NCBI GenBank assembly: GCA_965242965.1
Contig: OZ251518.1
Span: 2,048,001-2,112,000 of the forward strand
DNA length: 64,000 nucleotides
Direction of reading: 5' to 3'
From: Candidatus Poribacteria bacterium
GTDB taxonomy: Bacteria; Poribacteria; WGA-4E; WGA-3G
Both the position numbers and the translations under genes were made by a program. How positions within the stretch are numbered: the stretch's first letter is position 1; each line of letters opens with the position of its first letter. The notes below the pieces were generated by a model, which had not been told where the DNA came from, made no database searches, and saw only the letters and a list, made by a program, of their open reading frames with translations. This document shows positions 1 to 64,000 of this stretch, one piece after another.

Positions 1-1684
1 CTTCGGAGATAAAATCAGGCGGATACGCTTGTGCCAGCATCTCCTGATTCTCGAATGGGTAGTGCCATTGCGCCGTGTGCGCGCAGCCTGAATCAAACCA
101 GCAATCGATGACATCCGGCACGCGATGCATCCTGCCGCCGCACTTATCGCAAGTGAGAACGACATCATCGACATAAGGCCGGTGGAGTTCAATATCGTCC
201 GGAACGTTCGTGCCTCGCTCTTTCAGTTCGGCGATACTACCGATGCAGTGCTGATTGCCACACGCATCGCATGTCCAGACAGGCAGCGGCGTTCCCCAAT
301 AACGTTCACGGCTTAATCCCCAATCGACGTTGTTTTCCAGCCAATTGCCGAACCGTCCCTCTTTGATATGTTCCGGGTACCAGTTAATCTGCTGATTGTG
401 CCGGAGCATCTGTTCGCGGATAGCGGTGGTGCGGATGAACCACGATTCGCGCGCGTAATAGAGCAACGGCGTATCGCACCGCCAACAGAACGGGTATTCG
501 TGCTTATATTCGCTCGCCTTCAACAACAGCCCGCGCTGTGCGAGGTTTTCGGTGATACCTGCGTCGGCATCTTTCACGAATGTGCCTGCCCACGGTTCTA
601 CTTCCGGCACAAACGTTCCATCCGGTGCCACCAACTGCACCAGCGGCAAGCCGTGTTTTTGCCCGATTTCGTAATCGTCTTGCCCGAATGCGGGAGCGAT
701 ATGCACTAACCCTGTCCCGTCTTCAAGCGTAACGAAGTCACCGGCGACGACGTAGTGCGTGCGAGGGCCTGTCCCCCGCGCTGCGGTAGAAGGCGCATCG
801 CTCGATGTGAAGTCAAACAGCGGTTCATACTCCCAATCGAGGAGTTCGTATCCTTTGTAGTGTGTCGTCATGTCCGGTTGTTCATCGCCAAACACTTTAG
901 ACAAGAGTTCTTTTGCGAGGATGAGATGCTGTCCTTCATGCGCAACGCCGACGTAATCGTAATCTTCGCCCACGGCGATAGCCAGATTAGAGGGCAGCGT
1001 CCACGGAGTCGTCGTCCAGACGAGCAGGTAGGTGTTCTCCTGATTTTTGACTGGGAATTTCACGTAAACAGAAGGGTCTGCCACAGTCTTGTAACTGAGC
1101 GAAACCTCGTGTGTAGCAAGGGTTGTCCCGCATCGGCAGCAGTAAGGTTGCACCTTGTGTCCCTGATACAGGAGTTCCTTATCCCATGCTTGCCGCAGCA
1201 CCCACCACACGCTCTCAATGTAATCGTTTGACAGCGTGATGTAGGCATCGTCTAGGTTCACCCAGAACCCGATGCGTTCTGTCATCAGCCGCCATTCCTG
1301 TTCGTATTGGAAGACGTTCTCCTTGCATTTTTCGATGAAGTTCTCAACGCCGTAAGCCTCAAGTTCAGCCTTATTTGTGATATTGAGCTGCTTTTCGACC
1401 TGGTATTCAACCGGCAGGCCGTGCGTGTCCCATCCCGCTTTTCGGTGGACGTAGTGTCCTGTCATCGTCTTATAGCGGCAGACGGTATCTTTCAGGATAC
1501 GCCCAAGAACGTGGTGCACGCCGGGCGGCGCGTTAGCGAACGGCGGTCCTTCGAGGAAGACAAACGGCGGGTCTGCCTGATGCGCAGTCATGCTTTTCTG
1601 GAAGATATCGTTCTCTCGCCAGAACACCAAGGTCGCTTTTTCTTTTTCTGCAAACGTAAATTGTGGGGATACCTCTTCAAACAT
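1..1684 (-). CDS. ileS: Isoleucine--tRNA ligase (type 2-like), 3' end runs off the window
   Basis: Not in the ORF track; manual minus-strand translation from ATG 1684 gives MFEEVSPQF...EGPPFANAPPGVHH...GWDTHGLPVE...WTTTPWTLPSN...GTGLVHIAPAFG...DWGLSRERYWGTPLP, all class Ia IleRS motifs. Confidence 0.95.
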   Translation of the reverse strand, partial: MFEEVSPQFTFAEKEKATLVFWRENDIFQKSMTAHQADPPFVFLEGPPFANAPPGVHHVLGRILKDTVCRYKTMTGHYVHRKAGWDTHGLPVEYQVEKQLNITNKAELEAYGVENFIEKCKENVFQYEQEWRLMTERIGFWVNLDDAYITLSNDYIESVWWVLRQAWDKELLYQGHKVQPYCCRCGTTLATHEVSLSYKTVADPSVYVKFPVKNQENTYLLVWTTTPWTLPSNLAIAVGEDYDYVGVAHEGQHLILAKELLSKVFGDEQPDMTTHYKGYELLDWEYEPLFDFTSSDAPSTAARGTGPRTHYVVAGDFVTLEDGTGLVHIAPAFGQDDYEIGQKHGLPLVQLVAPDGTFVPEVEPWAGTFVKDADAGITENLAQRGLLLKASEYKHEYPFCWRCDTPLLYYARESWFIRTTAIREQMLRHNQQINWYPEHIKEGRFGNWLENNVDWGLSRERYWGTPLPVWTCDACGNQHCIGSIAELKERGTNVPDDIELHRPYVDDVVLTCDKCGGRMHRVPDVIDCWFDSGCAHTAQWHYPFENQEMLAQAYPPDFISE

Positions 1685-1781
1685 GCGAAATCCCTCTCGT
1701 TTTTTTAGACACGACTTACGCAAGCAGGTAGGCGCGCTTCGTGTAAGTCTGAATAGCAACGAAAAATCGTATTTACTAATT

Positions 1782-1810
1782 ATGATACCATATTTTGCGA
1801 TGGATGTCAA
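1782..1810 (-). promoter_or_regulatory. sigma70-like promoter for ileS
   Basis: Minus strand TTGACA-17 nt-TATCAT about 100 nt upstream of the ileS ATG. Confidence 0.55.
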
Positions 1811-1880
1811 ATCTTTTTTTATTCATTTTTCCCCAAAATGTGGTATAATATCTGTAGCGAAAAAAAGGAGGAAGGAACCG

Positions 1881-2522
1881 GTGGCATTTAGCGATTTCAA
1901 AACAGTCTCTGAAGTGCAGAAAGAATTCAGAATCACCTACTCGGAAGATGACTTCGTCCGGGGTGAACCTTCAACGCCATCGGAGCATTTTCTGAAAGAG
2001 CTCGCGTTTACGCAGGAGCACTTTGACGTTTTCACGTCCGAGGCGATTCGGACAGAGGCGATTATTTTTCCGGTCTTACGCGAAATCTACAAGGCTTACG
2101 CCGATACTTGTGTACTCTGGGTAAAACGCCCGGTCATTTACGATGATATTTTAACAGGGACACCAGATTACTTCGTCTCTACGAAATCGGAATTGGGCAA
2201 AACCGTCGTGGGGAGCCCACTCATCCTCATGGTTGAGGCGAAGAAGAACGATTTTGAACTCGGCTGGGGACAATGTCTCGCCGAATTAGTCGCCGCGCAG
2301 AAGATTAATGATGATGCGGCTTGTCCCGTGTATGGCATTGTCACCGATGGAAAATTGTGGGAATTCGGGCGGCTTATTGGCGATGCTTTTACGCGAAACA
2401 TAACGCCTTTCTGGCTTGCCAATTTTCCGGTGCTTTTTGGGGCACTTGATGCAGTCTTCAAAGCCGCTATTAAAACCGAAAACGGAGAAACCCCCGACTA
2501 TGGAACTTTACGAAGCCGTTAG
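1881..2522 (+). CDS. PD-(D/E)XK-fold hypothetical protein (HsdR N-terminal-like)
   Basis: GTG after an AGGAGG-rich RBS; GTPDY...MVEAKK...WGQCLAELVAA...YGIVTDG motifs; overlaps purB start. Confidence 0.7.
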   Translation: MAFSDFKTVSEVQKEFRITYSEDDFVRGEPSTPSEHFLKELAFTQEHFDVFTSEAIRTEAIIFPVLREIYKAYADTCVLWVKRPVIYDDILTGTPDYFVSTKSELGKTVVGSPLILMVEAKKNDFELGWGQCLAELVAAQKINDDAACPVYGIVTDGKLWEFGRLIGDAFTRNITPFWLANFPVLFGALDAVFKAAIKTENGETPDYGTLRSR

Positions 2523-3906
2523 CCCGCTAGATTTCCGATACTACGGCGGCGACGCGGCATTTATGAAACGTCTCCTGCCCTACGTCTCCGAGGCAGGCTA
2601 TGTCACCTATCAGGCGAAAGTGGAGGCGGCACTGGTGCGCACCCTCGCAGACTACGGTGTCTGCACCGCAAAAATCGCCGATGAAGTGGAGCAAGCAGTT
2701 GCACTTGTCACGGCGGAGGAAGTCTACGAGGAACAACGCCGTATCCGGCACAACATCCGTTCTCTCGTCAATGTTATCCGGCGAAACATCAGTCTCGAAG
2801 CGCGTCCTTACGTCCACTTGTTCGCGACATCTGCGGACATACTTGATACCGCCACCGCTTTGCGGTTCAAAGAGCTCACCGAAAACGTTATCATTCCCGA
2901 CTTGGTGGCGTTTGAGAAGCAACTCATAGTGCTGGCGCGGGAACACGCGGAGACGGTGCAGATCGGCAGGACGCACGGGCAACACGCGGAACCAACTACC
3001 TTCGGCTATGCGATGGCACTCTACGTCAGCCGCATCGGCACGCGTATTGAGAAGATTTCTGAGGCGGCTCAAAATCTGCGCGGACAATTTTCAGGTGCAG
3101 TCGGCGCGTTTAACGGACTTGCCCTGATTCACGAACACCCGGAACAAATCGAGGTACATTTCCTCGCGCTCCTCGGGCTGAAGCCGTCCGATACGCACAC
3201 TTCAACGCAGTGTGTGGAGCCGGAGTTCATCTCGGATTTAGCGTATCAAGTTACGGCGGCTTACACCGTGCTTGCCAACTTCGCCGATGATATGCGGCAC
3301 CTCTACCGCACCGAAATCGCGGAGGTGGGGAGGAAGTATAACCCGCAACTTGTCGGTTCATCGACGATGCCGCACAAGGTAAACCCGGAGGCGTATGAGA
3401 ACGTTAAAAGCCTCTGGAAAGCGTTTGTGCCACGGATGCAGACTGTCTTCATGGATAGCATCCTTGAGCACCAACGCGACCTGACGAATTCTGCCTCAAG
3501 CCGTTTTGTGACAGAATTGTTCACGGCGTTTGATTACGCTATCTATCGGCTGCGGCGCGCGGTAGAGGAGATGGATGTCAAAGCGGAGAATATGCGCCGA
3601 AACCTGGCACTCAGCGCGGAGGATACGATTGCGGAACCTATCTATCTGTTGATGGCATATTATGGATTTCCTGATGCCTATGAGCATACCCGTGCGTTGA
3701 TTGCGCAGGTGCACGAGACCGGGAAGAGCCTCTCCGCGCTTTTGTGGGAAGATGAGACGTTCCGGCCATTCCTTGACAAACTGACAGATTCGCAGCGCGA
3801 GGCACTCCGCGCACCGACAAATTATATCGGCGCGTCCGTGCAAAGGACGCACGCCACATGCGATGCGTGGGAAAAACGGATGGAAGCGTTTGGAAATGTC
3901 CCTTAG
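2500..3906 (+). CDS. purB: Adenylosuccinate lyase
   Basis: SPLDFRY N-terminus, GRTHGQHAEPTTFG, fumarate-lyase signature GSSTMPHKVNP. Confidence 0.9.
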   Translation: MELYEAVSPLDFRYYGGDAAFMKRLLPYVSEAGYVTYQAKVEAALVRTLADYGVCTAKIADEVEQAVALVTAEEVYEEQRRIRHNIRSLVNVIRRNISLEARPYVHLFATSADILDTATALRFKELTENVIIPDLVAFEKQLIVLAREHAETVQIGRTHGQHAEPTTFGYAMALYVSRIGTRIEKISEAAQNLRGQFSGAVGAFNGLALIHEHPEQIEVHFLALLGLKPSDTHTSTQCVEPEFISDLAYQVTAAYTVLANFADDMRHLYRTEIAEVGRKYNPQLVGSSTMPHKVNPEAYENVKSLWKAFVPRMQTVFMDSILEHQRDLTNSASSRFVTELFTAFDYAIYRLRRAVEEMDVKAENMRRNLALSAEDTIAEPIYLLMAYYGFPDAYEHTRALIAQVHETGKSLSALLWEDETFRPFLDKLTDSQREALRAPTNYIGASVQRTHATCDAWEKRMEAFGNVP

Positions 3907-4105
3907 CCCGCATCGCGGGGAAACCTATCCCTCGCCCATCGTTTCATAGTTTCTCGAGACCGGGAGGTCTCTCCTACTGGGACGCATTGGCCTGTCCCTC
4001 GCCAGCATCTCGTAGTTTCGTAGTGCGAGGGCCTGTCCCTCGCAATCGTCTCATCTTCTAATTTCGTAGTGCGAGGGCCTGTCCCTCGTGCTTTGCCTCT
4101 CGCCA
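3905..4105. repeat. Degenerate GTAG-hairpin repeat cluster
   Basis: TCGAGACCGGGAGGTCTCTCCTAC and two copies of CGTAGTGCGAGGGCCTGTCCCTCG. Confidence 0.75.
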
Positions 4106-4131
4106 ATCTAATACGACGGGACAGGCACGCT

Positions 4132-5421
4132 ATGTTTGACATTGTCTACTTGACGCGACGAGGCTTCTGTCTAATCAGACGATACCCACGCTTTTGGCTG
4201 ACGGTAGCCTTCCTGCTCACCTTCGCCCTCGGTATCTGGACGGGACGCGCAGCGCGTTTCAATCAAATCAAGCGATACGTTACCTCCTATCTGGACTTCT
4301 CCCGGGGTGAGGTAACGCAGCGCATCGCGCCCGGCATCGTGCATCGGCAGCGGCAACATAAAGGCGTGCTTACCAACATTCTTGAAGTGTCTCCAAGTGC
4401 TGCGAAGCTCCGTCCTTATCGCGCTTTAGATGCTGGCATCGGCACCGAAACCTTACGTTCATTGGCGCGGCGGCACAAGGCACTCGCGGCGATAAACGGC
4501 GGCTACTTTGAGATGGTAGGCACCTTCCGCGGCGAATCAGTCGGCGCGCTGAAGATTGATGGCGAATGGCACAGCGAACCCGAACAAGGTAGAGCCGTCA
4601 TCGGATTCAGAACCGTCAACGGCAAAATTGAGACATTCATCGACCGGATTGTTCTCAAAATAACACTCATTCTCCCGAACGGCGAGATATTGCCAATTGA
4701 CGGCATCAACCGAAGCCGTGGCAGAGACGAATTGGTGCTTTATCGTTCGCACTTCCACAGCGTGACGTTGACAATGTCCGATGGCGTTGAGGTAGTCGTG
4801 AAAAATGGCGAGGTTATTGGCATTTACGATAAAACCGGTAGCCTGCGTATCCCCGCCGATGGCTACGTCCTCTCCGCGAGCGGGAAGAAGCAGGCGGCAC
4901 TTTTAGCGAATCTGTCTGTTGGAGATGCCGTGCGGATTCGCGAGACAGTCATTCCTGAACGCGTCGGCGACAGCGCGCTGTGGGCCAGTTGCGAACACAT
5001 TATCGGCGGCGGCCCGCTGTTACTGCGAGACGGCGCAGTGCCTACAACGAAAGCGTATCAAGCCGAAGGGTTTGACAAAGCGTTCCATAGTTTCTGGCAC
5101 CCGCGCACCGCGATCGGGAAAAAGGCGGATGGCACCCTGCTTTTTGTAACCATAACCGCCGCGGATGCCGGGGTTAGACGCGGCGTGACGTTACCTCGCC
5201 TCGCTGAATTGTTTGCCGAATGGGGGGCGACAGACGCGCTCAATCTTGATGGAGGCAACTCCTCTATGCTCATCATCCGGGATAAGGTAGTGAGTGTTAA
5301 CTCACGAGAGAAACCCAGGAAGACTGCCCGCGGCAACCGCCGGATGCGGCCTTTACCCAAGCAACAGGGCCGCGCGATTGCGGATGCACTGTTGATTTTT
5401 GAGCAGGATTTACAAGATTAG
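4132..5421 (+). CDS. Phosphodiester glycosidase (NAGPA) family protein
   Basis: N-terminal TM segment, AAINGGYF, HPRTAIG, ALNLDGGNSS motifs; start codon uncertain. Confidence 0.85.
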   Translation: MFDIVYLTRRGFCLIRRYPRFWLTVAFLLTFALGIWTGRAARFNQIKRYVTSYLDFSRGEVTQRIAPGIVHRQRQHKGVLTNILEVSPSAAKLRPYRALDAGIGTETLRSLARRHKALAAINGGYFEMVGTFRGESVGALKIDGEWHSEPEQGRAVIGFRTVNGKIETFIDRIVLKITLILPNGEILPIDGINRSRGRDELVLYRSHFHSVTLTMSDGVEVVVKNGEVIGIYDKTGSLRIPADGYVLSASGKKQAALLANLSVGDAVRIRETVIPERVGDSALWASCEHIIGGGPLLLRDGAVPTTKAYQAEGFDKAFHSFWHPRTAIGKKADGTLLFVTITAADAGVRRGVTLPRLAELFAEWGATDALNLDGGNSSMLIIRDKVVSVNSREKPRKTARGNRRMRPLPKQQGRAIADALLIFEQDLQD

Positions 5422-6345
5422 CACGATTAGCAAGAGATGAGCAGGATTTGCAGGATTTACAAGATGAGCAAGATGAGTCCGTAGCGCGGGGGCCTGTCCC
5501 CCGCGATCGCACGCGTGCCCCAGAGACCGTAGTTCGGGATCGCCTGATCCCGAACGGATGCATAGCGAAGAGAATCCCTTCCGGGCCCGTAGCGCGGGGG
5601 CCTGTCCCCCGCGAGCGCACCCGCGAAAAACATCTCTTCAGGTCCGTTAGGACTAAAATCCTTCCTGGCCCGTAGCGCGGGGGCCTGTCCCCCGCGAGCG
5701 CACCCGCGAAAAACATCTCTTCAGGTCCGTTAGGACTAAAATCCTTCCTGGCCCGTAGCGCGGGGGCCTGTCCCCCGCGAGTGCCCGACCCGCGCGAAAA
5801 CTGCACGCAGACCAAGGCCATTTCCCTCTCAATCGCGGCACGGCGAGGGACAGGCCCTCGCCCTACGGTGAAACGGAGACGGCCTCATCTACCGTAGCGC
5901 GGGGGCCTGTCCCCCGCGATTGTTCACGTGAAAAACATCTCTTCAGGTCCTTTAGGTCCTGCATGTCTATAGTATCCCCGATCCAAAAAAAAGCTAAGGT
6001 CCTTTAGGTCCTTAATATGCAGCAGAAAACATTAAGGTCCTACGGACCTTGAGGGGTATTGCATCGGCGTGCTATAGACATTAAGGTCCTACGGACCTTG
6101 AGGAGAACCCTTCCTGGCCCGTAGCGCGGGGGCCTGTCCCCCGCGATCGCCCGACCCGCACGAAAAACGCACGCAGACAAACCGTTTCCCTCCCGACCGA
6201 GGCATGGCGAGGGACAGGCCCTCGCCCTACAGTCATCGGCACGTTTTTCCCCCGCGATCGCCCGATCCGCGCGAAAAACGAACGCCAACCAACGCCATTT
6301 TCCCGACCGAGGCATGGCGAGGGACAGGCCCTCGCCCTACGGTAT
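5400..6345. repeat. Intergenic mosaic: 9-bp CAGGATTTA-type tandem repeat, GTAG hairpins, AGGTCC element
   Basis: Multiple CGTAGCGCGGGGGCCTGTCCCCCGCG and GGCGAGGGACAGGCCCTCGCCCTAC copies plus an AGGTCC module at about 5930-6105. Confidence 0.9.
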
Positions 6346-6439
6346 AACACCGCGGTCTCCCGCGCCGGCAGGATGGATTCTGGATTCTAAAAAAATTTAA
6401 CTAGCAAAGAAAAAAGCAATGTGATATACTGTTCATGTC

Positions 6440-8557
6440 ATGAACATTTTTAAACACATCAGTCTCCTGTCCTGCATCGCTTTTATCATCGGATGCGGGG
6501 TGCCGAACAACCCATACCCGAAAGCCGAACAGGCACAGGAAATCTATTACAGCACGTTCAGCGAAGAGCCGAAACACTTCGACCCGGCCGTATCCTACAG
6601 CTCGGACGAATATCGGTTTATTCAGCAGATTTACGAACCGCCGCTGCAATACCACTACCTGAAACGGCCTTATGAACTCATGCCGTTAACGGCAGAATCG
6701 GTGCCGATACCGCGCTATTTTGATGCCGATGGACGCGCCTTGCCAACCGATGCCCCGGCTGATTCGGTTGCACGCGCCGTTTATGAAATTCGCATCCGAC
6801 CGGGGATAATGTATCAGCCGCACCCCTGTTTCGCGAAGGATGAAAACGGCGAACGGCTCTATCACAACGTCACGAAAGCGGACGTGAAGGGTTTCACCGA
6901 GATCAAAGATTTCCCGAGGACAGGCACGCGCGAACTCATCGCGGCGGATTATGTCTACCAACTCTTGCGCATGGCAGACCCGAGCGTCTCCTGTCCCATC
7001 TTCAGCACGTTAGAGGACTATATCCTCGGCATGGAGGCGTATTCCGATGCGTTGAAGCAAAACGTTAGCGACACGCCGTTCCCCGGTGTGGAAATCGTCG
7101 ACAGGTATACCTATCGGGTTATCCTCAAAACCAAGTATCCGCAGTTCGTCTATTGGCTGGCGATGCCGTTCTTCTCGCCGATGCCGAAAGAGGCAGTCAA
7201 TTTCTATAACCAGCCTGCGCTGAAGGAACGGAACATCACCCTTGACAGGTTTCCTGTCGGCACGGGCCCTTATCGCATTGAGACGCTTGTGCCATACAAA
7301 GAGATTATCCTCGTGAAAAACGAGAATTTTCGGGTGGAACGGTATCCCTCCAGCGGCGCGCCCGGCGACAGGGAAGCGGGCTTGCTGGACGATGCCTGGC
7401 ACATCGTCCCGTTTATGCCAAAGGTTGTCTACAAATTAGAGAAGGAGTATATCCCGCGCTGGAACAAATTCCTGCAGGGATATTACGATAGTGCCGGCAT
7501 CTCATCGGATACGTTTGATAGTGCCATCGCCTTTGACGATACCGGTGACCCGAGGGCGAGCGACTTGCTGCAAGCGAAGAACATCGTTTTGCGCACGAGT
7601 GTTAGCCCGACGACGATTTACCTCGGCTTCAACATGCAGGACGATGTCGTCGGCGGTTATACGGCGGATAAACAGAAACTGCGTCAAGCCATCTCAATTG
7701 CGTTGAATTACGAAGAATACATTGAAATCTTTTTGAATGGGCGCGGCGTGATTTCGCAGAGCCCCATCCCACCCGGCATCTTCGGTTACGAAGAGGGAGA
7801 AATCGGCATTAACCCGTATGTCTACAATTGGGATGCCCAGACTGGATTGCCCGTGCGGAAATCGTTGGAGGCGGCGCGTCAACTCCTCGCGGAAGCCGGT
7901 TATCCCGATGGCCTGGACAAAGACGGCAATCCGCTCGTCGTCCATTTTGATAACGCGTGGACATCTGCCGGTGCGACACCGCGCTTGGCGTGGATGCGCC
8001 GCCAGTTCGAGAAAATCGGCATCACGATGGAAAACCGCACCACCGATTACAACCGATTTCGCGACAAGGTGCAGAACGCGAACTTCCAAGTCATTTCGTG
8101 GGGATGGCGCGCGGACTACCCCGATGCAGAGAACTTCATGTTCCTCCTCTACGGGCCGAACGGGAGAGCGACATTCGGCGGCGAAAACACGGCGAACTAT
8201 GATAACCCCCAATACAATCGGCTGTTTGAACAGATGAAAAACATGGAGAATTCGCCGGAACGGCTGGAAATCATCCGACAGATGAAACGGGTGCTGCAAC
8301 AGGATGCGCCGTGGGTGTTTACCTATCATCCCGTCTCTTTTGGGCTTTCGCATCAGTGGGTGAAAAACAGCAAACCGAGTCCGTTAGGTGGAAATACGCT
8401 CAAATATCTCCGCGTGGATGCATCGTTGCGCGCACAAAACCGAGCGGCGTGGAATCAGCCGCTGACCTGGCCGCTGTGGGCATTTTTCGGCGTGCTCCTC
8501 CTCGGCACTATTCCAGCGGTAATCACCGTGTGGAAACGAGAACGCGGGACACATTAA
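6440..8557 (+). CDS. ABC transporter substrate-binding lipoprotein (family 5, peptide/nickel type)
   Basis: Lipobox-like IIGC, PKHFDPA, PVGTGPY, LRQAISIALN, GWRADYPDAENF; C-terminal TM anchor. Confidence 0.9.
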   Translation: MNIFKHISLLSCIAFIIGCGVPNNPYPKAEQAQEIYYSTFSEEPKHFDPAVSYSSDEYRFIQQIYEPPLQYHYLKRPYELMPLTAESVPIPRYFDADGRALPTDAPADSVARAVYEIRIRPGIMYQPHPCFAKDENGERLYHNVTKADVKGFTEIKDFPRTGTRELIAADYVYQLLRMADPSVSCPIFSTLEDYILGMEAYSDALKQNVSDTPFPGVEIVDRYTYRVILKTKYPQFVYWLAMPFFSPMPKEAVNFYNQPALKERNITLDRFPVGTGPYRIETLVPYKEIILVKNENFRVERYPSSGAPGDREAGLLDDAWHIVPFMPKVVYKLEKEYIPRWNKFLQGYYDSAGISSDTFDSAIAFDDTGDPRASDLLQAKNIVLRTSVSPTTIYLGFNMQDDVVGGYTADKQKLRQAISIALNYEEYIEIFLNGRGVISQSPIPPGIFGYEEGEIGINPYVYNWDAQTGLPVRKSLEAARQLLAEAGYPDGLDKDGNPLVVHFDNAWTSAGATPRLAWMRRQFEKIGITMENRTTDYNRFRDKVQNANFQVISWGWRADYPDAENFMFLLYGPNGRATFGGENTANYDNPQYNRLFEQMKNMENSPERLEIIRQMKRVLQQDAPWVFTYHPVSFGLSHQWVKNSKPSPLGGNTLKYLRVDASLRAQNRAAWNQPLTWPLWAFFGVLLLGTIPAVITVWKRERGTH

Positions 8558-8560
8558 CCG

Positions 8561-9541
8561 ATGCTTGCCTACATTATACGGCGAATCCTTTACGCCATTC
8601 CCATCCTCATCGGTGTGAACATCATCGTCTTCGTGCTGTTCTTCGTCGTCAATTCGCCCGATAGCATGGCGCGTTCCATCCTCGGCGAGAAAAATATCAC
8701 GCAAGAAGATGTGGACAATTGGAAACGCAAAAACGGATACCATCTGCCGCTGTTTTTCAATATCGAGGCGACTGGGACTGCAATAGTCACGCAGACAGTC
8801 TTCTTCCAAAAGTCAGCGAAACTGTTCGTCTTTGACTTCGGCGTATCGGATACGAACAACATTGACATCACCTCGCAAATCGGGGAACGCATGTGGGCGA
8901 GTTTGACTATTGCCGTGCCGACGTTCCTGCTCGGACTGCTCGTCAATATCACTACCTCAATGATAGTCGCCTACTATCGCGGCACCTACGTCGATTTTTG
9001 GGGGACAATCCTCGCTGTGATTATCATGTCCGTTTCGCAACTTTTCTATATTATCGGTGGGCAGTGGTTGTTCGGCAAGGTATTCCGTCTCTTCCCGATT
9101 TCGGGATACGATTCGGGGGTGGAACTCCTCAAGTTCGTGATTCTGCCGGTGGTTATCGGTATTATCAGCGGCATCGGCGGAGGCATCCGTTTTTACCGGA
9201 CGATTTTTCTTGAGGAAGTGAACCGCGACTATGTCCGCACGGCGCGTGCCAAAGGGCTGAGCGAGGGAATTGTCCTCTTCAAGCATGCCCTCAAAAACGC
9301 CATGATTCCGATTCTGACGAACGTCGTCATCGCGATACCGCTCCTCTTCACGGGTAGTTTGGTGATGGAGGCATTTTTCGCGATTCCGGGGTTGGGCAGT
9401 TTCACAATTGAGGCGATTTATGCGCAAGACTTCGCCATCGTCCGAAGCATGGTGTATCTCGGGTCGGTGCTGTATATTGCCGGTCTGCTGATGACAGACA
9501 TTAGTTATACCCTCGTCGATCCGCGCATCCGATTTGCATGA
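8561..9541 (+). CDS. ABC transporter permease (DppB/OppB-like)
   Basis: MLAYIIRRILYAIP start, DYVRTARAKGL...KHALKNA loop, C-terminal DPRIR. Confidence 0.92.
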   Translation: MLAYIIRRILYAIPILIGVNIIVFVLFFVVNSPDSMARSILGEKNITQEDVDNWKRKNGYHLPLFFNIEATGTAIVTQTVFFQKSAKLFVFDFGVSDTNNIDITSQIGERMWASLTIAVPTFLLGLLVNITTSMIVAYYRGTYVDFWGTILAVIIMSVSQLFYIIGGQWLFGKVFRLFPISGYDSGVELLKFVILPVVIGIISGIGGGIRFYRTIFLEEVNRDYVRTARAKGLSEGIVLFKHALKNAMIPILTNVVIAIPLLFTGSLVMEAFFAIPGLGSFTIEAIYAQDFAIVRSMVYLGSVLYIAGLLMTDISYTLVDPRIRFA

Positions 9542-9544
9542 TTG

Positions 9545-10212
9545 AGATCGGGCCCAACTCTGTAGTTCGGGAGGCATCGGGCCCACCTCTGTAGTTCGGG
9601 AGCACCTGCTCCCGAACGGTTCAGGAGCAGGCGCTCCTGAACTACAGGGCCTGGCGCGCGAACGCTGGCGAGGGGAACCCGCTCGCCAGCGCGTGTGGCA
9701 TGCGAGGGCCCACGCCCTACGGGGAAGGGGACGGCGTTTTTAACCGTAGCGCGGGGGCCTGTCCCCCGCGATCGCAGCATGGCGAGGGACAGGTTTTCCC
9801 ACAGCCCTACGTGAAGGGACGGCGTTTTTTTCACCGCAGCGTGGGGGCCTGTCCCCCGCGAGTTTCCGGTAGACCGCAGCACGGCGAGGGACAGGCCCTC
9901 GCCCTATGTGAAGGAGACCGTTTTTTACCGTAGCGCGGGGGCCTGTCCCCCGCGATCGCAGCATAAGGGGCGGCGTTTTTTTATCGTAGCGCGGGGGCCT
10001 GTCCCCCGCGATCGTTCGACCTGCGCGAAAATCGTCCATCGACCAAGGCCATTTCCCTTCCGATCGAGGCATGGCGAGGGACAGGCCCTCGCCCTACGTG
10101 AAGGGACGGCGTTTTTTCACCGTAGCGCGGGGCCCTCGGATGCCACACGCGCATCTGAGCGGGTTTCCCCCGCGATCGCTGCACGGCGAGGGACAGGCCC
10201 TCGCCCTACGTG
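9545..10212. repeat. Intergenic GTAG-hairpin mosaic
   Basis: GTAGTTCGGGAGC..GCTCCCGAAC hairpins followed by several inverted pairs of CCTGT-loop hairpins. Confidence 0.9.
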
Positions 10213-10254
10213 AAACGAGAACGTTTATCAAACGCTTTGCGCCAGAATAAAAAT

Positions 10255-10692
10255 ATGATAGCAGAAAAAAGAAGTTACCAAATCATCCAAGGTGTCACCA
10301 GCCTCGGTTTAGGCGGGCTCAGCATCGTTTTATCGATGACGCTTCAGCGTTCTGGACATCGTCCGGAGCTGCTGTCCCTGTTCCTTGTCATCGGCGTGAC
10401 GATGATTTTCACGGGTGACTACCTGATTAATCTATTCAAAATGCCGGTAACGCCGGCGAAGCAGGAAATCGCGAGCGATGTCGGTTTCATCGCTTATGGC
10501 GCGTTTTATATCGGCATCGCCATGTCGCGGCTCCTACAGTTTAACCTATCGCATCTCAATCCATCGTTCTTCCTACAACCGCTCTGGATTCGGCGCGGCG
10601 TGGCCGGTATCGGGATTATCCTTATCGCCGGGGGCATTCAGGGACTGTGGTTATTGTGGAGACAAACGAAGCAAGAAGAGGCATCTGAGTAA
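10255..10692 (+). CDS. Hypothetical membrane protein (about 4 TM)
   Basis: ORF with four hydrophobic segments; no recognised family. Confidence 0.6.
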   Translation: MIAEKRSYQIIQGVTSLGLGGLSIVLSMTLQRSGHRPELLSLFLVIGVTMIFTGDYLINLFKMPVTPAKQEIASDVGFIAYGAFYIGIAMSRLLQFNLSHLNPSFFLQPLWIRRGVAGIGIILIAGGIQGLWLLWRQTKQEEASE

Positions 10693-10695
10693 ACA

Positions 10696-10723
10696 AAAGG
10701 ACGGATCTAGCAATCCGTCCTTT
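10696..10723. terminator. Hairpin between convergent genes, probable terminator
   Basis: AAAGGACGGAT-CTAGCA-ATCCGTCCTTT perfect 11-bp stem. Confidence 0.55.
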
Positions 10724-10740
10724 ATGCCGACAGAGTGTCA

Positions 10741-11046
10741 TCATCGTGCAATAATTACGGCGTAACGGAGCGGCGTTTCGCCCACATTCCGAATCCCGTG
10801 CAAGACGCGGCAATCGACGTGAATAGCCTGATTATCGGTGAGCCGGTGCGTCTGTTCGCCGAAAAGCACTTCGCCTTCTCCAGAGAAGACGTAGAAAATC
10901 TCCTGTCCGTCGTGCTGATGCGGCGGATGCGCCCGCGTGCCAGGGTCCACCTCAGAGATGTGGAGATGCAGTTGTTCCGGGTCTGCCCCCTTTTGAAAGA
11001 TAAACCGATCAATGCCTTTGACATCGGTTCTGACTGTTTCAGTCAT
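10741..11046 (-). CDS. Cupin domain protein
   Basis: HPPHQHDGQEIFYVFSGEG...HGIRN cupin motifs; GGAGG RBS before ATG 11046. Confidence 0.88.
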   Translation of the reverse strand: MTETVRTDVKGIDRFIFQKGADPEQLHLHISEVDPGTRAHPPHQHDGQEIFYVFSGEGEVLFGEQTHRLTDNQAIHVDCRVLHGIRNVGETPLRYAVIIAR

Positions 11047-11109
11047 AAGAAATCCCTCCCTAGTTTTTTTGCTTAATTTAGCAGGTATTTGGGAATTTGT
11101 CAATTCGTT

Positions 11110-11645
11110 TCTCGATGCCTTCCCGGTAGGAGAGCCCTCGGGTCTCGATGTTCCCGTAGCGCGGGGGACAGGCCCCCGCGAGGCTCAAGAACCGTTTTTT
11201 TCACCGCAGCGCGGGGGCCTGTCCCCCGCGAGGGCTCAAGAACCGTTTTTTTTAGCGTAGCGCGGGGGCCTGTCCCCCGCGAGCTCTCTCGTGCACCAGG
11301 GCACGGCGAGGGACAGGCCCTCGCCCTACGGTGACAGGACGGCGTTTTTTTCACCGCAGCGCGGGGGCCTGTCCCCCGCGAGGGCTCAAGAACCGTTTTT
11401 TTTAGCGTAGCGCGGGGGCCTGTCCCCCGCGATCTCCATCGTCACGATGTGTATTTCTCCCACTGTAGTTTGTGATCGCCTGATCACAAACAGGTCAGGA
11501 TCAGGCGATCCTGACCTACAGAGGTGGGCCCAATGCGCTCCGGTAGGAGGGACATCCCTGTCCCGATATGAAACACATCGAGACCAGGAGGTCTCTCCTA
11601 CGGGGAAAACGCTTGCAGCGAGACCGGGAAGGCTCTCCTACGGGG
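11110..11645. repeat. GTAG-hairpin mosaic, left copy of an about 480-bp direct repeat
   Basis: Module order and linker sequences co-linear with 17815-18280. Confidence 0.85.
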
Positions 11646-14138
11646 CTACACCTCCTCAACCACAATCCCCAACGCGCGCAGACTCTCCAACAACTCTTCG
11701 TAAGCCTCCTGCGAGATTTGACCGGATGAGGCCCGCAACTCTAACTGCACACTCGTTCCTAACGCGTTGAGAGACTGCGCGACATTGCTCATCTTTCCCT
11801 GAGGCAACGTAAAACGGATGCCGATAGGTGGACTTGGAACTGGCGTTGGAGTCGGCTTTGGCACTGGCGCGGGTTCCGGCACAGGCCTTACATCTGGTTC
11901 AACGAGCTGCCCTGTGCAAAGCGAAGGTTGAATAATTACCTCGTTATCGCCAAGCGTGACTTCTGCAGCTTCTTGCATGAAAGCGCGCGTGAGGAACTCA
12001 CCTCCCACTCTCTCACCGATGCCAAATTGCCCCTGCGCCACGCCTTGGCGGATACCCGTTATCCACGCCTCGCGAAGCACGCGCTGCTCACCCGGTGTGC
12101 GGAGACTGGAGGAATGGAGCTGCGCCGTTGATACCGTATCGTTATCCTTCAGATAACGGTGGGCGATGTTCTTCGGCCCGATGCTGGTCAAGATTTCCCC
12201 CTTCATACAGAGCATCTCGTAAACTTTCTCATCCAGCCGTGTGTTCATCCCAATCGCGGGGAGCCCGAGGTCTTCCTCACGAAAGCCGTCTCGTGTCGGA
12301 ATTAAGAGGGTGCGATAATCTTGGCACACCGCATCGGTGAGCGCGCTCGCAGCTTGCCGCAATTGCGTCTTTACCTCCTTTTGTTGCTCATCGGATAAAT
12401 TCAGGGAGTTATCGTCCCTAATTGCCTCATAAGCGAGGACGCGCTTCACTTCAGTCTGCAGCTTCCCCGCGCTTCCGGCAAAAGGCACGAGGAAAAAGAG
12501 CGTGTTGCGATAGGTGCGCGGGGTTTCGCCGCGCATCTCCAGCAGGTTTCTGCAGAACGCATCGTCCCGTTGCGACAGCACAATGAGTTTCAGGTCTGGG
12601 GTATCCGCGATGTCCATTCCATTTCGCGGAGAAATGAACGTCTTCATCTTGGCACCGGGTTTAGTGGAGAAACTCCGTTTAATCTGTGCCTCGGCACGCG
12701 ATGCGACTTCGGCATCGTCCAGATTTTCCATCCGAATCTGCAAAATCCGCGTTAAGTTGGGTTGCGTGTCAAAATAAGCCTTCCCATTTTCGGTGCGCAG
12801 ATAAGAGAGATGCGCTCCCAACTGCGCCATCGCCGAATCGATGACAGAGGCAGTATCGGGAAGACGCGCCGCACTCCGCTTCACCTGTTCCAAACTCGCG
12901 CCGCGCTTCTGTCCACCCGTGAAAGAGTAGAGAAAGACTGCTGTCGCCGCCCGCGTGCCCAGTCGCAAATGCCTTAACGTATCACCCAGTGCTTCATCCG
13001 CCACCTTCGCGCCTGCATCCGCCGCGGTAATGTCGTTTGAGATGATGCTGCTAAACACGTTGCCAGCGTGCCTTAAGAGCTCCCCGCGGATGTCGGCATC
13101 GCGCAAGTCAAAATCGGCGAGGGAGATGTAGGGCAGATGTTTGCCGCGGCACCGATGCACGACTCGCGAGAGGAGCCGCAGCACGCCGCGCGTCCGCTGA
13201 AAATTCGGGAAACTCCCCCACCGATGATACAACACATCGATGACCTCGGGTTGAAACGGATAACTTGCGATAAACCGTTCGCGATATTCGGATTTTTGCT
13301 GGCCGGGCGGCAGTATGGATTCGCTGTCGGCATAATTCGCGAAGTCGCGGGCAATCCGCTTCGCGACACCGAGGTCAACTTCGGAGAACAATCGGCTACG
13401 AATGATGTTGGCAATTTCGGAGTCGTCCACCGGCGTTCCAACGCGCGCCATTCTATCCAGCAGCTTTTTAAACTCATTCGACAAGGCTGTCGCGCCGTAA
13501 TCCTCGTTCGCACCCGATTGCCGCGTCGCTATCAAGGCGACGTTGTTGCAGGAACGCACCGCCTCCATCAAGTTATGAACAAACCGCAGTGCCTGTTTTG
13601 CCAACGTGCTTCTGCCAATGTCAACCGCCTCGGCTGCCGCGAGATAATTCAGCACCTCGTCCATTAAAATCACGACAGGTTTTCCAACGCCGGTGAGGCG
13701 TTCGGCAATCTTCTCACTCCCCGGTGCCCGATGCCCGTGAAAGTGTTGCATCTCGCCGATTAACTGCGTTTCCAATGCGCCCCAGAGCGTCTGCTCGGCT
13801 TCCATGCCGGTGCCGACGAGGACTACCGGCTTCGCTTTCCACTCGTTCGCTTTGTGGAACAGCGTGATGAGCGTGTGGGTTTTCCCACCACCGAACGGGG
13901 TTTGCAACTGAATGACAGCATCGCCGCCGCGGCCTTTCACTCGGCGTTCTACCCCATGGAGCAGCTGCTTCAACCCCCCGGTCATGTAAGTTTTCTGGAA
14001 AAACCGCTTGGCGTGTCGGTATTCAACGGGTCCTTCGTCTTTTGCCACGTCGCCGAGGTTTGCGGCGTAGGTATCCAAAGTGAAATTGCCGCGTAAAATA
14101 TCGTTGTGCGGCATGGCGATTGTCTCAAATCCTGCCAT
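11646..14138 (-). CDS. DUF499 family ATP-binding protein
   Basis: FFQKTYMT, LQTPFGGGKTH Walker A, VILMDE Walker B, SYPFQPE, FQRTRGVLRLL; AAGGAG RBS before ATG 14138. Confidence 0.9.
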   Translation of the reverse strand: MAGFETIAMPHNDILRGNFTLDTYAANLGDVAKDEGPVEYRHAKRFFQKTYMTGGLKQLLHGVERRVKGRGGDAVIQLQTPFGGGKTHTLITLFHKANEWKAKPVVLVGTGMEAEQTLWGALETQLIGEMQHFHGHRAPGSEKIAERLTGVGKPVVILMDEVLNYLAAAEAVDIGRSTLAKQALRFVHNLMEAVRSCNNVALIATRQSGANEDYGATALSNEFKKLLDRMARVGTPVDDSEIANIIRSRLFSEVDLGVAKRIARDFANYADSESILPPGQQKSEYRERFIASYPFQPEVIDVLYHRWGSFPNFQRTRGVLRLLSRVVHRCRGKHLPYISLADFDLRDADIRGELLRHAGNVFSSIISNDITAADAGAKVADEALGDTLRHLRLGTRAATAVFLYSFTGGQKRGASLEQVKRSAARLPDTASVIDSAMAQLGAHLSYLRTENGKAYFDTQPNLTRILQIRMENLDDAEVASRAEAQIKRSFSTKPGAKMKTFISPRNGMDIADTPDLKLIVLSQRDDAFCRNLLEMRGETPRTYRNTLFFLVPFAGSAGKLQTEVKRVLAYEAIRDDNSLNLSDEQQKEVKTQLRQAASALTDAVCQDYRTLLIPTRDGFREEDLGLPAIGMNTRLDEKVYEMLCMKGEILTSIGPKNIAHRYLKDNDTVSTAQLHSSSLRTPGEQRVLREAWITGIRQGVAQGQFGIGERVGGEFLTRAFMQEAAEVTLGDNEVIIQPSLCTGQLVEPDVRPVPEPAPVPKPTPTPVPSPPIGIRFTLPQGKMSNVAQSLNALGTSVQLELRASSGQISQEAYEELLESLRALGIVVEEV

Positions 14139-14184
14139 GGGCGTGTTCTCCTTATAGATTTTCATATGCTAGCGTTCCTGCAAT

Positions 14185-15080
14185 ACCGTAGGAGAGACCT
14201 CCCGGTCTCGATTTCCCGGTAGGAGAGACCTCCTGGTCTCGATTTTTCCCGTAGCGCGGGGGCCTGTCCCCCGCGAGCGTTAGATTGCGCCGACGATGGC
14301 GAGGGACAGGCCCTCGCCCTACGATGACAGGGACCGTTTTTTACCGTAGCGCGGGGGCCTGTCCCCCGCGAGCACCGATGAAGGGGGTGACGTTTTTTTT
14401 CGTAGCGCGGGGGCCTGTCCTCCGCGAGCGTTAGATTGCGCCGACGATGGCGAGGGACAGGCCCTCGCCCTACGATGAGGGACAGGCGTTTTTTTCACCG
14501 TAGCGCGGGGGCCTGTCCCCCGCGATCTCGGATGAAGGGAGTGGCGTTTTTTTCCCGTAGCGCGGGGGCCTGTCCCCCGCGAGCGCACCCGCGAAAAACA
14601 TCTCTTCAGGTCCTTTAGGTCCTGCATGTCTATAGTATCCCGCCGACAGAGAAGAGCCCTAAGGTCCTTTAGGTCCTTAATAGGCACCGGACACATCGCA
14701 GCAGAAAAGATTAAGGTCCTACGGACCTTGAGGACTTGGCGGGCTCCGCGTGCTATAGACATTAAGGTCCTACGGACCTAAGAGGCGTTTTTTATCGTAG
14801 CGCGCGTTGGATTGCGCCGACGATGGCGAGGGACAGGCCCTCGCCCTACGGTAACGAGGAAACAGCCTTGCAAACCGTAGCGCGGGGGCCTGTCCCCCGC
14901 GATCACACGCGTACCCGAAAGCACGGCGAGGGACAGGCCCTCGCCCTACGGTGACGAGGGGCTTTCTGCCGCCCTATTGCATCGAGACCGGGAGGTCTCT
15001 CCTACCGGCAATTCCCCGTTTTTTCAACGGCGCGCGGGAGCCTGGCACCGCGACGTTGAACCATTTATGAAACCCCCTCG
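14185..15080. repeat. Repeat mosaic separating the DUF1156 and DUF499 genes
   Basis: GAGACC-type, CCTGT-loop and AGGTCC modules; ends in TATGAAACCCCCTC overlapping the DUF1156 stop codon. Confidence 0.9.
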
Positions 15081-17734
15081 TTAATCCCCTCCACGATTTC
15101 CGCGACCTCCCGCTGAATAGCACCCCGGCCCGCGCACCAACCCTCCAGCCACAAACGCTCCCGGCTATCCGTCGGTAAAGCATCACTAATTTCTTTCGCA
15201 ACGTTCCAGATGAGTTCATTCAAACCGATTCGCCCGCGCGCGAGCCGCTGAATCATCGCATCACGTTCACCAGAACTCCACAGAAGCAAAGCGTGATGCA
15301 ACACATCAATCAACTCCTCGCTATTGGATAAAGTGGAGACATCCCTGTCTTGCGGGCCGAGGACGCGGATAAACGTTTTCTCCCTGCGGATGAAACTCCC
15401 GGCACCCCACTCCACCGCGAGTTCAAGCCCAAGGGATTGCGCGAGTTTGTTCGCGTCATTGAAGGGGACAGGCTTCTCGCCGTTTTCGCGCCGCCACCGG
15501 AGGTAGAACCGCGTCAGGTGACTCCCGGCTGCACCCGCCTGTTCGCCATCAAAACGTTCCAATATCGCCCGGATATCCTCAATCATCTGCCCGGCACGAA
15601 TAGGCTCGTCATCGTGATCAAGCACCTCTCGGTATTTGCCAAACACCTCAATGCCGCCGCCGATAGCCGCTATGAACAAGTCTGCCCCGGAAAAACCCCA
15701 CTCCCACAAGGTGAACAACTTCTCTTTGAGGTGAACCTCTAGTTCTTGGAGAACTTCCCGATAAGTCCCCCACTCTTCGCGCTCCGTTTTCCGGGCAACC
15801 ATGTAGATGGAAGAGGCGAGGGCTGCAGAATTGTAACTCCGCCAACGCACCTTCTTCTCCGTATCAATCGGCCACGCGGCGGTAACTACAAGACCCGAGT
15901 CAAGCAAGGCGTTTATCATTGCCTCCCATCCCTCGGTTGACTTGTGGGCATAGACAATGACAGCAATCCCGTTCGGTTTCAGCACCCGATGCATCTCCGA
16001 GAACGCTTTCGTCAGTCCTGTTTCAAAAAAGCGTTTTCCTGCCTCCCATCCGCCTTTTCGGTGCCCATACGCGACGATTTCCTCATCTTTCGGCGTGAGA
16101 GATTTCTCAAACAGTTCTGGATAGAGGTATCCCACGCTTCGCTTGAGCCAGACGTAGAAGAGATCGGAGAGGTAAGCGTAGGGAACGTTATCGTAATAGG
16201 GCGGATCCGTTAACACCGCGTCGAAAGTGTTATCGGGATAGGGAAGAGCTGTCGCTGAGGCTTGTTGCACGGTAGCCGGGGGGACATCCATTTGCGACAG
16301 ATGCTCCATCGGTTTTGAAACGGTTTTCACGCGATTCGCTGCCACGTGAAACGGATTCGCTTCCCCGTAATCCCAAACCATGGGCATGGTTTGCATCCCA
16401 AAGAGTTTGACAACAGACTCATTGCTATTACCCCACGGGCAGAGACTTGAACCTTTGTCGGCTATCCGGTCCAGCCACAATCCCAAGTAGGTTGTGACAG
16501 CACGCGCATAGTCCGCGGCGCAGTCCTCTTGGGTAAGCATCGCCGAGTGTGCATCCCTGATCTTATCAGTAAAGGTAATCAACGCGAGTTGCTGGCGCGC
16601 ATTGAAGAGCTCACCATACGTATTGAAATTGTAATTGTGAATGGCAATAGCTCTTTCTGCGCCGGGACCTTTTATTTTTGGCGTTGGCTCATCTGGCACT
16701 GGGGCGAATCCCCATTTTTCCTTGAGCAACGCCTGTTTTTCAAGGAGACGGCTTTGTGCCTCTCTGAAAACTGCCTCATCCTCATCCGTGGCCAGGCGAT
16801 ACCGTTTGCCTGTCACGTTTGGACGGTGAGTGACGACAGCAACCATTTTTTCGCCTGCCATCCCTTCCTGAAACAGGCGGCGCGTGTCTTTCGCCGGGAT
16901 AGTGTTTTTACAGAGAGGACAGGTAACAACGGCTTTCGTGACCGATCCGGCGGCGGGTTTGAAGTCGTCCGGGGTGGGTTCATATCCGGGCCCTACGATG
17001 CGGAAGGCAAGCGCGCCATCTGCATCGTAGGGATAGAGCGCGATGTCTTTATTCCCTGCGAGCCAAAATTGGCCCATCAGGGGAATAGTAGCCGAGCATC
17101 CCAGATTCTGGCACGGTAACGTGCGCGCCCAGATGTAGGCGAAAACGTTAGCACCGTCGGCTTCCTTTAGATAGAACGGTGCCAATTCTGGTTCCGCTTG
17201 TTCGATGACCCGGGTTGCCCATTTTTGGAAATCGTCGTGGAGGCGTTGGCCGTATTTTTGCGGGTATTCAAGCGTGCATTTCTGAATAAGCACGGAGACA
17301 GGATTGAGATCGCAGGAGTGGGTTTCGCAACCGAGGCGGAGTGCTTCCAACGGAATCGCGCCGCGTCCACCGAACGGGTCGAGCACCTTGGGTGGTTTCC
17401 CATCGTGGGATTCCAAGATGTCGCGGCGGGCTTGCTCAATCCAGAGTGGTTTGAGCGCGTTTTCCCACTTGGCGAGTTCAGCGATGAAAACTTGCTTGTG
17501 CGTCGGTTCTAGCGGATTGTCAGAAACCCTACTTGTTTGTGAAGTGAAGGGGGGGGGGGTTATGAGTGCGGCATAAGCCGTGGCACGCGAGGGTCCGAGA
17601 GGTCGGCTTGCCCACCAGATGTGGAGTCCGGTTATCTGCTGCCTATTTTTGTCTTTGCGTCCCTGTTCGCTGACTTCTTCAACAGGGAAAGCGATTTCGA
17701 TGATGCGTTTGTCGTTGCTCACGCGAGTCTCCAT
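15065..17734 (-). CDS. DUF1156 domain adenine-specific DNA methyltransferase
   Basis: LHIWWASRPL, VLDPFGGRGAIPLEALRLG, CxxC pairs, TDPPYYDNVPYAYLSD; contains a C11 tract at 17549-17559. Confidence 0.9.
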   Translation of the reverse strand: METRVSNDKRIIEIAFPVEEVSEQGRKDKNRQQITGLHIWWASRPLGPSRATAYAALITPPPFTSQTSRVSDNPLEPTHKQVFIAELAKWENALKPLWIEQARRDILESHDGKPPKVLDPFGGRGAIPLEALRLGCETHSCDLNPVSVLIQKCTLEYPQKYGQRLHDDFQKWATRVIEQAEPELAPFYLKEADGANVFAYIWARTLPCQNLGCSATIPLMGQFWLAGNKDIALYPYDADGALAFRIVGPGYEPTPDDFKPAAGSVTKAVVTCPLCKNTIPAKDTRRLFQEGMAGEKMVAVVTHRPNVTGKRYRLATDEDEAVFREAQSRLLEKQALLKEKWGFAPVPDEPTPKIKGPGAERAIAIHNYNFNTYGELFNARQQLALITFTDKIRDAHSAMLTQEDCAADYARAVTTYLGLWLDRIADKGSSLCPWGNSNESVVKLFGMQTMPMVWDYGEANPFHVAANRVKTVSKPMEHLSQMDVPPATVQQASATALPYPDNTFDAVLTDPPYYDNVPYAYLSDLFYVWLKRSVGYLYPELFEKSLTPKDEEIVAYGHRKGGWEAGKRFFETGLTKAFSEMHRVLKPNGIAVIVYAHKSTEGWEAMINALLDSGLVVTAAWPIDTEKKVRWRSYNSAALASSIYMVARKTEREEWGTYREVLQELEVHLKEKLFTLWEWGFSGADLFIAAIGGGIEVFGKYREVLDHDDEPIRAGQMIEDIRAILERFDGEQAGAAGSHLTRFYLRWRRENGEKPVPFNDANKLAQSLGLELAVEWGAGSFIRREKTFIRVLGPQDRDVSTLSNSEELIDVLHHALLLWSSGERDAMIQRLARGRIGLNELIWNVAKEISDALPTDSRERLWLEGWCAGRGAIQREVAEIVEGINEGVS

Positions 17735-17814
17735 TGGAAAATTTGTTAATTACGATACCACAAAATCGGTTAAATTGTCAAATGTATCAGGTCTGATGCA
17801 AATGTCATCATTCC

Positions 17815-18280
17815 TCCCCGTAGGAGAGACCTCCTGGTCTCGATGCCTTCCCTGTAGGAGAGACCTCCTGGTCTCGATTTGCCCGTAGCGCGGGGGTCTG
17901 TCCCCCGCGATGGCTCAAGAACCGTTTTTTTTATCGTAGGGCGGGGGTCTGTCCCCCGCGATCTCTCTCGTGCACCAGGGCACGGCGAGGGACAGGCCCT
18001 CGCCCTACGGTGAGGGGGCATTTTTTTACCGTAGCGCGGGGGTCTGTCCCCCGCGATGGCTCAAGAACCGTTTTTTTTCGTAGCGCGGGGGCCTGTCCCC
18101 CGCGATCGCCATTGTCATGATGTGTGTTTCCTCCTCTGTAGTTCGGGAGCACCCGCTCCCGAACGGATCAGGATCTGGCGATCCTGACCTACAGAGGTGG
18201 GCCCAATGCCTTCCGGTAGGAGGGACATCCCTGTCCCGATATGAAACACATCGAGACCAGGAGGTCTCTCCTACCGGGGA
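17815..18280. repeat. GTAG-hairpin mosaic, right copy of the about 480-bp direct repeat
   Basis: Co-linear with 11110-11605, including GGCTCAAGAACCG and CTCTCTCGTGCACCAGGGCACGGCGAGGG linkers. Confidence 0.85.
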
Positions 18281-18436
18281 AATGGAAGCGTTATCATTTT
18301 TACAACAACGAGATATGAAACAACCTCTTTTAATTATACAACATTTTTGGAATTTTTGTCAAGGGTCTATTTTTCAATAGCGAATCGAGAGAAGAAAACA
18401 GACAACTACGGAAATCTGTCCCGACAAAATTGCAGG

Positions 18437-18465
18437 TTGACTAAAAACCCATAATTTGCTATAAA
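18437..18465 (+). promoter_or_regulatory. sigma70-like promoter for the aquaporin gene
   Basis: TTGACT-17 nt-TATAAA with extended TG. Confidence 0.55.
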
Positions 18466-18541
18466 TAGGATACCATATCACCTTTCAAGCACCTCACGGT
18501 GCTTTATCGGCATAGATACTTTTCGACCTAAGGGGGTTTTC

Positions 18542-19189
18542 ATGAATACAAAGAATCTCGTCGCTGAATTTATCGGCACGTTCGCGCTCATCTTTATCGG
18601 CGCGGGCGCGCTGGCGATAGCTCAAGCAAATTTAGTGGGCATCGCACTCGCCCACGGACTCGTCATCGTCACGTTCGCTTATGCGTACGGGCATATTTCT
18701 GGCACGCACATTAACCCGGCCGTGACGCTAGGACTCCTCATCGCGGGAGAAATCCGAATCGCCGCCGCCGTCGGGTATTGGGTTGTGCAGTTTCTTGGCG
18801 GAATTTTGGGAGCAGTAGTGCTTAATGCGGTGCTACCAGAAGCCGGTGACCTTGGGGTAACTATTTTAACGGAAGGTGTGACATCAACGCAAGGGCTCAT
18901 CGTGGAGATTGTGCTCACTTTCTTCCTCGTCAACACGATTTTCAATACGGCGGTGAGCGGCAAGGCGGGGAATTTCGCAGGGCTCGCGATTGGGCTGACG
19001 CTGGTGCTGTGCATCCTCATGGGCGGACCGCTGACACGCGCGTCTCTTAATCCTGCACGGACGTTGGGGCCTGCCATCGTCAGCGGGAATTATGCGGATA
19101 TTTGGCTCTATTTTGTCGGGCCGGCGATTGGGGCTGTGCTGGCCGCGCTGCTCTATATCGGTGTCTTGAAGGACAAAGATTCGGCCTGA
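18542..19189 (+). CDS. MIP/aquaporin family channel
   Basis: AEFIGTF, SGTHINPAVT and SLNPART (two NPA boxes). Confidence 0.95.
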   Translation: MNTKNLVAEFIGTFALIFIGAGALAIAQANLVGIALAHGLVIVTFAYAYGHISGTHINPAVTLGLLIAGEIRIAAAVGYWVVQFLGGILGAVVLNAVLPEAGDLGVTILTEGVTSTQGLIVEIVLTFFLVNTIFNTAVSGKAGNFAGLAIGLTLVLCILMGGPLTRASLNPARTLGPAIVSGNYADIWLYFVGPAIGAVLAALLYIGVLKDKDSA

Positions 19190-19204
19190 TTGCCGGTCTC
19201 TTCC

Positions 19205-19690
19205 GGTAGGAGGGACATCCCTGTCCCGATTGCAGGTAGGAGGGACATCCCTGTCCCGATACGCAACCGGTAGGAGGGACATCCCTGTCCCGATTGCGGT
19301 AGGAGGGACATCCTTGTCCCGATTGCAGGTAGGAGGGACATCCTTGTCCCGATACGAAAAATCGAGACCAGGAGGGCTCTCCTACTGGCACCCCTCTGTA
19401 GTTCGGGAGCGCCTGCTCCCGAACGGTTCAGGAGCAGGCGCTCCTGAACTACAGGCGTGAGGAGCATCCCACATCGAGACCAGGAGGTCTCTCCTACGGG
19501 GGAGGCATCGAGACCGGGAGGGCTCTCCTACTGGCACCCCTCCGTAGTTCGGGAGCGCCCGCTCCCGAACGGTTCAGGAGCAGGCGCTCCTGAACTACAG
19601 GCGTGAGGAGCATCCCACATCGAGACCAGGAGGTCTCTCCTACCGGGCTGATGCCTTCGCGGTAGGAGGAACATCCCTGTCCCGATACTG
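19205..19690. repeat. Tandem GGTAGGAGGGACATCCCTGTCCCGAT x5 followed by a duplicated about 140-bp hairpin block
   Basis: Five copies at 19205-19353 with 3-8 nt linkers; block near 19361-19497 repeated near 19508-19643. Confidence 0.9.
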
Positions 19691-19695
19691 CACGA

Positions 19696-19731
19696 GAAAA
19701 AGGCGAGAGCACAGCGGCCCTCGCCTTTTTC
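19696..19731. terminator. Probable bidirectional rho-independent terminator
   Basis: GAAAAAGGCGAG...CTCGCCTTTTTC between convergent aquaporin and hsp20. Confidence 0.7.
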
Positions 19732-19743
19732 TGTTCGCGAGGT

Positions 19744-20196
19744 TTAGGCGTTCACCTCGATCGGGATTTCCTTGGGCTTCGCTTCTTCCGCCTTCGGGAC
19801 GATGAGCGTCAAGACACCATCGCGGTAGGCCGCGGTGATGGCATCGGCATCAACGTTCGGCGGGAGCGTGAACGCCCGCTGGAAGCTGCCGTAGTGGCGT
19901 TCCACCCGGCGGTAGTCCTTCCCTTCGTCTGTCTCTTCCTGCCGTTTCTCGCCCCGGAGGGTGAGGACGTTGTCCCGGACAGAGACGTTGACATCTTCCT
20001 GTTTGACTCCGGGGAGCTCGGCGCGGACTTCAAAGCCGTTGTCTGTCTCGGCGATGTCCACGGAGGGGTTCCACCGGTTTTCCGTTTCATCGGTAGGCTC
20101 GTTCGGCGAAGCGAACAAGTCGTTGAACATCTGTCCCATCTCGTTGTGAAACTGGAACAGGTTTCTTGCCGGTCTGCGCAAGGTTACGTAAGTCAT
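19744..20196 (-). CDS. Hsp20/alpha-crystallin small heat-shock protein
   Basis: WNPSVDIAE, AELPGV, ERHYGSFQRAFTLP, YRDGVLTL; AAGGAG RBS before ATG 20196. Confidence 0.95.
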   Translation of the reverse strand: MTYVTLRRPARNLFQFHNEMGQMFNDLFASPNEPTDETENRWNPSVDIAETDNGFEVRAELPGVKQEDVNVSVRDNVLTLRGEKRQEETDEGKDYRRVERHYGSFQRAFTLPPNVDADAITAAYRDGVLTLIVPKAEEAKPKEIPIEVNA

Positions 20197-20271
20197 TTTC
20201 TTTCTCCTTTGTGTTTGATGTCGGCATTCTCGTTGCAAATGCCAACTTTTCGTTGTTTCTATCACGTTACT

Positions 20272-20330
20272 AGCAACTTCCGTGCCAAAAATTTGGCACG
20301 CTGCAAGAGTGTTTGCAAGTAGCGTGCCAA
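20272..20330 (-). promoter_or_regulatory. Two tandem sigma54 (-24/-12) promoter motifs upstream of hsp20
   Basis: TTGGCACGGAAGTTGCT (20272-20288) and TTGGCACGCTACTTGCA (20314-20330), both matching YTGGCACG-N4-TTGCW. Confidence 0.75.
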
Positions 20331-20413
20331 CTTTTAAACGCCGAATTGGCATGAACGTGCCACTTTGGAATAGAAAGGATGTCAAAAAGGCAGACGTGAA
20401 AATGAGGCGTGCG

Positions 20414-21073
20414 TCACACGCGCGTCGATGCGCGTCCTTCTTCGATTCGGGCGCGGATGCCAGCAGCGAGCATCTGCAACGCAACCGGATTTTCATCATG
20501 AAACGGGATAACCAGATCGGCATATTTTTTACACGGTTCGGTATAGAGAGGGAAGTTAGGCAGCACATCTCGCCGATACCAATTAATCGCCCACTCCAGG
20601 TCACCGCCGCGTTCCACCACGTCGCGGAGCATCCGACGCAGGACTCGTTCGTGTGCGTCTACGTCAAGGAACACCTTGATATCCATCAACTCGCGCAACG
20701 CCGCGCTCCAAAAGATGAGGTGTCCCTCCACAATGACGACATCGCTCGGTTGGAGGTATGAAGGCGCATCGCCGCGACGCGCAGCCCGCGTGCCGGGGAT
20801 AGGCACCGCAACTGCTTCGCGCCTGCGGAGTTTCGCGATGTCCTCAATGAGCGCGTCCCAAAGCACGACATCCGGGTGATTCGCGGTAATCACCTTCTCC
20901 CGTTCTTCCGGCGAATATTCTGCCCAATCCCGAAAATAGGCATCTTGATTGAGGATAACGGGGGTGCAATCCGCTAATTGTTCGGCCAGCAAGGCTGCAA
21001 AGGTTGTTTTCCCAGAGGCGGAGCCGCCCATAATGCCAAGGGTAGTGGGGGTGAAATGCTGTTGTGTTTTCAT
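20414..21073 (-). CDS. Uridine kinase family protein
   Basis: GIMGGSASGKTT P-loop, LNQDAYF, VVIVEGHL, RRMLRDVVERG, YTEPCKKYAD. Confidence 0.85.
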   Translation of the reverse strand: MKTQQHFTPTTLGIMGGSASGKTTFAALLAEQLADCTPVILNQDAYFRDWAEYSPEEREKVITANHPDVVLWDALIEDIAKLRRREAVAVPIPGTRAARRGDAPSYLQPSDVVIVEGHLIFWSAALRELMDIKVFLDVDAHERVLRRMLRDVVERGGDLEWAINWYRRDVLPNFPLYTEPCKKYADLVIPFHDENPVALQMLAAGIRARIEEGRASTRV

Positions 21074-21124
21074 GCGGGTATGATAGCAGAATTGGAGATA
21101 TAAAGCAAATTTGTGTCGTGGAAC

Positions 21125-21470
21125 GATCGCGAGGCCAAGAAACCTCTCACACACCGTAGGGCGGGGGCCTGTCCCCCGCCGGGCTCGGGTCGCCGAACGA
21201 TCGCGAGGGACAGGCCCTCGCGCTACGGGACAGGGGACAAGAAACCTTTCACACACCGTAGGGCGGGGGCCTGTCCCCCGCCGTGCCTCGGATAATCGAA
21301 AACGCTCTTCATGACCTACGATCGCGAGGGACAGGCCCTCGCGCTACGGTGGGGGCGGAAACCTCTCTCATACCGTAGGGCGGGGGCCTGTCCCCCGCCA
21401 GGCCTCGGTCGAGGAAAACGCTCTTCACAAACAACGATCGCGAGGGACAGGCCCTCGCGCTACGGCCCGA
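21125..21470. repeat. Three tandem REPIN-like inverted hairpin pairs
   Basis: 3 x [CGTAGGGCGGGGGCCTGTCCCCCGCC - linker - CGCGAGGGACAGGCCCTCGCGCTACGG]. Confidence 0.9.
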
Positions 21471-21497
21471 GACACGGTGAAAGTTTTACAATTTTTC

Positions 21498-21527
21498 TTG
21501 ACATTCACCTTGGAAATCCGTTATACT
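21498..21527 (+). promoter_or_regulatory. sigma70-like promoter
   Basis: TTGACA-18 nt-TATACT upstream of the LamG gene. Confidence 0.6.
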
Positions 21528-21559
21528 ATTTTCATATTTTATACAAAAAGGAGAAAAAC

Positions 21560-22315
21560 ATGATGAAAAAACCTTTCGTCTATCTTTTCATTGCACAACT
21601 GATGATACTCACGCCGTTCGCTCTCGCCGATTTCACGGCAGGGCTCGTCCTGCATCATACCTATGATGAAGGCAGCGGCACACTCGCCGCCGATTCCAGC
21701 GGCAACGGACATGATGGCGAAGTTTCCAATCCCGAATGGGTTGATGGAAAGTTCGGCAAAGCACTGCAATTCGGCGGTGAAGGAAGCGATGTGTTCGTCA
21801 CCGTGGAGAGCACACCGCTCCTGAACGTTAACGAATGCACGTTCATGGCGTGGATTAACGCCGAACATTGGGACGGCACGCGGCAAATCGTCGGCAAATC
21901 TGTCCACGGCGGGTGCGCCGGCAGAACGCAATACGGCTTGTTTAGCGAAAGCGGTGTCTTCAAACTCCGCTTTGAAACTGAAGGCGGCCGCGCCGACATT
22001 ACCACAGATCTGCCTGCAACCGGCGAGTGGGTGAATATCGCCTTTACTAACGACGGTGAAACCGCCACGATTTACATCAACGGCGAGGCGGTAGTTGACG
22101 GTGAGGTGCCGGGCACACTCAGTGCCAACGATGATCCGTGGCGTATCGGACAAGATTGCGAACGCGAGAACTATGTCTTTGCTGGCATCATCGACGAGGT
22201 GCGTCTCTGGAACCGCGCGTTGTCTGCAGCGGACATCGCTGATTTACAAGGATTGCTCACCGATGTCGAGGCACGCGGTAAATTAGCGACGACATGGGGC
22301 AGTCTCAAGCAGTAG
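21560..22315 (+). CDS. Secreted LamG-like jellyroll domain protein
   Basis: Signal peptide, DEGSGTLAADSSGNG, GKFGKALQF, FAGIIDEVRLWNRALS; C-terminal KLATTWGSLK. Confidence 0.88.
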   Translation: MMKKPFVYLFIAQLMILTPFALADFTAGLVLHHTYDEGSGTLAADSSGNGHDGEVSNPEWVDGKFGKALQFGGEGSDVFVTVESTPLLNVNECTFMAWINAEHWDGTRQIVGKSVHGGCAGRTQYGLFSESGVFKLRFETEGGRADITTDLPATGEWVNIAFTNDGETATIYINGEAVVDGEVPGTLSANDDPWRIGQDCERENYVFAGIIDEVRLWNRALSAADIADLQGLLTDVEARGKLATTWGSLKQ

Positions 22316-22372
22316 CATTGCTTTCGTTAGGGCGGATGTCCATATCCGCCCACAACCCTTCCATCAAAAAAC

Positions 22373-24205
22373 ATGTTTTGGGAACAAATCGCCACACACT
22401 ACCGCGCCGGCTCCGCGCACCAATTTTTACTCCACTTCAACGTGCAGGACCTGCACTACGACGACGCTTACGGCTACTTGCCCGCGATGCCCTATCTCAT
22501 GGAGCAACTCAACCTCTTGGGGTGCGAGCTGGTTGTCGGCTATAATTCCGTGCAGGGAATTATTTTTCCGAACGTTCACCAGTGGCGCAGAACGCAGAGG
22601 ACGCTGGAAATTGTCCCATCGGATGCACCGGATGAAGTTCCACTGCCGGATGAGCGGAGAAGAATAAACGCCAATCTCGCTATCGGCAAACTTCACGAAG
22701 ACCCGGTTGCTGCGATGGAGCCGCATCCATCGGAGGAGTTGCAAAACAGGCTGAGCCATCTCCTGCGGCAGCAGCGGGCTAAAGTCGGGCTGATCATTAA
22801 TTTTCTGGAGCAGCTCGCGCCGAATCATCCCTCTTTCGCCAGCGGTGCGAACGATGATTTGCAACGCTTTCTCAACCTCCTCCACCATTGGGCATCGGAC
22901 ATGGACATCCGCCGCCGCAAGCACATTATCCTGCTGGTCACGCAGAACACGTTTGATATCCACCCCAGTCTCACCGTGAACCCCGAAATTCCAGTCGTGG
23001 AGATGCCGTTTCCGGACTATGCGCAGCGTTTGCAGTTTATAGGGCATCTGCACACCATTTCTCCGAACGATGCGCCGATGCGCGAGAGCCTCGGCAATGC
23101 CCGCGCGCGAGAAGAATTGGCGCGTGAGACAGCGGGCCTAAATCTGTTCGGCATCCACGATATTGCGCGCCAAGCCGCCACCACGCAACAAGAAGCGAGA
23201 GGTGAACTGCTCCTCAACTATCGGCAGGAGAGCATCAAGACTTTCAGTCGTGGCGTTCTGGAGGTAGGTGAACCGCGCGAAGTTGCACGGATGCAAGGCC
23301 CGAGTCATGTCAACCGCGCTATCCAAGACATTGCCGATGGCTTGAAACAAGGAGACTGGCGGCGCATTCCGCGAGGCATGTTGCTCCTCGGCCCCGCAGG
23401 GACAGGGAAGGTGTTCATAGCGAAACTGCTCGCGGGGAAAGCGGAGACAGCGTTTGTCCAGCTCCGTTATGCGAGTCAAGTCGGCGAAGTCGCTATCAGC
23501 GTCAACGGCAACGGCAACGAGGGGAGTTATGAGCGGAATCTGAGTGCCGCGCTCAGTTTTATCCGTGGCATCGCGCCCGTTGTCGTCTTTATTGACGAAA
23601 TTGAGCAAGCATCGCCGCATACCAGCATGCAACCCGAGCATTGGGAGCGCGACTTGCCGGTGAGTCTTGTGAACGCGATTAGCGATACGTCGCTGCGCGG
23701 CAAGGTGATATGGGTAGGCGCGACGAATCGTCCCGATTTGATGCCATCTATCTTCCGGCGCGTTGGAATTTTTGACCACAAGCTCATCTTACTACCACCG
23801 ACCCCTTTTGAGAGGGCAGCAATCCTGAAGATTTTTTGCGAACCTCGCACGCAGGAGAGCATCGATTATCAGTCAATCGTCGGCGATGCACGGACAGATG
23901 GGATTACTGCCCGCGATTTGTGGTTGATAATGCAGCGAGCGCGGAACCTTGCTCAGCGCAACAACCGCGAGCAGTTAACCGAACCAGACCTGCGTGAGGC
24001 AGTCGACGATTTCGCGCCAGATCATTCGCCGGAGATGCAGCAATTTATGGGCTTATTAGCGATGCGTGAGGCAAATTCGCGTGCGATGCTGCCGGATGCC
24101 TTGCTGCCGCAGTATCAAGAATTCGTAGAGGGCAATCGGATTGATAAAACGAAGATAAATCGGCGGTTGTTGGAGTTGAGTGGGGAGCTTGGGTTGCAGG
24201 GGTGA
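22373..24205 (+). CDS. AAA+ ATPase with long N-terminal region (SpoVK/Ycf46/Vps4-like)
   Basis: LLLGPAGTGKV Walker A, VVFIDEIE Walker B, GATNRPDL...RRVGIFD SRH region. Confidence 0.85.
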   Translation: MFWEQIATHYRAGSAHQFLLHFNVQDLHYDDAYGYLPAMPYLMEQLNLLGCELVVGYNSVQGIIFPNVHQWRRTQRTLEIVPSDAPDEVPLPDERRRINANLAIGKLHEDPVAAMEPHPSEELQNRLSHLLRQQRAKVGLIINFLEQLAPNHPSFASGANDDLQRFLNLLHHWASDMDIRRRKHIILLVTQNTFDIHPSLTVNPEIPVVEMPFPDYAQRLQFIGHLHTISPNDAPMRESLGNARAREELARETAGLNLFGIHDIARQAATTQQEARGELLLNYRQESIKTFSRGVLEVGEPREVARMQGPSHVNRAIQDIADGLKQGDWRRIPRGMLLLGPAGTGKVFIAKLLAGKAETAFVQLRYASQVGEVAISVNGNGNEGSYERNLSAALSFIRGIAPVVVFIDEIEQASPHTSMQPEHWERDLPVSLVNAISDTSLRGKVIWVGATNRPDLMPSIFRRVGIFDHKLILLPPTPFERAAILKIFCEPRTQESIDYQSIVGDARTDGITARDLWLIMQRARNLAQRNNREQLTEPDLREAVDDFAPDHSPEMQQFMGLLAMREANSRAMLPDALLPQYQEFVEGNRIDKTKINRRLLELSGELGLQG

Positions 24206-24345
24206 TGGGAGACAAAATTTCGGTTTTCAGCGAGCCCGGAAAATGGCGAGGGACAGGCCCTCGCCCTACGGTAAAAGGAAACATTGAGGCATGGCGAGGG
24301 ACAGGCCCTCGCCCTACGGTAACGGGAGACATTGATGCACGCGGA

Positions 24346-24765
24346 TTATCTAGCAATAGCGAACCCGATATTATCGATGCCCGCTCGCTTGGCAATATCC
24401 ATCACCCGCACAATCTGCTCGTGGAACACATCGCGCTCAGCCATAATAGTCAGACGACTTTTGGATGCCGCCGGCGCGTTGAGGAGACGGTTAAACATCT
24501 CCCCTGTCCGGACAATCGCCTCAGGGCCAGCACCGCTCATAAGGATAGTGCCCTCAGTCTCGCCGGGCGCAGGACTGGCAATCCGGACGACAATAGCTGC
24601 CTGAACCGGCGGCGGAAAGGAAATCGGCGGCGGGAGTTGGACCCGCAACCCCGGAATCGGCGCGAAGGTCGTTGATACCATAAAGAAAATCAGGAGCAGA
24701 AACACACAATCGATCATCGGTGCCATGCTCAGCGTCGGCAGTTTGCGTTTCCTCAGATGTTGCAT
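24346..24765 (-). CDS. ExbD/TolR family biopolymer transport protein
   Basis: MAPMIDCVFLLLIFFMVSTTF signature; AAGGAGG RBS. Confidence 0.9.
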   Translation of the reverse strand: MQHLRKRKLPTLSMAPMIDCVFLLLIFFMVSTTFAPIPGLRVQLPPPISFPPPVQAAIVVRIASPAPGETEGTILMSGAGPEAIVRTGEMFNRLLNAPAASKSRLTIMAERDVFHEQIVRVMDIAKRAGIDNIGFAIAR

Positions 24766-24954
24766 TTCAGATTCCTCCTTTGTGTCCTCTGGCAACAGTT
24801 TTCAGCAAGTGCCAGAACCAAAGTTATCCTGACGTTACTTTTTATGAACACCTGAGTCGTTAAGAAGTTACGCGAATTTCTATAGTGCAAAAAAAATAAC
24901 TTGAAACGGTAGGCGCGCTTTCCAACGGCGCGCTGCTATCCATAGGAGAAACCA

Positions 24955-26478
24955 ATGTCAAAACCGTATTTCATAACAAACTTCATCGCCATCGTGTGCT
25001 GTCTCATCTGCGAAGCCGTTGCACAACCGGTGACGGTGAACATCACAACGCCGCGGCGAGGCACAATCGTCACGGAAAAACATTACACCGGACATCTACA
25101 ACCGCAGGCAGAAATTAAGGTGTTCGCCAACATTGCCGGTAAAATCGTTGAACGCCAAGCCGATGCAGGACAAAAAGTGGCGAAAGGTGAGGGCATCGCG
25201 CGGAGCACATCTCAAGAAGCAGGCATCGCTGTGATAAAGGCGGAAGCGGCGTTGAGTGCAGCGCAATCACGACTCACTACGACAGAGGCGAACGCGCAAG
25301 CCCGCGTGGCATCACAACTCGCCATCGCGCAAGAATCGCTCCTCGCCACACAGGCGAAATTGGAAGAGACGAAGTTGCTCGCCGAAATGCGCATTCGTAA
25401 CCAACTCATCCAAGCAGAATCTGTCTATAAATCCGCCGTAGCAACGCTTACACGTTCGGAAGTCAACGCGCAACAGACGTTGGAACGCGCAAAGGCGGAA
25501 CTTGAGAGAACGGCATTAGACTTTGAACGCACTCAGGCACTGCACGAAAAACAGCACATCAGCGACAGCGATTTCGAGGCATCAGAGACGCGGTTCAAAC
25601 TCGCGCAAAGTCGGCATCAAGAAGCACTCGCGACGCTCAATCAGTTTGCGGATGGCACGGCACAACTTGCTGTCGAAAAGGCGAAGGCAGAATTGGATAT
25701 GGCGCGGAAAGTTGTAGAAAGCCGCGGTTGGGAACGCGAAATCGCCGCCGCTGAATCCAAAGTGATGCAAGCGGAAGCTCACCTCAGCACGGCACAAAAA
25801 TTGGTGGAAGCGAAATCGTGGGAGCACGAAATTGCCATCGCAAGAACTGCTGTCCGTGAGGCGGAAGCGCAACTGAAACTCGCACAAGAACAGGTAAACA
25901 ACGCCGCCATTACTTCGCCCATTGACGGCGTAATCGCCACGCGACACTTGGACATGGGTGACTACGCCAGACCGGCGGCGGTGCCGGGCGCGGTGCCGGT
26001 GTTTACGGTGGTATCACTAGATACTATCAAAGCAGGCTGGAATATGCCAGCCGCAGATGTCGGCGGCGTTAAAAACGGGGATATGGTGCTAATCTCCACC
26101 GCCGGCATCCGAAACATTGTGGGCACGGTTGACTTTATCAGTCCAATCGTTCGCCGAGAAGACGACACGGTGATTGTCCATGCTTCTGTGCAAGCGGAGG
26201 GACTGAAACCGGGCGCGTCTATCACCGTTTCCGTCAAAACCGGCGAGCGGAAAAATGTCCTATTGTTGCCGCGTCGCGCTGTTTTGCGGATTCAAGAGGG
26301 TGCGGGAGAGATTTTCGTCGTTGAGGGAAACGTTGTGCGGCGGCGGCAGGTTACCGTCGGTGCTGTTTACGGCGGCGAGATTGAGATTACGTCGCGTCTC
26401 GTCTTAAAAACGCAAGTGATTGTGAATTCGCAGCATCGGTTGGGAGATGGCACGGCTGTGACTATCGCGCAGGATTAA
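24955..26478 (+). CDS. Efflux RND transporter periplasmic adaptor subunit with long coiled coil
   Basis: IAGKIVE...GQKVAKG and ITSPIDGVI lipoyl halves, GTVDFISP, LKPG, long helical hairpin. Confidence 0.85.
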   Translation: MSKPYFITNFIAIVCCLICEAVAQPVTVNITTPRRGTIVTEKHYTGHLQPQAEIKVFANIAGKIVERQADAGQKVAKGEGIARSTSQEAGIAVIKAEAALSAAQSRLTTTEANAQARVASQLAIAQESLLATQAKLEETKLLAEMRIRNQLIQAESVYKSAVATLTRSEVNAQQTLERAKAELERTALDFERTQALHEKQHISDSDFEASETRFKLAQSRHQEALATLNQFADGTAQLAVEKAKAELDMARKVVESRGWEREIAAAESKVMQAEAHLSTAQKLVEAKSWEHEIAIARTAVREAEAQLKLAQEQVNNAAITSPIDGVIATRHLDMGDYARPAAVPGAVPVFTVVSLDTIKAGWNMPAADVGGVKNGDMVLISTAGIRNIVGTVDFISPIVRREDDTVIVHASVQAEGLKPGASITVSVKTGERKNVLLLPRRAVLRIQEGAGEIFVVEGNVVRRRQVTVGAVYGGEIEITSRLVLKTQVIVNSQHRLGDGTAVTIAQD

Positions 26479-26489
26479 GTTGGATTATC

Positions 26490-26870
26490 GTCTGGCGAGG
26501 GAAACTTGTCCCTCGCCAGATATCGGGTTTCTCGCTATCCCTTACTATAGACATGCAGGTCCTACGGACCTGAAGAGGTTTCCTTAGAGGCACAGCATGT
26601 CCCGCGATGAACCCTCCTTCTCCTGCAAATCCTGCTTCATATCTGTAGGTCAAGATCGCCCGATCTTGACCTGTTCGGGATCAGGCGATCCCGAACTACT
26701 TAGGTTCATCCTGCTTTAGCCAATTAGCATCGCGGGGGACAGGCCCCCGCGCTACGTTCTAAGCGACGTTTTTCGGTTGAATCGAACACTCGCGGGGGAC
26801 AGGCCCCCGCACTACGAAAAAAGTGGGTTTCCGTATGAGCCTTTAGGTCCTACGGACCTGAAGAGGTTTC
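26490..26870. repeat. Degenerate repeat mosaic between convergent genes
   Basis: CTATAGACATGCAGGTCCTACGGACCTGAAGAG, GTAGGTCAAGATCGCCCGATCTTGAC, CGCGGGGGACAGGCCCCCGCGCTACG. Confidence 0.8.
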
Positions 26871-26932
26871 CTTCTCTTTTTGCAAATCAACGCTCTATCC
26901 CCGAAAATAAGACGACTCAACTGAATTTCATA

Positions 26933-28114
26933 TCAGGCAAAAGAAGGACGCGCGCCCAGACAATCACGCCCCAAAACATAAACCCGTATCTGCTCCCACT
27001 TCCGCTTGGACCGGTGCGTTGCAACTCGCCTTTTAAAAACATCGCACACCCGAAACCCTGCCGATGCAATTATCCGCTCCATGTTCTCAATCGCCTTCGG
27101 ACCGGAGGCATCCGCATACCCTAATAAAATCGTGCCTTCCGGTTTCAGGAAATTCGGAGCCTGCGCAAAAAACCTTTCTAACGTCCGCTGCTTCTCATCG
27201 TGGATGGCGAGTTCAGATCGGTTCCGAGCTCGCATGACTACCCACGGTGCATTGAAGAGAATCAGATCGAATGACTGATGCGATGGAAATTCTTCAAATA
27301 GATCGCCGGGAGGCATGACGTGGATGTGCGTGTCTTCAGGATAAATCCGTTGGATATTTAATCTTGTCGTTGCTACCGCTTCGGAGAGGAGATCGGATGC
27401 GTGGAGGGTAACATCGGCACCTAATTCTTGCCGCGCGAGCAGTGTTAAAACACCGCAGCCGCAGCCGATGTCGGCGGCAAAAATCGAGACCGGGAGGTCT
27501 CTCCTACGGGCGAATGCCTGCAACGCTTCTTGAAAGCATTCAACTGTCTCTTGTGAGCGCGGCGGGAGGACGTTTTCGGAGGCGACGAGGGATGCATCGA
27601 GTGCGTTGACTGGATACGTCGTCTCAAGCGCGCTCTGGATGCGTTGGACGGACGCGACAGGGACGAGAAATGGATGCCCTTCGTTCGCGCCGGGAGGTTC
27701 GCCGATAAGCTCCAAGAGATAGGGCAAATCGGGAGATGGATCTGTCTGCAATGTGCCTTCTGCATCTGCCCAGCATAAGAGACGCGCGTAAGCCTCTTCT
27801 AAACGCGCGCGGGAAATAGCTCTTCCCGGCCGCGAGTGGCGATTGCCTTTCGCGCGCGAAGCTGATTTATAGGCGTGCGCCGGTGTCACAGCATTTTTGT
27901 GGCGGCGAATGTAGTCCATCACCACCATAATTTGTTCCCAAGCCCCTTGGACTACAGCGACACCGCCTCGCTCAATATGCGTGGAAATCCGACCGAGGTG
28001 CACTAAGTCCTGATGCGCGAACAATTTCACGCGCCCGCGCGCGAAGACTGCGTCGCGGATGGCAGTGGGGACGTAGAGTGTGCCGATGTTGGTGACGGAA
28101 TAGAAGGTGTTCAT
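26933..28114 (-). CDS. Class I SAM-dependent methyltransferase (MTS/PrmC-like)
   Basis: ADIGCGCGVL motif I, FDLILFNAPW motif IV; start uncertain. Confidence 0.8.
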   Translation of the reverse strand: MNTFYSVTNIGTLYVPTAIRDAVFARGRVKLFAHQDLVHLGRISTHIERGGVAVVQGAWEQIMVVMDYIRRHKNAVTPAHAYKSASRAKGNRHSRPGRAISRARLEEAYARLLCWADAEGTLQTDPSPDLPYLLELIGEPPGANEGHPFLVPVASVQRIQSALETTYPVNALDASLVASENVLPPRSQETVECFQEALQAFARRRDLPVSIFAADIGCGCGVLTLLARQELGADVTLHASDLLSEAVATTRLNIQRIYPEDTHIHVMPPGDLFEEFPSHQSFDLILFNAPWVVMRARNRSELAIHDEKQRTLERFFAQAPNFLKPEGTILLGYADASGPKAIENMERIIASAGFRVCDVFKRRVATHRSKRKWEQIRVYVLGRDCLGARPSFA

Positions 28115-28207
28115 GAGGAAAACGGCGATGGAGAATATGCCGGCGCGCAGCCGAGGCATGGCGAGGGACAGGCCCTCGCCCTACGATTCGGTGGAAACTA
28201 TTTGGGA

Positions 28208-29257
28208 CTAACGCATCGCGACGATTTCGCCGGTTTTGATGGATTCTGCCTCTTTATAGCAGAGCAGGAGTGCATCTCTCGCACCTATGCCGGAGAGCGC
28301 GGTGGGTTCTTCTTCCCTATCAATTGCCTCAACGGCATAGCGGAGCTCGGCGGCGAAGGCATCGATCGGATCGGCATCTCCTAAATCCACCGGATGCACC
28401 TCGCCTGATTCGTCCAAGAGCGTCAACGGCACTGCCGTCACCGGCTCGCTGCCAAGCGTTGCGAAGTCATACAGCAACGTCGCTTTCTCAAGGTAAATCT
28501 CAAATCCGTGCGAGAAGGCTCTGCCGGGTTGCGATACCGCGCCGGACGAACAACTCACGGCAAGTTCTTTGTCGTTGTAGATATACTGCGTCGTTACGTA
28601 GTCAACGAAATTGCCGCCCGCCAGTTTGCCTTGCGAGAAAACAGCATCCGGCACGCCACAAAGCAGTTGGATGAAATGCGTGTCGTGGATGTGTAGATCG
28701 ATGCCGGGTCCGCCGCTTTTCTCAACATCGGCGAGTTCCCGCGACCAGCTCGGTTTGGAGATGATGCGCTTAAAATGCGCGCCGACGAGCGCGCCATATT
28801 CGCCACTCTCAACGATGCGCTTGGCGTAGGCATACTCGGCGAAGAAAGGGAGGACATGCGCCACCATAAAATGTTTATTTTTCTTTTCCGCCAGTGCAAC
28901 TATCTCATTCGCATCGTCAATGGCAATGGAGATGGGTTTTTCGACGAGGGTATGTTTGCCCGCGTTGAGGGATGCCATGCTGACAGATTTGTGCAACTGC
29001 GTCGGCAGGCAGATATCCACCAAATCGATTTCTTCATCGGCGAGGAGCGCGTCAATCTCGCTATATTTTCGGATATGCGAGAGCTCTTCGATGCCGCCCC
29101 GCGGTCCGAAATTGCCTTGAATGCCTGTCCAATCGCCGTTCAGTTTTTTGGCATCGCGTGTGCAAATCGCGACGACTACGGCATCCGGAACACGCTGGAT
29201 GCCGTAGTAGTGGATCATGCCCATAAATCCGATGCCGATAATGCCAATTTTTACCAT
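28208..29257 (-). CDS. Gfo/Idh/MocA family oxidoreductase
   Basis: KIGIIGIGFMG, VDICLPT, GKHTLVEKP, DLHIHD. Confidence 0.92.
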   Translation of the reverse strand: MVKIGIIGIGFMGMIHYYGIQRVPDAVVVAICTRDAKKLNGDWTGIQGNFGPRGGIEELSHIRKYSEIDALLADEEIDLVDICLPTQLHKSVSMASLNAGKHTLVEKPISIAIDDANEIVALAEKKNKHFMVAHVLPFFAEYAYAKRIVESGEYGALVGAHFKRIISKPSWSRELADVEKSGGPGIDLHIHDTHFIQLLCGVPDAVFSQGKLAGGNFVDYVTTQYIYNDKELAVSCSSGAVSQPGRAFSHGFEIYLEKATLLYDFATLGSEPVTAVPLTLLDESGEVHPVDLGDADPIDAFAAELRYAVEAIDREEEPTALSGIGARDALLLCYKEAESIKTGEIVAMR

Positions 29258-29316
29258 GTTTGTATCCAAGAAGTGATGGCGCGCTGGGAAAGCGCGCCTA
29301 CCGGATTTTGACAGAA

Positions 29317-30111
29317 TCAGCGCAACTCGCTTGCCCTACGCTTAATGCTACCCCACGTCGTAGAGGCTTTATCTTGCGCCGAAACGGCGAGGATATCACC
29401 GTTCATAATTTCGTTGATTTCGTCTTCGCTGAGGGCGCGTCGCCAGATGGCGGCTTCGTCAATCGAACCGTTTTCAAAGGTATACTGCGGCCGGTCTTTG
29501 GAGCATCCGATGCGCAAATCCTGGTCATTCGTGCCTTTGAAATCGAATTTCTCAGCCTTTTCCTGCGCCAATTCGCCGTCAACGTAGATTTTCATGTCAC
29601 TGCCGTCATAAGTGCCGACGACGTGATGCCACTTTTTTTCGTCAAGATTGTGCGGAGCGTTCAAGGTAGGCCGGCTGTTGCCGGTGCCCAAGAACATATT
29701 AAAATTCGCGCCGTCGCCGAAAACGCCAATGCCGTAAGAGGAATGCTCGCCGCCGTTATGGCAGTTTTTGTCAAACCACTGCGCGTTGGTATTCCACGCT
29801 TCCTGATAAATCCAAGCGGCCATCGTAATTTCACCGCTGATTTTCAGTTCTTCGGCAGCGGGGATGTTAACGCAGTCCGCGCCTTCGGCGGTAATATTAA
29901 TCGCCTTGCCGTATTTCCCATCGACAATCTTGGTGTTGGCGATGATGTCCGCGTCAAGTCCGTTGCCGGAATTGTCGGCAATCGTCTTGCCGCCGGCATC
30001 GTCAAACGTCATGTAGATAACGATGTCATCGTCAAGTGCCGCGGTGGCAGCGTTTCCCACCGTGAGTAACATCACGGCGGCCAGCACTGAGCAGATAAAT
30101 AACCGTTTCAT
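29317..30111 (-). CDS. Secreted LamG-like jellyroll domain protein
   Basis: Signal peptide, WHHVVGTYDG, IYVDG, IDEAAIWRRALS; C-terminal DKASTTWGSIK. Confidence 0.88.
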   Translation of the reverse strand: MKRLFICSVLAAVMLLTVGNAATAALDDDIVIYMTFDDAGGKTIADNSGNGLDADIIANTKIVDGKYGKAINITAEGADCVNIPAAEELKISGEITMAAWIYQEAWNTNAQWFDKNCHNGGEHSSYGIGVFGDGANFNMFLGTGNSRPTLNAPHNLDEKKWHHVVGTYDGSDMKIYVDGELAQEKAEKFDFKGTNDQDLRIGCSKDRPQYTFENGSIDEAAIWRRALSEDEINEIMNGDILAVSAQDKASTTWGSIKRRASELR

Positions 30112-30224
30112 GTCTCTCCTCCAAAGCGAAAGTCTCGTGCTACAAATTGTGGTGCTATTTTAACACAGATGCGCAGAAAAGGTCAAATTGTTTTTTGTTC
30201 TACGGATGCATCGTTCGCTTCAAC

Positions 30225-30800
30225 GTCGCGGGGATAAGGCATCGCGCTACAGTAAAAAAAACGTGCCGTTTACCGTAGGGCGAGGGCCTGTCCCTCGCCA
30301 TGCATCGATCGGGAGGGAAATGGCCTTGGCCGGCGTGCGTTTTTCGCGCGGATCGAACGATCGCGGGGGACAGGCCCCCGCGCTACGGTAAAAAAACGTG
30401 CCGTTTACCGTAGGGCGAGGGCCTGTCCCTCGCCGTGCATCGATTGGGAAGGAAATGGCCTTGGCCGGCGTGCGTTTTTCGCGCAGGTCGAACGATCGCG
30501 GGGGACAGGCCCCCGCGCTACGGGCCCGGACGGGGGCCTACTCGCCATGCGCCGCTCGGGAGCAGGCGCTCCCGAACTACGGTCTTCTGCCCCTAATCCT
30601 GTGAAATCGTGATAATCGTGTAAATCCTGCTCGTCTCTAGGGCACACGGGCGATCGCGGGGGACAGGCCCCCGCGCTACGGGCCAGGAAGGGGTCCTCCT
30701 CTCCATGCGCCCGTTCGGGAGCAGGCAAGCCCGAACTACAGTCTCCTGCCTCTAATCCTGTGAAATCTTGTAAATCTTGTAAATCCTGCTCATCTCTTGG
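30225..30800. repeat. Intergenic GTAG-hairpin mosaic with 9-bp AAATCTTGT-type tandem repeats
   Basis: Duplicated about 135-bp REPIN-like unit, then hairpin plus AATCCTGTGAAATC blocks. Confidence 0.88.
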
Positions 30801-31631
30801 CTAGCCCGAAGCAAGCACGGCGTTCATCAGTTCTTCCCATCGGCCCTCAAATTTCGCGCCGAATTCGGCTTCGCCGCCGGTTGCAAGCGGGCCGCGGAGC
30901 ATCGGTTTCGTCGTGTTATGCTTCTCCCACAGTGCTTTCCCGCCGAAGTCATTGTGAAGGAAATGGAGGGCAACCCCCGCGCGCTCCTTATCCGAAAGGT
31001 TCGATCTGGTGCAGTGAGCCACGCCATAACAGAAGAACAACACGCCACCCGCCTTCAACTCAATAGGGACAGCGCGCTCTTCTGGCGCATCGCACCGAAT
31101 ATGATGGTCGCTCAGCGGGTCGCGGTAGTGTTCATAACTCTCGCGATGACTGCCGGGGATGACGTGCATGCACCCGTTCTCAACATTCGCATCATGGATG
31201 GCAATCCACATCGCCGTGCCGCGCAACGGGTCCGCGATTTTGAAATAGGCGTTGTCTTGATGCCAACTGGTGCCGACACCGATCTTCGGCGGCTTCCAAA
31301 ACGCCTGATCGAGCTCCAACATGAACTCATCGCCGATGAGCTGCTGCACAACCGAAATAACCTTCGGATGAAACGGGAGTGCCTTGTGCAAGTCGCTGCG
31401 GTTATTCAGCGGGATAACCTGCAGGTTCTGGCGCGAGCCCTCGTTGTCGCGCTGAGTGCCATCCTCTTGGACAGCGCAATTAATGCCGGTTCCCTGTTCA
31501 AGTTCGGTGTCGTATATCCGCTCCAATTCCAAGCGGAGTGCCTTCGCCTCAACGGGATTAAAGAATCCCTCAATCTTCAAGTATCCCTCTTCTCGGAAGT
31601 GGGCAAGTTGTGTATCAGTGAGTTGCATCAT
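30801..31631 (-). CDS. Phytanoyl-CoA dioxygenase (PhyH) family protein
   Basis: WHQDNAY (HxD), WIAIHDANVENGCMHVIPGSH, distal AHCT. Confidence 0.92.
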   Translation of the reverse strand: MMQLTDTQLAHFREEGYLKIEGFFNPVEAKALRLELERIYDTELEQGTGINCAVQEDGTQRDNEGSRQNLQVIPLNNRSDLHKALPFHPKVISVVQQLIGDEFMLELDQAFWKPPKIGVGTSWHQDNAYFKIADPLRGTAMWIAIHDANVENGCMHVIPGSHRESYEHYRDPLSDHHIRCDAPEERAVPIELKAGGVLFFCYGVAHCTRSNLSDKERAGVALHFLHNDFGGKALWEKHNTTKPMLRGPLATGGEAEFGAKFEGRWEELMNAVLASG

Positions 31632-31741
31632 GAAAATCCTATCAATTTTTTAAGTGATGGCAAGGCAAGGCAGAAATCGAGACAAGGAGGGCTCGCCTAC
31701 AAGCCAATGCCCGCGGTCTTTGTTACCTGTTACCTTAGGGT

Positions 31742-33136
31742 TTATACAGAAAGCGCGCACGGCACGATGATAGAATCTACCATACCGTGCAAAATTTTCT
31801 TATCGGCGGGACAAACAGCCGCCTGCATGCCGCCGAGTTTCACAGTATTCCCGGTGACGAAATAATAGGGCCGCAGCAACGGGCGGCACGCCATCTCTTG
31901 GACATCGCCCGCGTCAAAATCGTAATACTGCATTCGCACCCGCTTCGCCGTGTGAAACTTCTGTAGGACATGCGGGGTTCTCTCAAAATTGGCTAACCCG
32001 TTTTCGACAGCGGCTTCCCACTCTTCAGTAGGCAGATCATGTCCGATAGCCACGCCGCGGCTTCCCCATGCGAGTTCAGAAAATCCCGATGGCTTGATAA
32101 CCAATTCGCGTTGCTTCTGAGTGATGCTACTGAGCTGCCGCCAGTCTGTCACAGGGAGTCCATCAATATCCAGACCGGGGATAACGGCGTGCGGTGGTAA
32201 TGGCCGCGCGTCCAAAATCCACGTCTGTGGTATCACCTTTTGCAGGAACGGATAGGTTTTCTTGCCGAGTTGCCGTTTCCAAAACGGCTGTAGCGCGGGA
32301 TGATGGAACAGCGCGAGGCACAACTTCTCCTCAAGGTATGCCTTCGGCGGTGGAGTCATGACGATGGTGCGTTTCTTCGCGCCATAGAGCATCAACTCCG
32401 CCTTCGGAATGTTCGGCAAATCGAACAACTCGTAGAAGCGGTATAGCACGTCAATCCTAGCTTCATTGACATAGATGCTTTCTTCGGTGAAAATTATCTC
32501 GTTCGGTTTGACGGTGCACGTCGACACGCCTGCCTCACAGAGCGCGGTTTCAAGCCACTTCATCTCTGCCCAATAATCTGCCGATTCGTCCGAAACGACG
32601 ATGGCGAGACGAGGCTTCTCTTTTTTCGCGAGGGCCCGAATCATGTCGGCATACCCCTGCGCCATGCCGTCACTACCGCCGATAACGGAATAGCCGAGCT
32701 GCGCATACAGCCGTGACAGACAGCCTGTCACGCCGATGAAGCCCGGAATGGAGTCCAACTCCGTGATTGCCATTCCTTCAGCAGTGGGAAGGATATCGGG
32801 ACGAAGCACACCCGGTAGTTGACTCTTAAACCGGTTCATTCGTCCGTATTGGATAACCTGCTGAGGTTTGCCGATATCCAGATACTCGGCTACCCACGTA
32901 GGTTGGATGCCGCGCGCGCTCTGGGAGTAAAGCAGGTTGCACGCCCGATAAAAATTCAACAGGTGTCCGCCGAGCTCCTCAAACCACCGAACCTCTTCGG
33001 CAGAAACCCAGAACGGTTCCGGTGAGATGCGCCACGAAGTGTTACAATCGGGATGGACATCCCGCTTCTCCCCGGAAAACAGCCGTGCCTTCGGAATTTC
33101 GTCATTGATAAATAGACATTTCGTTTTTGTATCCAA
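31742..33136 (-). CDS. Hypothetical protein, circularly permuted ATP-grasp / glutathionylspermidine-synthase-like
   Basis: LRPDI...ITELDSIPG, IDVLYRFYE, EEKLCLA, LVIKPSG, WGSRGVAIG, HVLQKF resemble ATP-grasp ligase motifs. Confidence 0.6.
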   Translation of the reverse strand: MDTKTKCLFINDEIPKARLFSGEKRDVHPDCNTSWRISPEPFWVSAEEVRWFEELGGHLLNFYRACNLLYSQSARGIQPTWVAEYLDIGKPQQVIQYGRMNRFKSQLPGVLRPDILPTAEGMAITELDSIPGFIGVTGCLSRLYAQLGYSVIGGSDGMAQGYADMIRALAKKEKPRLAIVVSDESADYWAEMKWLETALCEAGVSTCTVKPNEIIFTEESIYVNEARIDVLYRFYELFDLPNIPKAELMLYGAKKRTIVMTPPPKAYLEEKLCLALFHHPALQPFWKRQLGKKTYPFLQKVIPQTWILDARPLPPHAVIPGLDIDGLPVTDWRQLSSITQKQRELVIKPSGFSELAWGSRGVAIGHDLPTEEWEAAVENGLANFERTPHVLQKFHTAKRVRMQYYDFDAGDVQEMACRPLLRPYYFVTGNTVKLGGMQAAVCPADKKILHGMVDSIIVPCALSV

Positions 33137-33165
33137 AATGTTTGTCCTATGATTCCATGAATAAC

Positions 33166-33429
33166 TGAGGATGTTTCATAACTCCGTTTCGGTAGTTATC
33201 CCCTTTGGGGAAGGACGAATACCAGAATCCATCGGGCCCACCTCTGTAGTTCGGGATCGCCCGATCCCGAACAGGTCAAGATCAGGCGATCTTGACCTAC
33301 AGGGGTAAGGCACTCTGACAGCCAAACGCATGGCGAGGGACAGGCCCTCGCCCTACGTGAAGGGCGGCATTTTTTCCCTATCGCGGGCCCCTGTCACCGC
33401 GACGTTGAGCGATTTATGAAACACCCTCA
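33166..33429. mobile_element. Putative MITE-like element with 15-bp imperfect terminal inverted repeats enclosing GTAG hairpins
   Basis: TGAGGATGTTTCATA ... TATGAAACACCCTCA; no ORF inside. Confidence 0.55.
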
Positions 33430-33502
33430 TATAACTGCCGGTAGCCGCGATTTGAAACCGCGCTGCCCGACGTGCGCGCCGCCAAAGCGCGACTACGAGC
33501 TC

Positions 33503-35092
33503 TCACTCTGACAGCGCGACCTGCTTCACCAGATCGATCTGCTTCGCCGCGGTTAGCGTTTGCAAAACATCCCTCGGCACCGGGCTATCGACGTTAATGA
33601 GCATCACGGCGATTTCTCCGAGGCGCGAACGCCCCACGGTCATATCGGCGATGTTAATACCCTGGTCTCCCAGAATCGTGCCGATGACACCAATCATCCC
33701 CGGCTGATCGCGGTTGTAAATGAGCAGGATATACCCTTCCGGCCGCGCGTTGATATGAAGTTGATCGATGCGCACGATGCGAATGTCCTTGCGGCCGAAA
33801 GCAGTGCCTTCGATTACCGAATCCCCCCTGTCCGTGGTCATCGTAATCGCGATGGAGTTGGCGAAGTTAGCACCCGAATCGCTCTTAGTCTCCGTGACAG
33901 GAATCCCGCGTTGCTTCATTAGAAACGGCGCGTTTACGTAGTTCACGTTCGTCAACACCGGTGAGAGCATCCCTTTTTGCAAGGCGACGGTTATCGGGGT
34001 TACGTCCTCTTTCTGAAAGAGTGCCCCGCTATAGTGAATTTTCGCCGCCGAGATTTGCCCTTCAACAATCTGCGTTTGGAAACTCCCGATTCTTTCGGCG
34101 AGTTCCAGATAGGGTCCCAAAATATCAAGCGTCCTCGGGTCGATTTTCGGTTGGTTCACGGCGTTGGCGACAGGGAGCCCGCGGAGCGCGTTCATCACCT
34201 GCTGTGCGACTTCCACAGCGACGTGCTCTTGCGCCTCTGTTGTTGATGCGCCGAGGTGCGGGAGAGCCAGCACGTTATCTAAATGCAACAGCGGTGTATC
34301 TGTTGCCGGTTCGTTTTCAAAAACATCTAGTGCGGCACCAGCGAGTTGTTTCGTTTTTAAGGCGCGATAGAGGGCATCTTCGTCAATGATACCGCCGCGG
34401 GCGCAGTTAATCAGACGGCACGTCGGCTTCATCATCGCAAATTCTGCCTCACCGATGCTATGATACGTTTCGGCGTTGAGATGCGTATGCACCGAAATAT
34501 AGTCCGCCTCCTGAAAAAGCCGCTCTCGTTCAACGATTTGGATGCCGATTTCCTCCGCCGCACTGGCTGAAACATAAGGATCGTGCGCGATTATCTGCAT
34601 GCCAAACGCTTGCGCACGGCGCGCGACTTCTCTGCCAATCCTACCGAGCCCGACGGTACCGAAAACTTTGCCGTATAACTCAACGCCGATGAACCGGTCG
34701 CGCTTCCACGTCCTATTTTTCAGGGAAATGCCGGCAGGCACGAGGTTGCGTGCCAACGCGAGCAGCATCGCGATAGTATGCTCCGCCGCGGCGATGGTAT
34801 TCCCCGTCGGCGTGTTAACGACGAGAATCCCGTTTTGCGTCGCCGCTTCCACATCAATATTATCCACGCCGACCCCGGCGCGGCCGATGACTTTGAGGCG
34901 CGGTGCAGCCGCAATAATCTCAGCTGTCACCTTTGTCGCACTTCGGATGAGTAGCGCGTGGTAATCCCCGATGCACGCAAGAAGTTCCTCATCGGTGAGA
35001 TTCAGCGCGACATCCACCGCAAAATCGCCGTCCTCTCGTAAAACGTCTAAACCTCGCTGTGACAGCAAATCGCTGACCAGCACCTTATTCAT
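33503..35092 (-). CDS. serA: D-3-phosphoglycerate dehydrogenase (long form with ACT domain)
   Basis: GRAGVGVDNID, NTIAAAEHT, GLGRIG, INCARGG, PHLGASTTEAQ, C-terminal DQPGMIG. Confidence 0.95.
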   Translation of the reverse strand: MNKVLVSDLLSQRGLDVLREDGDFAVDVALNLTDEELLACIGDYHALLIRSATKVTAEIIAAAPRLKVIGRAGVGVDNIDVEAATQNGILVVNTPTGNTIAAAEHTIAMLLALARNLVPAGISLKNRTWKRDRFIGVELYGKVFGTVGLGRIGREVARRAQAFGMQIIAHDPYVSASAAEEIGIQIVERERLFQEADYISVHTHLNAETYHSIGEAEFAMMKPTCRLINCARGGIIDEDALYRALKTKQLAGAALDVFENEPATDTPLLHLDNVLALPHLGASTTEAQEHVAVEVAQQVMNALRGLPVANAVNQPKIDPRTLDILGPYLELAERIGSFQTQIVEGQISAAKIHYSGALFQKEDVTPITVALQKGMLSPVLTNVNYVNAPFLMKQRGIPVTETKSDSGANFANSIAITMTTDRGDSVIEGTAFGRKDIRIVRIDQLHINARPEGYILLIYNRDQPGMIGVIGTILGDQGINIADMTVGRSRLGEIAVMLINVDSPVPRDVLQTLTAAKQIDLVKQVALSE

Positions 35093-35132
35093 AGGGCTAT
35101 TTCCTCCGCATTTGAACATTCCTTCTTTTTAA

Positions 35133-35204
35133 ATTATAACACGTTCATGCGTAGCTTGTCAAGAAAAATTTCCGTTTGACATATTTAGGTTGGTGTGATA
35201 CAAT
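35133..35204. promoter_or_regulatory. Divergent sigma70 promoter pair
   Basis: Minus: TTGACA-18-TATAAT (35162 to 35133) for serA; plus: TTGACA-17-TACAAT (35176-35204). Confidence 0.7.
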
Positions 35205-35296
35205 TGTAACATCTGCACTTTAACATCATAATGAAAAACCGATGGATGGGAAGCGTTCCAATGTGGAATTTCTCATCCAAACAGGAGGAAATTAAC

Positions 35297-35965
35297 GTGA
35301 ATAGAACTATTGCGATCAGCGTCTTCCTACTCGCTATCCTGATTGGATTCAGCGCGTTCGCGGGAACGCCTCAGGAATGGGGCAAGTGGAAGAAAGGCGA
35401 ACTGCTCCTTGAAAACCACAGCTTCGAGGAGGACATGGATGGAGGTTGGGATTTAGAGGACGGCGCGTGCTGTGACCGCGGCGGTTTGTATACCGTAGAG
35501 ATTGACAAGACGAACCCGCAACACGGAAAACATTCCCTCAAAGTCGTCGGGCACAAAGCCACCGGCACTGCCTGGCACGCCAAGATTAAGCAGTTGGATG
35601 TCTCAATGGAGGCAGGCGAGGAATACACGATTATTTTCTGGGCGCGCTCAGAAAAACCGCGCTTGGTGAGCATCAGTGTCCAAATGCAACATGATCCGTG
35701 GACGTTCTACCAAGGCGGCGACATCAACTTACTAGGACCCGAGTGGGAAGAGTATCACATCACTTTCAACGCCACAGCGGATGTGGAGCGCGATATGTGG
35801 GTAGGTTTGTCGATTGCCCAATCGGATACCGATTTCTGGATTGATAACTTCCGCTTCTTTGAAGGCGAACCGGAAGATGACCTGACGCGCGACGAACCTT
35901 TCGCCGTGGACGCGCACCAGAAATTGGCGACGCAATGGGGCGACCTGAAATCGGAACGGTTTTAA
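35297..35965 (+). CDS. Secreted carbohydrate-binding (CBM4/9-like) domain protein
   Basis: GTG after AGGAGG; signal peptide, NHSFE, GEEYTIIFWARS, WEEYHITF, FWIDNF; C-terminal KLATQWGDLK. Confidence 0.78.
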   Translation: MNRTIAISVFLLAILIGFSAFAGTPQEWGKWKKGELLLENHSFEEDMDGGWDLEDGACCDRGGLYTVEIDKTNPQHGKHSLKVVGHKATGTAWHAKIKQLDVSMEAGEEYTIIFWARSEKPRLVSISVQMQHDPWTFYQGGDINLLGPEWEEYHITFNATADVERDMWVGLSIAQSDTDFWIDNFRFFEGEPEDDLTRDEPFAVDAHQKLATQWGDLKSERF

Positions 35966-36009
35966 CGTTCGCCCTACTTACGCAGCAGGCCCCCAGAAGG
36001 AGAAATTCA

Positions 36010-36759
36010 ATGCAAACATTCAAATTTTCGCTGTTAGCCCTAGGCGTATTGCTGGCGGCAACGTTCACAGGTTGTGATTCACCGATTACTGTCGGATTGC
36101 TCCCTGCCCCGGATAGCAGCACTATCCACGTTAGTGGTAGCGGTTCTGTCACCGGTGAGCCAGATCTTGCGATGCTCCGTTTAGGGGTAAGCGTTGAGCG
36201 GAAGAGTGTCGCCGAGGCGCGTGAGGAAGCCGCTAGCGCGATGACAACCGTGTTGGAGTCATTGACAGCAAACGGTATTGCTGAAACCGACGTTCAGACG
36301 CAGGCATTCAGCATCCGTCCCGAATACGACTACGATTACGACCGGGATCCGGTGCAGATTCTGCGTGGGTATCGGGTGAGCAACGATGTCAGCGCGAAAG
36401 TGCGGGATTTGGAGACGCTCAGCCAGGTCATCGACGATGCAGCGGCAGCGGGCGGCAATGTCGTGCTTATCAATTCCATTCAATTTATGATTGAGGACAA
36501 CACGGCGTTAGCGACGCAGGCGCGTATCCTTGCTGTCAAAGATGCTGAGGCGAAGGCGCAGACTTTGGCAAAAGAGAGTGGTGTTACTCTCGGAAAACCT
36601 GTCGCCATTTCCGAGCAAACCAACACCGCCGCGCCGCCTATTGCTTTTGATAGGGCATTAGCGGCTGTTGCGGAGGACGCGAGTGCCACGGCAACACCGG
36701 TGCAGGCCGGTGAGCTCACCGTCACCGTGAACATCACGGTGGTCTATGAGATCGAATAG
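36010..36759 (+). CDS. SIMPL (DUF541) domain lipoprotein
   Basis: IHVSGSGSVTGEPDLA, AVKDAEAKAQTLA, GELTVTVNITVVY. Confidence 0.9.
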   Translation: MQTFKFSLLALGVLLAATFTGCDSPITVGLLPAPDSSTIHVSGSGSVTGEPDLAMLRLGVSVERKSVAEAREEAASAMTTVLESLTANGIAETDVQTQAFSIRPEYDYDYDRDPVQILRGYRVSNDVSAKVRDLETLSQVIDDAAAAGGNVVLINSIQFMIEDNTALATQARILAVKDAEAKAQTLAKESGVTLGKPVAISEQTNTAAPPIAFDRALAAVAEDASATATPVQAGELTVTVNITVVYEIE

Positions 36760-36783
36760 CACTGCTGCGCTAGCGATGTAGGG

Positions 36784-37505
36784 GAGGATGTTCATATCTT
36801 GATGGATTTCCGGTAGGAGAGACCTTCCGGTCTTGATGCAAGCGGTTTCCCCGTAAGAGAGACCTCCTGGTCTCGATTATCCCGTAGGGCTTTTCTCCAT
36901 CCGTAGCGCGGGGGGCCTCGGATGCCACACGCGCATCCGAGCGGGTTTCCCCCGCGAGCGTTGGGGTGCGCGTGCACGCACGATGGCGAGGGCCTGTCCC
37001 TCGCTCTACGGTAACGCACGCCGTTTTTTCGGACGCATCGTTTTAGGTCTTTTAGGACCTACATGTCTATAGAAAAACAGATCTACCACCGTTTTCAAGG
37101 TCCATTAGGACCTTAATAAAACCCGCGCGGACCTGGCAAAACCTATTAAGGACCTAAAGGACCTTAGAATTCTTCGTAGCCTCACGTACTATAGACATTA
37201 AGGTCCTACGGACCTAAGATACGTTTTTTTCGTAGCGCGGGGGACAGGCCCCCGCGATCGCCATCGTTCCGATGTGTGTTTCCGCTTCTGTAGTTTGTGA
37301 TCGCCTGATCACAAACGGTTCAGGATCAGGCGATCCTGAACTACAGAGGTGATGCGGTCTGACACCAAAACGCATGGCGAGGGACAGGCCCTCGCCCTAC
37401 GTGAAGGGGAAGCGTTTTTTTCACCGCAGCGCGGGGCCCTCGGATGCCACACGCGCATCCGAGCGGGTTTCACCGCGACGTTGAGCGCAATATGAAACAC
37501 TCTCA
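36784..37505. mobile_element. Repeat mosaic bounded by the same inverted termini as 33166-33429
   Basis: GAGGATGTTCATA at the left end, TATGAAACACTCTCA at the right end; internal GAGACC, CCTGT-loop, AGGTCC and GATC hairpins. Confidence 0.55.
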
Positions 37506-37529
37506 GGTAAGATAGGTCCGCCTGTTCCC

Positions 37530-38693
37530 TCACTGCTCATTTTTCAAAACAACAATCCGATTGCTGTTAGTGCCCTTCTTGTTATTGGAAACACCCCAGC
37601 AATTTGCTGTCTTCGTGAAGTGCTGCGAGTTAATCAGCAGCATCTCCGGCACCAAGCCAGCATCCATCGCCGCCCTAAGCACCTCATGCTCCAACGGGAG
37701 AGAGCCGTTTCGGATTTCGCCTACCTCAAACGCAATTCGGCCCCCGCGCCGCAAGACGCGCCGCAACTCAACAAACACGTCCCGCATCCGAGCACCCCAC
37801 GCCTCTAGCGACGTAAATTGCCACAGTTTGCGCGCGTCAACTTCTATGCCGCAAAACCACATCCGCAACCAATTGTCCTGCGCATAGTCAACCGTATCCA
37901 AAAACGGCGGCGATGTGACAACCAGATCTACTGATGCATCGGCGATTTGCGGTGTGTTATCAGCATTTTCAGTGAGCAACACGGGAACTTCATCCCGCCA
38001 AAAATGGGATGGCAGACTATGCCGCAATAACTGCTTGGATTTGCGGAGGATTAACGCCTTCGTATCCCGATACTCAGGCTGCTGCTGCCGTTTCGCATTA
38101 ATCTTTCGCTGCGCCGCAACCGAAGTCGCGAGATTCGGCGGCAACGTATAGACAGAGAAAAACCCTTTGGAATGTCCCGTCAGCCGACTACACGCCACCA
38201 TCTGTAACCATGCATCGACAGCGTCAAGTTGCGGAAACCGTTGGAAATAGGTGCGCCACCCGTAAATCTCCTGCAACGTCTTTTCATGGAAAAAGACGAG
38301 GAGTTCCGGATCGAGTTCGGCATCGGTAGACAGGTTAACTTCCTGCAACCGCGCTTCAACTTCTGTCAACGTCGGCGGATTCAAGCGCGGTTGTGTGAGG
38401 ACTTTGGACAGCGGGTTCACATCGTTGCCGATGACGCGATGCCCGTGCAACTGCGCCTCTATCAGCGTTGTCCCGCGCCCCATAAACGCATCATAGACGA
38501 CAGCATCGGGTTTGCAGAATTTCTGAATAAAATATGCGGGTAACTGCGGTTTGAAACAGGCGCGATAAGAGATTTCATGGAGTGAATGCCCGGCGCGCTG
38601 CTTCGCTGTCCAAAACTCGCCTTCGTGGGTTGGGATGTGGACTGAGTAGGTGTGAGGGTTGTGAAAATCAAGTGCCAATTGCATCGTCGCCAT
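37530..38693 (-). CDS. Site-specific DNA methyltransferase (SPPF-type, possibly N4-cytosine)
   Basis: YDAFMGRGTT motif I before VVTSPPF motif IV. Confidence 0.85.
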   Translation of the reverse strand: MATMQLALDFHNPHTYSVHIPTHEGEFWTAKQRAGHSLHEISYRACFKPQLPAYFIQKFCKPDAVVYDAFMGRGTTLIEAQLHGHRVIGNDVNPLSKVLTQPRLNPPTLTEVEARLQEVNLSTDAELDPELLVFFHEKTLQEIYGWRTYFQRFPQLDAVDAWLQMVACSRLTGHSKGFFSVYTLPPNLATSVAAQRKINAKRQQQPEYRDTKALILRKSKQLLRHSLPSHFWRDEVPVLLTENADNTPQIADASVDLVVTSPPFLDTVDYAQDNWLRMWFCGIEVDARKLWQFTSLEAWGARMRDVFVELRRVLRRGGRIAFEVGEIRNGSLPLEHEVLRAAMDAGLVPEMLLINSQHFTKTANCWGVSNNKKGTNSNRIVVLKNEQ

Positions 38694-38732
38694 GAATGAT
38701 GTCCCTTCATCAAGATGAGACTCTTTGGACGG

Positions 38733-39605
38733 TTAGGAACCGTTCTGCACTAAACCCGTTGGCAGATGAGTTTGGAAAACAAGAAAATTTCCGTTAAAAT
38801 GGTGTTGAAGGTTGAAAATTTCCAGTTGTGAAAATAGATTTGAGCATTCCATTTCCTCAAAAGCAATCTCCATCTTATTTTTCTCTTGATCTAGAGCTCC
38901 ACTGCTGTGACATGGGACAGCAAAGTTCAACGTGTTATTACCGATTTGAGGATACTGATTCGGGTTCAAAATATTCGCGCCCGCTTTCACCTCGGTCATA
39001 ATACGGAAACGTAGCCGTACAGATGCATCTTCAATGTTCCTCGTTCTACTGAAAGTTTGCTGTTCACTGAATAGAGCCAACAACTTCTGTTTTAAAGAAG
39101 GCGACAAAGACTCGCCGAGTTCATTTAGCCGTTCCTCTAAGGCTTGACCAAACGACTCCGAAATCAGTGTTGAAACAGGAACTGTCTCAAAAAATTTCCC
39201 ATGTGTCAAAGCGACTTTTACGTCCGGCTCTCTTTTTCCACGAATCAGATAGAAAACCTGACGAATTGGCAGGGAAAGAATCTCGTTACCTGCGTCTTGC
39301 ATCTGTGTGCGAATGATGTTTTCAGTTCCCTCAATTAACTTCCGGATATCCTTTTCGCCGGTCGGAATCGTTGAATTAAAGGAAGCCACCGAATAGGATT
39401 TGCTATCCTTGAGTTCAATCAACTCTCCACCGCTAAAGAGACTATTACTGGGATTGAGTTTGATGGCCAGATCGGGAAAACGCCCTCTGTTGACGCAAGA
39501 TAACATCCTCTCATCAAAGGGAAAGGTATCAAGCGGATTCGCAGATAAGAGTTCTTCTGTGTTTAAACAGAGGTGGGCGAAAAAGTGGTAAATTGAGTGA
39601 GCCAT
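38733..39605 (-). CDS. Putative type II restriction endonuclease
   Basis: FPDLAI...ELIELKDS PD-(D/E)XK-like motif, AT-richer sequence, lies between two MTases. Confidence 0.55.
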   Translation of the reverse strand: MAHSIYHFFAHLCLNTEELLSANPLDTFPFDERMLSCVNRGRFPDLAIKLNPSNSLFSGGELIELKDSKSYSVASFNSTIPTGEKDIRKLIEGTENIIRTQMQDAGNEILSLPIRQVFYLIRGKREPDVKVALTHGKFFETVPVSTLISESFGQALEERLNELGESLSPSLKQKLLALFSEQQTFSRTRNIEDASVRLRFRIMTEVKAGANILNPNQYPQIGNNTLNFAVPCHSSGALDQEKNKMEIAFEEMECSNLFSQLEIFNLQHHFNGNFLVFQTHLPTGLVQNGS

Positions 39606-40553
39606 CTATTGCTTTCCCTCAAAAAGTGCTATCTGTTTGGAAACAGTTGAACTCGGACGCGATTCCGTTGTCCCCCAAATCTTTGCCAAGTCTGGAGTGC
39701 AGATGTAGTCGTTAAAAAAGCGCGAAATATCATCGGCTTTTCGCTGTTCCATAATCCGATTCCGGATGAGCTCCACGTTGAACGCATCCAACTCAACACC
39801 GATCGATTTTCGCCCCAGTTGTTCGGCGACAACCAGCGTTGTCCCCGAACCAGCAAACGGATCGAGGACGACATCGCCCGGGTTTGTCGATGAGAGGAGG
39901 ATCCGCAGCAGGAGTTGAATCGGTGCCTGCTGCTTGTGCAGGCGATTGCCCTCGGCATCGCGCAACGCCTCATCGCCAGCAAAATAGCCCGATGTCAACT
40001 CACGGATATCGTCCCACACGTCGGTGACGAACACGCCGTTTTGCCGGGCATGTTTGTAGCCAGCGGGCAACGGCGGATCGATGCGCAGCCGATGGAAGAC
40101 ACGCGGCGTTTTCCCCTTCGTCCCGAACGCGATGACCTGGTAGTGTTTCCCAAACCGCTTCATCCCCGGCACCGCCGAGGTCTTCTTCTTCCAGATGAGG
40201 AGGTTCTGGAACGTCCACCCGGCTTCCCGCAAACAGCGCAGCACGAATTCGCTATTCTTCTCACGTTGCATGAAATAGAGCGCGCCGCCGTCAGAAGTGA
40301 GCGCGTAAATCTTCGCGCACACATCGCGCATCCACGCCCAATATTCCGCCATCGGCATGTTATCATCCCACGCGTTGTATGCCTTGTCCTGATTGAACGG
40401 CGGATCGAGAAACGTCGCGTCTATTTGAGACGCAAGGCCGTTTCCAGCCAAGGCAGTCGTGCAATTGGCCTCTAGCACAAAGCAGTGTGAGGTGAGTAAA
40501 TGTTTCATAAAAAATGCCGATGCGTGCGGCGAACTCAGGATGGACGCTGGCAC
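39606..40553 (-). CDS. Site-specific DNA methyltransferase (beta class)
   Basis: FLDPPFN motif IV, DVWDD, VLDPFAGSGTT motif I; alternative start ATG 40508. Confidence 0.88.
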   Translation of the reverse strand: MPASILSSPHASAFFMKHLLTSHCFVLEANCTTALAGNGLASQIDATFLDPPFNQDKAYNAWDDNMPMAEYWAWMRDVCAKIYALTSDGGALYFMQREKNSEFVLRCLREAGWTFQNLLIWKKKTSAVPGMKRFGKHYQVIAFGTKGKTPRVFHRLRIDPPLPAGYKHARQNGVFVTDVWDDIRELTSGYFAGDEALRDAEGNRLHKQQAPIQLLLRILLSSTNPGDVVLDPFAGSGTTLVVAEQLGRKSIGVELDAFNVELIRNRIMEQRKADDISRFFNDYICTPDLAKIWGTTESRPSSTVSKQIALFEGKQ

Positions 40554-41062
40554 TATACCGTATACTGCTTCAGCGTGTCGTCATCCAGGTTCTGCAAGAG
40601 ATCCTTCGGGTCGCGTTTTCGCGCGCGTTCCAGTTCATTTTCGGGGAATCCGTGGTCTTCGATGACCTTTTCGGCGACGTAGATAGGCGCGTCGCATCGG
40701 AGCGCGAGGGCAATCGCATCGCTAGGACGGGCATCGATATGGTGCACATCGCCGTTCGTTCGCAGATACACCTGCGCGTAAAAAGTCTGCGTTTCCGCCC
40801 TGTGAACACAGACACCCGTTACCTCCCCCTCAAGTTTTTCTATCATCGTTTTGAGGAGATCATGCGTCATCGGCCGGGGAAGTGTCAAATTCTCCAACTG
40901 CATTTGGATGGCACCCGCCTCCGATTCGCCGATCCAAATCAGCAAGATGCGTTTGGATGCTCCCTCTTTCTCCTTCATCACGACTATCGGGGCACCTGTC
41001 CTCTGATCGAGGGTGAGATAGTGGATGTTCACTTCAACCTTGGGCTGTTGATTTTTATCCAT
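40553..41062 (-). CDS. Bifunctional nuclease (DUF151) family protein
   Basis: IWIGESEA, RPMTHDL, DARPSDAIALA. Confidence 0.92.
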   Translation of the reverse strand: MDKNQQPKVEVNIHYLTLDQRTGAPIVVMKEKEGASKRILLIWIGESEAGAIQMQLENLTLPRPMTHDLLKTMIEKLEGEVTGVCVHRAETQTFYAQVYLRTNGDVHHIDARPSDAIALALRCDAPIYVAEKVIEDHGFPENELERARKRDPKDLLQNLDDDTLKQYTV

Positions 41063-41099
41063 TTGTGAGTTCCTTATGATAAATCCTGTCGCGCCCTAA

Positions 41100-41950
41100 A
41101 AGCATAGCGCGACGATAATCCAGACATGGCGCGGGACAGGCCCGCGCCCTACAGTAAGCGGCACGTTTTTTCACCGTAGCGCGGGAGACAGGCCCCCGCA
41201 ATCGCCCGCAGAGCGCGCGACGATGATCCAGACATGGCGCGGGACAGGCCCGCGCCCTACAGTAAGCGGCACGTTTTTTCACCGTAGCGCGGGAGACAGG
41301 CCCCCGCAATCGCCCGCGCGAAAACATCTCTTCAGGTCCTTTAGGTCCTGCATGTCTATAGTATCCCGCCGACAGAGAAGAGCCCTAAGGTCCTTTAGGT
41401 CCTTAATAGGCAGCGGACACATCGCAGCAGAAAACATTAAGGTCCTACGGACCTTGAGGACTTGGCGGGCTGCACGGGCTATAGACATTAAGGTCCTACG
41501 GACCTAAAGGCAAACCCTTTCCTGGCCCGGAGCGAGGGAGCCGCGCAGGCGAGCGGGTTTCCCCCGCGAGCACCCGCGCGAAAACATCTCTTCAGGTCCT
41601 TTAGGTCCTGCATGTCTATAGTATCCCGCCGACAGAGAAGAGCCTTAAGGTCCTTTAGGTCCTTAATAGGCAGCGGACACATCGCAGCAGAAAACATTAA
41701 GGTCCTACGGACCTTGAGGACTTGGCGGGCTGCGCGGGCTATAGACATTAAGGTCCTACGGACCTAAAGGCAACCGCTTTCCTGGCCCGTAGCGCGGGGG
41801 CCTGTCCCCCGCGTGCTCCATCGTCATGATGTGCAGTACCCCCTCTGTAGTTTGTGATCGCCTGATCACAAACGGTCGGGATCAGGCGATCCCGAACTAC
41901 AGAGCCTGGCGCGAGAACAATGGCGAGGGACAGGCCATCGCCCTACGGGC
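41100..41950. repeat. Repeat mosaic with tandem duplications, including two AGGTCC elements
   Basis: About 110-bp unit duplicated near 41105-41315; about 260-bp unit duplicated near 41310-41790. Confidence 0.92.
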
Positions 41951-41986
41951 CGCCAGCGGAAGCGGAAACGAGGACTAAACCGCGCC

Positions 41987-43846
41987 CTACGAATCGCCAG
42001 CGGAAGCAGAATCGGATGCGGAATCTGCTTTGGCACCGAGTCCGGAAGCGTAATTCTGAACGACCTCGGCGATTTTCCCGGTATCCAAACCGCTAAAGTC
42101 CACAATCTCCTTAAGCAACGGCAGTGCCGCGCCCGCGTTCACAATGGAGCTGAGGATACGGTTGGAGCTGCCGGAAGTGCCATTGCCGTTGCTGCCGCCA
42201 AGGTCCAGCACTCGGATGCTCTCGATGCGTTCCGCCGGTTTCATCAACTCACTCGTGACTTCAGGGAGCGATTCAACGAGTGCCAACACGGCATCGCTCA
42301 CCAGCACCTGCGGTTCCGCCTTGTTCTTGGCGGCAATCGATGCCTCTTCGCCATCGGCTTTCGCCTTCGCCTCAATGAGCAAGGCTTCGGCGAGAATCTT
42401 CTGTGCCTCCGCTTTGACTTCGGCTGCCGACAACGTCGCCTTCGCGGCTTCAACGACAGCATAAGCCTCGGCATCGGCAGCGCGTTCTTTGGCGATGCGC
42501 TCTTCGTCAGCCTCTTGCTCGGCGCGAATCAGCGCAATCTGGCTTTGACGTTCGGCTTCCTCAACGGCTTCTGCCGTTGCAACCTTTGCTTCTGCCTGTG
42601 CCTTCGCGGCAGAAACTTGCAAGAGTTCAATCAGTGCGGACTCGCGTGCGCGCTCTTTAATCGAGACCTGGATGGCATTCTCTGCCTCTGCCTCTTTCTC
42701 CTCGCGCTCCTTCTCAATCAGCACAATTCGGCTGGCGATGCTCGCCTCTTCCACGTCGCGTTCCTGCTCAATCTTCGCCTGTTCGATGGAGAGGTTCCGC
42801 GCAATTTCCGCTTCTTGGACGCGCTGTTCTTGCTGAACGCGAGCCACTTCAACAACTTGCTTTTGTGAAATCTCGCTTTCTTGCACTTGGCGTTCCTGCT
42901 CAATCCGCGCCATCTCCAACTTCTGCTTTTGGGTGATGGTGGCGGATTTCACTGCTTCCTCTTGTCGCAGCCGCGCTTCCTCGATGGCTTGCTGCTGCTC
43001 AAGCTGATGCGATTCAACCTCGCGCGCCTGCTCCGCCTTGTTCGTAGCGATTGCCTTGCGCTGCTCTTCCTGCGCGAACTCAAGCCGCCGTTCTACCTCC
43101 AGCGTCTGCGTTTCGGTTTCCTCTTCGCGCTGCTTGATCTCAAGTTCCGCTTTGAGCCGGTCTTCCTCGCGTTTGACCTGGTTTTCGTGCTCAATGCGCG
43201 CGGTCTGCGTCTGCCGGTCCTCCACCTCCTGCTTGATAGTCTGGATGGCGACAACGTCAAACCGATTGTTCTCATCAAGCGCGTCAAGCGGTGTCTGGTC
43301 CAGATTCGTCACGGCGACGCTTTCAAGCTTGAACCCGTTTTGCTCAAGATCATCGCGACAAGCCTCTTGAACCTGGTCAGAAAATTCTTGGCGTTTCTCG
43401 TGCAGTTCCTGCAAGTCCATCGTTGCGGCGACGCTTCGCAGGACACCTACGAGTTTTCCTTCCAGCAGCGTGTTCACAGCACCCGGTGTCAAGGTTTTGT
43501 CACCAAGGCTGGCTACGGCTTTAAGGACATCCTGTTCAATGGGTTCAATCTTGACATAGAACTGCGCCTCCAGATCGACCCGGAGACTATCGCGCGTAAT
43601 CAATGCCGCTTGCCCTGTGCGTTCTACTGGGAGCTGCATCGTGTTTAACGACATGAGTTGCGTGGTATTCGTAATCGGATTAATCAGGCTGCCGCCGAAG
43701 ACAACGCGCTTCTTGCGGCCTCCGGAAACCACGAGCGCGGAATCGGGAGGTGCCTTTCGATAAAACGATTTGTAGATAAGCACGAAAATCACGAATAGTG
43801 CAACAATGCTACCTACAATGGTGATAAATAGACTGGGGTTCGGCAT
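41987..43846 (-). CDS. Flotillin family (SPFH/band 7) protein, YqiK-like
   Basis: N-terminal TM, ALITRDSLRVD, LRSVAATMDLQELHEKR, EA-rich coiled coil, ERIESIRV. Confidence 0.9.
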   Translation of the reverse strand: MPNPSLFITIVGSIVALFVIFVLIYKSFYRKAPPDSALVVSGGRKKRVVFGGSLINPITNTTQLMSLNTMQLPVERTGQAALITRDSLRVDLEAQFYVKIEPIEQDVLKAVASLGDKTLTPGAVNTLLEGKLVGVLRSVAATMDLQELHEKRQEFSDQVQEACRDDLEQNGFKLESVAVTNLDQTPLDALDENNRFDVVAIQTIKQEVEDRQTQTARIEHENQVKREEDRLKAELEIKQREEETETQTLEVERRLEFAQEEQRKAIATNKAEQAREVESHQLEQQQAIEEARLRQEEAVKSATITQKQKLEMARIEQERQVQESEISQKQVVEVARVQQEQRVQEAEIARNLSIEQAKIEQERDVEEASIASRIVLIEKEREEKEAEAENAIQVSIKERARESALIELLQVSAAKAQAEAKVATAEAVEEAERQSQIALIRAEQEADEERIAKERAADAEAYAVVEAAKATLSAAEVKAEAQKILAEALLIEAKAKADGEEASIAAKNKAEPQVLVSDAVLALVESLPEVTSELMKPAERIESIRVLDLGGSNGNGTSGSSNRILSSIVNAGAALPLLKEIVDFSGLDTGKIAEVVQNYASGLGAKADSASDSASAGDS

Positions 43847-43928
43847 GAGAATTCCTCCACTGGGAAATTAAAAAAGCGAATGTATCAGCAGTGCATCGCG
43901 TGCTCGTAGGCGCGGTTTGAAACAGCCC

Positions 43929-44633
43929 CTACGGCACTTGTTGCAACTCTGCTTCGGCTTTTTTCACATCAAAGATTCGTTTTTCATCGTCATAGTTGAC
44001 GAGGATAACGGTATCTCCCTTGACAGGGTTGCCCTGGTCTTTTTTGACACGACAATTGACAGTTAATGCCGGTCCTTCCGGCACTTGCACGCGCACCGTC
44101 CCGAAAGTCGTTGTGATTTGTCCGCTAATCACGCGTCCTCGCATGCCGAGCAGTTGGACATCGGTGATGGCGCGTTCGCTTTCAGGAAATAACTTGGAAA
44201 TGCCAAACGTGAGATAGCGGGTGCCGACGAGACTACAGAGAAACGCGACGGCGCACGATGCCCAAACCCAGTTCGGGTTCGCTGCGACGTTGAAAAGCGC
44301 GTTGGCGATGAGTCCCGTCATGCCCCATGTTGCGAATAGCGACATCAGCACTACCATGATGGGGACTCTGCCGACGTTCAAGAATCCTAACACGTCAACG
44401 AAAGAACCGTTCTGTCCTTCCGTATCTGCGTCCGCGTCGGTATCTGCGTCCGCGTCCATATCTGCGTCTACGTCTGCATCTACGTCCACGTCTGCATCTG
44501 CGTCGACATCCGCGTCTCCGAAATCCATGCCGCCCATGACGAGCCGGAAGATTGCGAAGATGAAAACGAGTGCGAGCGGTGCAGTGAACCAAACATTGTA
44601 ATCAACAAGGAGGTAATTGAGATATGCGAGCAT
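43929..44633 (-). CDS. YqiJ/DUF1449 (NfeD-like OB-fold) membrane protein
   Basis: D-A-D-V repeat linker, FLNVGRVPIMV, C-terminal OB-fold-like region; directly upstream of flotillin. Confidence 0.82.
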   Translation of the reverse strand: MLAYLNYLLVDYNVWFTAPLALVFIFAIFRLVMGGMDFGDADVDADADVDVDADVDADMDADADTDADADTEGQNGSFVDVLGFLNVGRVPIMVVLMSLFATWGMTGLIANALFNVAANPNWVWASCAVAFLCSLVGTRYLTFGISKLFPESERAITDVQLLGMRGRVISGQITTTFGTVRVQVPEGPALTVNCRVKKDQGNPVKGDTVILVNYDDEKRIFDVKKAEAELQQVP

Positions 44634-44667
44634 AACACGAGTCGTGCGGCTGCGCCGCGCGCCTCCT

Positions 44668-45054
44668 CTAACGTTTAATGCGTGCGCTGATGTGTGCTTG
44701 AACGCGTTTTGCCTGACGGAGCGTGAGGTTCTCCAGCCAATGCACGTTTCGCGTCACCTGAATTTCAAGGCGGGCCTGCCTGAAAATCCGATGCCTGAGC
44801 CCGCAAACGAGGCGCACGTCTTCTATCTCCGTGAAAAGCACATTACACCGGATATTGGCGTATGAGACGCTCAGGCTGCCTATCTGCCGTTCATCTAATA
44901 CCAGCACGCGATGCGAGGTGACAACGACAAAATCAGGACTTAAGAGGGTTGAGCGGCCCAGCGTGAAGAAACAGAAGCGTTCGTCCGGCATCAACTCGGT
45001 CCGGATTAACTGTTGGATCCGGGGTGGTAAATTCTCCAGCACTCCCATTGCCAT
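44668..45054 (-). CDS. Hypothetical protein, possible bacterial PH domain
   Basis: AGGAG RBS; VVVTSHRVLVLD pattern typical of bPH domains. Confidence 0.6.
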   Translation of the reverse strand: MAMGVLENLPPRIQQLIRTELMPDERFCFFTLGRSTLLSPDFVVVTSHRVLVLDERQIGSLSVSYANIRCNVLFTEIEDVRLVCGLRHRIFRQARLEIQVTRNVHWLENLTLRQAKRVQAHISARIKR

Positions 45055-45210
45055 GCTCCTACAGAGAATTCTGTAGTTTGAGAGCCCTTGAGCTCAACCG
45101 GGGCGAAGATCTGGCGAGACTGCCCTACAGAGAGGGACTCCCATTTCCCTCCGAATATTTTTTTGCCGGGAGGCGCGCTTTCAACGCGCGCCTCCCGGGT
45201 CCTTCTTGAA

Positions 45211-45559
45211 TGGAGGTGGCGGGAATCGAACCCGCGTCCGAAGGCATTTCAATAGAGGCTACTACATGCTTGTCACAGGATCAAGGTTCACCACGCCGAT
45301 GCTCCTGTGCGGGCATCGTGCGCGGCTATCTCAAGTCAAGATTCGCGGTTCGCTCCTTGAGAAAATGCGAACGGCTAGCCTGTATTGCGACGCTTTAGCC
45401 TCCCTGACAGGCGGCAGGTCAGCCAAGCGTGGCCGCATTAAGCAGCCAGTGCTAATTCTTCATCAGCAATTATAGTTGTTCCGCCAATTTAACGAGGCCT
45501 GCGGATCCTCGGCATGCAACCTATATCTCATCTACCTCCGTCGAAACCTTGTCACCCCC
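45211..45559 (-). ncRNA. ssrA: tmRNA, tag peptide (A)ADEELALAA*
   Basis: 5' GGGGGTGACAAGGTTTCGAC, 3' GGTTCGATTCCCGCCACCTCCA tRNA-Ala-like ends; tag frame GCT GAT GAA GAA TTA GCA CTG GCT GCT TAA at 45467-45438; adjacent to smpB. Confidence 0.95.
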
Positions 45560-45650
45560 AAAATCGCCTGGGTATAGGCACTCCCCTGTAGGAGAGACCT
45601 CCCGGTCTCGTATCAAAACTTCGTCACCCCAAAATCGCCTTAGTCTGGCG

Positions 45651-46112
45651 TTAGTGATAGGTGCGCATTTCGCGCTCGACTTCCTCGCGTTCCAGCTGCG
45701 CGCGTTTATCGTAAAGCCGTTTGCCGACAGCGACTGCCAACTCTAGTTTCACCTTGCCATTGCTAAAATAGGCGCGGGTAGGAACGATAGTCATCCCCTT
45801 TGAACGGATAGAACGTTCCAGTTTGTTGATTTCCCGGCGATGCAACAGGAGTTTCCGATTCCGCTTCGGCTCATGATTGGCAGTGTTACCTTGCTCATAC
45901 AGCCCGATGTGCGCGTCTGTCAGAAATAGTTCGCCGCCGCTAATCTGCGCGTAACTATCCGTTAGATTCATCTGTCCTGCGCGAATCGCCTTCACTTCAG
46001 TCCCTTGCAAGACGATGCCGGCTTCGTACCGGTCCTGCAGATGGTAGTCGTGTCGCGCTTTCCGGTTGACGGTAATTACCGGGCTTTGCGTGGAATTTTT
46101 CTGATTTTTCAT
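45651..46112 (-). CDS. smpB: SsrA-binding protein
   Basis: NRKARHDY, EAGIVLQGTEVKAIR, RKLLLHRREI, GKRLYDKR. Confidence 0.97.
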   Translation of the reverse strand: MKNQKNSTQSPVITVNRKARHDYHLQDRYEAGIVLQGTEVKAIRAGQMNLTDSYAQISGGELFLTDAHIGLYEQGNTANHEPKRNRKLLLHRREINKLERSIRSKGMTIVPTRAYFSNGKVKLELAVAVGKRLYDKRAQLEREEVEREMRTYH

Positions 46113-46144
46113 GATTTTTCGGCAATTTTGTTCCGTTTGTATCA

Positions 46145-46174
46145 ATTATACCACAAAATTAACCCGTATGTCAA
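46145..46174 (-). promoter_or_regulatory. sigma70-like promoter for smpB
   Basis: TTGACA-18 nt-TATAAT with extended TG. Confidence 0.65.
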
Positions 46175-46204
46175 GAAAAAATTCAAATTATTGCGAAATA
46201 GCGT

Positions 46205-47080
46205 CTACTTAAGCGTCCTCTCAAAATCTTTCAACAGATTCCGTTGTCGCCGCGTCAGCGATTTGGGGACTTCCACCACCAAGCGCACGCGTAAATCGCC
46301 TTTCCGGCCGGAGGCATCCGTAATCCCTTGCCCACCCAATCGTAACAGCTGCTCGGGCTGCGTTCCGGCAGAAATCTTGATATTCACCTCACCCGTTACG
46401 TTTTGGACGCGCACCGTGCCGCCTAACGCCGCTGTCGTCATCGGAATCGTTACGTCTGTCACCAGGTCGAGTCCATCGCGCGTCAGCGTTGGATGTGGTT
46501 GGACGGCTACCTGCACGAGCAAATCGCCGGCTCCCCCTCTGCCATTCGGCTGTCCGTGGCCGCGAACCCGCAAGGTTTGTCCGTCCTTAATACCAGGGGG
46601 AATTTTCAGGGCGATATTCGCGCCGAGGCGGCGGACATTTTTCTCTGCGCCGAGCACCGAGTCCGCGAAGGTAATCGTGAGACTGATGCGGACATCTCGG
46701 TTGCGTGGCGGTGCAGCCTCACGATGCTGCGGACCGAACACATCCCCGAATGCATCGCTGAACCCACCAAACCCACTAAACCCACTGCGCCCGAAAATAT
46801 CGTTCAGGTTCAGGTTCGCGAAGATATCGTCCATGTTGGCGTATCCCTCGAAGCCCATCCCGTGGACACCGGCGTGGCCGCGCGTATCGTAGACGCGCCG
46901 CTTCTCCGGATCGGACAAGACTGAATACGCGTTTGATGCCTCCTTGAATTTCTCCTCAGCGGCTTTGTCACCCGGATTCTTGTCGGGATGATACCGCACC
47001 GCGAGTTTGCGATACGCCTTTTTGATTTCGTCCGGCGTGGCGTTTCTGCCCACGCCGAGTATTTTGTAGTAGTCTCTCAT
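46205..47080 (-). CDS. DnaJ-class J-domain protein without zinc finger (CbpA-like)
   Basis: DYYKILGV...YHPDKN J domain, G/F region, C-terminal DnaJ domain, no CxxCxGxG repeats. Confidence 0.9.
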
Positions 47081-47096
47081 AATTTTGTTAGAAGTC

Positions 47097-47361
47097 GCGT
47101 GTTGAGGGACAGGCCCTCAACCTACGCGCAAGAAGCATTTTGTCAGAGGGAGCATGTTGAGGGACAGGCCCTCAACCTACGCGCAAGCAGCACTTTGTTA
47201 GAGGGAGCATGTTGAGGGACAGGCCCTCAACCTACGCGCAGGCAGCATTTTTCCCGGTAGGAGAGACCTCCAGGTCTCGATTTTACAAACCCTCAACCTA
47301 CGCGCAGGCAGCACTTTGTTAGAGGGAGCGTGTTGAGGGACAGGCCCTCAACCTACGTGCA
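47097..47361. repeat. Tandem array of the GTTGAGGGACAGGCCCTCAACCTAC hairpin variant
   Basis: Four full copies (47101, 47156, 47211, 47332) and one partial, 55-bp period in the first three. Confidence 0.92.
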
Positions 47362-47384
47362 GGTAGCACGCGGGCAAATCACGT

Positions 47385-48485
47385 CTATAACCTTGCACAC
47401 AACTCAGTTACGCTTGCAATCCGCTCATAATCTTTGACAAGGGTAACCCCGAACGCCAGCGCGGCGGTTTCTGCACGCAACTTTCGGCGCGCATCCGCAA
47501 TACCCTCAATGTCTTTGACATGCGCCGCGCCGATAATCCGCCGCAATACCTCCATGCCAGCAAAGCCAACCGCGGTGTGGAAGATGTGCTTTAACGTCCC
47601 TGTCTTTCCACCGGTTTGAAACGCCGCCGCATAACTCTCCCATGTCCGAACAAGTGCCGTTTTGAGAGCCGATTGCACGGCGGCATTGCCGATATGCGAA
47701 AAATAGGACAAGCCGTAATTCGCCCAGAACAACCCGATATCAAAACCGACGGGCCCGTAAAACGCAAACTCCGCATCGATAACCTTGGCCGAATCGCCGC
47801 GCGCCATGACGCTTCCCGTATGCAGGTCTCCGTGAGTCAAACCCTGTTGTTCAGTAAGGAAGATGTCCTTGAGCTGACGTGCCTTTTGCAAGAACTCTTC
47901 ATCTGCTTTCAACCGCGCAACCTTATCCGTCAATTCTGCCGTGTAGAAGTTCGTTTCGTGCGCCGTGAAAGGCAAGGTAAAGACGTAATCCGCCGTTATC
48001 TCCCGCATCGCCGCGTTATCAAAACGTTCACGCTCTTCGGCGCAAGGCTCGCGATGCACGCGCCCCAGAAACCTGCCGATTTGCATGGGAACCGCCTGAC
48101 TGACATTCCCCGCGATGAGTGCATCTCGCAATAAATGGTAACCGCCCAGGTCCTCCATGACGATAACAGCGTTTTCCGCGTCGAAATAGTGAGGCGCGGG
48201 AGCCGCACCCGCAGCCAACCGATGGTAACTCTCCAAGGCGCGAAATTCATAAGTCAAGCGTTGCGTCGTCAACGGATACGCCGGCCCTAAAATCTTAATG
48301 TAGGGTGGTGCCTGCTTGACAATAAGCGAGCACTTCGGGTTCGCCGCATCAAACACCCGATGGACGAAATTCAGATTGCCATCGCCGATTTCCGCTGCGA
48401 CGAGCTCGGCATCAGCGGCAAAGTAGGCTATCTCGGTGTGGCGTTCTTGAAGATAACGCGGGATGGTATCCTTGTTGAGTTCCAT
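47385..48485 (-). CDS. mtnK: S-methyl-5-thioribose kinase
   Basis: EIGDGNLNFV, VKQAPPY, HGDLHTGS, IDAEFAFYGP, RRIIGAAHVKD. Confidence 0.9.
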   Translation of the reverse strand: MELNKDTIPRYLQERHTEIAYFAADAELVAAEIGDGNLNFVHRVFDAANPKCSLIVKQAPPYIKILGPAYPLTTQRLTYEFRALESYHRLAAGAAPAPHYFDAENAVIVMEDLGGYHLLRDALIAGNVSQAVPMQIGRFLGRVHREPCAEERERFDNAAMREITADYVFTLPFTAHETNFYTAELTDKVARLKADEEFLQKARQLKDIFLTEQQGLTHGDLHTGSVMARGDSAKVIDAEFAFYGPVGFDIGLFWANYGLSYFSHIGNAAVQSALKTALVRTWESYAAAFQTGGKTGTLKHIFHTAVGFAGMEVLRRIIGAAHVKDIEGIADARRKLRAETAALAFGVTLVKDYERIASVTELCARL

Positions 48486-48522
48486 TTTTTCTTCAGCGAA
48501 GTGACCGGACAGCGAAATCCTT

Positions 48523-49524
48523 TTAGCCCAACAACTTCTCTGCAATCTGAATTGCGTTTAACGCCGCACCCTTGCGCAGATTATCGGCGACTACCCACAG
48601 ATTCAGCCCATTTTCAACGGAAGCATCCTCGCGGATGCGGCCGACATACACGTCATCTTTCCCAGCGGCATCCACGGCGAGCGGGTATTTCCGGTTGCCC
48701 GGGTCATCGATTAACTTCACACCGGGTGCATCGGCGAGGCACTCCCGTGCCTGTGCCGGCGTGAGTTTTTCGCGCGTCTCCACGTTAATCGATTCGGAGT
48801 GCGCATAGAAGACAGGGACACGAACCGTCGTCGCCGAGACACCGATAGATTCATCTTCAAGAATCTTCCGAGTCTCGCTGATCATTTTCACTTCTTCTTC
48901 GTTATCGCCGCTATCGGCGAAGGGCCAATCAAACGCGACATTGAACGCCATCTGATGTGGGAACAACTCCAAGTCAATCGGCTTACCTTGCAACGCCGAG
49001 GTAGTCTGCTGGACAAGTTCCGTGACAGCGCGCCCACTTTTGCCGGAGACGCTCTGATAGGTAGAGACGACAATCCTCTTGATGCCGACAGCATCGTAAA
49101 TCGGCTTGAGTGCCACCATCATTTGGATGGTGGAGCAATTAGGGTTCGCGATGAGCCGATTATGTTTCTGGACGGCGTGCATGTTCACTTCCGGCACGAC
49201 AAGCGGGGTATCCGCATCCATCCGGAACGCGCTCGTATTGTCAATGACTAACGCCCCATTTTCCACCGCGGTCGGGATGAACTCGCGGCTCACCGACGCG
49301 CCCGCTGACGAAAAAACCACGTCAATGTCGCCGAACGAATCGTGCGTTAATTCCTCAACGATGATATGTTCGTCTTGAAAGGTGATGATTTCACCCGCCG
49401 ACCGGTGTGATGCCAGCAGTTTGAGTGAAGCGATGGGAAAGTCCCGTTCTGCTAACAGTTCCAACAACGTATTGCCGACAGCACCTGTCGCGCCGACAAC
49501 CGCTACACGATAACTCTCACACAT
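48523..49524 (-). CDS. asd: Aspartate-semialdehyde dehydrogenase
   Basis: VVGATGAVG, IANPNCSTIQ, STYQSVSG, RVPVFYAHSE, DNLRKGAALNA. Confidence 0.96.
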   Translation of the reverse strand: MCESYRVAVVGATGAVGNTLLELLAERDFPIASLKLLASHRSAGEIITFQDEHIIVEELTHDSFGDIDVVFSSAGASVSREFIPTAVENGALVIDNTSAFRMDADTPLVVPEVNMHAVQKHNRLIANPNCSTIQMMVALKPIYDAVGIKRIVVSTYQSVSGKSGRAVTELVQQTTSALQGKPIDLELFPHQMAFNVAFDWPFADSGDNEEEVKMISETRKILEDESIGVSATTVRVPVFYAHSESINVETREKLTPAQARECLADAPGVKLIDDPGNRKYPLAVDAAGKDDVYVGRIREDASVENGLNLWVVADNLRKGAALNAIQIAEKLLG

Positions 49525-49770
49525 TTCTGATATTTTCCTCCTCCTCGGAGTTGAGTCTACAAATAGATTTTTTATGTTTGGCCGCTTTGAACGCGCGATT
49601 CGCGCCTCAAAAGCACACCTATTATGCATTATACCACAAATCCGCGCGTTATGCAAACATTTTTTTGTGGCAAATATTTTGTGAATCTCCGTCTGAAATG
49701 CCGAAATTTCAAAAAAAACGCGCGAAAAGTTGAATTTTGCCTTTTTAATGACGTTTTTTTACAAAAATTG

Positions 49771-49864
49771 TTGACAAATTGTGAAAAATAAGGTATTATA
49801 TTAATGTGCTTGATGATTTAAGCGCACTCTAAACTTGACATTCCCTATATGTTTATCGTATAAT
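49771..49864 (+). promoter_or_regulatory. Two tandem sigma70 promoters for the HU gene
   Basis: TTGACA-17-TATTAT (49771-49799) and TTGACA-18-TATAAT (49835-49864) in an AT-rich region. Confidence 0.7.
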
Positions 49865-49913
49865 AGAGGTATTGTAAGTTTAAGTTAATCTATTTTTAAA
49901 AGAGGATTCTAAC

Positions 49914-50195
49914 ATGGCTAAATTAATGAAAGGCGACATCGTCAGCAATGTTGCTGAGCAAACAGGGCTCGGCAAGAAACAGGCGAACGCCGCTGTTGAC
50001 GCAGTCGTTGCGACAATTCAAGGCGCTTTGAGTAACGGCGATTCCGTCGCGCTGATCGGGTTCGGCACGTTTGAAGTCCGGACACGGGCTGCACGCAAAG
50101 GCCGCAACCTGGCCACCGGTGAAGAGATGGACATTCCTGAGAAGAATGTCCCGGCTTTTAAAGCCGGCAAGAAGCTCCGGGATGCAGTCGCCTAA
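49914..50195 (+). CDS. hup: DNA-binding protein HU
   Basis: [18 protein letters not shown]...[13 protein letters not shown]. Confidence 0.95.
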
Positions 50196-50264
50196 CTTGA
50201 GGCGACGTGGCTTCCGTCGTTTGCAAGCAGCTACTGCTTGCAAACGACGACGTTAGGCCCTTAG

Positions 50265-50314
50265 AGCCGCGGGGGTGCTTTGCGTTTTTATCAAGGAACC
50301 CCCGCGGCTTTTTT
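50265..50314 (+). terminator. Rho-independent terminator after hup
   Basis: AGCCGCGGGGG...CCCCCGCGGCT stem followed by a T run. Confidence 0.7.
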
Positions 50315-50422
50315 GTCTTGGAAAATTGCGAGGCACTCTGCTAAATCCCCACCCGTTCGGCATCAGGCGAGCCCGAACGAGAGAAATGAATTTGGTATTT
50401 GTCCTTTGTTAGGAGCAGCGGC

Positions 50423-51475
50423 ATGTTAATCCGAACCAGAGCACCTGTCCGCATCGATTTCGCGGGCGGCTGGAGCGACGTAGCCCTCTTTACGGAGGCA
50501 TCGAAAGGGCTCGTCGTCAACGGTGCCATTAACCGATACGCTTACGCAACGCTCGTCTGTGACAGCCAAGCGCAGCACCCCGATTCCGTTGAACTCCAGC
50601 GTATTCTCGATAAAAGCATTCGCATCTATTCTGCCGATTTTGATACGTTCATCGAAGCGGAAGATGTGCGTCAATTGGAATACGATGGCAACATCGATCT
50701 TGTGAAAGCGGCGGTGCGGCAGATGTCTATCCAAATCGGCGGCTTCGATCTGATTACGCAGTCCACCGCGCCGCCGGGCAGTGGGCTCGGCACATCCGCG
50801 GCGATGGGTGTCGCGCTCATCGGTGTGCTTGGCGCGCTGAAGGATGTCACCTACCTCCCGTATCAGTATGCCGAACTCGCCAGCACCATCGAACGGCATG
50901 AACTCGGTATACTTGGTGGTAAACAAGACCATTATGCCAGTGCCCTCGGCGGTATCAACTTCATGGAGTTTCAGGGAGAAGCGGTGAAAACGTCCGCCTT
51001 AAGAATCCCGCCGCACATCCGTTATGAATTGGAAAAAAACCTCGTGCTTTGCTATACCGGGCAATCGCGGCTCTCTGGCAATATCCATCAAAACGTCACA
51101 CACGCCTACAAAAGCGGTGAACCGAGTCTTCGGAAGGCTTTGGAGAACCTGAAATCCATCGCGGAAGCGACGAAAACCGCGCTGCTTCGCGGCCGTTTGA
51201 CAGACTTCGGCGAACTCCTGACAGAAAACTGGCATAATCAGAAAAAACTGCACGCCTCTGTCACGAACGAACAGATAGATAAACTCTTTAAGATTGCGCA
51301 GGCACACGGCGCGATTGGCGGGAAAGCCTGCGGGGCAGGCGGCGGGGGATGTCTCCTCTTCTACTGCCAACCTACGCGCGAACATAGCGTCCGGCAAAAA
51401 TTGGAAGAGGTAGGGAGCCGAATTATTGACTTTAACTTTGATGCTGATGGCATCCAGATGTGGAACGCCGAATAA
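50423..51475 (+). CDS. GHMP family sugar kinase (HddA / heptose-7-phosphate kinase-like)
   Basis: APVRIDFAGGWSD, PPGSGLGTS, GGKQD, GGKACGAGGGG. Confidence 0.88.
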   Translation: MLIRTRAPVRIDFAGGWSDVALFTEASKGLVVNGAINRYAYATLVCDSQAQHPDSVELQRILDKSIRIYSADFDTFIEAEDVRQLEYDGNIDLVKAAVRQMSIQIGGFDLITQSTAPPGSGLGTSAAMGVALIGVLGALKDVTYLPYQYAELASTIERHELGILGGKQDHYASALGGINFMEFQGEAVKTSALRIPPHIRYELEKNLVLCYTGQSRLSGNIHQNVTHAYKSGEPSLRKALENLKSIAEATKTALLRGRLTDFGELLTENWHNQKKLHASVTNEQIDKLFKIAQAHGAIGGKACGAGGGGCLLFYCQPTREHSVRQKLEEVGSRIIDFNFDADGIQMWNAE

Positions 51476-51545
51476 CTCACTCCTCAAAAAGATTTATTAC
51501 CCTATATAGCGGTGGGCTGTCTTCCGCCATGCGTAAATAATCGAC

Positions 51546-52060
51546 GGTGTTTCATATTTCGATGCGTTCGGTAGGAGAGACCTCGGGGCTCGATTTCCGG
51601 TAGGAGAGACCTCCTGGTCTCGATGTTCCCGTAGCGCGGGGGCCTGTCCGCCGCGAGCTCCATCGTCAAGAGGGGCGTTTTAGGTCCTTTAGGTCCTACA
51701 TGTCTATAGATACACGTGTCGTCCCATTTTCAAGGTCCTTTAGGTCCTTAATAAAAAACACGCGCGGACATGGCAAAATCTATTAAGGACCTAAAGGACC
51801 TTAGGGTTCTTCGCAGGTGGCGTGCTATAGACATTAAGGTCCTACGGACCTAAGAGACGTTTTTTCATCGTAGTGCGGGGGCCTGTCCCCCGCGAGCGTT
51901 GGATTGCGCGTGTACGAACGATGGCGAGGGGAACCCGCTCGCATGCGCGTGTGGAAACCTGCGAGGGCCCAAGCCCTACAATGAAGGGGGCTTTCTGCCG
52001 CCGCGGCCCCGGGGGCGCGCCGCCCTATTGCATCGAGACCAGGAGGTCTCTCCTACCGGG
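51546..52060. repeat. Composite repeat element, reverse-orientation relative of 58858-59158
   Basis: Left end GGTGTTTCATATTTCGATGCGTTCGGTAGG.. and right end ..CCCTATTGCATCGAGACCAGGAGGTCTCTCCTAC both recur inverted at 58858-59158. Confidence 0.85.
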
Positions 52061-52150
52061 GGAAACGGAATCGCTCGGGGTGTCACGAAACCATTTTTAC
52101 TCGGATATGACTCGCTCCTACAACTAATGACGAGAACTTTGAAAAACGAT

Positions 52151-53164
52151 ATGTCAACAACACAAACGCAGACTGCACTTGAAGCCGCCGATTTCCTGAA
52201 AACGGCGCGAGAAAAAATCTTAACCGAACTCAAAAAGCGCATCGTCGGGCAGGATGAAGTAATCGATCAGCTCCTCATCGCGCTCTTTTCACAGGGGCAC
52301 TGCCTGCTCGTCGGGGTGCCGGGACTCGCCAAGACACTGCTTATCAGCACCTTTGCGGACATCCTCGATTTGCCGTTCAACCGTATTCAGTTCACGCCTG
52401 ATCTGATGCCTTCGGACATCATCGGCACCGATATTATTGAGGAAGAGGTGGATACGGGCAAACGCGCCTTCCGCTTTATCAAGGGCCCCGTTTTCGCCAA
52501 CATCGTCCTCGCCGATGAGATTAACCGCACGCCGCCGAAAACGCAAGCCGCCCTGCTACAAGCGATGCAAGAATATAAAGTCACGGCGGGCGGCAATACC
52601 TACGCGTTAGAATTGCCGTTCTTCGTGCTAGCCACGCAAAACCCGATCGAACAGGAAGGCACCTACCCCCTACCCGAAGCGCAACTCGACCGGTTTATGT
52701 TCAACATCTACATTGACTACCCCGACAAGGCAGAGGAAAAAGAGATTGTGATGACAACCACCTCCGCTTACGAGGCAAACGTCAAACCGGTAATTACGGG
52801 TGAGGAAGTCTTGCAGTTGCAACAACTCGTCCGGAAGGTGCCTATTGCCGAAGCGATGGTGGATTACGCCGTGGAATTAAGCCTAAACACGCGGCCAACG
52901 CAGCCGAATGCCCCCGATTTTATTAACGATTGGGTGAATTGGGGCGCGGGCCCGCGGGCCTCGCAGTATCTTGTGCTCGGTGCCAAGGCGCGAGCCATTA
53001 TGCACGGCCGCTATCATGTCGCTTACGAAGACATCAAAGCGGTGGCAAAGCCTGTCTTCCGACACCGAATCTTGACGAACTTCAACGCCGAAGCGGACGG
53101 AATCACGAGTCTGGATATTATTGACAGGCTGTTGGAGCAGGTTCCGCCGCCGGAGGTTACGTAA
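52151..53164 (+). CDS. MoxR family AAA+ ATPase
   Basis: GVPGLAKT, RIQFTPDLMPSD, LADEINRTPPKTQAALL, ATQNPIEQEGTYPLPEAQLDRF. Confidence 0.95.
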   Translation: MSTTQTQTALEAADFLKTAREKILTELKKRIVGQDEVIDQLLIALFSQGHCLLVGVPGLAKTLLISTFADILDLPFNRIQFTPDLMPSDIIGTDIIEEEVDTGKRAFRFIKGPVFANIVLADEINRTPPKTQAALLQAMQEYKVTAGGNTYALELPFFVLATQNPIEQEGTYPLPEAQLDRFMFNIYIDYPDKAEEKEIVMTTTSAYEANVKPVITGEEVLQLQQLVRKVPIAEAMVDYAVELSLNTRPTQPNAPDFINDWVNWGAGPRASQYLVLGAKARAIMHGRYHVAYEDIKAVAKPVFRHRILTNFNAEADGITSLDIIDRLLEQVPPPEVT

Positions 53165-53166
53165 CT

Positions 53167-54677
53167 ATGAGAAATGCACTTTACTTCGGTGATAACCTCA
53201 AGGTGATGCGCGAGATGCAAACCGCGCGCTATCACACCTGTTACCTCGATCCGCCTTACAACAGCGGCCGCAACTATAACATCTTCCTCGCCGGTTCAAA
53301 AGCGCAACGCAAGGCGTTTGATGACATCTGGCGATGGGACGACGCGGCGCGCGAAAATCAGGCATCTGTCCTTCACTACGATGGACGGCACCCTGAACTC
53401 GTCAAAACTATGGGCAATTTGTCAGACTGTTTAACGGGTTTTGACAAAATTTTGAAGGGGGGGGGTATAAGGGCAAAAACGCGGACTCGATGCGTGCCTA
53501 CCTCGCCTTCATGGCACCGCGCCTCGCAGAGATTTGGCGTTTACTAGCACCGGATGGGAGTGTGTATCTGCACTGCGACCCGCATGCAAGTCACTATCTG
53601 AAGGTAATAATGGATACGATTTTCGGCGCGGCGAATTTTCGGAACGAAATTATCTGGTGTTATACGGGACCGAGTAATACGAAGCGTTGGTTTCCGCGGA
53701 AACACGATATCCTGCTTTTTTACGCGAAGGGAAAAGCAAGCACCTTCAATTGCGACGAGGTCCGCGTGCCTTACAGCGATACCTTCGTGGCGCGCAGGAA
53801 ATATGCTGAGGGCGAAAGCGGAGTCACCGCCGGGTATTCCGATGGCAGAGATGATGCAGAGGTAAGCGCATCTTTCGGGAAAGGCAAAGTCATTGAGGAT
53901 TATTGGACAGATATTCCGGCTGGCGGACAAATCTCCAAGCACGAGCGCCTAGGCTATCCGACGCAAAAGCCGCTCGCGCTCTTGGAACGCATCATTAAAG
54001 CCTCTTCTAACCCCGGCGACATCATCTTCGATCCGTTTTGTGGCTGCGGCACGGCGTTAGATGCCGCGCATGGACTTGGCAGGCACTGGGTGGGCATCGA
54101 TCTCACTGTCCTCGCTTTGGAACCGATGGAACGGCGGCTGCGCGAACGTCACGGACTTGCCCCCAAAGTCGATTCTGACATTGAGGGATACCCGACGACG
54201 TGTCAGGATGCCATTCTCCTCGCCGAGCAGAATCCGCACGATTTTGCAAACTGGGCCGTCACGCGATTGGGACTTTCTCCGACAGCGAACAGCAACGATG
54301 GCGGGTTTGATGGCACAGGGAAGGTGCTCCTTTGGGAAAACAGCCGCGCGGCGATGCAGCTGCCGGTTATCGCCGAGGTGAAATCGGGGAGGAGTCTGAA
54401 CCTGAATCAGGTGCGCGCCTTTCGCACGGCGATGCAGGACGCGAACGCCGCCATGGGTATTTTCATTACGCTGCACCCTGTCACGCGCGGGATGCGCAAT
54501 CTCGCCGAAGCAGAAGGGACAATTGAGCATAATGGGAAAAGATACCCGCGTTTGCAATTCTGGCAGGTAACGGATGCCTATTTTTCGGATGGGCTTATTC
54601 CGGTGAAGTTGCCGTGGCAGGTAGATGAGCGTCCGAAGGCGGCGCGGCATTATGGCGGGCAGCAGACATATCTCTGA
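53167..54677 (+). pseudogene. Beta-class DNA methyltransferase with Mrr-like C-terminal domain, frameshifted at a G9 tract (phase-off allele, pseudogene or assembly error)
   Basis: ORF1 has YLDPPYN; ORF2 has FRNEIIWCY, GYPTQKP, DPFCGCGT and DGGFDG...AEVKSG; one extra G at 53457-53465 joins them without a stop. Confidence 0.8.
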
Positions 54678-54699
54678 GAGGCCCTCTGCAGAAACGATT

Positions 54700-55050
54700 C
54701 CGTTTCCCCCGTAGGAGAGACCTCCCAGTCTCGATTTCCCCCAGTAGGAGAGACCTCCCGGTCTCGATGCAAACGATGTCCCGTGTAGGAGAGACCTCCT
54801 GGTCTTGATTTCGTCCGCGCAATCCAACGCTCACGGGGGAAACCCGCTCGGATGCGCGGATGGCATCCGAGGGCCCCCGCGCTACGGTGAACAAAACGCC
54901 GCCCTTCACGTAGGGCGAGGGCCTGTCCCTCGCCATCGTTTTGCTGCCAGACCCCTTCACCCCTGTAGGTCAGGATCGCCTGATCCTGACCTGTTTGTGA
55001 TCAGGCGATCACAAACTACAGAGGGGGAAACACATCGTTCCCGCTACGGT
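54700..55050. repeat. Intergenic GTAG-hairpin mosaic
   Basis: Three GTAGGAGAGACC..GGTCTC units, then CCTGT-loop and GATC hairpins. Confidence 0.88.
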
Positions 55051-55069
55051 TGTGACGGTGGATTTAGCA

Positions 55070-55939
55070 TCAGCGTCCCAGGTCCATTTCATAACGGAAA
55101 GTGATACCGGGCAAACTCAGCATCTCATCTAAATTCGGCATCTGTTCGAGACCTAAGAGCTGCTCCAGCAACGATGCTTTTTTCTCTTTGCGCACAATCC
55201 TGGGCGTTCCCTCAATGCCGGCGAGTTCTGCGGCGACTTCAATGGCATCGGGAAGGTTGCCGAGTCTGTCCAAGAGTTTCAAATCTAGTGCTTGCTTCCC
55301 GGTGAAAATGCGTCCATCGGCGATGGTGACGACTTCATCGCGCGTTAAATGCATGCTTCGTGCAGTGAAGATAGTGTCAACAAACTGATTGTAGACATCG
55401 TCCACCGTGCCTTGCAACACTGCACGTTCTTCTTCCGTCATCTCGCGAAAAGAGGAGCCAGTGTCCTTAAACGTGCCGCTCTTAATCACTTCGTGTTCCA
55501 ATCCGACTTTGTCGTATAACCCCTTCATCCGTATAAACTGCATAATCACGCCGATACTGCCGGTGAGTGTGCCAGGGTTCGCGACGATGGTATTCGCCGC
55601 GCAGGCGAGGTAGTAACCGCCCGATGCCGCCGTGCCGCCCATTGAGGCGACAATCGGCTTGTCTAACTTCTCCAATTCGGCGTAAATCTCTTGCACGGGA
55701 GCAACGCTGCCGCCGGGGGAATCAATTCGGAGGACAAGTGCCTTGATACTCGGGTCATCGCGGTAGGCATGGATGAGTTTAATCGTCGCATCCGAACGCG
55801 AGATAATGCCGTCAATGTCTAGCACCGCCACCTTCTCGCCAATCGGCGCGCCGCCTATCATGGAACGGAAAATTATCACGAAGAAAAATAGCCCGATGAT
55901 AACGCCTAAGATGATAAAAGTTCGTTGTTTCTTTGTCAT
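55070..55939 (-). CDS. sppA: Signal peptide peptidase SppA (36K type)
   Basis: LRIDSPGG, AASGGYY, TGSIGVI, ADGRIFTG. Confidence 0.93.
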   Translation of the reverse strand: MTKKQRTFIILGVIIGLFFFVIIFRSMIGGAPIGEKVAVLDIDGIISRSDATIKLIHAYRDDPSIKALVLRIDSPGGSVAPVQEIYAELEKLDKPIVASMGGTAASGGYYLACAANTIVANPGTLTGSIGVIMQFIRMKGLYDKVGLEHEVIKSGTFKDTGSSFREMTEEERAVLQGTVDDVYNQFVDTIFTARSMHLTRDEVVTIADGRIFTGKQALDLKLLDRLGNLPDAIEVAAELAGIEGTPRIVRKEKKASLLEQLLGLEQMPNLDEMLSLPGITFRYEMDLGR

Positions 55940-56020
55940 TTTTGTTTTTCCTATCAGATGAACGCAGTCCGGGCTGATTCTGGGAGAACCGCGCACGGAA
56001 ATCCACCCTTACAATTGCTG

Positions 56021-56683
56021 CTACCGGCCGAAAAGGACTGTCCAAAACGTTTTTAACAGCCACCCCAGATCAGCGGTGAGGCTATGTGTTGCGACATAGC
56101 GAAGATCCAAGGCGAGTTTCTGCGGCATCAATTCCGTGATGTAGTAGTGCTCCGGATTTGCGCGCGCCTTGAGTTTCTCTTCCTCATGCCGATTGGCAAG
56201 CTGCGAGGGCCCTGTCATCCCCGGCTTCACCTGAAGCACCTGTTTTTGCGCTGCCGTGTAGTGTTGAACGTAGATAGGTGCCTCCGGACGCGGTCCGACT
56301 AGGCTCATCTCTCCTCTGATGACGTTGATTAAGTTCGGCAGTTCGTCCAACTTCGTCCATCTTAACAACCTGCCGATGCGCGTGATGCGCGTATCCCGAT
56401 AGGTAGTCAGACTGCATCCGATTTTGTCGGCGTTCACCACCATCGTTCTGAACTTATACATCTCAAAAAGCACCTCGTCCTTTCCGACCCGTTTCGCTTT
56501 GTAAAACACGGGCCCGGCGGATTGCATTTTCGCCAGCACACACCCAAGTAGAAAGAATGGTGACAGCAGCACGAACCCGATTGTCCCGAAAAGGATATCA
56601 AACGCACGTTTTTGCCGGATTTGGCCTCGCGACAGGGAGGGTTTGCCTATTAGAAGATGGATTCCGTTCTGAACGTCTGGCAT
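56021..56683 (-). CDS. Bacterial sugar transferase (polyprenyl-phosphate phosphoglycosyl transferase)
   Basis: KRAFD, YKFRTM, LDELPNLINVIRGEMSLVGPRP, KPGMTG. Confidence 0.93.
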   Translation of the reverse strand: MPDVQNGIHLLIGKPSLSRGQIRQKRAFDILFGTIGFVLLSPFFLLGCVLAKMQSAGPVFYKAKRVGKDEVLFEMYKFRTMVVNADKIGCSLTTYRDTRITRIGRLLRWTKLDELPNLINVIRGEMSLVGPRPEAPIYVQHYTAAQKQVLQVKPGMTGPSQLANRHEEEKLKARANPEHYYITELMPQKLALDLRYVATHSLTADLGWLLKTFWTVLFGR

Positions 56684-56737
56684 GCCTATTATCCGAAAGT
56701 TAAGAAAAGGTAGAATCGTGAGAGGCTTAATGTCTGT

Positions 56738-58687
56738 CTATAGAGACGCTCTCATTTCCCTGCTCTCTTCCTCAGCGTCGGCGCGCTTTTCCGTGGGGAA
56801 CTGAATAATTTCAGACGCGCTGCTTCCATCGTCTTCCTTCTGGAACGCGCGGTTTGGTTCGTAAGTCGGAACGAGTGCTTGGAACTTGTCGACAATCCCC
56901 TCCGTATCCAACGCATCGGCGAGTTGCGAGAGTTCGTCGATGCCGGTGAGCAGTTGGTGTTCCTCAATTTTTTCCAGTTGCGCGACGAAGATGCGTTGAT
57001 GCTTCGTCGCCGTCACCCCTTCCTGGGGTGTGAGCAATTCTTCATACAATTTTTCGCCCGGTTCTAACCCGGTGAAAGCGATTTTGATGTCCCTGTCTAC
57101 TTCAAGTCCGGATAGGCGAATCAGGTCTTGCGCAAGATCGAGGATTTTAATCGGTTCGCCCATGTCTAACATCAGGATTTCGCCGCCGTTGCCCATGGCA
57201 CCGGCTTGTATGAGCAGTTGGACCGCTTCCGGAATCGTCATGAAGTAGCGCGTCGCCTCCCGATGCGTGACAGTAACGGGCCCGCCTTTCGCAATCTGCC
57301 GTTTGAAATTCGGTAGCACACTCGCCCGGCTGCCGATGACGTTGCCGAACCGCACTGCAATGAACCGCGTGCCGTTCAGTCGCGCCTTACACTGAATCAG
57401 TTTTTCGGTGACACGTTTGGAGGCACCGTAGACGCTCGTCGGGTTCACGGCTTTATCGGATGAGACGAGGATGAACGCCTCAACGTGGTGTTTTATCGCC
57501 GCGTCAATCAGGTTCTGCGTGCCGAGGATGTTATTCTTCACCGCCTCATCAGGGTGATTCTCCATGAACTTAACATGCTTGTGCGCGGCGGCATGGAAGA
57601 TAATATGGGGCCGGTATTTTTGGATAATCTGCGAAACCTTTGAGTTGTCGCGAATGTCCCCGATAATAACAGCACGGTTGAGTGCCGGTTCAGATTCACG
57701 GAGCTCTATATCTGTATGGTAGAGGCTATTCTCGCCACGTCCAAAGAGCATGAGGAGCTCGGGCTCCAGTTTGGCTACTTGGCGACAGAGTTCGGAGCCT
57801 ATCGAACCGCCCGCGCCGGTTACCATCACACGTTTGCCAGAGAGGTATTTCGATACCTCAGCGATGTCCATCTGCGAGGTAGAACGGTTCAGCAAATCTT
57901 CAAACCGCACTTCTCGGATGTGGTTGATACTGGCGCGTCCCTCAAGAATGGCGTGAATATTCGGCACGATGCGAAACTGACAGCCGCGGTATTCGCACTG
58001 GCGGATGATGTCCCGAATTTTTCCACCGGGCGCGGACGGAATAGCGATGACGACTTCCTGTATCTCGCGCTTCCGGGCAATGTAGGTTAAGTCACGCGTC
58101 GTCCCAAGCACTTCCAATCCGGCGATGCTTTTGCCAACCTTCCGGGCATTATCGTCAATGAAACCTACGGGGAGGTATCCCTTCGCCGGGTGTTCGCGTA
58201 GCGCGCGAAGCACACTGATGCCTGTCGCCCCGGCTCCAACGATGAGAACTTTGGTGTGCGGTTTTCGCGCACTCTCCTTGCGCGGTTTGCGCTTGTCCCG
58301 CGGTTTGCCACTCTCTACAATTTGAAAGGAGAACTTGGCAAAACCGAGCATCGCGAAGTTATAGAGCCCATCAATAAGAAAAGGCATCCATGCGAAGTTC
58401 AGCAGCAAGGCGAATGCGATAAGCAAGGCAGTTGCAATGCTAATTGCGCCGGCTAACGCACGAAACTCCTGCACAGCGGCATACCGCCACATCGGTTTGT
58501 AGAGGTTAAAGCCGAGCAGCAGGCTGACGCGGACTATCGTCACAACAGCTGCGAGGGTGACGTACGTCACGTCTGCAGGGAAGCGCGCGAGGAGTTGCAA
58601 CGGTGGCGCGGGTTGGGCTAACAGATTGGCGCCCAATTGCCGACACGTATAATAGGCCAATAGAAACGCTAGATTCACGAGGAGCAC
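56738..58687 (-). CDS. CapD/PglF-like nucleoside-diphosphate sugar 4,6-dehydratase
   Basis: TGAGGSIGSELCRQ, HAAAHKHV, SSDKAVNPTSVYGASKR, VRFGNVIGS; true start uncertain. Confidence 0.92.
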   Translation of the reverse strand: MLLVNLAFLLAYYTCRQLGANLLAQPAPPLQLLARFPADVTYVTLAAVVTIVRVSLLLGFNLYKPMWRYAAVQEFRALAGAISIATALLIAFALLLNFAWMPFLIDGLYNFAMLGFAKFSFQIVESGKPRDKRKPRKESARKPHTKVLIVGAGATGISVLRALREHPAKGYLPVGFIDDNARKVGKSIAGLEVLGTTRDLTYIARKREIQEVVIAIPSAPGGKIRDIIRQCEYRGCQFRIVPNIHAILEGRASINHIREVRFEDLLNRSTSQMDIAEVSKYLSGKRVMVTGAGGSIGSELCRQVAKLEPELLMLFGRGENSLYHTDIELRESEPALNRAVIIGDIRDNSKVSQIIQKYRPHIIFHAAAHKHVKFMENHPDEAVKNNILGTQNLIDAAIKHHVEAFILVSSDKAVNPTSVYGASKRVTEKLIQCKARLNGTRFIAVRFGNVIGSRASVLPNFKRQIAKGGPVTVTHREATRYFMTIPEAVQLLIQAGAMGNGGEILMLDMGEPIKILDLAQDLIRLSGLEVDRDIKIAFTGLEPGEKLYEELLTPQEGVTATKHQRIFVAQLEKIEEHQLLTGIDELSQLADALDTEGIVDKFQALVPTYEPNRAFQKEDDGSSASEIIQFPTEKRADAEEESREMRASL

Positions 58688-58857
58688 ATCAAGAACGATG
58701 GATGAGCTCCATTTTAGTTTTGACTTCTGTATTTTGGGCCTCCAATTTGCTTGCCATAAACAGGCCGGGGTTTTCCAACGGCACTGTTATCGGGCATGTT
58801 CTTCGTTAATTACACCGAATTCATCTCTATAATGCGGACAGGTCTCAATAGTGATGT

Positions 58858-59158
58858 CCCCTGTAGGAGAGACCTCCTGGTCTCGATGCAATAGGGCGGC
58901 GCGCCTACCGGGGCAGCGACGGCAGAACCCCCTCTTCATCGTAGGGCGAGGGCCTGTCCCTCGCCACGCCTCGCGCTACGGAAAAAACGTCTCTTGTTCT
59001 CTTCAGTCCGTAGGACCTAAAACGCCACCTCTTAACGATGGAGATCGCGGGGGAAACCCTCTCGGATGCGCGTATGGCATCCGAGGGCCCCCGCGCTACG
59101 GGAACATCGAGCCCCGAGGTCTCGCCTACCGAACGCATCGAAATATGAAACACCCTCA
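58858..59158. repeat. Composite repeat element ending in TATGAAACACCCTCA
   Basis: Inverted relative of 51546-52060. Confidence 0.85.
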
Positions 59159-59166
59159 ACTTAGTA

Positions 59167-60354
59167 TTACAGCGATGTCGCGCCAGCATAGACGTTTTCT
59201 AGACGTTCGCCGATGGCATGCCAACTATAGGTAGTCTCCACCCGTTTTCTGCCGGCTTGCGCGAGCGTCTCGCGCCGCTCGCGGTTATCCACGAGTTGCA
59301 TCACCTGCGCTGCGAAGGGGGCAGGCGTATCCGCCACGAGTAACTCGGTGCCAATATCTGCCGCCAGTCCCATTGCGCCGACAGCACTCGTCACGACAGG
59401 CACTCCCATCGCCATTGCTTCTAAATTTTTGGTTTGGATGCCAGAACCGGCCCGCATCGGCGATACAAAAACCGATGCCTTCTCAAAATACGGACGGACA
59501 TCTGGCACGGAGCCGGTAACCACGACTCCCGTCTGTGCAGCGAGTCGCTGCACTTGCTCCGTCGGTTCTCTCCCAACGATAGTAAAAGTCGCGTTTGGAT
59601 GCTGTTCCCGGATGCGCGGAAAAATCTCCCTGCAGAAGTAAAGCACCGCGTCTACGTTCGGGAAATAGTTCATCGTCCCAGTAAACAGCAAGTTCGCAGG
59701 TGCGCGCTCGCAAGCAGGTTCTCGCGAAAAATACGCCAAATCCACCCCCATCGGGACAACGGATAAATTCAGGCTGCTGTCCTGCTGCAGCAGGTAATCC
59801 CTGTCAAAATCAGCGACGACGGTACCGCAATCAAACGCCTTCATGATGTCGACTTCATATCGGCGCACTCGTTTTTCCTCTAATTTTACCAAAAATCGTT
59901 TTGGTGTGCAATCAAAATCTGCACGTCGGTTGAGATTCAGTGCCAATGAATCGCATAAATCTAACACTTTCGTCGGCACTCGCGCCTCTGTTACGTATTG
60001 TCCCATCCGAAACAACTGCGCGTGGATGAGCTCAAACCGTTCTGCCGCGAGGAGTTCGTTAATCGTCCGCTGCATGTGCCGCGAATACCAATAATGCACC
60101 TGCAGCGGATGCCGCGAAAGGCAGTGGACAGCCGTATTGAGCAAGGCGAAGGAACGTTGGAACGGCACATACGCCACCTGCTCACAGTAAGTCTGCAGAT
60201 GCTTCGCCGATGCGATGTCTGCCTCTGACGCGGCGAAGTAGACAAGCGTCACCGAGTGCCGCTGCGCGAGGTGCTTAATGAAATGGTATGAGCGGATGCA
60301 GTCTCCCCGATGCGGCGGATACGGACATCGCAGACTTAAAAATAAGATTTTCAT
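59167..60354 (-). CDS. Glycosyltransferase family 4 protein
   Basis: PYPPHRGD, LLFTGTMNYFPNVDA, GIQTKNLEAMAMGVPVV. Confidence 0.92.
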   Translation of the reverse strand: MKILFLSLRCPYPPHRGDCIRSYHFIKHLAQRHSVTLVYFAASEADIASAKHLQTYCEQVAYVPFQRSFALLNTAVHCLSRHPLQVHYWYSRHMQRTINELLAAERFELIHAQLFRMGQYVTEARVPTKVLDLCDSLALNLNRRADFDCTPKRFLVKLEEKRVRRYEVDIMKAFDCGTVVADFDRDYLLQQDSSLNLSVVPMGVDLAYFSREPACERAPANLLFTGTMNYFPNVDAVLYFCREIFPRIREQHPNATFTIVGREPTEQVQRLAAQTGVVVTGSVPDVRPYFEKASVFVSPMRAGSGIQTKNLEAMAMGVPVVTSAVGAMGLAADIGTELLVADTPAPFAAQVMQLVDNRERRETLAQAGRKRVETTYSWHAIGERLENVYAGATSL

Positions 60355-60383
60355 TGCATCAGCAGATTCATTACGCGCTCGGA

Positions 60384-60605
60384 TTAAGCCGGTAATTCCG
60401 CCTCATTGATAAGCATCACCGGAATGCCATTGCGGATGGGATAGCGACGCTGGCACTCCCCTTGACACACTAACTTTTCTTCGGATGGTTCGTGCACTAT
60501 CTCGCCTTTGCACGCGGGGCACGCCAAAATCTCAAGCAAGGTTTGTGAGAGTCCGCGCGAGTTTTGTGCATTCAAATGTTCGTCGTTCGCGTTGTTTTTT
60601 TGCAT
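60384..60605 (-). CDS. Trm112 family protein
   Basis: LLEILACPACKG...YPIRNGIPVML; AGGAG RBS. Confidence 0.9.
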   Translation of the reverse strand: MQKNNANDEHLNAQNSRGLSQTLLEILACPACKGEIVHEPSEEKLVCQGECQRRYPIRNGIPVMLINEAELPA

Positions 60606-60624
60606 AAGGTTCTCCTACGTCAGC

Positions 60625-60678
60625 CATCATCGTCATCATCGCCATCATCGTCACCATCGTCATCATCGTCATCATCAC
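60625..60678. repeat. 9-bp tandem repeat (CATCATCGT) x6, imperfect
   Basis: Directly visible between the secA stop and the Trm112 RBS. Confidence 0.9.
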
Positions 60679-60715
60679 CGTGGTTGATACCTCGGTTTTT
60701 AAGGCGATGAAAGAA

Positions 60716-63418
60716 TTAGCGGCCGCAACACCGCTTATATTTTTTGCCGCTACCACACGGACACGGCGCGTTCCTGCCGATTTTCGGTGTCGTCCCCATC
60801 GCCTGTTGCGATGCGAACTCGGCAGCACCCGGGTCAGCCGCCGAGTTTTGTTTGCGCATCGGCCGACGCGGCCTGCCGCCGGGCCTGCCAGAACGTCTCG
60901 CGGGCGCGCGCCGCGGTGCCTCCGTGTTGACACGCGACTTGAAGATGAATTCGCTCACTTCTTCCTCAATGTGCTGATACATACTCTCAAACACACCGAG
61001 TGCCTCGTTTTTGAAGACGACAATCGGGTCCTTCCCACCATAGCCCGCGCCAAAACGGATGCCTTCTTCAATGTAGTCAATGTTGTAGAGATGGTCCTTC
61101 CAGTGATTATCGATTCGATCCAAGAGGAGCAGGCGTTCCAAGAGCCGCATCGTTTCAGGGCCCATTTCCACCTCGCGTGCTTCATAAACAGCGCGCAGTG
61201 CATCCAATGCCTGCGCTTGGATATCGTCCAAATCTGTCTGTGCCAACGGGGTTTTCCACGTAACCTGAACAGGGAAGGTGGTGGTTAACCACTGCTCAAA
61301 TCTATCCGGGGTTTCAAGCGTCGGGCCGCCTTTTTCCGGCAGGTTTTCGTCAATGCTGTTGGCGACAACTCGTTCTATCATCCCCCAGATAGTTGATTTC
61401 AGGTCATCGCCGCTGAGGATGGTATCGCGCAAGGTGTAAATTGTATCGCGCTGTGAGTCCATGACATCGTCAAACTTGAGCAGATTTTTGCGAATTTCAA
61501 AGTGCATCTGCTCCACGCGCGTCTGCGCCTTCTCAATGGATTTAGTCACCCAGGGGTGTTCAAGTGGGACATCTTCGTCCATGCCGACGCGCGTCATCAA
61601 TCCCTGCAACCGTTCGGAGCCGAACTTCCGCATCAACTCGTCTTCAAGCGAGAGATAGAAGCGCGATGAACCCGGGTCCCCCTGTCTGCCAGAGCGTCCG
61701 CGCAGCTGGTTATCAATGCGGCGCGACTCATGCCGCTCCGTGCCGATGATATGCAGTCCGCCCGCGGTAAGCACCTTTTCCCGGTTTGCCTCACAAATCG
61801 CTTCTGCTTCCGCGAGCGCAGCTTGGAATTTTTCTGCCTCCGGCGGCAATGTGTCAACCTTCACCTTCTGCTTCCGCAACATCTCCATGGCGAGGCCCTC
61901 AGGGTTACCGCCAAGGAGGATATCCACCCCGCGTCCTGCCATATTCGTTGCGATAGTAACGGCACCGGGCACCCCCGCCTGCGCGATGATATCCGCTTCA
62001 CGCGCGTGCTCCTTCGCATTCAGCACCTGATGTTTAATGTCACGGCGTTTCGTGCGGAGCATTTTGCTCAATTTTTCGGAGTTCTCAATCGAAATTGTGC
62101 CGACGAGGATAGGACGCCCCTTCTCGTGCTGTTCAATAATATCTTGCAACACAGCGTCGTATTTCGCCGACTCGGTTTTGTAAATCTGGTCTGCGTTATC
62201 TTCCCGGATCATCGGTTCGTTGGTGGGAATGACGGCGACTTCAAGTTTATAGATATGCGCGAATTCATTCGCCTCTGTCGCCGCAGTGCCTGTCATTCCC
62301 GCCAATTTGTCATACAGGCGGAAATAATTCTGATAGGTAATTTTCGCGCCGGTTTGGCTTTCCTGCACGACGCGCACGCGCTCCTTCGCTTCAATCGCTT
62401 GATGGAGCCCCTCGCTGAGCCGCCTGCCGATCTGCTTCCTGCCGGTGAATTCATCAACGAGGAGAACTTCGCCGTGCTCGACGAGGTAGTCCACGTCGCG
62501 TTTGTAGAGCTGATGCGCGGTGAGGGATTGATTGACGTGATGGACGAGCGCAAGGTTGGTATGCTCATAGAGGTTGTCCAATCCGAGGCGGCGTTGCACC
62601 TCTTCAACGCCTTCGTCCGTAAGCGTCGCACTGCCGCGCGTCTTTCCCTGCTGGTCGATCTGGAAATGGGTATCTTTGACTAGCACGGCAACAACGGTGT
62701 TAATTTGCTTGTAGAGTTCCGGTGGTTCTCCGGAGGGTTCGGAGATGATGAGCGGCGTGCGCGCCTCGTCAATGAGGATGCTATCCACTTCGTCAAGGAT
62801 GCAATAGACATGCCCGCGCTGCACCTTCGTGTCAAAGGAGGTGGCCTTGTTATCCCAGAGATAATCAAACCCGAATTCGCTGTGAACGCCGTAGGTGATG
62901 TCCGCCTTGTAGCCGAGCATTTTCTGTTCGTGCGGCATTTGGCTCAGGGTGAGTCCGACAGTGAGCCCGAGGAAGTTGTAAATTTTCCCCATCCACTCGG
63001 CATCACGTCGGGCAAGATAGTCGTTCACGGTGGCGAGATGCACACCTCTCCCGTTCAACGCGTTCAGGTAAACAGGCAGTGTGGAGGTGAGAGTTTTTCC
63101 TTCGCCGGTGCGCATTTCGGCGATTTGGCCCCGGTGGAGCGCGATGCCGCCCATGAGTTGCACATCGTAGTGCCGCTGTTTCAACGTCCGCATCGCCGCT
63201 TCGCGAACGACAGCGTAGGCATCCGGTAACAGTTCGTCAAGCGATGCGCCGGCATCCAACTGTTGACGAAATTCGGGTGTTTTGGCTTGGAGTTGCGCAT
63301 CTGTCAGTTTCTTAATTTCCGGCTCGCGCTGGTTTATCGCCTCAACAAGGGCGCGGAAGCGTTTGACATCCCTGTCCTCCTTGCTGCCGAAAACCTTGGT
63401 TAGGTATTTTTGAAACAT
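60716..63418 (-). CDS. secA: Preprotein translocase subunit SecA
   Basis: EMRTGEGKT, DEVDSILIDEARTPLIIS, ATNMAGRG, RRIDNQLRGRSGRQGDPG, C-terminal CPCGSGKKYKRCCG. Confidence 0.98.
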   Translation of the reverse strand: MFQKYLTKVFGSKEDRDVKRFRALVEAINQREPEIKKLTDAQLQAKTPEFRQQLDAGASLDELLPDAYAVVREAAMRTLKQRHYDVQLMGGIALHRGQIAEMRTGEGKTLTSTLPVYLNALNGRGVHLATVNDYLARRDAEWMGKIYNFLGLTVGLTLSQMPHEQKMLGYKADITYGVHSEFGFDYLWDNKATSFDTKVQRGHVYCILDEVDSILIDEARTPLIISEPSGEPPELYKQINTVVAVLVKDTHFQIDQQGKTRGSATLTDEGVEEVQRRLGLDNLYEHTNLALVHHVNQSLTAHQLYKRDVDYLVEHGEVLLVDEFTGRKQIGRRLSEGLHQAIEAKERVRVVQESQTGAKITYQNYFRLYDKLAGMTGTAATEANEFAHIYKLEVAVIPTNEPMIREDNADQIYKTESAKYDAVLQDIIEQHEKGRPILVGTISIENSEKLSKMLRTKRRDIKHQVLNAKEHAREADIIAQAGVPGAVTIATNMAGRGVDILLGGNPEGLAMEMLRKQKVKVDTLPPEAEKFQAALAEAEAICEANREKVLTAGGLHIIGTERHESRRIDNQLRGRSGRQGDPGSSRFYLSLEDELMRKFGSERLQGLMTRVGMDEDVPLEHPWVTKSIEKAQTRVEQMHFEIRKNLLKFDDVMDSQRDTIYTLRDTILSGDDLKSTIWGMIERVVANSIDENLPEKGGPTLETPDRFEQWLTTTFPVQVTWKTPLAQTDLDDIQAQALDALRAVYEAREVEMGPETMRLLERLLLLDRIDNHWKDHLYNIDYIEEGIRFGAGYGGKDPIVVFKNEALGVFESMYQHIEEEVSEFIFKSRVNTEAPRRAPARRSGRPGGRPRRPMRKQNSAADPGAAEFASQQAMGTTPKIGRNAPCPCGSGKKYKRCCGR

Positions 63419-63466
63419 GTTCCCTCCGATTTTTGTTAGGTAACCTGTCTGTCCTTTATCTGTCCT

Positions 63467-64000
63467 TTATCTGTCTCTGGGCGGTGCTAACATATTCTGT
63501 TCATCAATTCTCTTCCGCAAAAGGGTGTAAATCAGTGTGTTTCCCGCGGAAGCGATGGAGAACAAGAACGCGAGAATCAGGCAGACAATGCCTATCACCC
63601 CGAGGGTAAAGCAGACAGTTGTCGCCGTAATCCAGAAATCATCTCCGCCGCTCGGTAGTGTTGTCGGGAAGAAGAGAATCCCCCCGAGCCAATCATCCGC
63701 TGTAGCAGGCACGGATGCCATCTCCGTTGAGTGCAGATACCCAATCGGTAATAGGACGATTGCAACGCCGCAGCAGCAGAAAAATCCCCATATCGGCACG
63801 AAGATGAGTTTGAGCAGGAACAAAAGCAGTTCATACAGCACCATCCGCCACAGTTGATGCCAGACAATTGCAAACTGCTGGTAAATTGTCTCAAACGCGT
63901 CTGCGCCTGTCGTGGCGACGACAGCAGGCACAAAGAGCAAACTCGCGATGAAAACGATGCAGATGAACGCCATCAGCAAGCCGAGGAAAAAGCCGAACGG
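63467..64000 (-). CDS. Hypothetical membrane protein, 5' end probably outside the window
   Basis: Hydrophobic ORF with several TM segments; frame appears to stay open to the window edge. Confidence 0.6.
   Translation of the reverse strand, partial: PFGFFLGLLMAFICIVFIASLLFVPAVVATTGADAFETIYQQFAIVWHQLWRMVLYELLLFLLKLIFVPIWGFFCCCGVAIVLLPIGYLHSTEMASVPATADDWLGGILFFPTTLPSGGDDFWITATTVCFTLGVIGIVCLILAFLFSIASAGNTLIYTLLRKRIDEQNMLAPPRDR

Follow-up and report, generated by a model that had tools for sequence, protein, structure and literature searches.

Short hairpins with a GTAG foot fill the intergenic DNA of the window, by which we mean the whole stretch of 64,000 nucleotides analysed here. Strictly defined copies group into 31 clusters, 23 of them with at least two copies, over the interval from 3,956 to 60,263, so that the figure of about 20 clusters in the initial annotation was a fair one. 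The lettered families of that annotation reduce to three structural superfamilies. Family I (its A and E) has an 8-bp stem and a CCTGT loop; family II (its D) has a 9-bp stem and an RCCY loop and occurs for the most part as inverted doublets; family III (its B and C) has a 6-bp stem (6-7 bp) and a TCCY loop. The initial annotation took the stems to be unrelated, which does not hold for all of them: A and E are alike in geometry and in their CCTGT loop, and B and C have a second geometry in common, together with the TCCY loop. Family G was correctly reported at 24,909 and at 29,279-29,301, and its motif GTAGGCGCGSTT matches 191 sites on the chromosome. The features of the window are given below, with the strand where one applies.

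3956..4088: REP cluster; family III at 3966-3977 on the minus strand and two family I variants with TGCGAGGG stems at 4020 and 4066
5481..5918: REP cluster of 7 copies; family I as CGCGGGGG on the plus strand and GGCGAGGG on the minus strand, one family II copy at 5529-5554
5577-5781: 83-nt unit repeated 2.5 times at 99% identity, part of the cluster 5481..5918
6121..6340: REP cluster of 3 family I copies; 110-nt tandem unit
9591..10209: two adjacent clusters; family II inverted doublet at 9591-9645 (3-nt spacer) and family I copies
about 10122-10180: family I copy within 9591..10209 with a 34-nt hairpin insert in place of its loop
11126..11601: REP cluster of 8 copies; families I and I-inv, a family II doublet at 11465-11519 and family III copies
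14188..15005: two clusters of 9 and 4 copies; family III tandem pair at 14188 and 14219, alternating family I pairs, family III at 14994
about 14590-14790: MITE-like element between the two clusters of 14188..15005
17820..18274: REP cluster of 11 copies; families III and I, family II doublet at 18138-18192
19205..19647: REP cluster of 11 copies; 30-nt tandem array of family III, GAGGGACA type
in 19205..19647, after the 30-nt array: 146-nt unit repeated twice at 97% identity; family II doublet and family III copies
21156..21463: three family I hetero-doublets, GGCGGGGG facing CGCGAGGG
24245..24317, minus strand: two family I copies (GGCGAGGG) in 48-nt tandem
24909..24935, plus strand: family G copy, GTAG-GCGCGC-TTT...GCGCGC
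26645..26815: half composite; family II doublet at 26645-26699, then two family I copies
29279..29301, minus strand: family G copy
30275..30679: REP cluster of 6 copies; family I hetero-pairs, 135-nt unit repeated 2.1 times at 95% identity, family II at 30555-30580
33246..33356: half composite; family II doublet and one family I copy
37232..37400: full four-hairpin composite; I, II, inverted II, inverted I
41128..41260, minus strand: two family I copies with a compensated GGCGCGGG stem; 108-nt unit repeated twice at 99% identity
41789..41946: family I copy and family II doublet (41847-41900)
47101..47356, minus strand: family I variant E with GTTGAGGG/CCCTCAAC stem and CCTGT loop; four strict copies in a 55-nt tandem array
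51571..52056: REP cluster; two family III copies in tandem, a further family III copy, and family I copies
54711..55019: REP cluster; family III tandem triple, family I pair and family II doublet at 54965-55019
58863..59129: REP cluster at the end of the span first flagged; family III and family I copies

The motifs first named in the window lie where they were placed and are far more frequent than expected by chance: GTAGGAGAGACC, at up to one mismatch, occurs 26 times against 0.10 expected (a count reached in 0 of 100 shuffles), and GTAGCGCGGGGG, at up to two mismatches, 85 times against 7.99. GTAG ranks first of all 256 tetramers for a hairpin 0-3 nt downstream, with 117 of its 408 window sites followed by one; the median tetramer in the same scan has 12 such sites, and the runners-up CGTA, TAGG and CCGT are shifted readings of the GTAG foot. 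Across the chromosome, a hairpin follows 8,479 of 33,190 GTAG sites (25.5%), compared with 1.6-5.4% of the sites of four control tetramers of the same composition. From the side of the hairpins, the 6,347 perfect ones with a stem of at least 8 bp carry GTAG on 3,866 of their 12,694 flanks, with CGAT second at 1,083. This enrichment of foot and hairpin, in several families, bears out the initial proposal of a dense and diverse GTAG-tagged system of the REP/REPIN/BIME type.

Families I, II and III comprise 157, 227 and 48 distinct stem variants, the common ones fully compensated, and individual 25-nt variants are represented by as many as 1,552 and 1,423 perfect copies in this genome (G000). Compensation between the arms, already noticed in the initial annotation, holds over many stem variants on the chromosome, where the 3' arm is perfectly complementary in 3,596 of 4,240 family-I half-sites. 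The extended foot is C-GTAG in family I (C at position -1 in 98%) and CCG-GTAG in family III; in family II, CT stands directly 5' of GTAG in 1,404 of 1,566 copies (90%). At the apex, the sequence is GCCTG in family I, RCCYG in family II and TCCYG for most of family III. Two unpaired bases separate foot and stem in family III, as in GTAG-1 and GTAG-2 (PMC3733652; PMC2817692).

These repeats are GTAG-tagged REPs of the known REP/RAYT kind. As described for the GTAG-tagged REP superfamily and its REPtrons (PMC3733652; PMC2817692), an unpaired GTAG stands at one end of a perfect, GC-rich stem of 6-9 bp with a short loop, sub-families are compensated, and copies lie head to head, tail to tail, in tandem dimers and in clusters; several intergenic families share a genome, GTAG can supply a TAG stop codon, and a RAYT lies amid its own REPs. 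The stems fall within the 6-13 bp of that superfamily, with sub-families set apart by complementary changes. Poribacteria, however, are absent from the phyla given for its known families (PMC3733652), and our literature search found no account of such a REP system in this group. The single variants of G000 also far outnumber the GTAG REPs of Stenotrophomonas, for which a survey gives 37-427 perfect copies per REP (PMC2817692).

At roughly 1.5 copies per kb, REPs occupy 1,600 of the 3,128 intergenic gaps and form 2,519 clusters on the chromosome, for which dimer classes and spacings were tabulated. They occur as singletons, dimers and clusters, in high copy number and mostly between genes: only 11.6-22% of the copies of the main families lie inside long ORFs, which make up 80.8% of the chromosome, and 84-88% of the copies of families I and II lie outside them. 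Spurious ORFs cross REP arrays, for example a 368-codon frame that runs into the 154-codon RAYT gene.

The commonest unit of family II is the inverted doublet with a 0-6 nt spacer (552 doublets, or 1,104 of 1,566 copies), as in the REPIN-RAYT systems of Pseudomonas and Neisseria, although the two arms in G000, unlike those of REPINs, are usually different stem variants (PMC3116915; bioRxiv 10.1101/2021.07.10.451892). Family I forms inverted pairs with preferred spacers, and many of its copies are tandem or single. Preferred linker lengths are 10, 22 and 70 nt tail-to-tail and 23-27 nt foot-to-foot. Facing pairs do usually combine two different variants, as had been suggested: 173 of the 226 tail-to-tail family-I pairs at 22 nt, and 91 of the 105 pairs at 10 nt, join CGCGGGGG with GGCGAGGG. 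The linkers of these alternating pairs have conserved ends and variable centres. In E. coli BIMEs, the alternating REPs are of the Y and Z types. There, too, two variants alternate in orientation at regular spacing (PMC2817692), and in G000 as in BIMEs the linkers have preferred lengths; unlike BIMEs, the hairpins of G000 are perfect and bulge-free, and the linker sequences differ. Families I and II are also coupled, in that a co-oriented family I copy lies within 40 nt, on one or both sides, of 329 of the 552 family II doublets, joined to them by homologous linkers.

Hairpins are kept better than linkers. In composites located by linker alone, the core is perfect in 100 of 143 family I and 130 of 175 family II hairpins, compared with 31 of 202 linkers. 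Conservation so far above that of the linkers, with pairing kept by compensated changes, might indicate structural or regulatory hairpins (RNA stabilisers, terminators, protein-binding sites) that the host maintains and that spread by tandem duplication and recombination, with no transposase involved. Several arrays in the window are recent tandem duplications of 95-99% identity. Counter to this, few copies belong to tandem units of 90% identity or more (152 of 4,264 in family I, 12 of 1,566 in II and 18 of 1,585 in III, which are lower bounds from a gap-free comparison). Intrinsic terminators are not enriched between 4,000 and 23,999 of the window, where 23 terminator-like sites, few of them REPs, compare with 24.3 expected, and convergent, tandem and divergent gaps are all occupied (65%, 48% and 56%). 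We consider such upkeep by the host quite improbable, and the related genomes discussed below bear on it as well.

It had been supposed that the window lacks a RAYT gene and that several paralogs lie elsewhere. The first part is correct; as for the second, one intact RAYT lies elsewhere, flanked by family II, rather than several. This gene, P0001 (C1:3,147,502-3,147,963, minus strand), encodes a protein that scores 120.6 bits against NF047646 (cut-off 80) and 29.8 bits against the IS200 model NF033573 (cut-off 55). Its alignment to the E. coli TnpA-REP 4er8 (E 1.6e-4) starts just upstream of the HLH motif and spans the Y-x-x-x-N-P tyrosine region. About 16 family II copies lie within ~600 nt over both sides of the gene, and no copy of family I or III was found within about 600 nt on either side. 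P0001 and family II are a classical REPtron, and share with REPIN-RAYT systems a single-copy, non-jumping RAYT and lineage-specific families (PMC3116915; bioRxiv 10.1101/2021.07.10.451892). Queries with PF01797, NF047646, P0001 and two same-genus Y1 proteins found no further intact RAYT in the whole of G000, and none flanked by family I or III; the assembly has just 2 contigs but is rated 94.66% complete, which leaves a missed gene conceivable. Because the only intact RAYT is the family-II-flanked P0001, families I and III are orphans in G000, without a cognate enzyme gene. This differs from species with several GTAG families described in PMC3733652, which also have repeat-specific REPtrons: in G000, just one of three families has one.

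The sole other match in these searches was a broken IS605-type TnpA. An IS605-like element (TnpB with the broken TnpA) in the genome, and other MITE-like elements among the REPs, could suggest that the repeats derive from ordinary insertion sequences (IS200/IS605, DDE-type MITEs), as their ends or remnants, or that they make up a CRISPR-like array. However, none of the three families occurs at the IS605-like locus, the repeat unit is a single hairpin of 22-26 nt with a tag on one side and no terminal inverted repeats around a body, and spacing and orientation are irregular, with no unique spacers of fixed length. We regard this origin as extremely improbable.

The closest biochemical parallel may be the group-3 TnpA-REP enzymes, which act on REPs that are perfect palindromes, cleave at CT in a GTAG-dependent manner, and are affected by individual bases of the loop and tolerant of changes in the stem (PMC8266576). 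The Stenotrophomonas maltophilia REPtron Sm of this group has perfect palindromes with an 8-bp stem and a 3-nt loop; the G000 counterparts have stems of 6-9 bp and loops of 4-5 nt. Loops are conserved per family and stems variable, which matches recognition of loop bases, and the CT next to the family II foot, a hint at the level of sequence, is the published cleavage dinucleotide (PMC8266576).

In relatives, GTAG hairpins lie within about 600-1,000 nt of the RAYT at 16 of 20 and 27 of 29 loci (two surveys), mostly with one stem type per locus. Such tight pairing suggests an enzyme and argues against upkeep by the host, as does REP content that is not conserved at orthologous gaps. It differs completely among three congeners, which have diverged to about 80-87% DNA identity in flanking genes, such that no clean empty/filled sites, target site or junction is readable. 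In G108, the same-genus genome used for comparison, the orthologue of the 9591..10209 gap is 94 nt long with no REP, and that of the 21156..21463 gap is 50 nt long with no complete REP. Among the five genomes tested, families I, II and III were found in the genus alone.

G108 encodes a family-III RAYT (P0003), which scores 127.6 bits on the RAYT model, is 56% identical to P0001 and is flanked by family III REPs of GAGAGACC and GAGGGACA types. A divergent Y1 protein, P0002 (29.8 bits on PF01797, cut-off 23; 57 bits on the RAYT model, which requires 80), is encoded amid family-I-type REPs by a gene whose TAG stop is a GTAG foot, in the neighbourhood that holds the family-II RAYT in G000. On this basis, P0002 is only a candidate family-I enzyme. 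Copy numbers in G000 versus G108 are 4,107 versus 491 for family I (8.4-fold), 1,365 versus 0 for II and 1,559 versus 283 for III (5.5-fold). Pairing is perfect in 85% of family I, 73% of family III and 72% of the RAYT-linked family II in G000, compared with 45% of I and 51% of III in an 800-kb sample of G108. The orphan families of G000 are therefore more numerous and better paired than their counterparts in the enzyme-keeping relative, the opposite of the decay of REPs published to follow RAYT loss (bioRxiv 10.1101/2021.07.10.451892).

We think it likely that the GTAG-footed REPs packing this intergenic DNA are non-autonomous single-stranded DNA elements, cut and copied by RAYT (HUH/Y1, TnpA-REP) enzymes, with families I and III now orphaned. 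Each superfamily would have been amplified by its own RAYT, which may recognize, on single-stranded DNA, both the GTAG foot and the folded hairpin with its loop and shape. Later loss of the family I and III enzymes in G000 would have left behind orphan populations of very large size. Stems could be kept paired, as linkers drift, by selection for hairpins able to fold, at the level of copying or of the host, and a minority of copies may have been added by local tandem duplication. Counting against this explanation, the enzyme-less families I and III are better preserved than the RAYT-linked family II.

The persistence of orphan families without decay would also suit upkeep by the host, or a RAYT host switch in which P0001 took over all three families via the GTAG foot and CCYG apex and drove their parallel expansion. 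Arguing for a switch, all three families are expanded together in G000 as compared with G108, families I and II are physically coupled, the apices are alike, P0001 and the family-III RAYT of G108 are similar, and such a take-over has been raised for Pseudomonas (bioRxiv 10.1101/2021.07.10.451892). Yet P0001 has family II alone at its flanks, the extended feet are unlike, each RAYT of the relatives has its own stem type, and group-3 enzymes, sensitive to single loop bases in vitro, have co-evolved with their own REPs (PMC8266576). A host switch seems unlikely to us. Somewhat more broadly, it is conceivable, though doubtful, that one RAYT sustains three families, the family-II enzyme having taken over I and III through the foot and apex, or else that REPs thrive long-term free of any transposase. 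A take-over, if true, would have given rise to the REP populations that are largest and best preserved in the genus; either way, these bacteria would offer a natural test of the dependence of REPs on a RAYT of their own.

The hairpin cores amount to 3.6% of the chromosome, and the clusters they form extend over 7.1%, which helps to explain the poor short-read assembly of genomes in this group. For a domesticated transposase in long-term coexistence with small repeats of its own, REP/RAYT systems are the best example, and the genus offers a sharp comparison. G000 combines one RAYT, that of family II, with very large and well-paired populations of all three families; G108 has a family-III RAYT and a candidate family-I enzyme, yet 5-8 times fewer and less well-paired copies of I and III, and no family II. 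With three small proteins and three oligonucleotides, this contrast opens the specificity of the enzymes, take-over and decay to direct test.

GTAG-footed hairpins abound on the chromosome (contig C1) of this Candidatus Poribacteria genome, G000, whose assembly comprises 5.70 Mb in two contigs and from which the window was taken (C1:2,048,001–2,112,000). The motifs that the initial annotation assigned to a REP/REPIN/BIME-like system recur in the window far over chance expectation: GTAGGAGAGACC has 26 matches with at most one mismatch, where 0.10 are expected, and GTAGCGCGGGGG has 85 with at most two mismatches, where 7.99 are expected. The proposed foot is confirmed: 117 of the 408 GTAG sites in the window are followed by a hairpin within 0–3 nt, the top value among all 256 tetramers (median tetramer, 12). 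Across the chromosome, 8,479 of 33,190 GTAG sites precede a hairpin, compared with 1.6–5.4% for four compositionally matched control tetramers. Perfect hairpins with a stem of at least 8 bp number 6,347, and GTAG occupies 3,866 of their 12,694 flanks. The second contig (38 kb) is REP-poor, with a hairpin after only 7 of 207 GTAG sites.

Based on geometry and loop, the copies separate into three superfamilies. Family I, which unites two groups first listed separately (A and E), combines a GC-rich stem of 8 bp with a CCTGT loop, and is represented by 4,264 strict copies and 197 with the loop inverted. Its top variants are CGCGGGGG (1,552 perfect copies), GGCGAGGG (1,423), CGCGAGGG (373) and GGCGGGGG (120); less common compensated stems include GTTGAGGG and GGCGCGGG. 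Family II (initially D; n = 1,566) has an RCCY loop on a 9-bp stem. In family III (initially B and C; n = 1,585), the foot is followed by two unpaired bases, a stem of 6–7 bp and a TCCY loop. Minor GTAG hairpin types contribute 867 more copies, including the former group G, for which GTAGGCGCGSTT is matched at 191 chromosome sites. The foot extends to C-GTAG in family I (98% C at position −1), to CT-GTAG in 1,404 of the 1,566 family II copies and to CCG-GTAG, with GAT 3′, in family III.

In a subset of family I hairpins the 5-nt loop is replaced by a long insert (317 chromosome sites; 10122–10180 in the window), which measures exactly 34 nt at 244 of the 317 sites (CCCTCGGATGCCAY..GCATCCGAGCGGGTTT). 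This insert has an 8-bp stem of its own, with compensated variants (CTCGCATG/CATGCGAG), and resembles a second, very small hairpin element nested inside REP loops. The window also contains a MITE-like element of ~190–260 nt (5925–6115, 14590–14790, 41301–41802), organised around AAGGTCC-GTA-GGACCTT palindromes and a GTCTATAG motif, in which GTAG lies within the loop and not at the foot; GTAGGACCTTAATGTCTATAG is matched at 156 chromosome sites, including six in the window. Just ahead of a REP cluster, 1.9 copies of a 38-nt unit (83% matches) lie at 5400–5473, where the ORF at 4069–5421 has its 3′ end.

The load of these repeats is considerable. Hairpin cores total 205,562 nt, equivalent to 3.63% of the chromosome and 15.4% of non-ORF DNA, and REP clusters extend over 7.1% of the chromosome; the window alone has 31 clusters, 23 of them with at least two copies. 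Placement was judged against a crude set of long ORFs covering 80.8% of the chromosome, within which fall 15.9% of family I, 11.6% of family II and 22.0% of family III copies. At least one copy is present in 1,600 of 3,128 intergenic gaps (65% of convergent, 48% of tandem and 56% of divergent gaps), and median gap length is 420–620 nt with REPs versus 57–171 nt without. Terminator-like sites showed no enrichment, and we rejected a role for the REPs as intrinsic terminators on this basis.

Within the clusters, 1,104 of the 1,566 family II copies form 552 inverted doublets, with GTAG facing outward and a spacer of 0–6 nt. Family I pairs favour tail-to-tail spacings of 22, 10 or 70 nt and foot-to-foot spacings of 23–27 nt, and their partners are almost always unlike variants. 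Specifically, CGCGGGGG lies opposite GGCGAGGG in 173 of the 226 pairs spaced by 22 nt and 91 of the 105 spaced by 10 nt, confirming the BIME-like alternation noted from the sequence. The two families also combine in a recurrent four-hairpin composite (family I, family II, inverted family II, inverted family I); family I copies in matching orientation bracket 84 of the 552 family II doublets and adjoin 245 on one side. The foot-to-foot linkers of family I are roughly palindromic, with an A run and a T run (CTAC-GGTGAAAAAAC...GTTTTTTTCACC-GTAG), and are seen window-wide, for example at 9700–10120 and 14320–14560. Replication-strand or global orientation bias was rejected, given near-equal numbers of plus and minus copies of every family in each 400-kb bin; GC skew gave no clear origin. 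Recent tandem duplications occur in the window (units of 83–151 nt, 90–99% identity). As a main source of copies, however, tandem duplication was rejected, as it accounts for at most 3.6% of chromosome copies in a gap-free test.

The initial annotation supposed that several paralogous RAYTs (REP-associated HUH/Y1 transposases), encoded elsewhere, might serve this diversity. A search of the whole genome with Pfam Y1_Tnp gave two matches. The relevant features are:

C1:3,147,502–3,147,963, minus strand: RAYT P0001, 154 residues, a Y1_Tnp match
C1:3,123,891–3,127,127: IS605-like element (L001), with an intact TnpB of 408 residues and a TnpA fragment broken by two TGA codons

P0001 scores 120.6 bits on the NCBIfam 'REP-associated tyrosine transposase' model (cut-off 80) and just 29.8 bits on the IS200 model (cut-off 55). 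Its match to E. coli TnpA-REP (PDB 4er8; E 1.6e-4) starts just upstream of the HLH motif and spans the tyrosine region. Only family II copies flank the gene, on both sides, and no second RAYT was found in G000 using P0001, NF047646 or two related proteins, contrary to the supposition of several paralogs. Thus, G000 has one REPtron, a RAYT gene with its own flanking REPs, and it belongs to family II. The gene flanking this REPtron ends in a domain common to many paralogues, which makes it a poor guide to synteny beyond the genus. A search for related loci with P0001 yielded only distant Acidobacteria relatives (29–32% identity). No REP of families I–III occurs at the ends of the IS605-like element. 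A candidate RAYT relic adjoining family III copies (L004, C1:3,934,077–3,934,250) was dropped as chance, because it matches P0001 at E 0.77 with stop codons and is not matched by the RAYT associated with family III in the congener G108. A 368-codon open frame crosses a family II array into the RAYT gene (C1 ~3,147,963; 1417–2523 of locus L002). Long spurious ORFs arise from REP arrays, and could inflate gene calls.

Sampling of 151 genomes from the phylum showed RAYT matches in 135, of which 100 exceed the curated cut-off; P0001 shares only 55–56% identity with its nearest relative. Loci of RAYTs in the score class of P0001 have GTAG hairpins in 16 of 20 and 27 of 29 cases, mostly of a single stem type per locus that varies between genomes, and family I or II is present at none of these 20 and 29 loci. 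RAYT genes of relatives are often 2–26 kb apart. A second RAYT class, scoring ~200 bits on NF047646 (L005–L034), is common in the phylum and absent from G000. We rejected it as the missing enzyme because a GTAG hairpin lies nearby at only 11 of 30 loci, and none is of family I, II or III.

The same-genus genome G108 encodes a RAYT, P0003 (127.6 bits, 56% identity to P0001), flanked by the family III hairpins GAGAGACC and GAGGGACA. The corresponding syntenic site in G000 lacks both a RAYT and family III copies, and contains only an array of families I and II. A divergent Y1 protein of G108, P0002 (179 residues, 26% identity to P0001), exceeds the PF01797 cut-off of 23 with 29.8 bits and falls short of the NF047646 cut-off of 80 with 57 bits. 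Its gene lies between family-I-type REPs, one of which has the TAG stop of the gene as its foot. P0001 is the sole homologue of P0002 or P0003 in G000. The genes for P0002 and P0001 share a neighbourhood, with some local rearrangement (G108:C1:4,790,613–4,792,528 and G000:C1:3,146,158–3,148,526; L003, L060, L108), and are non-orthologous; either a swap or the loss of different members of an ancestral RAYT cluster could account for this. The other congener, G152, gave no Y1_Tnp match in an assembly that is 86% complete and in 210 contigs.

Copies of each REP family in three genomes of the genus (exact pattern counts, two strands summed)
Family I: G000, 4,107; G108, 491; G152 (86% complete), 930
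Family II: G000, 1,365; G108, 0; G152 (86% complete), 89
Family III: G000, 1,559; G108, 283; G152 (86% complete), 78

Two genomes from other genera of the same family (G151 and G040) have zero copies of families I, II and III. Even among the three congeners, orthologous gaps have no REP content in common. For example, six family I copies at 21,109–21,491 in the window correspond to 50 nt without a complete REP in G108 and, in the reverse case, a 631-nt array in G108 corresponds to 9 nt in the window. Thus, the arrays turn over quickly.

To measure pairing, copies were detected by foot, 5′ arm and loop, then scored for perfect 3′-arm complementarity. In G000 the 3′ arm is perfect in 3,596 of 4,240 family I copies (85%), 1,190 of 1,653 family II copies (72%) and 1,554 of 2,131 family III copies (73%); the values for 800 kb sampled from G108 are 59 of 132 (45%) for family I and 37 of 73 (51%) for family III. 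Composites found by linker alone have perfect cores in 100 of 143 cases for family I and 130 of 175 for family II, versus perfect linkers in just 31 of 202. Taken together, the pairing and linker-anchored tests indicate that the hairpins are under constraint. A comparison of core and linker identity (98.8% versus 65.1%) in composites chosen by their cores was discarded as circular.

Families I and III, for which no cognate RAYT was found in G000, show no decay in this genome. According to one study, REPs of Pseudomonas and Neisseria decay after RAYT loss (bioRxiv 10.1101/2021.07.10.451892), a pattern at odds with the size and good state of the G000 orphans. Their persistence may indicate that the RAYT losses were recent and followed a burst of copying. 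Alternatively, the resident P0001 could have taken over families I and III, which we consider doubtful. It is quite improbable, in our estimate, that host-level selection maintains the hairpins without a transposase.

We favour a scheme in which each superfamily would have been built by its own RAYT on folded single-stranded DNA, with G000 retaining the family II enzyme alone and families I and III left as orphans. Features of the G000 system match those described for the GTAG-tagged REP superfamily and REPtrons (PMC3733652). Group-3 TnpA-REP enzymes, as shown in PMC8266576, need GTAG for cleavage, depend on single loop bases, tolerate stem changes and cleave at CT; the perfect palindromes, family-specific loops and freely compensated stems of G000 fit this description.

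In full-text literature searches, we found no paper tying Poribacteria to REP, RAYT or REPIN. The contribution of G000 lies in the extreme REP copy load, the imbalance of one RAYT and three families, as gauged against a congener, and the presence, in a neighbourhood shared by G000 and G108, of two non-orthologous Y1 genes with unlike REP families.
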